Source: Octopus vulgaris
Lineage: Eukaryota
Assembly (NCBI GenBank): GCA_951406725.2
Contig: OX597819.1
Coordinates: 47,430,001-47,494,000 of the forward strand
Length of the DNA: 64,000 bases
Reading direction: 5' to 3'
The notes under the pieces are model-generated. The model saw only the letters and a list, made by a program, of their open reading frames with translations. It was not told the DNA's origin and ran no database searches. Shown here one piece after another: positions 1-64,000 of the stretch. Within the stretch, counting starts at the first letter, position 1; each line of letters starts with the position of its first letter. Made by a program: the position numbers and the translations under genes.

Positions 1-193
1 TGGATCAGCTCCTCACACTGACACAAGCACTTTGAAATTATATTTCTGATCATACAAACTACTTTGAATATCATTTTAGCAAGTTTGAAGTGATTTCTTT
101 TGTGCCATAAACCATTTACCATTTCTATGGTGCCCCCTTTTCTTTGATGCCCTAAGGAAATGCTTATTTTGTTAAATGGTTAATCCAGCCCTG
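1..193. mobile_element. End of non-autonomous DNA transposon (hAT-like), same family as 61683-62452
   Basis: Long shared sequence with ~61933-62452; ends in TIR-like taatccagccctg. Confidence 0.7.
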
Positions 194-371
194 AATCTAG
201 AGCACAGAGAGCCAAGATGGGCCCCCATGATTACCTGTCTAGGGCTTATTTGATTCTCCAATTCTTTTGGGAATTACAGAAACAAATAAGGTCCAGTCAA
301 GTACTGGGGATCAAATTTATCAGTTACTCTACCAAGAGTAGATATTTTATGAGTTATTAGAATAAACATAC

Positions 372-423
372 CTGAAGGACAGACGTATTCGGAGTGAGTA
401 ATTTCTTGTAAGAAACCTTTTGG
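372..423 (-). CDS. A2M/TEP-like exon (CUB start): PKGFLQEITHSEYVCPS
   Basis: ttcag acceptor, CAG|gtatgt donor, 52 nt; equivalent to 'PEG...E.T.S...CPS'. Confidence 0.9.
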
Positions 424-608
424 CTGAAGAAATGAAGAAAAAATAAGATTAAAAAACTTCATGTAAAATTGGTACCAGATATATAGTAAAAATAAGTAAG
501 TAATCCTCTATTTAAATTACAAAAATAGAAAAAAAAAACTTGATTTTTGGTTTTGAAGTGAGTGGTGAAAAAAAAATCAACAAATTATAAGAAATTAATA
601 TTACTTAC

Positions 609-710
609 CCTCATATTGATGAAAGCAGAGCTGGAATCAATCATTCCAATATAACGAGAATCGACAGTCTTTTTACTACATCTTCTATTATTAGGCAAAA
701 TAGATTTACC
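609..710 (-). CDS. A2M/TEP-like exon (MG7 end): GKSILPNNRRCSKKTVDSRYIGMIDSSSAFINMR
   Basis: tgcag acceptor, AGG|gtaagt donor, 102 nt phase 0 to 0. Confidence 0.87.
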
Positions 711-1428
711 CTGCAAACAAAGTGTTTAGACAAAAATATATCACGTTATTCATATCTTTTGAATAGGGAACCTCAGATAAAAACAATGTTTCCTAAGTTA
801 GTCAGCAGGTAGGGGCATTGCCTAAAATCTTTTTTAGATCCTCCCAGAGTAGTGAATTTGATACAGCTAATTCCTAGTCTGATTACCTGCAGGAAAACAT
901 GGACATGGAGAAACAACTGTGGATCAAATTTGAATGTTCACGGTAAAGTGCATTCTACTAAAGACACCAAAGGATCAGGTAATGGTGTTAATCTAAGTTG
1001 TGGGTTAGGATATGATTACAAATTAAATCTTTATTTTTTTTAGGCGAACAGTCCAGAAACTTTAGTGAGTTATATTTCAGTAAAAGCTTTTCTATAGTTA
1101 TGGGAAATTATACACATGTCTTTCCAAATTCAATGATATTTTTCGATATTAGTGTGCTACATAGAAGATATCTATAGCTGTTTTAGTTGTTGTGGTGTAG
1201 CTCCATTTCAACTCTGCCAAAACAAATGTGGTAAACAAGTAATTCCCCTAATGATGAAGTGTGACTCCATAGCTCTGTTGTTTCGGATACACCATACGTC
1301 TCTCTAGTTGAGATATATTCTAAACACTTTGACATGCAGTGATCGATTGAATGAGATATAGTGTGACAATATAGATGTGTATTCTCTCTACTGTACAATC
1401 TATTTTTGTATGATTGATGATGCTGGAA

Positions 1429-1553
1429 GGCAAGATGGACTTGGAAACAGGTAAAGTAAACTTGGAAGTAGGCAAGATGGATTTGGAAACAGCAATTTGG
1501 GCTTGGATGTAGGCAAGGTGGACTTGGAGACAGGTAAAACAAACTTGGAGGTA
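1429..1553. repeat. Minisatellite, about six 21-bp units (ggcaagatggacttggaaaca / ggtaaagtaaacttggaagta)
   Basis: Directly visible tandem units. Confidence 0.85.
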
Positions 1554-1719
1554 GTTGCTATGCCATTCCACTGAAGTGGTTGATCAAGAGAATGGAGATC
1601 TCTAGAAAAAAAGTTGTTACATTTATTCTTGGGAGCCAATTCCCATCCTCATACAAATTAAAATGTGTTTGTGAAAATTATGAATTAAAAACAAAAACAA
1701 AAACAAAAACAATGTAGCA

Positions 1720-2065
1720 CCATTAACTTACAGGAACAGTTTTCACAATCAGAATTGTTAAAGCATGGAACAAAATACCACAACCATTGTTAGCAGTTAG
1801 AATACTATATCCCTTAAAAATTCTATGCTTTCTGAAATTTGCCAACATCTAGCATGCTTATGTATCTTTTCCTCTTTAAGGCTCTTTCACTGTTTAATTT
1901 TCTTCTTGTGTCTTATCTGGTGTACTATGCATATACTTTTAGCTATTATTGCTGTTTTCCTTTCTTTACTTGACTTATCGCAGCTTTCAATCACCTCTTT
2001 TACTTTTGCCAATGAATTTTAGTACACCTGAGCACTGTATGCAATGAACTTATTAACTGTTATAA
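1720..2065 (+). mobile_element. CR1/L2-like LINE 3' end fragment
   Basis: Translates to 'F.IRIVKAWNKIP', the C-terminal RVV..WN.LP motif, followed by a 3' UTR. Confidence 0.55.
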
Positions 2066-2240
2066 ATAGGCACATATGTGCATGCACTTATACACATTTA
2101 CATCCATATAAATGCATATATTACTTGTTAAAATATGAAATATAGGGAAACCTTCATCAAAAGTCATTTACCTGTTTGTTAACTGCTAAAAATATATGTG
2201 CATACACTCACATGTGCACGCATGCACACACACACACACA

Positions 2241-2443
2241 CAAGGGAATGCTGAAAAGTTCCTTGTTTTGGGTAACAGAAAATACAGGAGGATTTTATTC
2301 AACATATTTCCCTCTCAGATTCTCACATTTATTGCAGTAGTCCTTCAGTTTTTCTAAGCCCTATAAAAGAACTTGGAAGGTTGGGCCTTCAACCAGGCCT
2401 TTCACAATACCCTTAAAGCTAGGAACTTTTCTGCATCTCCTCG
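2241..2443. mobile_element. Mariner-derived MITE
   Basis: TIRs caagggaatgctgaaaagttcct / aggaacttttctgcatctcctcg followed by TA. Confidence 0.75.
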
Positions 2444-2568
2444 TATGTATACCATACAATCATTTATATCTGTTGGAAAAGTCTCAAAAAAGCAAAACCC
2501 CCAATTTTTTTTTTAGTTATCTACCAAACCTCTCCACTGCTGAAAAATAAATCAAAACAAGGGCTTAC

Positions 2569-2718
2569 CTGTACTGTAACATTAATTACACCAATGGGGA
2601 GGTCATTTAAGTAAATGTTGGTAGTAATATATTCTTCTTTACAGAGACAAGACACTGGCCCTTTGATTTCTTTTGGTGTCTTTTCTGAGTTACTTGACAC
2701 CTTCACTCGTAACCCTAT
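2569..2718 (-). CDS. A2M/TEP-like exon (MG7): IGLRVKVSSNSEKTPKEIKGPVSCLCKEEYITTNIYLNDLPIGVINVTVQ
   Basis: 150 nt phase 0 to 0, CAG|gtaagc donor; CLC and 'G..NVTV' motifs. Confidence 0.92.
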
Positions 2719-5376
2719 CTATCAAAGGAATAAACAGAATGGAACATAAACATTTAGCAAAGGAACATTGTTGGTCTTTGAGAAAGTTTTTTTTTATGGA
2801 CAGCTAAAGTGAGAAACATAAGCAATTCAAGTTTAGGACAGGTCTGAAGTATTGTAGTCATCAATCTTAATTTTTTTCTTGTTTAGTTTGTGCATAGAGC
2901 AGTGTTCATGGCCTATGAAGGTTTTTCCGGACAAGTGAGATCGATGCGGCTGATGTCCAGTCTAAACATTTGAATTGTCTATGTCTGAAAGAAAATGTAG
3001 CCAAGGAAATACTTAAAGATCCAGTTTATCAAGATCCTCTTGATCCTTTGGTGTTAAATGAATGCAAAGGACCAAGAGGGTCTTGATAAACCAGGTGATG
3101 TGTCAGGCCTGTCATAACCTTTACCCCTTAGCCAAAGAGAATTTAAAACAGTTCATGGTGTTTTATCATGATGCAAGCACAAGAAAATTTGCTCTGCTGT
3201 GAGGTCAGATCCCCTTTTACTCTGGGGTTGATCATTTTCACATTGGAGTGAGTGACCAAGGTTCTTGGATGACTTTGCTTTGCTGTAAAATACAACTACA
3301 GCACAAAATTTTAATTAAATTTAGTTCGCTGGTTATTATTTTTGAGTATTTCTAATTAGCACTACTTGAGTAGACTTATAAGATAATTGTAGCTGAACTG
3401 ACCAAATGTTTGGAGTAATTCATTGGTCTTCATTCTCATTTAGTGTGTTGTCACAGTCAAAGGATCCTGATATCTTGCATTTTCAAAATTTGGGTCTAAT
3501 AACTGCAAGACGCTGCTATGCAACAAGCACAGCACATTTTCAGCTATGTGAACTGGAGGAATGTGATATAAAGTGCCTAGTCAAAGGACAAAACATATGT
3601 GGCCCAAGAATTTAGCCCACAACCATATGATCAGGAGTACAACAGTTTAACTATATGATGATCAGATATCACATTTATTTTGACTACAGCTTCTCTTACC
3701 AAAGATGTTTATGCAAGTTGCAAGCTAGACATAGTTGGTGAACTTGACTGGAATATTTATCTTGATGCTATAAAACATTAGAGAAGGGGACCCCTAGTTG
3801 CATAATAAAAATTCTATCTTTCAGATATTTTATTATAAATTTTTAAAGTTGCTTTGTAACACTGTCCTTAATCCTTTTCATAGCCATACTTTTAATGAAA
3901 TACACTACCCATATGTTTCAATTAATTCAGAAAAAAATCTCAAGAATTTGGAGGGATTTAGAAAAATAAACTTTGTTGCTGTTAAACTTGTGATTAGAAC
4001 ATAACTTAAAATGTTCTTACATAAAATTACGGAAGGCTTAAATTTAGATATAAACACTTTAAAACTAGGATAGTTTTGTATCATAAAACTAGTGGTAGTT
4101 TTGTATAGTATCAAAAGCATTATGGCATTTTAGAATTCCATATTTCCAGGTTGTATTGGAAACCTTTTACTAAATCGAAGGATACAGGAACATCATATTC
4201 TTTGTTCATAAAAGCATTGTTTCTTACTTATATTGTCACATGACTCAGAAGATCAATGCTGTTTTGCTGATTCCTGAATCTACACTAAATATTAGTGGGA
4301 ATATTATTTTGTTCCTAAACTCAGATCAGCCAATCAGAAGGTTCATAAATCAGAAGCTAATCAGAGTGTCATGGTTTGATACAAAGGAAGAGGCTGTGCT
4401 GATGGCTATTGTAGACCCTCTGAGATTGGTGAAACTGACACAGAGGCTTTTTCCATTGCTGGTATGATAGATATGTTATATACAAATGTGTAGCATATTA
4501 AATACTGTAATGTATGTCTGTGTCTGTATATTTCTCACAGTACATATCCAAATTGCTTCCAAGTTGTTATGTACTGTGAGAAATATAATTAATTAGATGG
4601 TAAATTCTTTCAAAGGCAGCAATACATAATGTTCATTTTCGCTAATATTATTTTCATTTACCATCAAGTTCCACCGAGGTCGACTTTGCCTTTCATCCTT
4701 TTGGGGGTCAATAAATTAAGTACCAGTTGCATACTGGGGTCGATCTAATCTACTGCCCACCCCTCCACAAAAGTATGGGGTCTTGTACCTAGAGTAGAAA
4801 AGATTATCTTCATTTATCACATGCAATGGAAAAATAAAATTCGCATTTTCTATCTTTTCAGATAATTTGAATCCTGTAAAGAAAACTGAAACAAGTGTCT
4901 TGCCTGAGAACGTGGTACAATGCTTGCAGTTGAAGACAAACTTCTGACCCCACTAATCAATTATGATAAAAACTCATATATGAGCATCTAATCTATTTCT
5001 CCGTCATACATCTAAAACTGATAACAATAACAACTGTAAAACACATGGCTGAGATTGTTCAGCTTATTGAGTAAAGAATATGAAGTAGAACAATGATAAG
5101 ATTATTTAGTCAATAGAGTAAAAGAGAAAAAAACAAAGAAAAACTATTTTTGTTGTCTCTTCAAGGAGAGCTGGAATTTGTTGAATATCTAATAAAAAGA
5201 TGAATGTTAAGATGTTTAAGAGGGATGACAAAATCCTTAACAGACTAAAAAAAATTAATAAATAAAATAACAAAAACTTGACAATGTAGGGAAAATGTTT
5301 CAAATCTACGAAATGTATTTTTCAGAAGAATAAAAAAAAAGAAAAAGAAAGAAAATATAACAAAAAGGATACTTAC

Positions 5377-5605
5377 AGTAAGGCATTTCTTGATATTCGA
5401 TTGTATAGTTATGCTTATAGGAATCTTTTCCCCAGCAATGCCAGTGTATGGCATTATATAAGAAATGGAAAATGGTTGAAAGACAGAAATGGTAGGCAAA
5501 GCTAACAAGCCAAGGCCATCAGTTTCACTGGAACAGAACACATTCCCAATCCATTCTGTTGCTGGGCTTGGTGCTTTGGTTTTCAGCAGTAATTTTTCAT
5601 TTTTT
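5377..5605 (-). CDS. A2M/TEP-like exon (MG6/MG7): KNEKLLLKTKAPSPATEWIGNVFCSSETDGLG...VFQPFSISYIMPYTGIAGEKIPISITIQSNIKKCLT
   Basis: 229 nt phase 2 to 0, gtaagt donor; inside ORF 5245..5670; motifs TEW...FC.S...GLG and VFQPF. Confidence 0.95.
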
Positions 5606-5676
5606 CTAGAATGATGCAAAGAAAATTTTGAAGAACAGTTAAAAAAATTTGACATACTTACAATACTCACTATCCT

Positions 5677-6075
5677 TTACTCTCCTTACTCTTTTAACTC
5701 TTTTACTTGTTTCAGTCATTTGACTGCAGTCATGCTGGAACAATGCCTTTAGTCAAGCACATTGACCCCAGGACTTATTCTTTGTAAGCCTAGTACTTAT
5801 TCTATCAGTCTCTTTTGCCAAACCGCTAAGTTACGGGGATGTAAACACACCAGCATCAGTTGTCAAGCGATGTTGGGTGGACAAACATACACATACACAC
5901 ATATACATATATACAACGGCTTCTTTCAGTTTCCGTCTACCAAATCCACTCACAAGGCTTTGGTTGGCCCAAGGCTATAGTAGAAGACACTTGCTCAAGG
6001 TGCCCCACAGTGGGACTGAACCCGGAATCATGTGGTTGGTAAGCAAGCTACTTACCACACAGCCACTCCTGCACC
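5677..6075 (-). mobile_element. tRNA-derived SINE family A (~400 bp)
   Basis: Near-identical to copies at 14763, 26611, 45937, 49058, 60010; A/B-box-like head (tggctgtgtggtaag...gggttcagtccc), CORE-like ggcaccttgggcaagt, (gagtaaaa)n tail. Confidence 0.85.
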
Positions 6076-6312
6076 TATATTTTTTATTTGTTTCAGTCAT
6101 AAGACTGCAGCCATGCTGGGGCACCATCTTGAACGGTTTGGTTGAACAAAACCAACCCCAGTATTTATTTTTTAAGCCTGGTATTCACTTTATCGATCTC
6201 TTTTGCCAAACTGCTAAGTTATGATTATGTAAACATACCAACACTGGTTGTCAAGTGGTGTGCGTGTGTGTGTGTGTAGATTGTTTGAAGTAGCGTGCAA
6301 ATTTTATATATT

Positions 6313-6455
6313 AAGAAAAAGGAGGTAGACAGAATTTTGGATAATTATTTATTTAGCGCTTTCATCACATTTCAGTGATTCAGCTTATGAATCTCTAAAA
6401 CGAGATGAAAGCACTAAATAAATATATTATTCAAAATTTTGACTACCTCTTTTTA
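6313..6455. repeat. Inverted repeat (~70-bp arms) with degenerate hammerhead motifs
   Basis: gaggtagacagaattttggataat...ttcatcac vs gagatgaaagcactaaat...aaaattttgactacctc; GAAA-GCGC-UA motif. Confidence 0.8.
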
Positions 6456-6473
6456 CTTTTTATAAATTATGTG

Positions 6474-6506
<33 letters not shown>

Positions 6507-6508
<2 letters not shown>

Positions 6509-6795
6509 TTTACTCTTTTACTTGTTTCAGTCATTTGACTGCGGCCATGCTGGAGCACCACCTTTAGTCGAGCAAATCGACCCCGGGACTTATTCTTTGT
6601 AAGCCCAGCACTTATTCTATCGGTCTCTTTTTGCCGAACCGCTAGATGACAGGGACGTAAACACACCAGCATTGGTTGTCAAGCGATGGTGGGAGGGGAC
6701 AAACACAGACACACAAACATATACACACACATGCATATATATATATACACATATATACGACAGGCTTCTTTCAGTTTCCGTCTACCAAATCCACT
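6507..6795 (-). mobile_element. SINE family A, 5'-truncated
   Basis: Matches the 3' two-thirds of family A. Confidence 0.8.
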
Positions 6796-7394
6796 TTATG
6801 TACCTATTTATTGACATATAAGGATAGTTTAATATATATTTTGATAACCTTAACACTGATTATATTTTGCTTGCAAAGAATACTTTACCATTCACTTTTA
6901 TGTAATTTCAATTACAAATCACAGAGGAATTTAAACTTCCTAAACAAAACTTATATGATTTGAAAAGTATGTAATGCATTGTTTCATAACAGTGTCACCA
7001 GCATCTCTTTTAGCCTTTTATTTTTCTTTTCTTGAAAGCCAGCAAAAGAAATACAGACTGTTATTATGCTAATGTTCTTTATACTATAACAAGAAAGGGA
7101 AAAGAAACAGAGAGAGGGAGGGAGAGAAGGAGTTGCACCATTTCGTGACACATGCAGTCTGCTTGTAGTTTCTATGGGATTTACATAATGCTGACCAAAC
7201 CTGAAGCATGTTTTATAACTTAGGTTATATTTTGTTGTTGATGTTACAAAACAAGAACACGAAGCAGAACCATACTGAAATAATATAGCAAACACACATA
7301 CTACACATGTTTTTATAAATGTATTTCTAAGAATAGCATGGCAAAGTGTCCTTTATTGGCAGTGTTATGTTGAAAAGCACCAAAACTTGATTCC

Positions 7395-7447
<53 letters not shown>

Positions 7448-7448
<1 letters not shown>

Positions 7449-7755
7449 CATCATCATCATCATCGTTTAATGTCCACTGAAAGTGCTGTCATGGGTTGGA
7501 CGGTTTGACTGGGGACTGGTGAGCCACAAGCAGCACCAGGCTCCAGTCTGATCTAGCAAAGTTTCTACAGCTGGATGAACTTCCTAACGCCAACCACTAT
7601 GTGAGCATAGTGGGTGTTTTTACATGCTACCTGCACAGGAGCCAGTCTGGCGGCATTGGCAACAACCATGCTCAAATGTTGTTTTTCACATGCCACCAGC
7701 ACATGTGCCAGTAAGCCGAAGCCGGCAACGATCATGCTCGAATGGTGCTTTTCAT
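7448..7755 (-). mobile_element. RTE-LINE 3'UTR-related repeat family B with (GAT)n tail
   Basis: Shared with 29190, 34350, 43300, 46655, 50190; starts (cat)n-cgtttaa. Confidence 0.75.
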
Positions 7756-7854
7756 ATATATATATAGTAAATATTTGCTTGTTTTAATGGTATTGATAGT
7801 TAGGTTCCAATAAGAAGATTTCTCCAATAAAAATCACTTCCTAATGATTTAAAT

Positions 7855-8460
7855 AAAAAAAACCTAACACTCCTGGGGGAGAAACTAGAAATAGTTGATA
7901 GTTTCCGCTACCTAGGTGACCAAGTTAGTAGTGGGGGTGGATGCTCAGAGAGTGTTACCACTAGAATAAGAATAGTCTGGGCAAAGTTTAGAAAGCTCCT
8001 ACTCCTACTGGTGACAAAGGGTCTCTTGCTCAGAGTGAAAGGTAGATTGTACGACGCATGTGTGCGAACTGCCATGCTTCATGGTAGTGAAACATGGGCT
8101 GTGACTACAGAGGACATGCATAGGCTTGAAAGAAATGAAGCTAGCATGATCTGCTGGATGTGTAATGTCAGTGTGCATACATGACAGATTGTAAAGGCCC
8201 TGAGAGAAATGCTGGACATAAGCATTGGATGTGGCGTGCAAGAGAGATGTCTGCGCTGGTATGGTCATGTACTATGGATGGGTGAGGAGAGATGTGTGAA
8301 GAAGTGCCACTCCCAAACAGTTGAAGGAATCCGGGGTAGAGGTAGACCCAGGAAGATATGGGATGAGGTGGTCAAGCATGACCTTCGAACGTTGGGTCTC
8401 AAAGAGGCAATGACGAAAGACCGAGACCTCTGAAGATATGCTGTGACTGCGAAGACCCAA
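7855..8460 (+). mobile_element. RTE-clade LINE fragment (RT C-terminus), decayed
   Basis: LEIVDSFRYLG, GRLYDACVRTAMLHGSETW, LRWYGHV...VEGIRGRGRPRK motifs with stops. Confidence 0.9.
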
Positions 8461-8934
8461 CAAATAACGTGAGTTCATGGCTGTTTCCTGCACCAGCTTC
8501 ACATAGAAGCCCCAGTAGTGCTTATTGACAACAGATAGACCTGACTAGTGGACTCTGTTTCTTCCATAAGGACTGAAAGAACATGCACTCCAATCTGCTC
8601 AAGAGTTTCTTAAGACAAGGCATAGTGGTTAGGAGGGAGTAAATTGCTGAAGCAACATAGCTGTCAGCTATTTTTGCTTAGCTTCTCACTGACAATACCT
8701 TCTCAGTCTATTTTTGAGTGAGACTGGCCACTTTGCTCAAGCACAAGGCTTCAGAGAAGATATAATCTTTTGGTTTTCATTGATAAGATCCACTCACAAC
8801 TCTTTGTCCAGCCTGGGGCTATAATAAAAGATACTCGTCCAAGGTGCAACACAGTGAGACTGAACCTGACACCATGTGGTTAGGATGCAAACTTCTTAAT
8901 TACACAGCCATACCAATGCCTAACAAGGATAAAT

Positions 8935-9378
8935 GTTTCTAGTATTGGCACAAGGTCTGAAATATGAAGAGAGGGGTTAATCAATTATATTAGTATCAGT
9001 ACTTGACTGGTATCTTATTTTACTGACCCCTATGAGGATGAAAGGTTAAGTTGACCTCAGTAGGATTTGAACACAGAATACAAACAGTTCTAAATATCAC
9101 AAGGCATTTTGTCTAATACTGCAATGATTTTGCTAACAGATGATGATGATGATGATGATGACAATTCTTTCTACAATAGGTACAAAGTCTGAAATTTTTG
9201 GGGAGGGGGTCAGTTGATTACATCAACACCAGTACTCAGCTGGTACTTATTTTAGTGACCCTGAAAGGATGAAAAGCAAAGTCAGCCTTGGCAGAATTTG
9301 AACTTAGAATGTAAAGATGGACGAAATGCCACTAAGCATTTTGTCTGGTGTGATAACCATTCAGCCAGCTCATTGCTT
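8935..9378 (-). mobile_element. Two copies of SINE family C
   Basis: Reverse complement of gagttcaaattc..gaggtcgactttgcctttcatcc..aagtaccagt consensus. Confidence 0.7.
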
Positions 9379-9391
9379 TGATGATGATATC

Positions 9392-9430
<39 letters not shown>

Positions 9431-9442
9431 TCAAGATAATTA

Positions 9443-10056
9443 ATAATAAAATCAAAACCACTGACAAATGGCATAAACACCATCCAGAAGCTGTGACTGA
9501 GGGAGAAAATGTGTCGATTCTCTGGGACTTCCCCGTACATACTGACAAAACTATAAAAGCTAATAAACCGGATATTATTATAAAAGATCAGACAAAAAAG
9601 GTGTGTTTATTAATTGACACGAGTATTCCTTGCGATCACAATATAGCGTCAAAAGAATTTGACAAGATCAGTAAATATAAAGACTTGCTAATAGAAATTG
9701 AAAAAATGTGGCATCTCAAGGCGACTACAGTACCAGTGATTATAGGATCTCTAGGAATGATAAAAAAAAAGCTACTGAAACCTATTTGAAAATGATACCA
9801 GGCTTACAATCCCTACAGGAAGTGCAAAAAATCGTGTTAACTGGAACGACTCATGTACTGAGAAGAGCATTATCGCTGTGAAAACAACATCCATTCATGA
9901 ATTTTTTATTTATTAATTTTTTAAATACATATTTTACCTATGAATTTGCGTGTGTAATCTGGGAATGCATACAATGAGCTTTTCTGCCCTAGGTGTAGGG
10001 AAAAAACTCAGCAAGAAATGGAAGAAAATTTGAAGAAAGAAGGAAAAAAAAAAATA
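9443..10056 (+). mobile_element. R4/Dong-clade LINE 3' end (restriction-like endonuclease) inserted at an (AAT)n tract
   Basis: ORF 9493..9789 ILWDFPVHTDKTIKANKPDIII...LIDTSIP...KEFDKISKYKDL...VPVIIGSLG is an RLE domain; A-rich tail; (AAT)n at 9392-9430. Confidence 0.9.
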
Positions 10057-10061
10057 ATCAC

Positions 10062-10197
10062 CTAGTTTCTAGATCTTTCCATAACCATGTTTCTGAAAAG
10101 TAATCTAATATTCCAAATCTTTCTTCTGGCATGAAAGCGTCTTCTGCAACACTTGTATCAGTTGTCGTTGTTTCAGGAACATTATAAAACTGCTCCC
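10062..10197 (-). CDS. A2M/TEP-like exon (bait region end): WEQFYNVPETTTTDTSVAEDAFMPEERFGILDYFSETWLWKDLET
   Basis: 136 nt phase 1 to 2; YFSETWLW equals the conserved FPETW(L/I)W motif. Confidence 0.93.
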
Positions 10198-10306
10198 CTG
10201 AAATAAAACAACACTAAAAGATTATGAAATAGAAACAGTTATTCTTACTTATAGAAGTTTCCATTATGAATCTTAAACTAAAATAAATACAAAACAAATC
10301 ACTTAC

Positions 10307-10412
10307 ACAACACATCAGTTGCTTCTTTACTCGGAAGATCAACTGGGGCTTGTAGCCAAGTGCATGGTCGGGTTTCCAGGTTAATATCAGAGATAAGTGT
10401 TAGTCCAGAACT
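10307..10412 (-). CDS. A2M/TEP-like exon (start of bait region): SSGLTLISDINLETRPCTWLQAPVDLPSKEATDVL
   Basis: 106 nt phase 0 to 1, gtaagt donor; invertebrate A2M motif GL...SD..LETRPC. Confidence 0.93.
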
Positions 10413-10884
10413 CTGAAAAGTATGGAAATACAAAATAGGATCAGGGCAAAAATCAATGAACAAACTATTTTCTTATATCTATAAGAACTCTGTACTGCAA
10501 ACTGCTAATGAGATTTTTATCAATACCAATCATATATTCCACACAGTTTAATATAAAATTTGAGAGTTGATTTGTTACAAATTATTGATTTATTTGAGAC
10601 AAATATAAGGACAAATTTTTTAAGTTATGGATAAAGTCGATAAAATCTATTCAGAAGTAGGCTGTTTCAAATTAAATACTTCACAATTTAGAAAAAAAAA
10701 AAAGAAAAGAAAAAAAACAGCATTTTACTTTTATATTAGAATTTAAAATCTGGTATAGGCTACGTTTAATGAAAATATCCATCTATGTAGCATAATGTAT
10801 ACACTCTGTAAGTAGGGTAGGCAGTTAGTACAGTATTTGTTCTACAATAACATCTCTTACGGAACTGTGTTAAAATCACAGTAA

Positions 10885-10888
<4 letters not shown>

Positions 10889-10960
<72 letters not shown>
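10889..10960. repeat. (GA)n microsatellite
   Basis: Direct. Confidence 0.98.
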
Positions 10961-10962
<2 letters not shown>

Positions 10963-11539
10963 TTTCAGCAGAGGCCAGCAAGTACACCAGTTGCATTTCA
11001 ACCTTTTCAACACATATCTATGGCTTTGGTCCTCCGTTGGTTATGATGATAAATGTTCCAGTTGATAGAATCAAACCAAACAGCCTGCTCATGAAATTAA
11101 CATGCAAATTAGCTGAGCACTCCACAGACACGCATACCTTTAACATAGTTCTCAGGGAGATTCATCAGGACACAGAGTGTGCTAAGACTTGCCCGTTGAA
11201 TTACAGGTGCAACTCATTTTTGTCAGCTGAGTGGAGTGGAGCAATGAAAAATAAAGTGTCTTGCTTAAGGACACAATACGCCACTAGGAGCTGAACTTAT
11301 GACCTTAAAATCAGATGAATACCCTAGCTACTAAACCACATGATTCCACAAACAATGCACAAAATTAAAAATGTAAATAAATATTCCTCATGATTAATTT
11401 TACCATTTCTAAAACTGACTATTGTCATCCACTTCTCAATATATTTTAAGGATCCGAGATATAATGGTTGAAATATTGACCAAGAATTTAAACCTTACCA
11501 AAGTATTGTGCCCTGAGCAAGGTACACAACCTTACTTAC

Positions 11540-11607
11540 CTTGAGAAATGAGTGGAAGAAAGCACCTGTGATTCCTGATGCAGGAAACATTAAGAATGAA
11601 GTGGATA
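11540..11607 (-). CDS. Candidate alternative (mutually exclusive or poison) 68-nt exon: VSTSFLMFPASGITGAFFHSFLK
   Basis: tttttttag acceptor, AAG|gtaagt donor, same length and phase as exon 15225-15292, open in that frame; no transcript evidence. Confidence 0.3.
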
Positions 11608-12157
11608 CTAAAAAAATAGCTGTATTTTGGTTTATTAAAATTACAGCCCTAATGATGACAAAATAGTCATCATCTTAAACCAATTCTAGTTAAGAATGAC
11701 AGGGGGATAACTTTGGAATTTAAAATAATCAAAATTAATGAAACAGACTATGGTGAGGTATGAGTCTAATGTTTGGTAGTATAGTGACAACTCCAGCTAT
11801 GTTTTGGTCTTGTATGATTTTATCAGCAAAGCATATTTCAACTATATTCTGAAAGGACATAAAATGACCTGATATAGGATTTGTATTGATAACTACAGAG
11901 TAGCATGATAACTTATAGGGACGACAAGAGAAAATAGCCAGAGATACCTGTTCCATAGTCAGTTTGCCAAGCTAACTGAAAAATTTAACTCATAGTTGAG
12001 TTGTTAGGTTAGCAAAAAAAAAGAACTACCAAGTTAAATAAGGGTCTCTATTAGTCTGGGTTGGCCATTTATCTGTATTGGTGTGCGTAGACCTGGTTAA
12101 GGCTTTTTTGTGGAAGCCTGACTGTAACTCATGCTTACAAATCTCCTTCTCCACCCT

Positions 12158-12319
12158 CAGTGGCATAGCTAATAGGGGAGCAAGGGGGAAGTGACCATTT
12201 CCCCTGAGCTCATTTTTCAAAATTTACACCTTTTCAACTATTGAAAAATGAGTTCAGCACTTTTTTAAAATTTTTAATGTACTTGCTCCCCCTAACTTTA
12301 GAACTTGGCTATGTCTCTG
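12158..12319. mobile_element. hAT-like MITE
   Basis: TIR cagtggcatagc / gctatgtctctg; flanks tccaccct / tccacaca resemble a degenerate 8-bp TSD. Confidence 0.55.
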
Positions 12320-13009
12320 TCCACACAACTAATATTATTCAAGAGAAATTCCACTGCCTTTGTGCCAATACAACTTGACCTTTGTATCATCACAGGTGTT
12401 GCTATTAAATTACTCAGGGCTGAAACAGATATGACAAGGCATCTTGTTTTATACTCTAACAATTTAACCAATTCCCCACACTGGATTGATGCTTTTTTTG
12501 GCCCTGAAAGGGTGAAATATAAAGTTGACCATAGCAGAATGTCAGAACAAATGCTGTGAGGAATAATATCCAATGCTTAAAGAACTCTTCCAGTGTGTTA
12601 TCCTTTTCCTAACTTTATAAATAAAAGTCAATTTGCAAAATCCCTCTCACTTAGATTGGTTTATAAAAATGGACAGAAAAAAGTTACAAGAAATATTCAA
12701 AAGCCACAAAACAATTCTGTTATTAGGGGTTCTTTTCAGATAAACTTATCTCTAACAATGGTCAATATACAATAAACACTACTAAAGAGGTGACTGTATT
12801 TAAAAGTTCTAGTTGTGTACAGTGTTATGTTTCATGGTTATTTGAGATCTGTTTTGGTCTATTCCCTTGCAGTTGTTTCAAAATTTACTTAACACCACTT
12901 AACATTTTACAGAAAAAGAGAAATTTATGTGGGAGATTATGTGGTTGTGCAACCTTCTATAAATAGTAACCAAATCTCCCTCAAATGATACCATGCTGTC
13001 TTTGAAAGA

Positions 13010-13061
13010 AGTGTGTGTGTGTGTCTGTGTGTGTGTGTACATGTATGTCTATGTACATAAT

Positions 13062-13095
<34 letters not shown>

Positions 13096-13174
13096 GTGTG
13101 TGTGTACATACATACATATGTAAGTACATACATATATGTATGTACATACACATATACATATGTATGTGTATGTA

Positions 13175-13210
<36 letters not shown>

Positions 13211-13380
13211 TGAGTGTGTGTGGGCACACATACATACATATATATATGCATACATATACATACACACACATATATATATACACACACATATATATACACA
13301 CACATATATATACACACACACACACACATATATATATATATGTGCATACATATATATACATGTATGTGCATACATACACA

Positions 13381-13451
<71 letters not shown>

Positions 13452-13465
13452 AGGGAGAGAGGGAG
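13010..13465. repeat. Compound (GT)/(CA)/(TA)/(GA) microsatellite
   Basis: Direct; source of several spurious ORFs. Confidence 0.97.
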
Positions 13466-14762
13466 ATGTAGACACATACTATATCTACAGAAGACTAACT
13501 GCAGCTTCTTTCAGCTTAGGTCTACTTGATCTGGAATAGCACAGAGCTAAACAACAAGACAATGAAAAGTTGTCTCATAAATTTATGGTAAAAAATAATG
13601 TAGAAAACTCTTTCAAGAACTCGAAAGAAACCTGTTGAAACTGCATGTCAGAAATTCTTTTTTTTTTTTAGTAATAAAGAATACAATTCTAAATATCTAA
13701 AACAATTTGCTTGCCTACTTGCACAGCAGACTATTAATCTCACACCCCTTAGAGATTGAATGACACAATAGAAGCCATACACCGCCAGAAAGGTTTCATC
13801 CTTTATCATTATGATATTTAAAGAAAAGAAAAGTACAAGCATATATCTAAAAGAAGACAATTTTGTAAGTTATTTCTTATTCCTTATCTATGTGTTGTGT
13901 TATCATTGTAAATGAGAAAGTTATCATTTTGCGAACATGAAAATACATGAATGTAGATATGTTCGGAAGTATCAGCAGACGGTATACAATTCTAAATATC
14001 TTATGTCTAAGTACCAAGCTAGACTGACCTAATTCAACTGAACAACAAGAATTGATATATTCATTTCTCATAAACACTGTGTCAAAGACTGTGTTGTAAA
14101 TATTGCATCAGGTATAAGAATATCCAAATGTTTACAAACAGAATTGTAATTTTAATTACTTTTACATAATTATTCATCACTGATATATTTATGATAGGAA
14201 AATGTAGCATATCATCTAATTTATTACTTAATTAATCAGTTATTGTTTGACAGTAAGTAAATATTTTATTCCTAACATAAGCAAAAAATATTAGACTTAT
14301 AGACAAAAAAGATATATAATTTTATGATTTCTTGTCTTAAGTTCATTAGTGATATAAATATGATACAGCTTGTGTCAGTTTTTACAATACAAGTTTCAGT
14401 TGTTCAATCAACAGAACTGCTTTATTTTATTATAAACTTTGTGACTGAATATTCCACAGATACTTACATCCATAACATAATCCTCAGGTAGACTCAGCAT
14501 GATACTAATTATGATAAGAATTTTATCTACAGGCAAAATCCATAATACAGACTTCTACAAAGTACCGTCAACATAATTTTACTCTTATGGTTTGGGCTGA
14601 CTTGAGGCAATTGTAAAAGTCCCTTGCTCATCTAAGGTGCCAGGCAGTGAGGCATCATATTTGTGAAGGAGATTTCTTAGGCATTCAGTCAAGCCTGGGA
14701 TCCAATCAGAAATCAAAATTCCTGGAAATTTACCAGGAATCTAAAGCACTTACTCCGTTATT

Positions 14763-15170
14763 CTTTTACTCTTTTACTTGTTTCAGTCATTTAAGTGTGG
14801 CCATGCTGGAGCACCGACTTTATTCAAGCAAATCGACCCCAGGACTTATTCTTTGTAAGTCTAGTACTTATTCTATCGGTCTCTTTTGCCAAACCGCTAA
14901 GTTACGGGGACGTAAACACACCAGCATTGGTTATCAAGCGATGTTGGGGGGACAAATACAGACACACAAACACACACACATATATATATATATAATATAT
15001 ATATATACGACAGACTTCTTTCAGTTTCTGTCTACCAAATCCACTCACAAGGCTTTGGTCGGCCTGAGGCTATAGTAGAAGACACCTGCCCAACGTGCCA
15101 CGCAGTAGGACTGAACCCGGAACCATGTGGTTGGTAAGCAAGCTACATACCACACAGCCACTCCAGCACC
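14763..15170 (-). mobile_element. SINE family A
   Basis: Full-length match to family A. Confidence 0.85.
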
Positions 15171-15224
15171 TACAAATTATTAAATAACTTGCTACAAATT
15201 ATTAAATAATCACTTCAGTCTTAC

Positions 15225-15292
15225 CTTAAAAGCAAACATTGCGTCAACATATCTTGATGAATATACAGAAGCAACCCGTTTCTTTCTGTGCT
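15225..15292 (-). CDS. A2M/TEP-like exon with furin-type site: EHRKKRVASVYSSRYVDAMFAFK
   Basis: 68 nt phase 1 to 0, AAG|gtaag donor; RKKR and 'DA..AF' motif before 'GL...SD'. Confidence 0.9.
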
Positions 15293-16399
15293 CTGTATCA
15301 AAGAAAGAGGAATATACATTATTTAATCAAGAATAATAAACAATAAATAGTAACGATTAATAAAAATTGCAAATAAACAAAATAGCAAATTTCTTAATAA
15401 TGCTGGAATTTAGTCACAAAAAATTAAATATTTTCTTAAGGAACAATGTAATGCTTGCAGTAAAATTCAAACTTATGAAATAAAAGCTCAAAGAATTCTA
15501 CCTTACTTGCATCTAACTACATAATTGTCTTATAACACTCGTGATTATTTTTATAAGATTTAGAACATAAGTTAACTCCATTGTTGCTATATTACAGTCC
15601 ATATAATTCAATTGATTTTGAAAATAATTAAGAATGTGGAAAGATTTAGTAAAATATTGTTATATTTCAGGATGGTCATCAATTTTTCTTTTGTCAAATA
15701 AATACATGCACTATATATTCGTTCTTCACTCATTTATAATTGTTCTTATTTTAACTCATGTCCATTGTTCGAAACCCTTTCATCACACATCTGTGATCCC
15801 TTCAGTGACACTTTCTGTCCTCATATGCTCCTGCTCTATAGTGTGTGTGTTTATTTGGTAAAAAAAAAAAAAAAAAAAAAAAAACGACCATACTGAAATA
15901 TAACAATATCTGTTTCAACACAGAGTCTCACATCAGGAATCTTGCAACACAAATTCACAAGTTTAGTAAAATAGCGTTTTCAATATTAAGATAGTGTTCA
16001 GAACTTAACTAAACAAAATTTCCTTATATTGAATTATGCTAGAAGGCTTTAATTTAAGTATGAACCCTTTATAATGAAAGATTTTGTATCATAAAATGAG
16101 AGTTCCTCTTAGGTGTGTTGGTACCAAAAGGGTAAAACAAAAGGAAGAGACAGAAGTGGATAAAACAAAAAGAAATGACTGTTAAATTTCAGTTAACCTT
16201 TGTTAATATTAAAAAGAATAAACTCTTTATTCATCCCCTCTAGATTTTTATTCTAAGGTATTTGAGATGAAATTTTATATCTTCATTCAATTTGTTTCAT
16301 ACATACATTACAGAATCAATAAGCAGAAATCAGTTTCCAGTTAGAGATATATAAAAGACTGAAATTTAAAAAAAAGATTTTTTTTTGTAGGGTTTAGAC

Positions 16400-18660
16400 A
16401 GGGAAATGTGAAACTTTACAGGAATTCCAAAATGGTGACATTGGTATAGTTGATGTTTAATTTGAAAATCTATTATGATATCTGCAGGAAATATTCCAGA
16501 ATGTAAACATGCCTAGAAGGAAGGATTGGGAGAAATGGTTAATGCAGGATCTATGGGAGGAGACAAAGAATGAGTGGTGAGGAAAGGAGATGGATGAGTG
16601 AAGATGGGCCTATGTAAAGATGATATGTAACTAGATAGTTTTGATAAGCAGAGACCATTATAGTAGCAATGAGAGAGAGAGAGAGAAAGACAGTGTAGTG
16701 ACAGTATATCTGTGAGGCACAGTCCAATTTGTGTTGATGAGTGAGTCTTTGCTATCAGTTAGATAGCTATTGTTAAGATGCAATCTTAAATGTTTGCCCC
16801 CACGCCAGTGGCATGTAAAAAGTACTATCTGAACGTGATTGATGCCAGGCCCACCTGACACTGGCTCCTGTGCTGATGGCATGCAATAAGCACCCTCGGA
16901 GTGCTTGGCGTTAGGAAGAGCATCCAGCTGTAGAAATATTGCCAGATTAGATTGGAGCCTGGTGCAGCTGTTGGCTCTCCAGACCTTAGTCAAACCATCC
17001 AACCCATGCAAGCATGGAAAATGTAGAAGCATTCCATTGCACATTTTCAGCATTATAGAGTTAGCAATTGACCACAGCAGAAATATTTTCTGGTACTGAA
17101 GAGGAAGTTTAGTCTTTGGGATATAATATTAGCTGTTATGCATGTGGAATCACCAAGAAAGAACAGAAATTGTGTGGCTGAGCATTCATAGAGATTTTGA
17201 GGGTTTTAATTGTGTGTTGTTCAAGACTTTATAGAGATACAGGATTGTTTCCATGATATGTGCTGAGTGTGTCTTTGCACTGTTGGAAAAGAAAGAATTG
17301 CTATGTTTCCATAAGGGAATGTTTTCAAATTTTCTCTTTTTGGAGACAAGGCAGGTTTGGCATGAGGTGTTTAGGTTGAATGTGAATGATGTCACTATGG
17401 GAAGATGAGGAAGGAGTACAAACTGACATAATTCACATAGAAGTTAACTTTATTAAAAGTGACAACAAACAAAGCAGGTTGTAATATAGAGGAGGAAAAA
17501 GAGTGGGGTATGTAACCAAACCTTGAGGCACATCAAAGTTGACAGCGTGTGCATTAGAGAGGGCTCAGTTAGCAAATGCTTAAATGTTGTGATCTAACAG
17601 AAAGAGATGGGAGATGGATGAAGGTGAGTGATTTTGTTTGGAGATTCTTATGCCAGACAAAGTCAAATACTTTTCTGCTGTCAAGTATAACATTGCTTTT
17701 GCTGAACTTCTCAAGAGCACATGTTGCTAAGGGGGTGCACTGGACAGCACTGCTCCCGTACTATTCAGATTTAGAAAATACAGTTTACAAAAATCTTCCT
17801 GCAATACAAATTAGTGCCAACCCAGAATATTGTGAAGCACCCCAGGAAGTGAAGTCTGATGACAGGCCTGCAAAAGGAAAAGGTTATTGGTGAATCACAC
17901 CAGAGAGCAAGTACCTAGTAGATCTAGCTCTGTGGAAGTCATACTATCATTTGGTCTCCGAAGAGACTGACTCAATGTGCTGGAGAAGGTGACTGATAAG
18001 GACTGTTTCCATCACTTTGGAGCTATTGGGATAATGGGTTGTAAGTAGAGTCAGGTTGCTATTCTAAAGGATGAGTGATACTGCAGCAGGTTTTCAAAGA
18101 ATGAGATGGGTCTCTGTAGAAAGAGGAAGATTGGAGAGTTTGATTAGAATACTGCACCCCAAAGATAGTTCTTATTCTTAAGTGATGGCAAGGAGTAGAC
18201 AAGAAAAGTTTTTATTCTTTTTGAATGAGTGTGTTGTGGAGTTGCGAGCAATACAAGAAGCAAATGCCAGCGCCACCACAAGAGTTCTGACCAAGGAATC
18301 ATCTTAAGTGAGTAATGATCAGTTGGAAGATTCTGCAAAGTTGATAAAGATCCTTGTTGCAGTTGTTGGTGATTGGAGGAACTTGGAGAGTGGTAGAGGC
18401 AGCATATAGATTTGGAGGAATGAGGTGAGATACTTTGAGGCAAAGTACTTGCCAAGAGAGTAGAGTGTTTTTTAAATACACAAAAAACCCACCTCTCAAA
18501 AAGCAAAATTGAAACTTGGGGTGTAGCCCATACAGCAAAGACAGGTCATAGATAAGTGCATATTTGTATGTGTGTGTGTGAGGGGTGAGATTTTTTTGTC
18601 AGTGAGGAATAGGGCGAGTTAGCAAGATGGAATAGGGTTCAGGTTAAACCACAGTTCACG
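16400..18660 (-). mobile_element. Old, highly decayed CR1/L2-like LINE (APE and RT remnants) with nested family B repeat at ~16800-17020
   Basis: Minus-strand remnants 'CLYHSPS' (APE), 'SKVMETV....L.H.E', 'Y.F..ARST..LL', 'G.VL.P'; boundaries approximate. Confidence 0.55.
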
Positions 18661-19088
18661 AATGTTTGTAATGAAGAGAGGAGTTAGTTTTTGCGAATTA
18701 GTCAGAGGATTTAAAAAATTTTTTGATGTAGACCAGGATATTTGTGCTTATATTAACAGCACTGTCTCAAATGTAGGAGTAGTATTCCATTGTGGAACTT
18801 CAGGTTTGGCCAGTAGACTTAGCATGATAGAATTGACTTGTAGAATTTATGAAACTTTTACATTTTATGGAGTCGATATTGTCAAATTAAAGGAATTTAA
18901 GAAATTAAACATGGTACAGAAGGTAGAGTTGCTCAATCTTCAAGATTATGTACGAGTTACAAGCTGAAAATTAACTGCATTAACCTTATCTATTTACCTG
19001 ATATGAACACCACAAATTCCTGAGTTTAACAAAGATAAAACAAAAAGAGAAATGAATATTTATAAGAAATTAATATTTCTGTACATAC

Positions 19089-19200
19089 CATTCATTTCAA
19101 TTCCATGTTGTGTTTCCAGCAGAACCTTCTGGCAATATTTATCTTCAGCAGAATAAAACCTGCTCAATTGAAAATGATGCTCTTTTAATTTATTGAAAAC
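19089..19200 (-). CDS. A2M/TEP-like exon: VFNKLKEHHFQLSRFYSAEDKYCQKVLLETQHGIEMN
   Basis: gtag|GTT acceptor, gtatgt donor, 112 nt phase 0 to 1, frame-compatible with neighbours. Confidence 0.88.
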
Positions 19201-20015
19201 CTACAAAATAAAAGGGATATATTCCTATAATTAAATTTTTTTTTTATGAGTGAAAGTTAAATAAATACTTTAAAAAAAATAATAAACAACAAAACATATC
19301 ATAAAGATAAAATTAATACAGAGTATATTTTCATTAAGCATGAATGAGGAAACCACTTCTTAATCATATTCATTAATTTATTTGTTTGTTTGGCATCCAG
19401 TTTTTAAAGTTGGAAGGGGAGTTATTTGAAGCAGGATTTTATGATTGGATGCTCTTTCTGTCACCAACCTTTAGATGTTTTTCAAATGAGGGATGTTTTT
19501 TTTTTCCCCAGAGATCTTTGAATGTACAAAGTTACTAGTCATAATATCAACAGAGGATGCCAACATCAAAACTATTCCACTCAAGTGGCAACATACAGGA
19601 AATATTAACACTCATGAACATTTACACACACATGATAGGCTTACTGTAGTTTATCAACCAAATTCACTCACAAAACTTTGGTTAGTTTGAGACAATAGAA
19701 GGTGCTGAGTCATGGGACTGAAACTTAAACCTTATGGTTGTGAAGCAAGCTTCTTATCCACACAACCATATATAATATGCTAATATGATATTTTAAATAC
19801 TATGCTAATGCTATGGTGTTTCCACACCAATAAATTAAAGCTGAGGTTGTAGATACAAAGACATTACTGCAACTCATGAAAATTACCTTACAGAATATAA
19901 ATCTGTCACTTTAGTATAATCGATATATATAGTCCGACATTTCTATGTAGATTTGTAATTTAATTATGTTTACATTATTAACAATTGATGGATATTTGTC
20001 TTCATCTTGTTTGTT

Positions 20016-20061
20016 AACACAACATTTTGGCTGATATACCCTCCAGCCTTCATCAGGTGTC
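20016..20061 (-). ncRNA. Minimal hammerhead, mirror copy with G12A mutation
   Basis: GACAC CUGAUGA A GGCUGG...UCAGCC AAAA UG UU GUGUU. Confidence 0.55.
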
Positions 20062-20110
20062 TTGGGGAAATTTCAAACCTGGGTTCTCATTCCTAAGGTA
20101 TTTTTCAATG

Positions 20111-20146
<36 letters not shown>

Positions 20147-20282
20147 TCACTGCCTGGAATCGAACTCGGAATCTTGGGGTTAATAGCCCGCACTCTTAAC
20201 CACTATGCCATATGCCTGTGGCTTAGTGGTTAAGAGCGCGGGCTACTAACCCCAAGATTCCGAGTTCGATTCCAGGCAGTGA

Positions 20283-20318
<36 letters not shown>

Positions 20319-20367
20319 CATTGAAAAATACCTTAGGAATGAGAACCCAGGTTCGAAATTTCCCCAA

Positions 20368-20413
20368 GATACCTGATGAAGGCTGGAGGGTATATCAGCC
20401 GAAATGTTGTGTT
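20368..20413 (+). ncRNA. Minimal type-I hammerhead ribozyme (slightly decayed)
   Basis: GAUAC CUGAUGA A GGCUGG-loop-UCAGCC GAAA UG UU GUGUU; stem III probably ACGU before CpG decay. Confidence 0.7.
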
Positions 20414-21076
20414 AACAACAAACAAGATAAGGACAAATATCTGTCAATTGTAAATAACGTAAATAATGTATATAATTCCTCACCTCTTAAATATAGAACT
20501 GTAATCATATTTACTCCAAGATCTTGAGAGTCAGTCATATTTGTCACTTTTTTCTTTGACTGAAAGTAATTCTCTCTTTTTTCTCTTCACATACTTTTAT
20601 GGTTTAAATGGAGTAAGTAGCTCCATGGCAATGCGTGTGTGTGTGTGAATAAATTTATGAGGAGACAAAGTTGAAATTTCATTCATAACACTGTTGCTAC
20701 TTCCTCTTTTCATTTTTCTATCGGTTTCAGTCACTGGACTATGGCCATGCTATGGCACAGCATTCAAGAGTTTTACTTGATTATATTAAACACAGGTCTC
20801 TATTTATCAGATAGATACAGTTATCTTTTGAATGCGCTGGTATACACAGAAGCAAATGCACACGTGCATGCACACAAATACACATATGGGCTTCCACACA
20901 GTTTCCATCAATCAAATTTCTTTCACAATGCATCGGCCAGCTTCAGGAAACCACATTAGAAGACACTTGCTGAAAGTATGACCAAATCTGGAACCACATG
21001 TCTGTGAAGGGAACAAACTTGTGCCTATCATAAGTAACTTGGAATTAATGAATTATAAAAATAGTTTCATGCTTAC

Positions 21077-21223
21077 CTGTTGTTCTGTAACCCAGTTATC
21101 CCATCCAGAAAAGGTACTTCGGTCTGCCAAGTTTATAGCACATACTGAATTCCCAGTAGTTTTCAGATTAAATGTAATATAATCATTTGGGTAGAGTGGT
21201 CCTTTTGGAATCTCAAATTCTAC
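21077..21223 (-). CDS. A2M/TEP-like exon (MG6/linker): VEFEIPKGPLYPNDYITFNLKTTGNSVCAINLADRSTFSGWDNWVTEQQ
   Basis: 147 nt phase 0 to 0, CAG|gtaagc donor; equivalent to 'S.CAL.AVDKSV'. Confidence 0.93.
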
Positions 21224-21339
21224 CTAGATATGGAAAGATAAATATTAATAAAAAATTAACTTTGTTAATGACATTATCTTTGTAAGTTAATATTACTGTA
21301 AATATTTATAATTTTTTGTATGACATGTAAATATCAGTA

Positions 21340-21560
21340 CTAAATAGCCTCCACTCCTCAAAGTTGATTGGACTCATGCCATCACCACTAATGTATACCT
21401 GACTCATCACTTCTCATCTTATCACTCTTGTGTTCCCACCAAATACTATGCCAGGATTTCTTTCTCTGAATGTCAGTCTTCTGGAATTTCTTATCTGCAC
21501 ACGTCTTTCCTAATCACTATGCCCAGTTTTTCCTTCTTAGAAATTTGGCCCTCTGTAGTC
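21340..21560 (+). mobile_element. CR1-like LINE 3' fragment
   Basis: Remnant 'F....S.FWN.L.AHVFP' C-terminal motif. Confidence 0.45.
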
Positions 21561-21821
21561 TCTTCTCTATTTATGTTTTTTCTGCATGTGTTTTCAATGG
21601 AAAATTAATGGCCACAATTTCACCAGTCTTGGAGGAGGGACTGCAACAATCATAGATACATCCCTTTCAACTAGACTCAGAAGGTAAAAAAAAAAAAAAA
21701 AAGGCTGGGGCAGAAAATATCAATTCATAAGTTCTCACACTTTTCAAAACTCACCTTTATATATGTAAATATACACAAAGAATTAATTGCTATATGTTTA
21801 AAAGAAATACAGGGAACTTAC

Positions 21822-21994
21822 TTCATTTTTGAAACAGGAGTTAACTGAAAACTCTTGGTAATCATCAACTAATTCTCCATTATCGTCAACCAAGTAGACC
21901 AAAACATAACTGAGTGGAGACATCTCAGGGATGAGGTCGATATCAAATTCAAAATTAGCCATAAAGGGTGCTGAATCAGATCTTCGATTATTTT
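21822..21994 (-). CDS. A2M/TEP-like exon (MG5): ENNRRSDSAPFMANFEFDIDLIPEMSPLSYVLVYLVDDNGELVDDYQEFSVNSCFKNE
   Basis: 173 nt phase 1 to 0; hallmark 'M.P...LVY....GE.V.D...F.V..CF.N'. Confidence 0.95.
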
Positions 21995-22097
21995 CTGTAG
22001 AAAAATAAAATTTGTTGAAAGTAATTGATTAAACATTTTTATATTTCATGTATTTTATAAATGACAAATATAAATATATTTTTTAAAAGAGACATAC

Positions 22098-22329
22098 CCC
22101 TTTTAGCATGCTTTTTGCTTTTGTAATTTATGTGCTTGTGTTTTGCGTCTTTTTGGTACCCAGGTGAAGACTGAGTTTGGTTAGAATATGGCATCATAGA
22201 TAAAACTTCATCATCTGGATCAGCAGTAATTTTAAGGGAATTGTTAAAATTTTCTTTTCTATAAACATAACGGTGATCAGCACGAAAAGCTATCTGACCA
22301 TTGGCAACTATTTGACTTTTTGACATAAC
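22098..22329 (-). CDS. A2M/TEP-like exon (MG5 with long insertion): VMSKSQIVANG...KSKKHAKR
   Basis: 232 nt phase 0 to 1; begins VMSKSQIV (cf. VMSKG.IV); gtatgt donor. Confidence 0.9.
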
Positions 22330-22859
22330 CTGGAAAACAGATAAAAGTTGAAAATATAAGGAGTAGCAAATATACTTAAACTGGAAATTTTCTCAACACA
22401 TTTCATCTTGTAATAAGTAATTGCATATAGACTAGCAAGTTTATTAAAAAGTTTAATTATTATTTTTTTTATTACACATAAATGATAACTTAAAATTTAA
22501 GACATTAAAACTGATTTAGAAAAAATACTTATATGGAGAATATATAATACATATCATGAGAGAAATTCAATTATAGAGAAACTCTATGTGTATGTGTGTG
22601 TGTGTGTGCAATTTTATTGTATAAGCATGAAAAATGTGCTTACTACTTTATTTTGTTGTTTGAAGCTAATGATTCATGTTACTATGATATGTCTTCACAA
22701 GTCATCTTTATGAATCTTATAGGAATGATTTGGATGATAAGCAATTCTACTAACCTAACACACACACACACACAATGTATGGGACAATTGAAATGGCAGT
22801 TTATTATCTCTGGGGTTGCATTAAAGAAGTTATGTAATAAATAGATGACAGATACTCAC

Positions 22860-23072
22860 CAAATAATAAAGGTTAATTCTTTCTCTGAGTGTAGCTGTGT
22901 ATAAAATATCAAGATTCAGCTTTGAATTGCACCGGAGATTTTTTTCTAATGGTTTAATCTGAAGGTATTTACCCGTTCTTGAAAACCACTGTTTAACAGT
23001 GAATGTATCAATTGGTGTGTACATATAGTGATGGCTATCTTCATTGACAAAAGTCCCATTAATGGATCGAGC
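22860..23072 (-). CDS. A2M/TEP-like exon (MG4/MG5): ARSINGTF...VKQWFSRTGKYLQIKPLEKNLRCNSKLNLDILYTATLRERINLYYL
   Basis: 213 nt phase 0 to 0, TTG|gtgagt donor; 'W.S.S.SYL.I......L.C' MG5 pattern. Confidence 0.93.
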
Positions 23073-24461
23073 CTGAAATATTTTATAATGTTAATGGTCA
23101 CAGATGAAACAATCAGTTCATGCATATGTACGAGAAGTTATTACTTTCACTGACTAATAACTTGAGCCTGTTTTTACCTTCTTCATAGCTTGAATGAAAT
23201 ATGATGTTAATTAAATTTTATTATAATTTAATCTAGCTCATGTTTGATCAGCTTTAAATAGCAGCTAAATTGCTTTAAAATCACACCTTACTGTCATTAA
23301 AAGTGAAAAGATATACTGGACAATGTAATTTTAAATTTATAAAAATATACAACGAATATGATTCAAATAGACTGAGCATTAGTCTACTTGATCAGAGATG
23401 ACCTGGGGTTAAACAATAGCATTACATGAAAGCTTTGATAAAATACATATAGATACCAAATGAAGTAGATAGATACATACAAACAGATGCATATTAGATA
23501 CTGATAAGTACCTTATAAAGTATGCAGACAGCTAATTGAGGCAAAACAACAACAAATTTTTTTAAGTACAAGTGCAGTGAATGTATTAAGCTTGTAAGTA
23601 TAGGGTTAACAAATAAAAATGGATCACTAGGATTCAATATTTCATGCAAACATCTAAATTTGAAGACAACAAATTTTTTAAACCCATGAAAAAAAAAAAT
23701 GGATCATTCTAAACAAAATTTTTAAAATGTGTATATTGGTCCAACAAATTCTGATATTTATATATATTATCTGTATTTTGATTTTATCAAAGAATAAAAA
23801 CAGTGAGCTGGCAGAATCATTAGCATGTGAATTAAATGCTTAGTTGGCATTTCTACTGACTCTTTACATACTGAGTTCAAATTCTGGTGAGGTCATCTTT
23901 GCCTTTCATCCGTTTTCAGGCTTGATAAAAAAAAAAGTAACAGTCAAGTACTGAGGTCGATGTAATTGGTTTACCCTTTCCCGCTAAACTTGTTGGCATT
24001 GCACCAGACAGTTAACCTTGTGATGGACTGGTATCCCTTTCAGAAGTCAGTCTTGTACTCTCAGCCTAAATGCCTTGAAAATCCTCTGAGAAGCTTGGGC
24101 TTCAAGAGCATATAGGCTTAAGGCAGATTTATATTCTAAACACTAGCTTAATAGATGGTGTTTGGAACATAACTATGGCCCTAACACACCAATGACAAAG
24201 TTAGAGATTTTATTAAATCCCTTCAAATTGTTGAATATTTTCAAATTTAATTACAATATAGTAGTATTATATAAGCAGTATATTTTATTTGAAATATGGT
24301 CACAAAAAGGTTAAGTCTCATGCCCAAAGACTTAGAAACTTAGAATATGGAAATGAAATGAGCAGATATGTAGTACGAATGCCGTATCCAATTGGCAGTT
24401 TACTCTTACATTTAAGAAAACATTTTGAAAATTAAATAAGAATAGAACACAATATTGTTAC

Positions 24462-24635
24462 CTGAAGTACAAATTCTTCAGTATATTTATCAAAGTGGTC
24501 AATAGTAAAATATATTTCTCCTTTCTCATTGGAAGTGAAAATACCAGAAAGTTCAATGTCATTGACATAGTCAACAGCTGTGACTTCTATAACTTCCCCT
24601 GCAGCAATACTATTGTCAGGTTTGGAAACTAAAAC
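24462..24635 (-). CDS. A2M/TEP-like exon (MG4): VLVSKPDNSIAAGEVIEVTAVDYVNDIELSGIFTSNEKGEIYFTIDHFDKYTEEFVLQ
   Basis: ttcag|GTT acceptor, CAG|gtaac donor, 174 nt phase 0 to 0; contained in ORF 24432..24731. Confidence 0.93.
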
Positions 24636-25030
24636 CTGAAAATAAAATAAAATATATATAATTTTAAAGAAAGCTATAAAATGGATGTAACTATTTTGTA
24701 ATATGACCATGTGTTTAATGGGATGTAACATTTAACATAGTTTATAAAAAAATCATTTCTTCCTCTAGTCCTTTTGATAATGTGAAGGTGAGATTTGATG
24801 ACTAATTATAGAACTACCAACCATTTTTGGCTTCCTTTCAGAATTACTACAGTTCTGTCCAACTTTCTGAAGCAATTTCTCTTAAAACTGTTTCCTATGT
24901 TTTCTTATTCATTATTTTTATTTACTTTTTCCACGGAGTTTTTGGTTTTATAACCAACCCCACATATATAAGAAATGTAATGCTATGTATTGCTAAGTCA
25001 CTAGCTGTGACCGTAGATGACTAGCTGAAG

Positions 25031-25510
25031 TTGAGTTGGCAAACTGGCAGAATCATTAGTATGCTGGGTAAAATGTGTAGCAGCATTTCATCCATCTTTG
25101 CGTTCTGAGTTCAAATTCTACCAAGGTCAACTTTGCCTTTTATTCTTTTGGATTCGATAAAATAATTACCAAATAATTTAGGGTTGATGTAATTGGCTTA
25201 CCCCATCTGAAATTATTGACCTTGTGCCAAAATTTGAAATTGATATTAATGATGAGGGTAATAATTGTCACTATTATCATTATTGTTATTTGTTGCGAAG
25301 GTGGCAAGCTGGCAGAATTGTTAGCATGTTGGATGCAATACTTAGTGGTATTTTGCCTGTCGCAACATTCTGAGTTCAAATTCCACTGAGGTCGACTTTG
25401 CCTTTCATCCTTTCAGGGTTGATAAAATAAGTACCAGTTGAACACTGGGGTCGATGTAATCAACTCATCCTCACTTCCCCCAAGCTGCCCTTGTGGCAAA
25501 CATTTGAAAT
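25031..25510 (+). mobile_element. Tandem pair of SINE family C copies
   Basis: Two consecutive ctggcagaat..ttagc..gagttcaaattc..ctttgccttt units each followed by a TTA-rich tail; another copy at ~25905-26100. Confidence 0.75.
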
Positions 25511-26220
25511 TATTATTATTATTTGTCGCTAACATTTCACTCTTTTCAGTTTGCTTACATAAGTTGCATTGAGTTAACAGTAATAGGTCCCACATCAATA
25601 TAAATAGAAGATGCTAACATTACATGAGCCAGAATGTTAGTGTTCTTTATCCTCAGATCTACTCTCATTGAGCAAGCCTATGAACAAAGGAGTGCCATAT
25701 GTTATCATTTCAACCTTCTCTGAAACTAGCATGTCTAGGACCACATTGTCCAATATGTCCTACCCAGTTATTATTTTTTTTTTCAAGTGCATAGTAGTGA
25801 TCTGAGAAACATTTGGCTGCTAGTCTGAGCAAACCAAATGACCATGTAAAGACTCCTTCACTAGCTAACACTAAGAATATGTGTAATATTTAGGTACCCC
25901 TTAGGGCAGTGAACTGGCAGAATTGTTAGTACACCAGGAAAAATGCTTAGCAGCATTTCATCCATCTTAATGTTCTGAGTTCAAATTCAGCTGAGGTCGA
26001 CTTTGCCTTTCATTCTTTCAGGATTGATAAAATAAGCACCAGTGAGGTCGATGTAATCTTCCCTGAAATTGTTGGGCTTGAACCAAAATTTGAAACCAAC
26101 ATTTAGGCACTCTTTGTCATCTCAGTGATAACAGTTACAATAAAATAGGAAATGAAATAATCAGATTTAAATCTTATTAATCATTAGAATTGTTTTGGAG
26201 GTAATGAAAAAGTATCAAAC

Positions 26221-26333
26221 CTTCCCATAGTAAGGGAAACCAGGCTTGAAATATCCTTGAGAAAACTGTAGGTCAATTTTTACATATTCATTCTTTATCT
26301 CTGGTCCATAAACTGTTGAGTTGACAACCATTT
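26221..26333 (-). CDS. A2M/TEP-like exon (MG3/MG4): KMVVNSTVYGPEIKNEYVKIDLQFSQGYFKPGFPYYGK
   Basis: 113 nt phase 1 to 0; hallmark YFKPG(L/F)PY.GK. Confidence 0.95.
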
Positions 26334-26535
26334 CTGTATAAAATGAAAAAAAATATTTATTGTTGGGAAACATCTTTTTGCAGTTGGATGCTTTCTCTGT
26401 TGTTAGCTATTCAACTGTTAAATAGAAGTGGAACCTGTTGTAAACCAGGTAGACAAACTTGAGCAGAGTAATGTGTCTTGTTAAATGACGGGTATTAGTT
26501 TTAAAATCGTAACTATATAGCTACTATACATACAT

Positions 26536-26579
<44 letters not shown>

Positions 26580-26610
26580 CATCATAGCCAGCTACTTTGC
26601 TTATATATAT

Positions 26611-27030
26611 TACTCTTTACTCTTTTACTTGTTTCAGTCATTTGACTGCGGCCATGCTGGAGCACCACCTTTAGTAAAGTAAATCGACCTCAGGACTTAT
26701 TCTTTGTAAGCCTAGTACTTATTCTATCAGTCTCTTTTGCTGAACCACTATGTTACGAGGATGTAAACACACCAACATCGGTTGTCAAGCAATGGTTGGG
26801 GGACAAACACAGACACACAAACATATATATACACACATGTATATATATATATATACACACATATATACGACGGGCTTCTTTCAGTTTCCATCTACTAAAT
26901 CCACTCACAAGGCTTTGGTTGGCCCAAGGCTATAGTAGAAGACACTTGCCCAAGGTGCCACGCAGTGGGAATGAACCCGGAACCATGTGGTTGGTAAGCA
27001 AGCTACTTACCACACAGCCACTCCTGCACC
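26611..27030 (-). mobile_element. SINE family A
   Basis: Full-length match. Confidence 0.85.
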
Positions 27031-27075
27031 TATATTATACATAAAATAGAGCAATTATTTTATGTATAATTGCTC

Positions 27076-27289
27076 TATATTACTAGTTTTGGCACATAAC
27101 TGGTCTGAATGTTACGGACAATTTCATTCTGACTATTTATATTTGGTAATGTTGACAACTCTTCAGACATGCTGGCCAGAAGCACTTCCAGCCAGTATAT
27201 CTAAAGAGTCATCAACATTGCAAGTGTAATAATTGGCATGAAAGTGTTGATAACATTTACATCAGTTATATGCTAAAATCAGTAATATA
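27076..27289. repeat. Old diverged inverted repeat with hammerhead-like cores
   Basis: tatattactagttttggcacataactg vs cagttatatgctaaaatcagtaatata; minus strand AUGU CUGAAGA...GAAA...GUA ACAU at 27109-27170. Confidence 0.65.
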
Positions 27290-27724
27290 CTACTGGACAA
27301 TATAAATACAAACATGCACACATATATTGCAGAGGGTTACCAGTTCATCGGAACATAGTCAGGCCACTTAGAATAAAGGACTGAAAATATGAAGTCTGAG
27401 TGTCAATATGCTTTATCGAAAACAATTAGTCTAACAAAATACATATTCTGAATCACCCAAAAGTTCATCAGTCCCTGATAAGCTCACATGCAATAGAGTA
27501 TATGTATTTTTAGGGCTCATTATTTTGGATAAAATACATCACATTTAATTGCAGCTTTCTCCACTAGTCTAACCCAGACATTTGTCTTTCAGTAAATCAG
27601 GCTGAGATGAATGTTTGTATGCACCAACATGCACTTCCTCATTCATCATACAGGGTTGGCCAAAAGTCATCTGACAGTAAATCAAAACCCATATTTCAGA
27701 TTTCAGAACATTTATAAAGAGAAG

Positions 27725-27772
27725 GTCTTACAGCTGTTTCTGGGATATTTTATATATCCCTTCATCAGAGAC
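27725..27772 (-). ncRNA. Minimal type-I hammerhead ribozyme with intact core
   Basis: GUCU CUGAUGA A GGGAUAU-AUAAA-AUAUCCC A GAAA CAGCUG UA AGAC: stem I GUCU/AGAC, 7-bp stem II, palindromic stem III ACAGCUGU, GUA cleavage triplet. Confidence 0.85.
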
Positions 27773-28014
27773 GGTGTGAGAAGATGGTTAAGCAATAGTT
27801 ATTCTAGAGAAGATATGAAATAGAGAGTGAAGTGGAAGAATGAAAACAGACGTGAGATATGCACGGATATTGTATCTGCAGTACCATTCTGCTTAAATAA
27901 TGGAACTGCAGATACAATATCCGTGCATATCTCATGTCTGTTTTCGTTCCTCCACTTCACTCTCTATTTCATATCCTCTCTAGAATAACTATTGCTTAAC
28001 CTTTTTCTCACACA

Positions 28015-28062
28015 GTCTCCAATGAAGAGATATATAAAATATCCTGGAAACAGCTGTAAGAT
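28015..28062 (+). ncRNA. Mirror hammerhead copy, core mutated (CCAAUGA)
   Basis: GUCU CCAAUGA A GAGAUAU...AUAUCCU G GAAA CAGCUG UA AGAU. Confidence 0.5.
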
Positions 28063-28272
28063 CTCTTTATAAATGTTCTGAAATCTTCCTCAGCCTTGGA
28101 TTTTTATCTCATTCAGTTAATTTTTTATATATATGCATACCAATATATGACCTATGTTGGACTCCTCATTTATATAATCACCGAACCTGGAACTTAACTA
28201 TGGTCTGTCTATAGCACTTACTCAGCCTTACCTGACACCTTTGGGCCTTCTTGACACCATTACCTCTCATAA

Positions 28273-28311
<39 letters not shown>

Positions 28312-28497
28312 CATTATTGAAGTCAAGAAATATAATGATGGAGAAGTCAAGTTTAGGGTATCAAAATAAGTCAAGTTACTTTATTAGCTTCAGTTTATCT
28401 AACCAGAATTATTAAAATATTCTAAATAAGGAAAATAAAAATTAAATCAAATTGACAATGTTTACTTCAACTGAGAAAAAAGATGAATGACTCTTAC

Positions 28498-28615
28498 TTG
28501 TTTCTACATCAGTAACTGAAGCTGTGATTTCAAGGAAGGCATCTTTCAAAGAATACTTGTTCAAAGATAAACCAACCTCTGATGTATTGACAGAAAAATT
28601 ATTGCAGCCACATAT
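28498..28615 (-). CDS. A2M/TEP-like exon: ICGCNNFSVNTSEVGLSLNKYSLKDAFLEITASVTDVET
   Basis: ttctag acceptor, gtaaga donor, 118 nt phase 0 to 1; 'GC..F.V...' and 'A.VTE..T' pattern. Confidence 0.9.
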
Positions 28616-28870
28616 CTAGAAAATAAATTTAGATTAAAATTTTTTTTAGAAATGATAATTTGTGTGTTTTCTGTTTTGAGGAAAGTATAATTCATTTATA
28701 ATACAACTGCGCAATACAAATTTGATCAAGCAACATACATATGAACAAATTAAAGTTAAAATTTTAAGCCTGTCTCAAGTTCAAAGGCTCATTAAACAAG
28801 AGCTTATCCTAGTTTTTGTGGAGTCCAATTGACAGCTTATACATACACACACACACACATACATACATAC

Positions 28871-29135
28871 ATATAAAAGATTGAGGTGGAAATAACACAG
28901 AAGTAAGTCTAAGACATTTCAATTTAAAAGGGAATTTAATAAAAAAATTATACAAAGAAAATATTACGGGTTTCGATGTATTTCATCAACTATCAGTAAA
29001 AATTTTTCTAAAAATTTGAAGTAAAAACAGTTTTATCTTCTGTCTGGAGGGTCAAGAACATTTTTATTAAATTCCTTCTTAAATTGAAATGTCTTAGACT
29101 TACTTCTGCACCATTTCCATCTCCATCTTTTATAT
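28871..29135. repeat. Inverted repeat (~75-bp arms, ~115-bp spacer) with degenerate hammerhead-like motif in spacer
   Basis: cagaagtaagtctaagacatttcaatttaa vs ttaaattgaaatgtcttagacttacttctg. Confidence 0.8.
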
Positions 29136-29189
29136 ATAAATATTTGATTTGTATAGATCTCTAATCTTTTTTCAACTATATATATATAT

Positions 29190-29690
29190 ATCATCATCAT
29201 CATCGTTTAACATTCGTTTTCCATGCTAGCATGGGTTGGACGATTTTGACTGAGGGCTGGTGAACCAGATGGCTGCACCAGGCTCCAATCTTGATCTGGC
29301 AGAGTTTCTACAGCTGGATGCCCTTCCTAACACCAACCACTCTGAGAGTGTAGTGGGTGCTTTTTATGTGCCATCGGCACGGGGGCCAGTTAGGCGGTAC
29401 TGGCAATGACCTCGCTCGAATCTTTTTACATGTGCCAGTGAAGCGACGTTGGTAACGATCACGCTCGAATAGTGCCCTTTTACATGCCACAGGTACGGAA
29501 GCCAGTTGGCTGCTCTGGCAACAATCACAATCGGATGGTGCTCTTGGCACTCTACTAGCACAGGCATAAGTGCCAGTAAGGCGATGCCGGTAACGATCAT
29601 ACTCGAATAGCCACTCTGTCAATGATCACACTCGTATGGTGCTCTTTGTACCCCGCTAGCATGGATGCCAGTCATCAAATTGATTTTGAT
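29190..29690 (-). mobile_element. Family B repeat (RTE 3'UTR type) with internal tandem sub-repeats
   Basis: (cat)n tail; repeated gtgccagt..ggtaacgatcacgctcgaat units. Confidence 0.8.
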
Positions 29691-29720
29691 TTTGATATAT
29701 ATATATATATATATGTATAT

Positions 29721-29756
<36 letters not shown>

Positions 29757-29954
29757 ACATATATATATATGCATGTATGTGTGTGTGTGGATATATAAAT
29801 ATATATATATATATATGTATGTGTGTGGATATATATATATATATATGCATGTATATCATCATCGTCATCATCATTCATTGTCCCCTTTCTGTGCTGGCAT
29901 GGGTTAGACATATTTATATATATGTGTATGTGTGTGTGTATACATATACATAGG

Positions 29955-31430
29955 AAGTCCTACACAAACCACAATGTGGATTTCAACCATCCAGAGGGAC
30001 AACTGACATGATCTTTTGTACTCGACAAATACAAGAAAAGAGTAGAGTACAACAAAAACCTATTTTGTTTTCTATGACCTCAAAAGGCCCTTGATACTGT
30101 CCCAAGGCCTGCAATTTGGAAGGTCTTCTGGCTGCTTCAATCAGTTCATTTCCCTAGTACAGGGATTATATGATGGTATGACTGGAACCATCTTCCATCA
30201 AAACCAACTGTCTGAAGACTTACCCATCACTGGAGGATTGAAACAAGGATGCGTTTTTGCTCTGACACTCTTCTCCCAGTACCTTGCAGCAGTGTTTCAT
30301 GAACTGCCTTCAGATGATCCAGAAATCAACATTAGGTACTGATATGATGGGGGATGTTTCAACCTTGCCAGATTGAAGTCACAAAGACTGACCAGGAAGC
30401 AAAAACAAAAAACCAAAAAAAAAACACTGAACTTCAGTATGCTGATGATAATGCAGCAGTCTGCCACTCCAGTGAAAAACTTCAACAATCGGTGAATAAC
30501 TTCACCAATGTTTTCATTCGGTTTGACCTAAAAGTCAACATCAAAAAGACAAAAATCCTGGCACAACCCGTTCTGAGTCAGGAAACTCCAGATCTCAACA
30601 TTACCTTCTCAGAGATGCCACTGGAGAAAGTTGACCATATTTCATACCTAAAAAGTTTGCTTTCAAACAAGTGCACATCGGAAAAGGATGTAGAGAACTG
30701 ATTAAGAGTGGCTCACACCACGTTTGGTGGAGTCGCAAAAAGAGGGTTTAAGAACAAAGATCTGAACCACCAAACAAAATTGAGTGTCTACCAAGTAGCT
30801 GTGAAATGTGGACTCTTTACTGAAGTGATGTCAAAAAACTAGAGTGATTTCACCAACAGAAGCTCCTCTCTATTATGAATATCAAATGGAATGATTATGT
30901 GACTGATGTCTCCATTTTGGAGAGAACGAAAAGCTGTAGCATCAAGGCTACCATCTTGAAACATCATCTGAGATGGGCGGGCTATGTAGCAAGAGTGACA
31001 GAGACCAGTCTGCCTCGTCAAATTTTATATGGTGAACTTTCCACTGGAAGAAGACGCCATGGCTGTCCCCTTCGTCAATACAAGGACCAACTGAAGCAAA
31101 GCTTAAAACTGACTGGAATCGATCCCAAAGCTTGGGACATTGAAGCTCCAGACAGGCCAGGCTGGCATCATTCCATCTCCACTGTGACAGATTATTTTGT
31201 AGCTGAACGACAGAGGAAAGAAGAAGAGACATGGCAAGAAAGAAAATGGAGGCTGCAACAACCAAAGCCTCCCCCACGGATCCCTTGTGAACTTTGCAGT
31301 AGACACCTCCATGCAAGAACCAGCCTCATTAGCCATCAGAAGCATAAACATGGACAGAGGGGAAGAAGAAATCAAGAAGAAGCCAAATAAACTATCGGAC
31401 AGATGATAAAACACTGCCACTGCTGATGTG
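29955..31430 (+). mobile_element. RTE/BovB-like LINE, 5'-truncated and decayed
   Basis: GLKQGCVFALTLF, ELQYADD, LKVNIKKTKIL, LRWAGYVARV...LPRQILYGEL..GRR, C-terminal C2H2 CELCSR...LISHQKH. Confidence 0.92.
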
Positions 31431-32329
31431 AATATATATATATATATATACATACATGCGTGAGTGTGTGTGTATGCATGTATTGCAGTCTAGTGATTAA
31501 AATAAGTAAATGAAGATAAAAGATGAGAATAATTTACACATGAAAGACAGTTTTTTTTTTCAACATATTACCAAATTAAAACATAATAGGGTTAAACACT
31601 TCAATCTGTTGAACAATATAGTAGCATAGAATCTCTCTACATCAAGCAAGAAAGTATTTTGGGGATGACACCTGCTTCCCCTATTGTATACCTACATAAC
31701 GTAGAGTGGGGTTTAATTAAAAAATGATAACTTCTTGCAACACATTCACATTGGAGTTACTGATATTGAGCTAGCAAGTAAGAAGACATTTCAGAATTAA
31801 AATAACATTAAGACAAATAGAATATAAGTGAAGCCCATTTCACATAGACAAATGTTTATAAAAGGATGAATGAGGGCAAGAACACTATAAGACAATCAAT
31901 GACCAGTGCTAGTTCACAAGAACTTGGTGCTAAACTATATATGGTATTAAACTGTTTATAATGATGATGAATGGATGACATGTCATATAAGTGGTGTTTC
32001 AGATAATAGTTCCTAATTTTTGTCTTATCTGTGTTATTTTATGTGTATACATATAAATACAACTGTTTATATATACATATATGTGTGTGTGTGTGAGTCT
32101 CTTTCTCTTCCTTTCACTCTCTCTCTCTCTCTCTCTCTCTCCTTTCCTTCTCTCTCCTTCTTTCTACCTCCTTCTCTCCCCCTATCTATATATATGTGTG
32201 TGTGTGTGGGTATATATACACACACATGTTTATATATCTGTATAATAAGCTTGTAGATGAATGAGAAATAGGGAGCCATTGCAGAGTATGGGTGGAGAGA
32301 GAGAGAGAGATATGCACACATGTATAAAT

Positions 32330-32400
<71 letters not shown>

Positions 32401-33359
32401 CACACACACGTTTACACAGCATCGTCATAATTTAACATATCCATATCTCATGCTGGCATGGGCTGGGCAGTTTAATAGGCTCTGATGAACCAGAGGATTG
32501 CATGCAACAACAATGCTTGCCTTGACATGGTTTCTACATGCAAACTATCCTTCCTAATACCCACCCCTTTATATAGGTGTCCTGGGTGCTTTTTTCATTG
32601 CACTAGTGCTTGTGAGGTTACCAAGTAACTCACAATACAAGGCCCTTCAAGTAAATAGGGGTGCAGTATCAAGGGTGATGGTTTCGTGCCAGATGTGAAG
32701 AGGCTAGAGGGACAGGAATAGGTGTCTGGCTGTAAAGGAGATACATGGCGACCCCAGCAGGAAAGGGAGAAAAGATGGAGACAAGGTATCGGGGGACACC
32801 ATCAATTTACAAGGAAGTAGATAAAGAAAAAAATAGAGCCAGAAGACTTGAGGATGGTTGGAGGGGTAGGTTTCTGAGTCTGTGAAAGGAGAGGGACAGA
32901 TGGTTAGAGGTGGGGTCAGAGGCGAATGCAGTGAATGGTGAATCTTGGGTTGGAGTGGAGGTAAAGGAGAATAGAAGTGGATCAAGGAGCAGGTAATAGG
33001 TAAAAAGTGGTGAGGTGGAGAGCAACAGTATAATAAGCTTATAGATGAATGAGAAATAAGGAGCCATTGCAGAGTGTGGGTGGAGAGAGAGAGAGATATG
33101 CACAATGACAAAGACATGGGCTGCTGAGAGGTATATAGTGAGTAGCAAAAAAAGTGTGGGGTGCTGTTGATGGCAGATATGAGAGGGTGTTCAGGGGAAA
33201 AAGGGATTTAGTGGAAAAAAAAGTGGTAAGGGATGATGTTGGGTATGTGGCTCCAAGGACAGAGATAAGTGATAGCACAAATGGGGGGAATGGAATATAT
33301 ATATATACAGGGAATGATGGGTAAATTGCCACCATTTTATATTTTTATATATTTAATTT

Positions 33360-34149
33360 CGTGCATGTGCAGTTTTTGTTCTTGATTTTGTTGACTACAC
33401 AGTATAATAGGGTCAGTTGGGCACTGTCTGTGAGAAAAACAGCACCATGATGCAATCCATTTTGCCAGAAATTTGGAAATGATATGCTGGAAGCTCCAAT
33501 ATGAAAATTTCAGAATGCTTGGGTGTCAATCTGAGGACATGTACTAAGAATAATAAAAATCAAACATCCAGTCAACATCATGGTGTTTGGAGTGATCACT
33601 TGTGATGGTGACTTTATGCCTCCATTCATCTTCTCACATAGCCTCAAACTCAACACAGAGGCCTACATCAAGTGCCTGGAGAATGTAGTGCTGCCCTGGG
33701 TTAAGAGGGCAACTGCTGGAAGACACTTTGTCTGGCAACAGGACTCTGCACCATACCACACAAGCAGGGGAATGCAGTCATGGCTGTCAGACAATATCTA
33801 CAACAACATCTGACATCTGGCAACCTAACTCCCTAGACTGCAACCCCTTGATTGTTATGTGTGGGATGCATTTGAGCATGAGACCAACAACACTTGACCA
33901 ACAAACACCAAAGATTAACCAAAAGCAAGGATTATAGCAGCATTCACCAACATAAACAAGATCTTCCAGAAGAGATTCTGAAGTCATCTGGAGGCCATGA
34001 TTGAAGCCAATGAAGATTTTATTGAATAAATTTACTCTTTAGTATTTCAAGATATTTCTGTGTAATTTTAGTACATATATCTGGTAAAATGAGATATCAG
34101 TGTTATTTTCATTTTTGCATAATTTAGACAGCTTATTCACTGCACCCTG
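33360..34149 (+). mobile_element. Tc1/mariner-superfamily (maT/DD37D-like) transposon remnant
   Basis: MVFGVIT.DG..MPPFIF..YIKCLE.VVLPW...FVWQQDSAP.HTS and W.PNSLDCNPL motifs; ends caccctg-TA. Confidence 0.8.
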
Positions 34150-34740
34150 TATGTATAAACATACACATATGGATGCAAGTGGTGTCCTTCATTTCCAATC
34201 TTCTGAGATATCTAGCTTTGTGGAAATATTACCTTACTTAGAAATAGGTGAGGGTTGGCAACAGAAAGACCATCCAGCTAAAGTAAATACTATCTGACCC
34301 ATGAAAGCATTTAAAAATGAACATTAAAATGATGATATTATATATATATATCATCATCATCATCGTTTAACGTCTGCTTTCCATGCTAGCATGGGTTGGA
34401 CGGTTCGACCGAAGTCTTGGAAGCCAGGAGGCTGCACCAGGCCCAGTCTGATCTGGCAGTGTACTACAGCTAGATGCCAACCACTCTGTGAGTGTAGTGG
34501 GTGCTTTTTATGTGCCACCGCACATGCATGGCTGTGTGGTTAAGAAGCTTGCTTTTCAACCAGGTGGTTTCTGATTCAGTCCCACTGCACAGAACCTTGG
34601 GCAATTATTTTCAATTCTAGCTAGGTTGATCAATGCCTTGAGAGTGGATATGGTAAACAGTAACAGTGTGAAAGCTTTTTATATATATACTTTGATACTT
34701 TGATACTTTGATAGGTTTCGGCCATTATTGGCCCAGGCCA

Positions 34741-34780
<40 letters not shown>

Positions 34781-34784
<4 letters not shown>

Positions 34785-36056
34785 GTCATCCCATAAATAA
34801 TGCAGTTCTTTTTCAATTGTATGAACTAAGAGTCTGAGGGGGAGGGAATAAACTTCCTGCATCAACTTGCTATAAAAACAGGTAGTAATTTTATCTTGTA
34901 CTTCTTCTTAGTGCAAGTTTTGAAGAGTGCAGTTTGATTTTAACAGTTATTTTTTCAAAGCTATAATGGAAGTGACAAAGGAGCACATTTGGCATCTTTT
35001 GTTTTATGAGTTCAATAAAGGTAACAATGGAATGGAAAGTGTGAGGAATATTAATGCAGTATATGGAGATTGGACAATAAGCGCAAGCCAGTGTCAACAG
35101 TGGTTCCAGAAACTCCTAGCCAGAAACTATAGCCTAAAAGATTATCCTTGTCCTGGAAGATTTGTAGACCTTGACAAGGACATCCTGCAAAACCTGGTGG
35201 AACAAAATCTCATCATAACTGTTAAGAAACTAGCAGAGAAGCTTGGATTTGGTCATTCAAACATTCATCAACACCTGCGTGCCATTGGAAAAGTCAAATT
35301 GAGTCAATGGGTTCCTCACAAACTTTCTGAGTCTAATTGCATGTAGAGAGTGAATGTGCGCTCTTCTTTGCAGCCACTTCTCATGGATTAACCTTTTTTT
35401 GGACTGAATAGTGACTAGAGACAAGAAATGGGTTTTCTATAGAAATGTCATGTGCCAAAGACAGTGGGTAGGGAAAAGAGCAACACCAGCACCCCAGCTA
35501 AAGGTTTTTACCCATGTAAGGTGTTGTTATCTGTTTGGTGGGATATGACAGGTTTAGTCCACTTTGAACTTTTAAACCCAAACCAAACAATAACAAAGGA
35601 GATCTACAGTGAGCATCTTGAGTGGCTTAAGTCAGCATTAGAAGAAAAATGACCATCTTTGGTTTCAAGACAAAAGGTGTTCTTCTATCAGGATAATGCT
35701 CAGCTACATACAATGAGGATGACATTCCAAAGGCTGGAGCAGTTTGATTGGGAAATGCTGCCCCACCCAACATATTCACCAGACATTGCCCCATCTGATT
35801 ATCATTTATTCAGCAGACTTCAAAATCATTTGGACAGAAAAAACATGAATTCTGTAGATGAGGTCAGAACTGGAGGAGTATTTTTCATTATGGACAAGTG
35901 AATTTTGGAAGAGGGGCCTTGCAAGTCTGCTAGATAGATGGAAGAGCATTGTAGAAAATGGAGAGTATATTTTAGATTAAAAAAGAACATTGTTTATCTT
36001 AATTTTGAAAAATAAAAGAAGTATAAAAAAACTGCATTATTTATGGGATGACCCAA
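34781..36056 (+). mobile_element. Full-length decayed mariner transposon (~1.28 kb) in a (TA)n tract
   Basis: TIRs ttgggtcatcccataaataatgcagtt / aactgcattatttatgggatgacccaa. Confidence 0.95.
34966..35980 (+). pseudogene. Mariner transposase pseudogene
   Basis: WVPHKL, VLLSVWWD..G.VHFELL, QDNA, HPTYSPDIAPSDYHLF motifs broken by stops and frameshifts. Confidence 0.93.
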
Positions 36057-36057
36057 C

Positions 36058-36114
<57 letters not shown>

Positions 36115-39100
36115 GACACATATGTCTACGTGTGAGTGTGTCTTTGTGCCTGAAGCTCATAAACAAAATGAGATCCTTTGGTTCATATTCATGAATAGGA
36201 CTCCTAAATATGTAGCAAATCAAACCATGGCAACCCACCCAAAGCACATCAACATAAAAAACACACACACCTAAAAATATATAACTGTATATATCCCTCT
36301 TTCTATCTGTGTGTGTGTGTGTACACATACATACACATGCACGCACACAAACATATACACACACACAGACATGCATATATATGCACACATACACACACAC
36401 AAACATATATTTGTGTGTGTGTGTGTGTGTGCATACACACATACACATACATTTATTTAAACCTTATGTAGGTTCTTTTTATACAAAATGTAGTCTTGAA
36501 TGTGAAAACCAGAAATTTTGATGCTTTCTTATTTACATCATGTGTTTTTTTAAAGCATCCAATGGGTTATTTAATTTAGTAATAATGATTTCTTAGATAG
36601 ATATGCCACTCCACATTTGTAATGGGAGGGAAAATGGCTATGTATTCCCATCTGGGAACTGAGAAAACAGTAACTTTTTTTTAATATCATTTTATATAAT
36701 TTTTGTTGTTTCTAGTATGTGGTTTCCTTTCTTTGCCCAATTTATTCTCAATTAGACTTCAGTATCAAGTGACAATAATTTACTGTATATCATCTTGGCT
36801 AGATAATTTATCAAATTCTCTTCACCATCCATATGTTGTTATTTAACCCCAGGTCAGACCTGATGGTGTAGATATAAAATGAAAGGCATTCTTGTTATGC
36901 CCATCCAGTGTTATTTCTTTCAACTATACTTTATAGTAATTTTTAATAATGTCAGAGCAGTAAATATTACTGACACATCACACATAATATAAAAGTACTT
37001 TTTACAACAGCAGAAGACACTTGCCCAAGATGCCAGTACAGTGGGATCAAACCCAATTTACAATCAGATAGTTGCAAAGTGAATTCCTTAAATACTTAAC
37101 TATTCCTGTCAATCTATCTCCTGAAGAAACCATAAAATGTGATGTGTTTGCCCCCCATATCCTTGGTATATTATTCTTATTCATTAACCCCTGGTCAGCC
37201 CTATGACCAAAGGTGCTCTAGATATGACCATCCCATCTTTTGTTTTTAGCAGGTCCATCAATGGTTATTTTACTGTTTGTCTCTCAAGATTTTAATTATT
37301 ATAGAATTAGGCTTCACTTTATTGCATTAATTCAGCATTCAAATTTGTGTCTTAACAAAAGGAGTTTCCAAATGTGTTTTGTCCTAAATTAGAAAGTATT
37401 TGTAAAGGAATACGCAAAAGTATGCATTTAAAGCTCTATGAAATATTACTTATATATTTATTAAAATGTTTATATTCCATTCCATAAACAACAATGCCAC
37501 AGGTTTCCAGCATGTCATTCACTGGTTCACTGCATTGACAATGGTGAGAGTAATAAGTGGTATCTGTGCAATGCAGGCAGAACAAATATTACAAAAGATG
37601 TTTTATTACAAGAGATGTCTTCTTAGGACAAAGACAACAGTAACTAGCCTATCAACATGGTACATACGTTAAGTACAATACATAGATGACTACATTATTA
37701 TTGATTTTTAAAATCTGTTATTTGCCTGCCCTGTATCATTTTTATAAACCTTCAGCCTAGCTGTTTTCTATGTCTCTGTTCTTCCTTATTTCAGCTTAAT
37801 TTTTGAAAAGCAATTTTATGCTGTAATGCCTTAGAATTCCTGGATCCTATATAATGCCAACCATCCATTCCAGTCACTCCTCATAGCAATGAAGTCACCT
37901 TATTGTATGTAATGATCATTGTATCTATCTAACACATAACTATTATCTCAGTTTACTTCCACCTAATCAATCCCCATAGCATAAAACCCCATGCAACTCA
38001 TTCCTCCCCACATACATCATTTAGTAAAAATAAATAAATACTTTTGAAAATTTCAATTCTAGATTAAAATATTGATAAGCAACTTACTAGTTTAAGCTAC
38101 TTAAGATTGATATTAATTTTATTTTAATTGTTTACAATTTGGCTTTTTTAAAAAAATACTATTTTCATTGATTCCCAAACTTTAGGAAACAGTTGTTGGG
38201 AAGGATATTGACAAAATATTTTAGCTTACAGAAAGAAATCAATATATTTACTATCCTGATCACAGTGAATATGGAATGGGTTAGAACTTGATTCAGTTAG
38301 TATGACAGAATATTTCACCAACTTTTATAAATGTAAAGATAGCAAGAACAGAAATCCATATGCAGATGGTAAACATACCACCAGTGTTTATATAAATACA
38401 TAAGGAACGCAGAAAACATAATCAGTATTTATGCTTTATATAAAGTACATGTGTTTTAGAAGACTAGCAAAACATCAATTACATGAGCATAAATGCAGGA
38501 GTCCACACACCAGCCTATCAAAAGTTATAAAGATTAACCCACATCAGAGAAAAGTGTAGAACTGATCTATAGTGCCCATACTGTTTGGTAATGTGTTGCA
38601 CCTTTCAGCACATCTGGAACTGAATGTGTATGTATGTATTCTTTTCTACTCTAGGCACAAGGCCTAAAATTTCTGGGCAAGGGGCTGGTCGATTAGATCG
38701 ACTCCAGTATGCAACTGGTACTTAATTTATTGACCCCAAAAGGATGAAAGGCAAAGTCGACCTCAATGGGTGTATATATATATTCTATTACAGGTGTTCC
38801 CTGTTTTATATATATGTTGAGTTCCTGAGAAATCTATAAAAATTATAGAATTTTATAATGCAAAACCTATTTCAGAAGTAAAGCCGATGATCATAAATTT
38901 CTATGTAACATAAAAATCAATGGGTAAATAAGTATCATGGTATGGAATTCCATATTTTGACAAAATTTTCAGGAATATCATACTACTGTAATGCAGGGGT
39001 GTCCATAATTTCTTTTTGACTTCTTCCCTTACTCTGTTTTTGCATAATAAAGAGATCTACAGTGTCACAACTCAAAAATTATTTCTGGTCCTGTCAATAT

Positions 39101-39543
39101 CTTTTTTGTGATCCAGACTTCTATTTAAATTTCTGATTGTTTCATTCCATATTGCTATTCATATCACCTCCATCTCAGCTACCATATTTTAATTCAATAT
39201 ACTTTATTACTTTTTAACCAAGCATGCATTATGCTCTTTTCCCCCAACATGCATTATTATTGTTTAATCTAACCTTGTGTTATCGCTTTTCAACCCAGCA
39301 TGCTCTGTTGCTTTTTAACCCAGCCAACATTATCACTTTTCATATCAAATATTTATAACATTCACTCTTACATATTCACAACTTCATACTTCTGATACAC
39401 CAAAACAAATTGTAATTACATTGTAAATACAGTACAATCAATAAGCAGGAACATTGTAAATTAGATGTAATAAAGATTTACATCATGTATGCACATACAC
39501 ACACAAATTGGTTTCTATAGTAGGACAATAAGAGAGTATTTAC

Positions 39544-39646
39544 CTCAGCATGGTAAGTTGCACAGGGTCTTTTGTCCTTTTCATCAGTTGTACGGATGCA
39601 GATCTTACTTTCCATTTGTCCCTGTATTTCTTTCCCTTGAGAATAG
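39544..39646 (-). CDS. A2M/TEP-like exon (MG3): YSQGKEIQGQMESKICIRTTDEKDKRPCATYHAE
   Basis: 103 nt phase 2 to 0, GAG|gtaaat donor; equivalent to 'YTYGKPV.G'. Confidence 0.88.
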
Positions 39647-42103
39647 CTCAAAACACAAAACAACAACAATATATAAATATAAGGCAATATGAATTTCAGA
39701 AGTTAAAGTATAGAATAACATTTTGTTTTAATTTGTATTTTAAAAGTGAAAAAAATCCCCCAGAATAATGAAGAATTTAATAAGATAATGAACCCTTTAC
39801 CTTTGGGTCATGAGTTATAAGTCAATGAAAAAGATTCAGTTTTAGAAAGTATAAAAGATCTGATTCTATGACAGGACAATAATTTATACATTTATTAAAA
39901 TAAATTTTCATTTTCATCTTGTTTTACCCTTTATAATCTATATTCAAGATCGTAAGTAGTGATGTAGACATAAAAACACCAAGGATAATTATTGGGTACA
40001 ACCCAGGGTGCAGCTAGAGTTTGTGCTGCTCAGAGTAGCTCTTGAGTGTGCCATTTCCACCCCCATCCTGACCCTTAAACCTATATAGGCTTATACAGCA
40101 GACTCCAAAGTGCTGCCTTCATAAATGCATCACCCAGGCAGGACTGCACCCTTTGTCTCACTAGCTACCTTACTGGTACAGTGTGAGAGCCTACAGCTTT
40201 ACATGATAAATCAAGTACATCTTACCCTGGCCTTTTATTCTTATATATTTGATAAACTAAAAGTAACCAACTGTCCAAAGTGACTAAGCTCACACTGATT
40301 GTCTAATATGATAAAAATGCAAATTTTGGGCAAACAAAACATACAGAAGATCCAGCATTATATCCAAGGAGAAGGTATACTAACATTATTATTTCTTTTC
40401 TTCGAACAGAAATATCATAGTCTGTTAAGGTTCACAATGAAATTGAACCATTGTAAAATATTATTACAACAGTGCATTTGAGATAACAACAGAGGTAGCA
40501 GTGAGACATCACTTTAGTAGCTTACTGGAGTTAGTGATTATTTTACTCAAGAAAGGAATTTAGAACATATGTAATCTGATAGGTTGGTAAGTCACTGGGC
40601 TATCTTTGAAATTTAAATAGTTAAGTACTATGGTGGTAGATTGGCTGAATTGTGAGCTCATTAGGCAAGTGCTCTTTGATATTTCATTCTAGTCTTTTAT
40701 ATTTCAAATTTAAATTCAGCTGAGCTCAACTTTCACTTTTATCCTTCTAAGGCCAGTATAATAAAGTACCAGCCTTGACTCAATCAACTAATACCTATAT
40801 CTCACATGTTTCTCCAAGCAAGAAGCTACAGCTGAGAATCTGAAGAAATTGTCTTAGTGCCTCTCACACTTTAAGAACAGAAGAAGGTGTAAATCTCAAT
40901 GGCCACAGTGCTTCTGTGAAGAACAGTGACTCCCACCCTGGTACTTTTAGCTTTAAAGAAGGGGTAAAGTCATAGAAGCAAACTCTGATATTGACAAGAT
41001 ATGTGGCATTTCTGTTATTGTGCCTGATGCAAGCTGACAGAAGTGTTTATGGTATTGAACTATTGATCCAGATGTTGAATTCAAATCTACTGTAAACATT
41101 TTATTACATAATTCTACATAAGCCCTTACAACTACTGTTGGAAATAATAATATAGTTGAGTTATGCCACTTTAGAGCTACTTAGATTAATATAGGCCCTA
41201 AGAGACTGGGCCACAATTATCACCTGCTTGTGTATGTTTAGGTTTGTCAACTTGTTTAGGGTTTGTTCCACTTGAGAGGAAGTAGAAGTTGATCTGCAAC
41301 CTACCATGTCATGAAAGATTAAACAATTATATAATACTCGTCAATAGTAAATTGAGCTTCATTTATAGCAATATGGATTAAGCTGTTGATTGTTGTAGAT
41401 ATATCAAGAACTGTAAGAGGCTCATAGAGGCTGATGCTTAATTTCAACTGCAATAACTGGATAAAGGTAAATCTCTTTCTAGATAAAACATCTTTCTATT
41501 GTACATAATATTCCCAGATTTTATTTGTAATGTACTTTGCTCTTGAGAACTAGATGAACTAAAGTGCAAAGAATTAAAGGTACAGTCCCATAATGAAATA
41601 CTTGCAGTGGAATTGAACTCAAAGTTTTCAAACCAGTAGTGTAGTACCATATCATACTTAATTTAGTTTCAAAATTAACAGGTAGGAGTTCTTTGGGAAG
41701 AGAGTAGAACAGTTTAGTTAGTGCTAGTACTGAGATGTGAACCTTCAACTTCTTGGTTTATTAGGCCAGCACTCTACTGACTCAGCAACATATAGCTTTT
41801 CCCTGCTGCATCAAAGCCTTATAAAATTTTTAAAAAATAGCACAAGGTGACAGTGGTGATAGAGGTGATGGTGATGGGATGTTTAGCTCTCTATAAGTTT
41901 ACAAAAACTTTAGAAATAGACAAGAATCCAAATCATGTTATCAGTTACAAAGATCTGCTAAAAGAATTGACTTCAAAATATAGAAACAAAAAAACAAAAA
42001 GAGGTGGAGTGTAATAGTTTGAAGTCAAATCTAAAACAAAACAAAACAACATATCACTAAACATTATGTAACTTGTCTTTCAAAACATACCCATGCTTAT
42101 TTC

Positions 42104-42144
<41 letters not shown>

Positions 42145-43299
42145 GAATAAATAAAGTAACAGATTAATTTCTTTATCAATACTAAAGACATAAAAAAATA
42201 ATGGAAAGAAAAAGAAGTTTAATGTAAATAAACATTAGAAGACAATAAACTAGTTGAAGATGATTCACATGTCAAAAGATGTATGCGTCAGTGTGTATTT
42301 ATTATGGAAGGAAGCAGATGAGAACAGATGGAAGTGATCATCAATTCAAATTTTGTTAACTAGTTCTTTTTTCTTTTTTAAATTTCAGTTGGGAGTGGGA
42401 ATTATTTTATTTGTTTTTTTTTCTATTTGTTTCTTATTCCATTTTATTTTATTATTAAGTAGCTGAAGACTCAATGAGAAATACACTACAAACAACAGTA
42501 CTGCTGTTGCAATAACAAATAATGATTTTTAATACTACAATAATAATAATAATAATAATGGCTTCAAATTTTGGTAGAAGGCCAGCAACCTCTGGGGAGG
42601 GGTTAAGTCGACTATGTTGACCCCAGTGCTCAACTGGAAATTATTTTATCAACCTCAAGAGGATATAAGTCAAAGTCAATCTTGATGAAATTTGAACTCA
42701 GAACATAAAACCAGAGGAGATACCACTAAATATTTTGTCCAGCATGCCACCTGTGGATTTGTGGTGCATATAAGCACTCTTGTTTATAACACTAGTGGCA
42801 GGTAAATCAACTGCTGCTGGGACTACCAGATTACATGATTTTGGCTTTCCTTAGCTCTGTCAATGGTAACATCACATGATTGGCTTCCACAAAGTTTCTG
42901 ACAACCAAATTTCACCAATAAGGTCTGACTAAGCAAAGGCTGTAGCAGAAATTCCTTGCCTTAAGTGTTGGGCAGTGGGATCAAATTTGCAAACATATAA
43001 TGGTAAAGTGAACTTCTTAAATTTGTAGCTAAATGAGTTCAGTAACATAAAAAAAAAAAAATAAAGCTTAAGCACATGATTGAGGAGTAAATTGTGGTCT
43101 ACCTCTAAAGAGAGCAATTAACTGAAAGATAAACTAAAAACAGAATATGTACGAAAATAGCTAAAAAGAAAGTTAATTTTAATATGTTAAATGGTACATG
43201 TATCACTGGTGGTTCATCACAAACCCACCATATGCACCACTAATGGTGCATTTTCATAATTTGAGAAAATATTTTATTCTGTATCATTGACCAGGTTTC

Positions 43300-44010
43300 A
43301 TCATCATCATCATCTCGTTTAACGCCCGCTTTCCATGCTAGCATGGGTTGGACGATTTGACGGAGGACTGGCAAACCAGATGGCTGCACCAGGCTCCAAT
43401 CTGATCTGGCAGAGTTTCTACAGCTGGATGCCCTTCCTAATGCCAACCACTCTGAGAGTGTAGTGGGTGCTTTTACATGCCACTAGCATGAGGGCCAGTC
43501 TCAAATGGTGTTTTTTACGTGCCACCTGTACAGGAGACAGTCCAGCAGCACTGGCAACGACCTCGCTTGAATGTTTTTTTCATATGCCACCGGCACAAGT
43601 GCCAGTAAGGCGACACTTATGATCATGTTCAAATGCTGCTTTTTATGCACCACAGGCATGGAAGCCAGTTAGCTGCTCTGGCAACGGTCACGCTTGGATG
43701 GTGCTCTTAGCGCTCCACTAGCACGGATGCCAGTCATCGAGTTTGATTTCGATTTCACTTGCCTCAACAGGTCTTTGCAAGCAGAGTTTAGTGTCCAATG
43801 AAGGAAAGGTACGCATAAGTAGGCTGGTTACACCCTTGGCATAGGCCATGAGGTTATGGTCTCACTTGGCTTGCCAGGTCTTCTCAAGCACAGCATATTT
43901 CCAAAGGTCTTGGTCACTAGTCACTGCCTCAGTGAGGTCTAATGTTTGAAGGTCTTCCTGGATCTACCTCTTCCACAGGTTCCCTCAACCACTAGGGTGT
44001 GGCACAGGAT
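43300..44010 (-). mobile_element. RTE LINE 3' end: ORF terminus plus family B 3'UTR
   Basis: Minus strand VEGTCGRGRSRKT near 43950-43995 continuous with family B sequence and (GAT)n tail. Confidence 0.8.
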
Positions 44011-44945
44011 ATTTAAATAACATGAGTGCTAAATATTAAAGTTTAATTATGAAATATTGTGAAAATGCAAAAAACAAAAATTATATTCCCTTGTAATTAA
44101 ACAGTATCCAGTGTAACAGCACAAAATTTGTGGTGCCACCATCAATAAGTTCCAGTAATAGGTTGTGTTAATTATTGTTAAATGACATTCATAGTTTATG
44201 CATATTGTCAGGAATGATGATGATGATAATGATGATGATTGCTTCTAATATAAGCACAAGGCCCATTTTGTGTGTAAGAAACAGCTGGTAATATTGACCA
44301 TTAGCAGGACTTATTCATTTGATTAGGACTTATTTCACTGAACCCCTCCCACCCTCACTGAGAGATGAAAGGCAAATTTATGTTGGCAAGATTTGAACTT
44401 AGAACATAAAAAGATCAAAACTGAACAACACAAAGAATTTTGTCCATTGCTGCAACCAGTTCTGCCAATCCACCACTTTAGCATCTCATGACCATTTTTT
44501 AAAACATTTTTTGTACATATGTGGTAAGTAAAAAAAAAAAAAGAAAAAGAAAAAAAGAAGAAAGTAATGTTTTATGAAAAACATATGTTGGGTTTAAATA
44601 AGAACATCACTGGATGGCAAACAGAACAGTCAGTGACATGTTAAGAGTTTTGTATGGGTTGTATGGCAATAGGAACCACAGAAACTGGGCTTGCAGAGGT
44701 GGTGGCAGTGGGGATAGATGGATGTAGGAGTGGTGGTCATGCAGAGAGAGAGATAGAGAGAGAGAGAGGTGGGGGACTCGTGTGTATGTGTGTAGGGGAG
44801 TCAAGGTGGGATTGGGGAAGAGGTTGAAAGTCAGCAGGAAGAAATAAGCTGACAGTGTTTTGTGTGTGTATATGTGTGTGTGTGTATGGCCATGTGTGAG
44901 TTACATTTATGATGCAGGGTGGAGGTGGGGATAAATAAATGTTTG

Positions 44946-44947
<2 letters not shown>

Positions 44948-45002
<55 letters not shown>
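44948..45002. repeat. (GT)n microsatellite
   Basis: Direct. Confidence 0.97.
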
Positions 45003-45011
<9 letters not shown>

Positions 45012-45936
45012 TACACAAACTTACACACACATACATGATGTATATGGCCATGTGTGAGCAATATTTTTGTCTGTGAATGAGTGATTGAATGTGTGTGTGT
45101 GTGTGTGTGTGTGTTCATATGTACACGTGTGTATGCATATGAACACACACACACATGCACGCACTGGTTTGAATCAGTATCTGTGTGAGTGAGTGTATAC
45201 ACATCCATCAAATAGAACAGCTCTGTAAACAGATATATCACCAAAAGGAGATTATAATGTTAACCCGGAGAGGGAAGGAGGTAATGTTAAAATCAGAAAT
45301 AAAACAAAACCAATAAATAAGTAAATGAAATAACAATAATAAATGAATAAATAAATCACACAAAAAAGTACTTAAGAAAGGATGTAACAAAAAAAAAAGA
45401 AAAGAAAAATGAAGGGGCACCAGAGAAGTAAAGACGTGAAAGATTCAAAAGAAGTAAAAACAAGAAACTACCATGGAAGACAAAAGCTTATTAAAGAGAA
45501 ATTTATCACTATTTAGGTAATATATTTTTGGTGTATAAAGAAGGATAAGTTCTTATATACTGTCAAATGGATTGTTTGTTTAGTTTGAAAGCAAAGAAGG
45601 AAAAAAAATGTTCTCACCACACACAAAAAAAAAAAATAATCAAAAACAAACGTGTAACAAAGAAACAACAACCCAAAGACTTATAATGATGAGGAGAGAT
45701 ACTTGAAGGAAAATTAGGCTCAATGTTAAGCTAAATGAATGTTGTAAATAATAGAATTTGTATTAACTGACTTTTTTTTTTCCTCTTAATTTTTAAGTGA
45801 CAGGGTGGATGTGACTGTATATCATAAAAACATTTCTAAGGAATGAACAAATACCTGTCACTGTGTGTGTTCGTGGGTGTGAATGTATGCTAACACACAT
45901 ACTCTCTCTCTGTCTCTCTCTCTCTATATATATAGA

Positions 45937-46318
45937 GGCGCAGGAGTGGCTGTGTGGTAAGTAGCTTACTTACCAACCACATGGTTCCAGGTTCAGTCCC
46001 ACTGCGTGGCACCTTGGGCAAGTGTCTTCTACTATAGTCTCAGACCGACCAAAGCCTTGTGAGTGGATTTGGTAGACGGAAACTGAAAGAAGCCCGTTGT
46101 ATACATGTATATGTGTTTGTGTGTCTGTGCTTGTCCCTCCAACATCCCTTGACAACCAATGTTGGTGTGTCTACGTCCCCGTAACTTAGCAGTTCGGCAA
46201 AAAGGGTCCAATAGAATAAGTACTAGGCTTACAAACAATAAGTCCTGGGGTAAATTTGTTCGACTAAAGGCAGTGCTCCAGCATGGCCACAGTCAAATGA
46301 CTGAAAACAAGTAAAAGA
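45937..46318 (+). mobile_element. SINE family A (plus orientation)
   Basis: Head ggcgcaggagtggctgtgtggtaag...ggttcagtccc, full length. Confidence 0.85.
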
Positions 46319-47062
46319 ATATATATATATATATATAGACTATTTTATTAAAGCCCTCCAAAAAGTAGATTATTCTGCATTATCAAAACTGACAAACAGT
46401 CACTAAGTAACAGTTTGTGAATTTTTTCAGCTTTAATAAAATAGGACTTTACTCTACTTTTGGTAGTCTAGTACTATTTTTTATGCACACACATATATTA
46501 AAAATGGGGAAGGCTGGTTTATGGGATTACCTTAGGTTTCCCATCCACAAAGGGTTTAGCTTTAAGGCATATCATCAGGTCCCAAAAACCTGTTGTCCCA
46601 TGACCTCTTAAAAGTATCTATCTATCTATATATTATATATATATATATACATATGGTTGGTGTTAGGAAGGGCATCCAGCTGTAGAAACCTTGCCAGATC
46701 AGACTGGTGCCTAGGCAGCCTCCCGGCTTGCCAATCCTCAGTCAAACCATCCAACCCATGCCAGCATGGAAAGCAGATGTTAAATGATGACGATTATATG
46801 TGCAAGTGTGACAGTGTGATAAGAAGTTTGCTTCCCAACCATATGATTCCAAGTTCAATCCCACTGCATGGTACCTTAGACAAGTGTCTTCGACTATAAC
46901 GTTAGGCTAAATAAGGCCTTGTGAGTGGATCTTGTACACAGAAACTGAAGGTTTATTTATGCCCCTGTAACCTAGTGGTTTGGCAAAAGAGACAGATAGA
47001 ATAAGTACCAGGCTTTAAAAAAAAGTGCTGGGTGCAATTTGTTTGACTAAAATGCTCCTTAA

Positions 47063-47282
47063 CCCTTTAGCATTCAGATTATTCTGTCAAATGTAATGCT
47101 TATTTATTTACATTGTTTTAAATTAATCAAGTATTATCTCATAGCTTTGAAATTTCAATGATGTAATGGTTTAGTTTTAGAATGACATTGTAGGGTAGGT
47201 ATGACAGGCTGGATCTGGCTAGTTTGAACATAAAATGGGTATAATATTTGGGTCAGATATGGCTGATTTAAATGCTAAAGGG
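47063..47282. mobile_element. piggyBac-type MITE with TTAA TSD, nested in a SINE
   Basis: TTAA-ccctttagcatt ... aatgctaaaggg-TTAA. Confidence 0.9.
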
Positions 47283-47314
47283 TTAAGGCAGTGCCCCGGC
47301 ATGGCAACCACTGT

Positions 47315-48290
47315 CTATACATGATTATAGTGACAATTTTAGTGTACAGGTAGGTGTTCACCAAGGCTCGGTCCTCAGCCACTTCCTATTTATCTTCATC
47401 CTCCAGGTCATAACAGAGGAATTTAAGACTGGAAGCCCATAGGAACTATTATATACTGATGATCTTGCCCTCATAGCAGAATCTGTAAGAGGACTAGAAA
47501 AATTCCAGATGTTGAAATAAAACCTGGAATCAAAAGGTCTTAAAGTTAACTTAGTAAAGACCAGGGTCTTAGTAAGCAAAAAATCAGATAGGACCTGTCA
47601 GGTAAATGACTCTGCTTGATATGTAGGAAAGTTGTAGGCAAGAATTCTATTTGACATACCCAGTGCAAGCTATGGACATACAAGATGTGCAGCGGAATAG
47701 CAGAAAGATTAACAGAGAATGTAGTATTTGTATGTGGAAGATATGCAGGAGTCATAGTGACCACAGCTACATGGGGAACTGATTTCATCAAATGCCCTTG
47801 AGGCTCTCTAGAAGTAGTAGATAATTTCTGTTACCTAGGTGAGCTAATTAGCAGTGGTGGAGGAGGTATCGAAAGTGTAATTGTTAGAATAAGAACAGGA
47901 TGGAAAATGTTCAGAGAGCTTTTACCTGTTGGCAACCAAAGGTCTCTCTCAGTGAAAGGAAAATTGTATGATACATGTGTATGAACAGCAATGATACATG
48001 GTAGTGAGATGTGTGTCCTGAATGTAGAAGACACATGAGGACTAGAGAGGAATGAAGCTAGTATGCTACGCTTGATGTTCAGAGTGCATGTGCAACAAAG
48101 CACTAGTATATTGAGAGAAAAGTTAGGTGTAAGGGGAATTAAACGCAGAGTGAAAGAGAGAAAACTATGCTGGTTTTGTCATGTGATGCATATGGATGAG
48201 GACAGTTGCTTAAAGAAGTGCTGATCACTTAAAGTGGATGGAAGTTGTAGAAGAGGGAGACCCAGGAAAACATGGGATGAAGTATTGAAT
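47315..48290 (+). mobile_element. RTE-clade LINE fragment (RT, PHD-like insert, C-terminus), decayed
   Basis: GVHQGSVLS, LLYTDDLAL, KGLKVNLVKT, LEVVDNFCYLG, GRPRKTWDEV motifs. Confidence 0.9.
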
Positions 48291-48319
48291 AGTTTTGAGA
48301 TTTTATTGTCACTAGCATT

Positions 48320-48657
48320 TTGTAAAAGCATCCATATTATTCCAAAATCTCTCGTGGAAGCGTCATCCAACCAAAATGGAAATATATGGGAAACTACCAC
48401 CTGTGTCATCTCTTGTGAAAGGTAGGAGAGTCCAGTTTGCTGGACATTGTTGTAGAGCTGAAAACGAGGCAATTTCTACTCTTCTCCTCTGGAAGCCATC
48501 TACTCACAATACCAGAGGGCACACACTTTCCTACCCTGATGTAATCTCCAGACATCCAGCAACAGGACCTCTGTAATGCCATGATGGACTGTGAAGTCTG
48601 GCGTAGCATGGTAAATTCCATTGTCTCGACCACGGTCGAACAATGATGAATGATGAT
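48320..48657 (+). mobile_element. Different RTE/RTEX-like LINE 3' end
   Basis: IYGKLPPVSSLVKGRRVQFAGHCCRA..E.IS.LLLWKP; (tga)n tail. Confidence 0.75.
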
Positions 48658-49057
48658 TCCAAACATCTGCATTGAGTGTATATATGCTCAGGATCTTTCT
48701 AACATGTCAAGCATTTCTGAAATTACTATGTTAGTTTAGTTCCCAGGTTAGCTTTGTACCTGGAGGCCATCCTGGCTTTTCTCAGACAGTTTATACATAG
48801 GTAGGACTACATTCTCAAATGTTTTATGTGTTTTTTTAAAGAAAGTAGGATATGGTTTAAAGGATATTAAATTGCGATTTATAGCAGCTTAATCTCCCTA
48901 AAACTACATCCCACCTTCTTTATAACAGTTCAGGTGAGATATGTTGTGACCACACTAGTCTGTAGTTTATCATAACATCCAGATTTTCAAGTAATGTTTT
49001 TTTTTTCATACACTGCTTATGATTCTTAAAAGTGAAAAAATCAAGGTTTAATAGCCA

Positions 49058-49467
49058 TTTACTCTTTTACTCATTTACTTGTTTCAGTCATTTGACTGTG
49101 GCCATGCTGGAACACCACCTTTAGTCGAGCAAATCGACCCCAGGACTTATTCTTTGTAAGCCTAGTACTTATTCTATCGGTCTCTTTTGCCGAACCGCCA
49201 CGCTATGAGGATGTAAACACACCAGCATCAGTTGTCAAGCGATGTTGGGGGGAGGACAAACACAGACACACTGACATATACACACACGCACACACATATA
49301 TATATGACAGGATTCTTTCAGTTTCTGTCCACCAAATCCACTCACACGGCTTTGGTCGGCCTAGGGCTATAGTAGAAGACACTTGCCCAAGGTGCCACAC
49401 AGTGGGACTGAACCTGGAACCATAAGGTTCATAAGCAAGCTACTTACCACACAGCCACTCCTATGCC
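49058..49467 (-). mobile_element. SINE family A
   Basis: Full-length match. Confidence 0.85.
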
Positions 49468-50784
49468 TTATTAATTTTTAAAATTTTTTTTTGTGAAACT
49501 ATTACTTTGCAATATGATACTTCAAATATCACTTTCCAGTTAACCACCAAAGTTTTCATTCTTTGCTGAAGTTGATTGCTGACAGGTTACTTTTACCTGT
49601 TGATCTTACTGAAGTAAATAGGTTTTATGGACTTTATAACAAGGGCAAGAACAACTGTGAAAAAATGAACAGAAGTGAGATTTATGAGACTGATATACAT
49701 TGAGATGACAGATCAGATATGTAACATTGACTGATCACCTGTTAATGTAGCCTTGCAGCCACCTAATTAATGTTTCAGGTATCACTTTAAATTCATGTTT
49801 TTTATAATAATTACTGGTATCCTTATATATTACTATATTTTATATCTTATATATAAAGAATAATATGTTACATGTATGTATGTATGTATATTATTGTAAT
49901 TATCAGCTTAGTAAATAAATAAATAAGTTAACATACTAAGTCTAAAAGTTGATGAACCACCTATTGTTCTCCTCCATTTTCTTATTGCTATATAAATTAA
50001 TGGTAAAATATCTCTTTACCTTCACCCATTTAGTACACTAGGTAATGTAATAGCAATGCAATAAAAAACACTTGTGTATTAATAATTGGGTATTCTACCA
50101 GCAATATATTGGATAGATATTATCCCTCAGTGGGTTGGATTCACAACCTCTAACTTTCTTGGAGTTATATATATATATATATATATATCGGTGACATGTA
50201 AAAAGCACCAACCGATCATGGTCGTTTGCCAGCCTACTCTGGCCCCTGTGCCAGTGGCACGTAAAAAGCACCCACTACACTCACGGAGTGGTTGGCGTTA
50301 GGAAGGGCATCCAGCCGTAGAAACATTGCCAGATCAGACTGGGCCTGGTGTAGCCTTCTGCCTTCTCAGACCCCAGTTGAACCGTCCAACCCATGCCAGC
50401 ATGGAAAGCGGATGCTAAACGATGATGATGATATTTGGTTAAAATGGCTTATTGATGTGTTTTGTTCCTTTTTTTTTTTTACGCTGACAAGATGATTGCA
50501 TTGTTTTACATCATTTTCATTTCCTCTGGAATAATCTAAATGCTTTTTTCAAAACATATGTTGAAAGTATAAATGATTTGAATAACACCTGCATTTGACT
50601 CCATCTCTTAATTTATCCATGTCATACAAAAACAATTCATTTAACCCTGGAATTTCTATTTTTATATGCAGGGTGTAATAGTTTTGGCACTTATATGAAT
50701 TTTTGCTACCCTGGTAACTATTTATTTATTTATCCTTGTTATTTGTACACATTGAAAAAATATATATACATTTATATGTATATA

Positions 50785-50836
<52 letters not shown>

Positions 50837-50934
50837 TAAAACGGTAAGATAACAAAAGAAAGAAAGAGACCTCAATATTATGTAAATAGAGGAAATTTAT
50901 CTATAAAATAATATGTTACATTACTCGATAGTCA

Positions 50935-50997
50935 AGATAAAACTCTGAGTTTCAGATGTCGAAGTGGGAATCCACAACGCCATCTCTTCGGTTATCT
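50935..50997 (-). ncRNA. Minimal hammerhead (U4C core variant)
   Basis: AGAUAA CCGAAGA GAUGGCG...CGACAUC U GAAA CUCAGAG UU UUAUCU; stem I AGAUAA/UUAUCU, stem III ACUC-A-GAGU. Confidence 0.7.
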
Positions 50998-51013
50998 GGC
51001 TATTTAAATAGCC

Positions 51014-51074
51014 AGATAACTGAAGAGATGGCGTTGTGGATTCCCACTTCGGCATCTGAAACTCAGTTTTATCT
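51014..51074 (+). ncRNA. Minimal hammerhead, mirror copy with canonical CUGAAGA core and 2-nt deletion in stem III
   Basis: AGAUAA CUGAAGA GAUGGCG...CGGCAUC U GAAA CUCAG UU UUAUCU. Confidence 0.7.
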
Positions 51075-51119
51075 TGACTATCGAGTAATGTAACATTATT
51101 TTATATATATATATATAAA

Positions 51120-52125
51120 AGCAATTAAAGAGATAAAGTACCTAAGGATGTGAAGAGAAGGAAAAGCCCTTGGCCCATCAGGAATCACTGCTGAGATACT
51201 TAAAATATCTGGCAGTGTAGGTTATGGTCTAGTCACCCATATTGTAAATCAGGTGGTTCACCAATGACTGGTGTAGTAGCACCATAGTCAACAGCTACAA
51301 AGGTAAAGGTGATGCCTTAGATAGAAATAATTACAGAGGTATCAAATTGTTGGATCAGATTATGAAAGTTGCAGAGAGAGTCATAGCCCAGCTAATAACA
51401 GAGAGAGTTAGTCTAGATGAGATGCAGTTTGGTTTTGTGCCAGGTAGGAGCACCACTGATGTTATATTTCTGGTAAAGCAACTACAGGAGAAATACCTAG
51501 CCAAAGATAAACCTCTGTACTTGGGTTTTGTTGACTTGGAAAAAGCTTTTGACAGAATCCCCGATCCCTTATCTGGTGGTCAATGTGGAAACTAGAGATA
51601 GACAAGTGGTTGGTAAGAACTGCATAAGCCTTGTACAGGGACGCTACAGTAAGGTGAGGGTGGGCATGAGTACAGCGAAGAATCCAGGGTACAGGTAAGG
51701 ATTCATCAAGGATCGGTAATTAGCCCCCTCTTGTTCATCTCAGTCCCCCAGGCAATAACAGAGGCTATCCTTGGGAGCTTCTCTATGTTGATGATCTTGC
51801 TCTTATAGCTGTATCACTACCTGAACAAGAGAAGTTCCAGGTATGGAAACAAGGTCTAGAATCAAAGGGCCTTACAGTTAACTGAGCAAAAACCAAAGTC
51901 ATAGTAAGTAGGAAGGCAGACAAATCACAAATCCCTTCTGGTAGATGGCCCTGCTCAATCTGTAGAAAAAGTGTAGGTGGAAACTCCATATGATACATCC
52001 AGTGTAAGCTTTGGACACATAAAGGGTGCAGCAACATCAGAGGAAGGTTACCAGGGAAATTATCTTTTGTATGTGGAAGGTGCACAGGTACAATAAACAC
52101 TGAAAATGCATAATCAACTACCTGA
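51120..52125 (+). mobile_element. RTE-clade LINE fragment (RT domain with PHD-like insert), decayed
   Basis: NYRGIKLL, QFGFVPGRSTTDVIF, FVDLEKAFDR, IHQGS, LLYVDDL motifs. Confidence 0.92.
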
Positions 52126-52344
52126 AATTTTGGAGAACCACGTTCAGTGGAAACAATTATAGTGATTAAAAAATAACTGTCCAACTGTACTCCTTCTTGT
52201 TGACTCCAATTTCTTTAATTTTATAATCACACATGATGAATACCCAAACAAACCTGTACCAGATAGTATTGAGTAATTCTGAGGGTGGATGAGATTTATA
52301 CTGTACTCTACTACATTTCTAATGAAATATACTATAACTATTAT

Positions 52345-52657
52345 AGTAGCTTATTGGTTAGGGGCATTCAGCTCATGATCTTACGATCATGAGTTCAATT
52401 CCCTGCGGCGCATTGTGTCCTTGAGCAAGACACTTTATTTCACGTTGCTCCAGTCCACTCAGCTGGCAAAAATGAGTAGTACCTGTATTTCAAAGAGCCA
52501 GCCTTGTCACACTCTGTGTCACGCTGAATCTCCCCGAGAACTACATAAGGGTACATGTGTTTGTGGAGTGCTCAGCCACTTGCACAATTTCAAGAGCAAG
52601 CTGTTCTATTGATCGTATCAGCTGGGACTCTCATCATCACAACTGACGGAGTGCTCC
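52345..52657 (+). mobile_element. tRNA-derived SINE (CORE-like central domain)
   Basis: B box gagttcaattcc; ttgtgtccttgagcaagacactt domain. Confidence 0.65.
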
Positions 52658-53808
52658 TATATATATATATAAAACAAGCAAAGTTGCTAGTTCTAAAATC
52701 TCTAAATGAGATATAAGCAGTCAATCCTCCCTACTCACAATATATAAGCAGCAAAGTGGCAGACATTTAGTTCTAAAATCTCTAAACCATCTCTGCCATC
52801 TCTAACAGGCAGGTATCCAGTACCAATGAAGGGTACCCAGAAATCATGGTCTACTGGTCTTGCCAAGCTGAAGGGGAGTGATTTGCTCTTTTACTCACAA
52901 TATATTGAACACAGGTTGTGTGTTGTTAACCAGCTGGAAAAGATGGTTTCCTGGGGTTAAAATTTAGTATCATAGTTCTTTACAGAACAGCCATGTTATA
53001 GTGGCAAAAAAAAAAAAACGTTACCGTTCATATATATAAAATTATTTTCCAGAATGAGATCAAAAACCAAGGCCGTGAAGATTTCAGAACATTTTAGAAC
53101 ATATATATATATTCTTCGACTATATTGTAGGGCAGACCAAAGTCTTGTGAATTGATTTGGTAAATGGTAACTGAAAAAAGACATCCATATGTATATATGC
53201 TTGTGTGTGTGTGTGTGTATGCATGTATATGTGTGTGTGTGTATACACACTTGCATTATGTGGGCAATATTTTCATTACAACCATATCTGATTCTTCAAG
53301 TGCTTCAATTCTGTGTATGTACATATGTTTACTAGATTCCTGACAATAATCAATGGTTTTCCCCATTGCCTTGATGTGCCATTTTCTATCAATTATAAAA
53401 CTGCATTTTTGTTGACACAGGTATGCTAGTGTGTGTGTGTGTGTGTGTGTGTGTGCACGTTCGTGTGTGTGTGTGTGTGTGTATAGCAGGTGATTCACCC
53501 AGACTGTACAGAAATTCATGCCATGTGAAAGGCTTTAGGCAATAAAAAGGTAAATGGAGGAACCTAAATTTTCCCCTTTATCTTGGATACATTCAGAGTG
53601 AAGGTAGATGACATCAAATTGTTTTATTCTCATTGGCTGGTTTGACCAGGTCAAAAGATGGAAATACCCAAATTGAAAATATTACTTACAAGAATATTGA
53701 ACTCAAACTTCTAAGCTGAACATATATATATAAGAAATTATTTTATAAGAAAGAAGAAACTACATAAAAAAAATGAAGGGAGAGAATAAAATGTATGAGC
53801 ATACTGAC

Positions 53809-53893
53809 TGTGAACAAACTTTGACATCAAATTTTTTTGTGTTCACCAAAAGATATGAGGGGCCTTCAATGGATACTTCAAATTTTGGCAAAA
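53809..53893 (-). CDS. A2M/TEP-like exon (MG3): VLPKFEVSIEGPSYLLVNTKKFDVKVCS
   Basis: ttcag acceptor, gtcagt donor, 85 nt phase 1 to 2; hallmark VLPKFEV. Confidence 0.95.
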
Positions 53894-54413
53894 CTGAAAT
53901 CAAGAAAAAGGTTTAAGATTATATATAGTGATTTTTATTTTGCATACAAATATATTGTTATGAGGTATAACTGACACCAACTATTTAAGGAAAACATATA
54001 TTTATTTTATATTGTAGTTTTTGAACAATAGAATCTTTGGCTACAATTTTCCACTGTATTTCAGACAATGGGGGTGACAAATGAATTTCTTGTAATTTGT
54101 TGCAGAATAAATATCTCACAGTGTTTCAGTTTTATCAATAACAGTGTTTATATCCTTCAATGATATACATTGGTAAAACACACACATATGAAATGTATGG
54201 CTTAGTGTTTAGACAACTGAGATTTTGATCATATGGTCGTGGGTTCAATTCTTGTTCTAGGAGGTTGCAATGTGTCCTTGAGCAATGTATTTGAAATTTT
54301 TAATCCTGCTGCAGGCATTTGCTTTGTTTGAATAAACCATTATTTTTATTACTCCTAAACCACTGTATACTTAGGAAAAATATGAAGATTTGCATGGTTT
54401 ATCAATAACCTGT

Positions 54414-54735
54414 GGAGGAGCAATGGCCCAGTGATTAGGGCAGAAGACTCGCAGTCGGAGGAGCGCAGTTTCGATTCCCAGTCAGGGCGTTGTGTGTGTT
54501 TATTGAGCGAAAACACCTAAAGTTCCATGAGGCTCTGGCAGGGGGTGGTGGTGATCCCTGTTGTACTCTTTTGCCCCAACTTTCCCTCACTCTTTCTTCC
54601 TGTTTCTTGGGTAACACTGTGATGGACTGGTGTTCCATCCAGCTGGGGTGGTGGGGAACACATATGCCACAGAAACTGGGAAACCGGGCCCATGAGCCTG
54701 GCTAGGCTTGAAAAGGACGCATAAATAAATAAATA
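54414..54735 (+). mobile_element. tRNA-derived SINE with V/Meta-like domain and (TAAA)n tail
   Basis: tggcccagtg..tttcgattcc head; gatggactgg..ccatccag..gggg..acagaaactggga. Confidence 0.65.
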
Positions 54736-54856
54736 TAAATCAGTAAACCAATGTGTTATGCTCACTTTAAGAAATTAGTCTCTTTTAAAATACAATGATG
54801 CACTAAATAGAATGTACATACTGAGAAAGAAAACAAAAACACAGACACACACTTAC

Positions 54857-54970
54857 CATATTTTTGGACTTCAAATTCAAAATCAGTGAACTTAGAACCA
54901 TCAATAACTTTTATTTTCCATTTACCCAGAACAGGCTGTGGGGCAATTTGGAATTTGAAACTGAGCAGTC
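54857..54970 (-). CDS. A2M/TEP-like exon (MG2): GLLSFKFQIAPQPVLGKWKIKVIDGSKFTDFEFEVQKY
   Basis: tag|GA acceptor, ATG|gtaagt donor, 114 nt phase 1 to 1; typical 'F.L..EP.LG.W.I....F.V.EY' motif. Confidence 0.95.
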
Positions 54971-57900
54971 CTAAATATTAGAATGTTTTGAAAAGTTTTG
55001 AGAAAGTTTTTCACAAGACAAGTTTCTAAAAGTTTAGCAGGAAAACAAAGATATTTTAGATAATTTTAGACACAATACAAAAATGAAGAAATATTAAATT
55101 AATACCAAACATTTAGTGGGATTACATAACCAAAGTTTATTTACATGTGTGCGTGTGTGTGTGTGTGTCTGCGTGTGTTTGTGTTTGGTGATGTAGTGTG
55201 ATATGGTGTGTGTGATCTGATGTAGTGTGATATGGTGTGTGTATGCGTTGACTGACTCTAGTGGACTCTGCAGAAGAAAATCTTTATGGTTCAATGGAAA
55301 GGAAGGTGGCTGCAGCAATGAATTGTGAAGTTCTGAGAGCAACATGAGGTAACTAAGACATTTTGGTCATCGACTGCATCCATCTCCATCCATCTTGACC
55401 CGGTCTTGGAGATGGTCATGGATGAGAGAGTGAGGATGATCAAATGTAACTTTTCTTTATATTTTAAATAAAGTTACCACACAAGTCATCAGTCGTCCTT
55501 AAAGATGAGTAGATGGTTTTTGTCACTTTGATGGATGAACATGTGTGTATGTTTGTATGTATGTATGTTTGAGTAAGTATATGAGTATACAAACATGAAA
55601 AATATTACTCAATGTATGTGCTAGAGTTTAATAAAAAATTTTAAACTGGGGACTCATTTTGTTGCATGGGTTTATTCAGGTATTGTCACTGGAGAAAATG
55701 CACATATGTAAAAAATTCAGTGTAGTCACACAGGGAATTGTCAACTTGTATGATGATGATCTCTCTCTCTCATACACATACACACACAATATGTATACCT
55801 GTTCTTGAATAACTTTGTATTATAGAGTACTCAATACAAACAGAATAATTCATACAAGCTTGTCTGGAGTTTCCTGAGATTGTACCCACTGTAACTTATC
55901 TGAAGTAGTGGCTGCACAACTGGGAAACTTCAGAGTAACAAACCGCCAGATCATTTTAAATAAACTATTTATATTTATATATACTTCCACACACATACAC
56001 ATGTACACATACATACACACATATAAACAAAAATAAATAGGCATTAATTTTCAAACAAGAGAATTGACAGAGGTTGAAATACACAACTCAAAAGGAGGAG
56101 GGATGTTATCAATTTATAAAGAACTTCAGTCACATGTACATATATACATACATACATACAACTGATTGAAGAATGATTGCTACAATAATTTTTCTTCATT
56201 TATTTGTATAGCATTTCAAATTAATACAACCATTAGTTAAAGCATTTGAGTCATTAAGGTCATAGGTATGTGACTCAATAGGTAAGCTAGGGTTTGTAGT
56301 GGTGTGGCAGAAAGTGTTGCATCCATGGCTATTGCCAGGCCTTCAAGAACAGTTGAGGTTGGTATAATTACATAGAGCACTCAAAAATTGACAAAAAATA
56401 AATACCATATTTTTGGGCATACAGGGCACACTCCAATTTTGGCAGACCTAATCTGCAGAAAGAAAATAACTGCAGGTAATCCAGAATCCCCAAGCTGAAT
56501 GTCTCGCACATTTTAATGTATAGGAACCATGAAAAATTAGAGTGATGCCCTTCAGTAAGTTCTTATGGCAGGCTAAGTTATAATGCTTATTTAGTAGTGT
56601 TACACTACTAAATATCACCACTGACCTCCACTGTAACTCATATTGTCCATTGTTAATAACACTAACCAAGTCAACCCAAAGCCTGAGGTTCAGCACATAA
56701 GGTGCTGGGTGACATTTTTTGGGGGAATTTTTTGGTAAAAAGTGCGCTTTATATGCCATAAAATACAGTATGCAGTGAAGAATAAGTGGAATAACATTGT
56801 TTTAGTTTTCCTGGCAAGTACAAGAACAATCCTGTGTTCTAACAGTTTACAAATTTTCACTTGAAAACACCCCAACTTATGATAGGAAAACTGATATTAA
56901 ATAAGATATATTCACCAATTGTTTCATGTATTCTTTGGAATTAATGAAGTTAGTTAATTTATTAGCAATGCAATATTTTTGGAAACAACAGTTTCAAAAA
57001 AAAAAAAAAAGGAAAAAGAGCAATTCACCTATATTTGATCTATTTTTCTGCTTCTGTTTTTTGCAAATAAAATAAAGATTGACAATAAATTTATAACTAA
57101 TACTACTCATTCCAAATTATTTTAAAGAATATATTCTTTGATGTGTATACAATGTGAAGTTACCTATTTTTTAAGTGTTTATTTTATATTGCTTTTTTGT
57201 TACTTTTTTTTTTAAAAGTCAAAATAGTAGTAATATAAATTAATCAAAATGTTTTTTTAGCTTTTAATTATTTCTTTCAGAAAAGCAAAATTCAAAGTTT
57301 ATAATTGACTTTAAAAAAAAAAAAACATTATTCCAAACAACCCTAATTTATAATGCCTTTAAAAACAATCTGCCATATAAAACAAAACAAAAAAAATAGT
57401 AATGGCTTTGTGAGTATGGGTGTGTGAATGAATGAATGAATAATAAATGTTCAAAGAGTAAAAACTAAAAGATGTCCATAAGAAGTTTGTTATTTCTACA
57501 AAAATACACAGCTTTCACATAGCCTAGGCAATATCTCAGGGGGAAAGTAAATACAATTTAACAGATGGTGGCCAATTCTGTTGCTCTATGAAAACTGTTC
57601 ATTGTAAAAACCCAAAGGGGAACATTTATGTTCTTACAAAAAGCAATGACATCCTCCTCCATTGTGTGGTTTGCATGTAAGAAAACTTTCAAACACATAT
57701 CATAAAAAAGATTTTCACGAAAATACATGATGTAAAACAAAGGAGGTAAAAAAAAATGCAAGGAGAAACAAAGAAACAACAACTTGAAGCCAAGTATTGC
57801 CATTAAAAAGAGATTGCAATTTCAGGTTTTATTTTCACGTAATTCCAGTGTCCAATTCTACTAAATTTTAGCAAAGAATAATTAGAGTTTAAATGTTAAT

Positions 57901-60009
57901 TAAAATATTAAAATAAACCAATATTCCACCATTATAAATTATTAGGGAAAAACCATATTTTTAAATATTATATGACAACAAAAAATAAAATGAAGACATT
58001 ATTTGTTAATTGGAAATTGTTAAAGATTTTTAATATTCCTATAACCAAGAGATTGAGATTTACACTGGCAGAATTGGTAAAGTGATAGGCAAAAGTACTT
58101 TGCCGTATTTTAGCCATATCCCTTTAAAACTGTGTTTGATCTTGGCAATGCAAACAACTATATTTTTCATTCTTGTAGGAATGATAAAATAAATACCCAA
58201 CAAGTACTAGGGCCAATATGATTTATTGTTTCTGCTACCAAAATTTGTGTCATTGTGTAGATGTTGAAAATAACTATTATTTTTATGAGTTCAAAACTGA
58301 CTGGCAGTACCAATAATCTTTTGCAAGCCTCATGAAACTAGACAGGCAGAGAAGGAGGGGGAGAGCTGAAACATGGTTTATGGTATCATCTGCCTGATCT
58401 TCGAGACTGAGTGTGAAGCACATTACCAGGTAAAAATAGTGTGAAAGACATCTGTTATAGGTTCATATCTCAATATATAAGCCAGTGTAACACAAAAATG
58501 ACAGTCAGAGGTATTGTAGAGATATTGACCCTTGGCTTATTGTCACCTTTGAAGCACAATATGGGCAGGATGGTAGATGCAGAGGTGATGAAGAATGATG
58601 TAGTTGGGAGAGGATCAGCATGGGCTTACAAGTCCTTACAGCTCTTTAGGACCACAGAACTATTCAAGAGCTGTGCTTCACTATGGGTAGAGACACAAAA
58701 GTGTTAAGACTGGTGGTGTTGATCGGAAAGCCTTTCTGTTGCATGGTGTCAGTAAAAACCACTTGAGTGCTTTCTGCTCTAAGGAACTAGAAGAGAGAGG
58801 GAGGAGAGATAGAGGTGAATGATAGCAAAATCTGCAACAATATATCAGTGGGTTCTGGAGGATGATGTCCCAACAGAGCCACCAGTTGCTATTTCAAAGA
58901 TGACTGAGGTGGTGACCTGTCTTCTAGGTACAAAGAAAAGAAAACCACACAAAGAAAAGTAAGTCAGCCTCGGGAGAAAGTGTACAGAACAGTCAAAAGG
59001 GGAACTTCATGATGAAGGAATGAAAACTGAGAAGTTCATCTTCTTCTTGGGACTCAGTGGATTGGCAAAAGTAACTGAACTTTCAGGATTTCAGGGACCC
59101 TTTCCTACCCACCCTGGTGCCTGAACTATTCATGACCCTGTTTGGGATGCAACAGACTAACTGGCAAAGAGACAAATATATGGAATACTTCAACTTGTCC
59201 TAGTATGTAGGTTTTCACCTATGCATGAGCAGTTAACTCAAATGCTTGTTTCCATGTTTTTGTCTTCAATATAATATCTTGTTTTAATTATTCTGCTTCA
59301 TATTATATTTGTTATATCTATTGTCTTTTTATATCAAATCTTTAATACATTCATTATAGATTTTTACCCTACTATCTTAAAAAAAAAAAAAAGAAAGAGG
59401 AAAGACACATCAGATATTACAATCTAATAAGACACAGTATTCAAGCTTGGAATGCCTTTGATTCTAGGTTTGCCCCATCAAGGCTGATTTGACAAATCAA
59501 TACTACCACTGCCACCACCACCACCACCAGTAACAAAATAACATCCTCAGTGGGTATGAGATAAGAAGGAAAGCCGTATGTCATAGAGCATTTCTCTAAA
59601 CTTGTTGGTGGATTTAAAGGAATAACCAAGTTGAATTAAACTCTAGTTGGCTTCTAATGCAGAGTCCAAATCATATGACTATCAGATTTTCTTTGTTATC
59701 TCCCACTACTATTATAACCCCAGACTGACCAATGTATTGTGAGTTAATTTGGTAGATGGAAACTGTATGGAAGCTTGTTATAAAAATATAAACTTGTCTT
59801 ATCCATCCAAATTTTTAATTCATTTTTTAACATTTTTATTGATTACATGAAACTTTATGGCAAATAAACAAAAGCTTATTGTTCTTTTTAACTCAGGTTT
59901 TGTTGGAACTCCTAGAGTCTTGCATGCATAGTAGGCTTGCTGCCTGCAGCCTACGGTACCATGCTATCTGTTCTTTTTAACTATCTAATCCTTTCCTGAT
60001 TATTATCAT

Positions 60010-60198
60010 TACTCTCTTACTTGTTTCAGTCATTTGACTGCGGTCATGCTGGAGCACCGCCTTTAGTCAAGCAAATCGACCCCGGGACTTATTCTTTGTA
60101 AGCCCAGTACTTATTCTATCGGTCTCTTTTGCTGAACCGCTAAGTGACGGGGACATAAACACACCAGCATCGGTTGTCAAGCAATGCTAGGGAGACAA

Positions 60199-60235
<37 letters not shown>

Positions 60236-60407
60236 CATATATACGACAGGCTTCTTTCAGTTTCTGTCTACCAAATCCACTCACAAGGCATTGGTCGGCC
60301 CAGGGCTATAGCAGAAGACACTTGCCCAAGATGCCACGCAGTGGGACTGAACCTGGAACCATGTTTGTTGGTTAGCAAGTTACTTACCACACAGCCACTC
60401 CTGCGCC
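60010..60407 (-). mobile_element. SINE family A
   Basis: Full-length match. Confidence 0.85.
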
Positions 60408-60440
60408 TATTATTATTTTTTAAAATTATTATTATTATGA

Positions 60441-61040
60441 AGGTGGTGAGCTGGCAGAATTATTAGCATGTCAAACAAAATGCTTAGTGGCATTATTCCT
60501 GAGTTTTACATTCTGAGTTCAAAATCTGCTGAAGTCAACTTTATCTTTCATCTTTGCAGGATCATAGAAATATAGTATCATTGAAGTACTGGAGTTGACG
60601 TAGTCATCTTGTCACCTCCTCTCATAATTGTTGGCCATGTTCCAAAATTAAAAAGAATAACAATAAATTATTATTATTAAGGTGGTAAGCTGGCAAAATG
60701 CTTAGCAACATTGCATCCATCTTTACATTATGAGACTGACTTTGCCTTTTTATCTTTTGGAGTTGATAGAATAAGTACCAGTTGAACACTGAGGTCAATG
60801 TGATAGAATTACACTTTTTTGAAGAAGGCAAGCTGGCAGAATTGTTAGCACACTGGGTAAAATGCTTGGTGACATTTCATCCATCTTTACATTCTGAGTT
60901 CAAATTCCACCATGGTCAACTTTAACTTTCATCTTTTAGGGTCGATAAAATAAGTACCAGTTGATCACTAGGGGTGATGTAATCGACCATACCCCCACCC
61001 CCAAAATTTCAGGCCGTGTGCCTATTATAATAGAAAGGAT
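60441..61040 (+). mobile_element. Three head-to-tail copies of SINE family C
   Basis: Heads (ag)ctggcag/ctggcaa at ~60441, 60681, 60827. Confidence 0.75.
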
Positions 61041-61098
61041 CATCATCATCATCATCATATCATCATCATCCATATTTGAAATAATTAAAGAATCATAC

Positions 61099-61171
61099 CT
61101 TTCTGGTTAAAAATATCTGCCCATTTCTTCATCTTGATACCATTGGGATTTAAAACAGCTACTTCAGATAT
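61099..61171 (-). CDS. A2M/TEP-like exon (MG2): ISEVAVLNPNGIKMKKWADIFNQK
   Basis: cag|ATA acceptor, AAG|gtatg donor, 73 nt phase 0 to 1; resembles the MG2 'I.DP.G.RI.QW' motif. Confidence 0.88.
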
Positions 61172-61682
61172 CTGAGAAGATAAGCAAAACATCTCCTTTA
61201 ACACAACAAAGCTTAGACGTTTTTTACTAAACAAAGCATAGTTAAAAATTTTAAAAAAACCTAGCAAACTATAAAACAAAACGGAGCTATGCAATAAGAG
61301 TTTATATATTTGTACAATGATAAAGATATTCTTTGTTATAATAATAATGTTCCTGATTTTTGGTAGCCTCAGTCAGTTCTGCTTGGATGGAAAAAATATC
61401 ACAGAGGTAGCTGACTGAACAAAGCATTCAGTGTTTTTCAGTCACAGCCAATCTGTCGGCTGTTTTTTCAAGATGGAAACCATGTGCTCCTTATTTTAAA
61501 GGCGCTAGGGAGTTTGCTGAAAAAATGCTCCCTAATATGGCATTGTTAATCTTTGTAAAGATGTTCTTTAGTAGTAGTTATGGTTGTTGTCCATGTTTTT
61601 TAACCCTAGGGCAGTTCTGATTGAGAAGACCTTTAATCAAAAGGTATTCTTGTCATGACTGTCTTTTTATATTGAGAACAAC

Positions 61683-61734
61683 TAGGGTTGGATTAGGACC
61701 CATAAAGGCCCTAAGCACCTAAAAGATTTTCAAG

Positions 61735-61771
<37 letters not shown>

Positions 61772-62452
61772 ATTTAAAATATAAACAATAATAAACCAAT
61801 AGAATAAATTTTTATTTTTCAAAATGAAACAAATCTAACAGTAAGATGGGGGTAAATAATGTTTATTTTTGTATACTTCCACTTTATATTTGAAAACTTT
61901 TCTCTTTTTTTTTATTAATTGCAAAGTCTTTGATCAGATCCTCACTATGACATCATGAACACTTTGAAATTATACTTCCGATCATATCAACCAGAGGTTC
62001 CCAAACTTTTGCAGGCTGCCACCCACTTGACACCCGAGCCACATTCCTAGTGCTCCCACCCCAACAAACCATCACAAACACAGGCCTCTTTCTGAAGCAA
62101 ATTCAAAGCAACTGTATTTCCTCAATATAACTTAACCTAAAGAAACCCATTATTTTGTTGTTTTTACATGAATTGCTACCCCATTATCGCTCCACTGTTT
62201 ACATGAATCGCTACCCCATTATCACCCCACTTTTCTTTAATGCCCCCTTGGAACTTTCTACTGCCCCCCCAAAGGGGCAATACCGCTCACTTTGCGAACC
62301 ACTGATATAGACCATTTCTAATATTACTTTAGCAAGTTTAAAGTGATTTCTTTTGTGCCATAAACCATTTACCATTTCTGTGGTCCCCCCCCCCCGCTTC
62401 CTTTGATACCCTAAGCACTTGCTTATTTTACTTAATGTTTAATCCATCGCTG
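61683..62452. mobile_element. Non-autonomous hAT-like element containing a nested MITE
   Basis: TIR-like tagggttggatta / taatccatcgctg; homologous to 1-193. Confidence 0.7.
61992..62304. mobile_element. hAT (Charlie-type) MITE
   Basis: TIR cagaggttcccaaa / tttgcgaaccactg; 8-bp flanks atatcaac / atatagac; absent from the homologous copy at 1-193. Confidence 0.8.
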
Positions 62453-62769
62453 GGAACAACCTCATCTAATGTGTTCTACATTTTCATTACAGTAAGCTGT
62501 AATTTCAGGAAGATTTGGTTAATAGCAGGTCAAGCAGCCCAATAGAGGCTCCCTTGTTAGCTCATGTAAAAATAGTTGTAATTGATAGTATTTGAAAGGG
62601 TAGTTATAATGATTTATTGTTTTTGTGGCAGTGGTGATAGTAGTGGCAATTGCGGTGGTGATAATGTCTGTGATAACTAAGGCAGTAGTTTATGATGGTT
62701 AATAGGGACTTTGATAAAGTACAAACATGAGAACTTCTCATTTCATCATTTTTATGAATATAAACAAGT

Positions 62770-63030
62770 GGAGAGCATGTGGCCTAGTGGATAGGGTGTC
62801 ACATAAACAATCACAAGAACATGGTTTCAGTTCCTGGACCAGGCGATGTTTTGTGTTCTTGAGCAAAGCACTTCATTGCACAATTCTATACTCCAACCAT
62901 CTGTAAATGAGTAACCTTATGATGGCCAAAGATCCTGTTCAGTGGCAATGCTATGATCTCAGCCACTTATACATCATGGAAACTGGGTACAAGTCCTAGG
63001 ACTCTAGACGGCAATGCCCAGGAGTTGAGG
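62770..63030 (+). mobile_element. Old tRNA-derived SINE
   Basis: tggcctagtgg A box, ttgtgttcttgagcaaagcactt CORE-like domain. Confidence 0.55.
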
Positions 63031-64000
63031 ATTATAAACATGGAACTTTATGCCTCTGCAAAAATTGCAAATTTTGGCTAATTATAATGCATGTCCATTC
63101 TCCATAACAGCATGGGTCATAGGGTTTAACAAGGGCTGGCCAGCTCTTGAGCTGCCTAGGATCCATTTTGTCTGCTTTGGCATGGTTTCCATGGCTGGAT
63201 GCCCTTCTTAATGACAACCATTTTACAGAGTGTAGTGAGTGCTTTAACATGGCACTGGTACAGGTGCTTTTGTGTGGCACCATCCGAGGCACTTTTATAT
63301 GGCCCCAGCACAGCATAGAAGTTTTGACAATGTACTGGCATGGGTGCTTTTAAGCAATACTGGCACAAGTACTTTTATGCACCACCAGCACCTATGGGCC
63401 ACAAAACTAGGACCTCTCAGTTGAGAGAGGGACATATAAAAGACAAGTATGTATGTATGGATTGCCATGATTTTACTTAGCTTGATGTTTAGATAATATA
63501 TTTCTGTGTCACAGAGACAAGTAAAAACAGACTAAAGATATAAAGAAACTAATATTTCATCTGATGAATAATTTTAAAACGATTTTAAAAAAATGAAGAC
63601 AAGAAGAAATAATGAAATCCTGTTAATAACTGTCTTCTAGATGGTGCCATAATTTATTGAGGAATGAAGTTTATGACCAGGACTTGATTCCTAATTGGAA
63701 CTACTGCATTTCAATTATATTTTTAATGGCCTTGGTAAAACTTTAAACATAGCAACACTGATAATTCTTCTCCTCAAAATGTCAGTATTCATGTCTATGT
63801 TGTCATCACTGTCTCCACCAGCTGCTGCTGCAGCTGTCACCACCATTGCCACCACCATCAGTATCAATTAGAATAAAATAATTTAAAAAGATATTAAGAT
63901 GTAAGGGTGCCCCAGGAAAATAGCTTAAAATCTTAAAAAAAGTGTGACGTTAAGCTAATTTTATTGCTCAGTTTTGATTCCTAACAGTTGTTAGTTCACT

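Follow-up and report, generated by a model that had tools for sequence, protein, structure and literature searches.

Intronic palindromes of Octopus vulgaris with outward-facing hammerheads: probable head-to-head pairs of 5'-truncated Penelope-like element 3' ends

Results

The window, a 64,000-nt stretch of Octopus vulgaris DNA (contig OX597819.1, positions 47,430,001 to 47,494,000), contains six inverted repeats and a minus-strand gene of the alpha-2-macroglobulin family, in which A2M_BRD and A2M are matched over the Pfam cut-off, MG4 barely below it, and MG2 weakly (Table 1). Because the six palindromes sit between exons of this gene, the first-pass annotation was right to call them intronic. 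All six were found again, with arm identities of 71-93%, and their (TA)n targets had also been recognised correctly. That annotation located the repeats but missed that, in five of the six elements, one arm carries a tail of 20-60 nt.

Table 1. Host exons, inverted repeats and element arms in the window
Feature	Position	Strand	E value
Frame with host exon (A2M domain), 3'-most host exon found	5248..5676	-	1.4e-12
Frame with host exon (A2M_BRD)	21801..22028	-	4.2e-7
Frame with host exon (MG4)	24435..24731	-	3.3e-5
Frame with probable host exon (MG2, weak)	54765..54977	-	0.11
Inverted repeat 1	6303-6466		
Family 1 tailed arm; 5'-truncated within first hammerhead core box	6279..6396	-	
Family 1 short-end arm; incomplete core box 1, then (TA)n	6384..6467	+	
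Inverted repeat 2	19859-20573		
Family 2 (Penelope/Poseidon-type PLE 3' end) short-end arm; hammerhead G12 mutated	19945..20229	-	
Family 2 tailed arm: tRNA-like head, (AAT)n, hammerhead, tail	20208..20501	+	
Family 2 tRNA-derived piece; A-box-like 20219-20229, B-box-like 20264-20273	20212..20286	+	
Family 2 minimal type-I hammerhead	20373..20408	+	
Inverted repeat 3	27058-27312		
Family 3 (old, Neptune-type) arm; stems decayed, core boxes intact	27055..27183	-	
Family 3 second arm; hammerhead decayed	27185..27308	+	
Inverted repeat 4	27698-28086		
Family 4 short arm; intact hammerhead 27729-27768	27698..27923	-	
Family 4 tailed arm; hammerhead G5 mutated	27864..28209	+	
Inverted repeat 5	28855-29152		
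Family 5 short-end arm; deleted U3-A8 hammerhead near 28962-28990	28868..29061	-	
Family 5 tailed arm; truncated 3' of hammerhead	29061..29176	+	
Inverted repeat 6	50895-51112		
Family 6 (Neptune-type PLE 3' end) tailed arm; C4 hammerhead 50941-50991; (TA)n at end	50834..51008	-	
Family 6 short-end arm; hammerhead 51020-51068	51003..51112	+	

Every hammerhead motif in the window reads away from the palindrome centre, and the minimal type-I class assigned to these motifs is borne out by core boxes, stems I and II, and a palindromic stem III. The claim that both arms carry the motif was overstated: CUGANGA and GAAA are exact in 4/10 arms (2R, 3L, 4L, and 6R), and a strict descriptor also permitting C4 matched three (4L, 6L, and 6R). 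Both arms of element 1 end inside the first core box. The degenerate motif of element 5 is real, but it lies in the short-end arm rather than in the spacer where it had been placed, and is a deleted copy of the U3-A8 core variant found in its relatives. The hammerheads of the window palindromes are mostly decayed; among the 150 of 167 Rfam matches listed for the window there was no hammerhead family, only hairpin-type matches below gathering score, and at four further loci, including L091 (see below), no hammerhead was matched at gathering score. Stem sequences vary among the families with pairing kept, both C3-G8 and U3-A8 cores occur, and families 4 and 6 have mostly C at position 4, a change (U4C) that reduces activity in vitro (PMC3088659).

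Hammerheads are commoner than chance. In a 1.2 Mb genome sample drawn at fixed steps, 35 motifs were found, against 0-2 in each of eight dinucleotide shuffles; 20 of the 35 form head-to-head pairs (10 events), none are tail-to-tail, and 15 are solo. At the fetched loci of the six families, head-to-head pairs outnumber tail-to-tail pairs 90 to 2. The fixed-step sample supersedes a first relaxed scan of 128 loosely defined inverted repeats, whose excess of outward over inward motifs (13 vs 3 at score 7) was weak because many of the 128 are pairs of other repeats. The density of one palindrome per 10 kb holds locally with decayed copies included; if only intact motifs are counted, palindromes in the sample occur at least once every 120 kb or so.

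The attribution to Penelope-like elements (PLEs) proved correct, since four of the six families are 3' ends of protein-coding PLEs. Upstream of the arms, these families (2, 3, 5, and 6) continue into sequence that encodes RT and/or GIY-YIG, and so they are not the ORF-less, non-autonomous families first proposed. The coding parent is clear for two of them. In family 2, RT and GIY-YIG frames lie upstream of the arm, and a pLTR-ORF junction is found at L270, L272, and L284. In family 6, an open frame of 395 aa has a weak GIY-YIG match (E 0.03) and Atlas neighbours annotated HTH_animal/GIY-YIG/RVT_1 at 0.92-0.98; the pLTR-ORF junction occurs at L051 and L182, and at L182 an almost complete ORF is flanked by a tailed arm and a short arm. 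Pfam GIY-YIG matches to the family frames fall below cut-off. Families 2 and 6 show the PLE hallmark of a pLTR arranged as a partial tandem, with tail and then ORF start. Three family-3 loci show Neptune-like pieces upstream, at 162-316 nt from the arm, and family 5 has a VIY..YIG piece upstream at one decayed locus. The labels Neptune-type (Cys-rich linker) and Penelope/Poseidon-type denote motif resemblances. For families 1 and 4, tblastn found no parent ORF upstream in 33 and 49 arm contexts, respectively; family 4 extends more than 600 nt upstream in 337 first-look candidates.

Exactly one arm is tailed in 73/81 pairs, with one pair counted per locus among top-scoring matches rather than a random sample and with window copies left out; 20,000 permutations gave a mean of 41.8 and a maximum of 59. 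Eight pairs depart from the pattern. The tail thresholds were chosen once the histograms of arm ends had been inspected, and (TA)n tracts make the ends of BLAST alignments imprecise. A threshold-free difference between arm ends (37 nt vs 25) also lies above every permutation. Where one arm of an abutting pair extends more than 20 nt further 5', it is the short-end arm in 12 pairs and the tailed arm in 12; in the former 12/24 informative pairs, one arm is tailed and the other reaches 45-561 nt further 5'. Palindrome centres and arm lengths vary among copies, and many centres show an overlap of 1-8 bases between the arms. Since centres differ between copies, the palindrome is a product of insertion, and the earlier proposal that these elements propagate as head-to-head palindromes is not supported.

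In family-2 pairs, the whole palindrome is enclosed by one target duplication of ~11-12 bp, detected in 20/34 pairs compared with a mean of 0.7 and a maximum of 2 in 30 mismatched pairings. No clear duplication flanks the family-2 copy in the window itself. Families 5 and 6 show no excess and families 1 and 4 none, with (TA)n targets masking duplications. The single duplication spanning both arms bears on the possibility that two independent insertions, or later DNA rearrangements such as hairpin or MITE-like events, came to lie back to back. The genome is dense in repeats and contains many low-identity inverted pairs of other repeats, but independent insertions should give both orientations and random tail classes. 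This explanation is largely refuted by polarity and target duplication, and we consider it highly improbable.

The tailed arm of family 2 carries a tRNA-derived piece with A-box-like and B-box-like sequences. Among 18 matched family-2 copies, the commonest box sequences fit the A- and B-box consensus. The Rfam tRNA model matched a relative over positions 6-65 with 14.5 bits, below gathering score; the output of ARAGORN at lowered threshold was noise. Among family-2 copies, 18/30 5' ends lie within 12 nt of the tRNA-like head, and in the fixed-step sample eight arms span the head and one continues upstream. A free-standing SINE was considered for this family and dropped after the coding parent was found, the head being part of the 3' UTR/pLTR of a coding element. 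TTTT is not conserved anywhere over the 2.68 kb of family 2. Tested on copies that are not independent, this absence had P(0) of 0.004-0.18 by copy in synonymous-codon shuffles (3/5 copies not significant) and P of 0.02-0.47 in k-mer shuffles of whole copies; in the 283-nt unit alone it is not significant, 45% of shuffles also being TTTT-free. The Neptune-type ORF used as comparator, which is not a Penelope/Poseidon-type control, has 15 runs in 1.8 kb. Together, the A/B-box piece and the absence of TTTT suggest transcription by RNA polymerase III, for which the tRNA-like piece may serve as promoter. It is slightly more likely than not that the RNA copied in family 2 starts at this piece and that the short cDNAs stop on reaching its 5' end. 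In three unstranded RNA runs, chosen by species label and possibly from another species, family 2 is covered mostly as part of other transcripts, and the coverage marks no informative start or end point.

Outside the window, locus L091 holds an ORF-less tandem retrozyme with a 359-nt unit and a type I hammerhead, whose insertion geometry is like that of the PLE palindromes; its hammerhead has no coverage in the same RNA runs. The window elements had been read as retrozyme-like, but they are inverted pairs, and tandem organisation was found only at L091.

Discussion

Head-to-head insertion is a known PLE trait, and published PLE inversions already show a tail confined to one arm together with a target duplication (PMC3846280). 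What the octopus copies add is the one-tailed-arm rule, with either arm being the longer, and they likely show how the palindrome forms. We consider it probable that each palindrome consists of two 5'-truncated PLE 3' ends joined head to head, likely in one insertion with two primed cDNAs; the PLE 3'-end arms in 4/6 families, the single tailed arm, the varying centres, and the bounding target duplication are seen directly. In such an insertion, the PLE protein would cut both DNA strands and each cut end would prime one cDNA. Each of the two cDNAs would begin at one of the two RT start sites between which the tail lies. Both would extend in the direction of the element's 5' end, stop early, and be joined, often via a few shared bases. 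Both arms would read outward because each starts at the element's 3' end, and the hammerhead would travel with them because it lies 45-160 nt from the RT start sites. In a biochemical study of the Anolis carolinensis Poseidon element PAc, both strands are cut and extended by the PLE protein, for which a dimer is predicted, and reverse transcription starts at two sites that mark out the tail (PMC11167929). PAc shares this tail and AT-rich targets with the octopus elements; its insertion in vitro proceeds without hammerhead cleavage, and the accessible text makes no connection to head-to-head insertions.

The mechanism of head-to-head insertion was left open by the rotifer study (PMC3846280), which put forward self-priming of antisense RNA for the same structure in rotifer Penelope. 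If one template, either antisense RNA or a folded-back cDNA, were copied on itself, an inverted arm would result, and both the 1-8 base overlaps at many centres and a short hairpin just upstream of the tRNA-like piece of family 2 are compatible with this. Under self-priming, however, one arm should contain everything present in the other, which the 12 pairs with a longer short-end arm contradict, and a fold-back copy could not carry a tail absent from its template. The one-tail pattern, along with the equal division of the longer arm, therefore fits two separately primed cDNAs, and we regard self-priming as improbable. The copy statistics thus discriminate between the two routes and predict an outcome for an in vitro system that is already available.

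Even less probable, in our judgement, is that ORF-less PLE- or retrozyme-like families transpose in the form of entire palindromes, with their hammerheads doing the processing. Families 1 and 4 without an ORF found, the mostly short, tRNA-headed copies of family 2 (many of them SINE-like in appearance), and the ORF-less retrozyme of the same geometry at L091 speak for it, and the first and second of these mean that the earlier reading survives in part. Against it are the continuation of four families into coding sequence, the varying centres, and the placement of the hammerheads on opposite strands, so that a single transcript would fold as a long hairpin, with no dimer in cis. Cleavage as the origin of the 5' ends was rejected, since 2/35 short arms begin within 3 nt of the predicted cut, about the chance level; neither genomic 5' ends nor unstranded RNA reads pile up there, although neither gauges activity. 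With sense and antisense arms able to pair and core bases decayed, the inserted palindromes are likely dead.

Comparable inverted, 5'-truncated copies placed head to head are known for Adineta vaga Pen2/Pen3 (PMC3846280; overview in PMC8557442) and Drosophila virilis Penelope (PMC2377424). Those insertions have a 30-40 nt tail on one arm, an 8-10 bp duplication, and microsatellite targets, whereas the octopus insertions are mostly pLTR-only pairs in thousands of copies, numerous enough for testing the mechanism, with tails of about 25-65 nt and a duplication of ~11-12 bp, and favour two primed cDNAs over the self-priming of the rotifer study. According to Cervera and de la Pena 2014 (PMC4209133), minimal PLE hammerheads share with those of octopus the type I fold, a palindromic 15.2-16.2/stem III, an extra base by stem II, the U3-A8 variant, and the occurrence of many families per genome, and Schistosoma mansoni has pairs of hammerheads on opposite strands, separated by 100-700 bp; polarity and the link to a tail, treated here, are not analysed in the accessible part of that article. 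In some octopus hammerheads the extra base stands at the 3' side of stem II. The non-LTR retrozymes (PMC7229834; bioRxiv 10.64898/2026.07.22.740005) share the type I hammerhead and the link to PLE pLTRs, but the six window elements are neither tandem nor ORF-less units. L091 is a typical tandem member of this class, and its geometry lends structural support, from a single locus, to the idea that PLEs drive the spread of animal retrozymes.

Like family 2, the SINE-like hammerhead repeats SM-alpha/Sj-alpha of Schistosoma (reviewed in PMC6765202) have a Pol III-type promoter beside the hammerhead, but they are non-coding tandem repeats, whereas the tRNA-like piece of family 2 belongs to the pLTR/3' UTR of an element with RT and GIY-YIG. 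As a tentative and, taken whole, rather unlikely synthesis, family 2 could be a coding PLE whose pLTR promoter is a captured tRNA gene and which Pol III transcribes over its full length, its 2.7 kb having been purged of TTTT terminators. One RNA would then be the source both of long coding insertions and, at the upstream pLTR-ORF junction, of SINE-like tRNA-hammerhead palindromes in tens of thousands of copies. Taken with the one-tail rule and L091, twin priming from the two RT start sites would be how PLEs and animal retrozymes insert in general. If true, a tRNA-derived promoter would set such a coding PLE apart from Drosophila Penelope, whose promoter is of the Inr/DPE type (PMC2377424), and would illustrate one way in which a SINE-like family can arise from a PLE. 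A literature search of partial coverage returned no account of the octopus palindromes, of twin priming in PLE inversions, or of a PLE with a tRNA promoter. The octopus families may already stand in Repbase or Dfam. Palindrome insertions put many long hairpins in introns, and these may be substrates for A-to-I editing.

Hammerhead palindromes in the window and the genome

The window (G000:C6:47430001-47494000) contains a minus-strand gene of the alpha-2-macroglobulin family, whose exons near 54850 (weak), 24500, 21850 and 5400 place all six inverted repeats (elements 1-6, numbered by position) in introns, as the first-pass annotation had proposed. Self-comparison of the window recovered all six, and every hammerhead motif in them points outward, also as claimed. 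The claim of a motif in both arms of five elements held only in part: exact CUGANGA and GAAA boxes were found in 4 of those 10 arms, most motifs being decayed, and a strict descriptor matched 3 window arms. Both arms of element 1 end within the first core box, and the family 5 hammerhead has a U3-A8 core of which the window copy lacks a few bases. The original form of the motifs can be read from relatives of the elements (families 1-6): most hammerheads of families 4 and 6 have C at position 4. U4C reduces in vitro activity according to PMC3088659.

The genome (2.8 Gb, 227 contigs, about 30 of chromosome scale) was sampled as 120 stretches of 10 kb at fixed steps, with a descriptor requiring palindromic stem III. 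The sample contained 35 motifs, 7 of them from one tandem array, versus 0-2 in each of 8 shuffles. An inverted partner lay upstream of 20 motifs (10 events) and downstream of none, and 15 were solo. The hammerhead palindromes are real and non-random.

The basic palindrome form is a known footprint of Penelope-like elements (PLEs). Earlier papers already describe minimal hammerheads in PLEs, their U3-A8 variant and motif pairs on opposite strands at a distance of 100-700 bp (PMC4209133), and a one-sided tail with short target duplication on head-to-head inverted pseudo-LTRs (pLTRs; PMC3846280, PMC8557442, PMC2377424); PMC6962438 and PMC8969392 give context only. No published twin-priming test or tRNA-promoter PLE was found in a partial literature coverage, with Repbase and supplements outside it. 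Worth following are the copy-level mechanism test and the tRNA-headed coding family 2.

Further U3-A8-core hammerhead families, some paired head-to-head, occur at loci L113, L135, L144, L318, L322, L334 and L348 of the same genome. Locus L091 carries a young tandem retrozyme (359-nt unit, canonical type-I hammerhead) arranged head-to-head in (TA)n, with 2 motifs on the minus and 5 on the plus strand, a tail of ~40 nt on one arm only and a few bases common to both arms at the centre. The tail stretch is also present in another repeat (reads and contigs), and a diverged relative lies at L317. Phylogeny ties retrozymes to PLEs in bioRxiv 10.64898/2026.07.22.740005 and PMC7229834.

Coding parents

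A first look gave 2931 relatives for family 2, 1707 for family 6, 2944 for family 4, 713 for family 5, 108 for family 1 and 53 for family 3, all being candidates rather than copy numbers. Upstream of family 6 lies an ORF that carries RT motifs and a Cys-rich linker and ends in a GIY-YIG-like part; Pfam gave a weak GIY-YIG match and nothing more, but the Atlas neighbours of the ORF (0.92-0.98) carry HTH_animal, GIY-YIG and RVT_1. At L182, a nearly complete family 6 ORF is flanked by one tailed and one short arm. RT and GIY-YIG frames are continuous with family 2 upstream, in the order pLTR, tail, ORF start at three loci (L270, L272, L284). Neptune-like pieces, a clade name resting on motif resemblance and not on a tree, immediately precede family 3 in 3 of 31 arm contexts, and one family 5 locus has a VIY..YIG piece. 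The palindromes had been called ORF-less and self-propagating; this class is not supported, and families 2 and 6 (clearly), 3 (three contexts) and 5 (one locus) reach coding sequence. No ORF was found upstream of family 1, or of family 4 in a search covering its shorter copies (longer ones exist).

Insertion mechanism

Among loci fetched for the six families, 90 arm pairs were head-to-head versus 2 tail-to-tail, with variable centre and arm length. Using tail thresholds chosen after data inspection, exactly one arm carried a tail (extra 3' sequence) in 73 of 81 pairs (one per locus, window copies left out; permutation mean 41.8, maximum 59); the threshold-free arm-end difference exceeded that in all 20,000 permutations. 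A 10-of-11-base direct repeat bounds 20 of 34 family 2 pairs, versus 0.7 for mismatched pairings, at targets mostly other than (TA)n; the four other families tested had no excess of target duplication. Many centres have 1-8 bases common to both arms, and others contain extra sequence.

Self-priming, by which one arm arises as a copy of the other (PMC3846280), requires one arm to be a subset of the other. Among abutting pairs, the arm extending >20 nt further 5' was the tailed one in 12 and the short-end one in 12; self-priming is thus contradicted by 12 of the 24 pairs that are informative. The arms are PLE 3' ends inserted in a single event with one tail, and either can be longer. In the model proposed here, a dimeric protein would cut the two target strands with a stagger of about 11-12 bp, each strand would prime its own cDNA, one per RT start site, and both cDNAs would end early and then be joined. 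This twin-primed model fits the anole PLE, where, according to PMC11167929, both strands are cut and extended and two RT start sites define the tail; no difference between the strands in RT start site was seen there.

Several palindromes without hammerhead in the first 600 kb (Table) have, as judged by eye, the same ends, with (TA)n on one side and a tail on the other, and the insertion geometry is thus independent of the ribozyme inside. They are either PLE insertions ended before the ribozyme or PLE families without hammerhead. The hammerheads in the palindromes are passengers: the two sit on opposite strands, the host transcript is predicted to fold each palindrome into a hairpin (79-94% of bases paired), and the predicted cleavage site is the 5' start of only 2 of 35 short arms. 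They are likely active in the parent RNA, judging from architecture conserved across families.

The tRNA-like head of family 2

The family 2 pLTR opens with a piece of tRNA origin, which the Rfam tRNA model matches at 14.5 bits, a score below gathering; its commonest A-box and B-box sequences agree with the box consensus. Thirty copies were selected on their 3' portion: 18 have their 5' end no more than 12 nt from the tRNA-like +1, 3 extend further, 4 begin inside the head and 5 lack it. In the sample taken at fixed steps, the head is covered by 8 arms, and 1 continues upstream. RT block by structure would fall at the 3' rather than the 5' edge of the head, and the start therefore looks like an RNA 5' end. 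No TTTT position is common to more than 4 copies (179 aligned pieces, 2.68 kb, median cover 24). In synonymous-codon shuffles, the probability of no TTTT was 0.004 for L270, whose single run is shared by just 1 copy out of 20; two further copies gave 0.04-0.05, and another two, which are shorter, gave 0.16-0.18. A Neptune-type ORF has 15 runs within 1.8 kb. These sequence features suggest transcription of family 2 by Pol III; RNase P cleavage at the tRNA-like piece is a rival source of the 5' ends, and RNA reads were uninformative. Schistosome repeats combine Pol III and hammerhead (PMC6765202).

Three near-identical family 2 insertions with their flanks, about 16-17 kb apart (L278, L285, L289; contig G000:C3, 140.42-140.46 Mb), are a local tandem duplication of one insertion.

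Other repeats

A dispersed, abundant ~400-bp repeat, probably a SINE, has at least 7 window copies by self-comparison (80-89% identity, either orientation). Decayed frames resemble fragments of two kinds of protein, non-LTR reverse transcriptase and the transposase of Tc1/mariner elements.

Table. Coordinates of palindromes and other repeats (window unless a locus is named)
Position	Feature	Remark
L116:7503-7697	hammerhead-free palindrome	
L116:7936-8763	hammerhead-free palindrome	
L135:6481-6663	hammerhead-free palindrome	
L141:42-295	hammerhead-free palindrome	
L145:764-945	hammerhead-free palindrome	
L149:5804-5977	hammerhead-free palindrome	
L149:6276-6632	hammerhead-free palindrome	
L091:2097-4766	tandem retrozyme	contig G000:C1, 20.0 Mb
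L136:8302-8716	palindrome of palindromes	another hammerhead family, very short stem II; outer arms 100%
3024-3091	small hairpin	arms 81-84% (both hairpins), no hammerhead match
4527-4587	small hairpin	no hammerhead match
53031-53103 (-)	family 4 3' end	isolated short fragment
5680-6260	~400-bp repeat	
6500-6795	~400-bp repeat	
14760-15170	~400-bp repeat	
26610-27040	~400-bp repeat	
45930-46340	~400-bp repeat	
49060-49490	~400-bp repeat	
60000-60430	~400-bp repeat	
7831-8433	decayed frame	
9430-9789	decayed frame	
30046-31390	decayed frame	
34924-35901	decayed frame	
51248-52214	decayed frame
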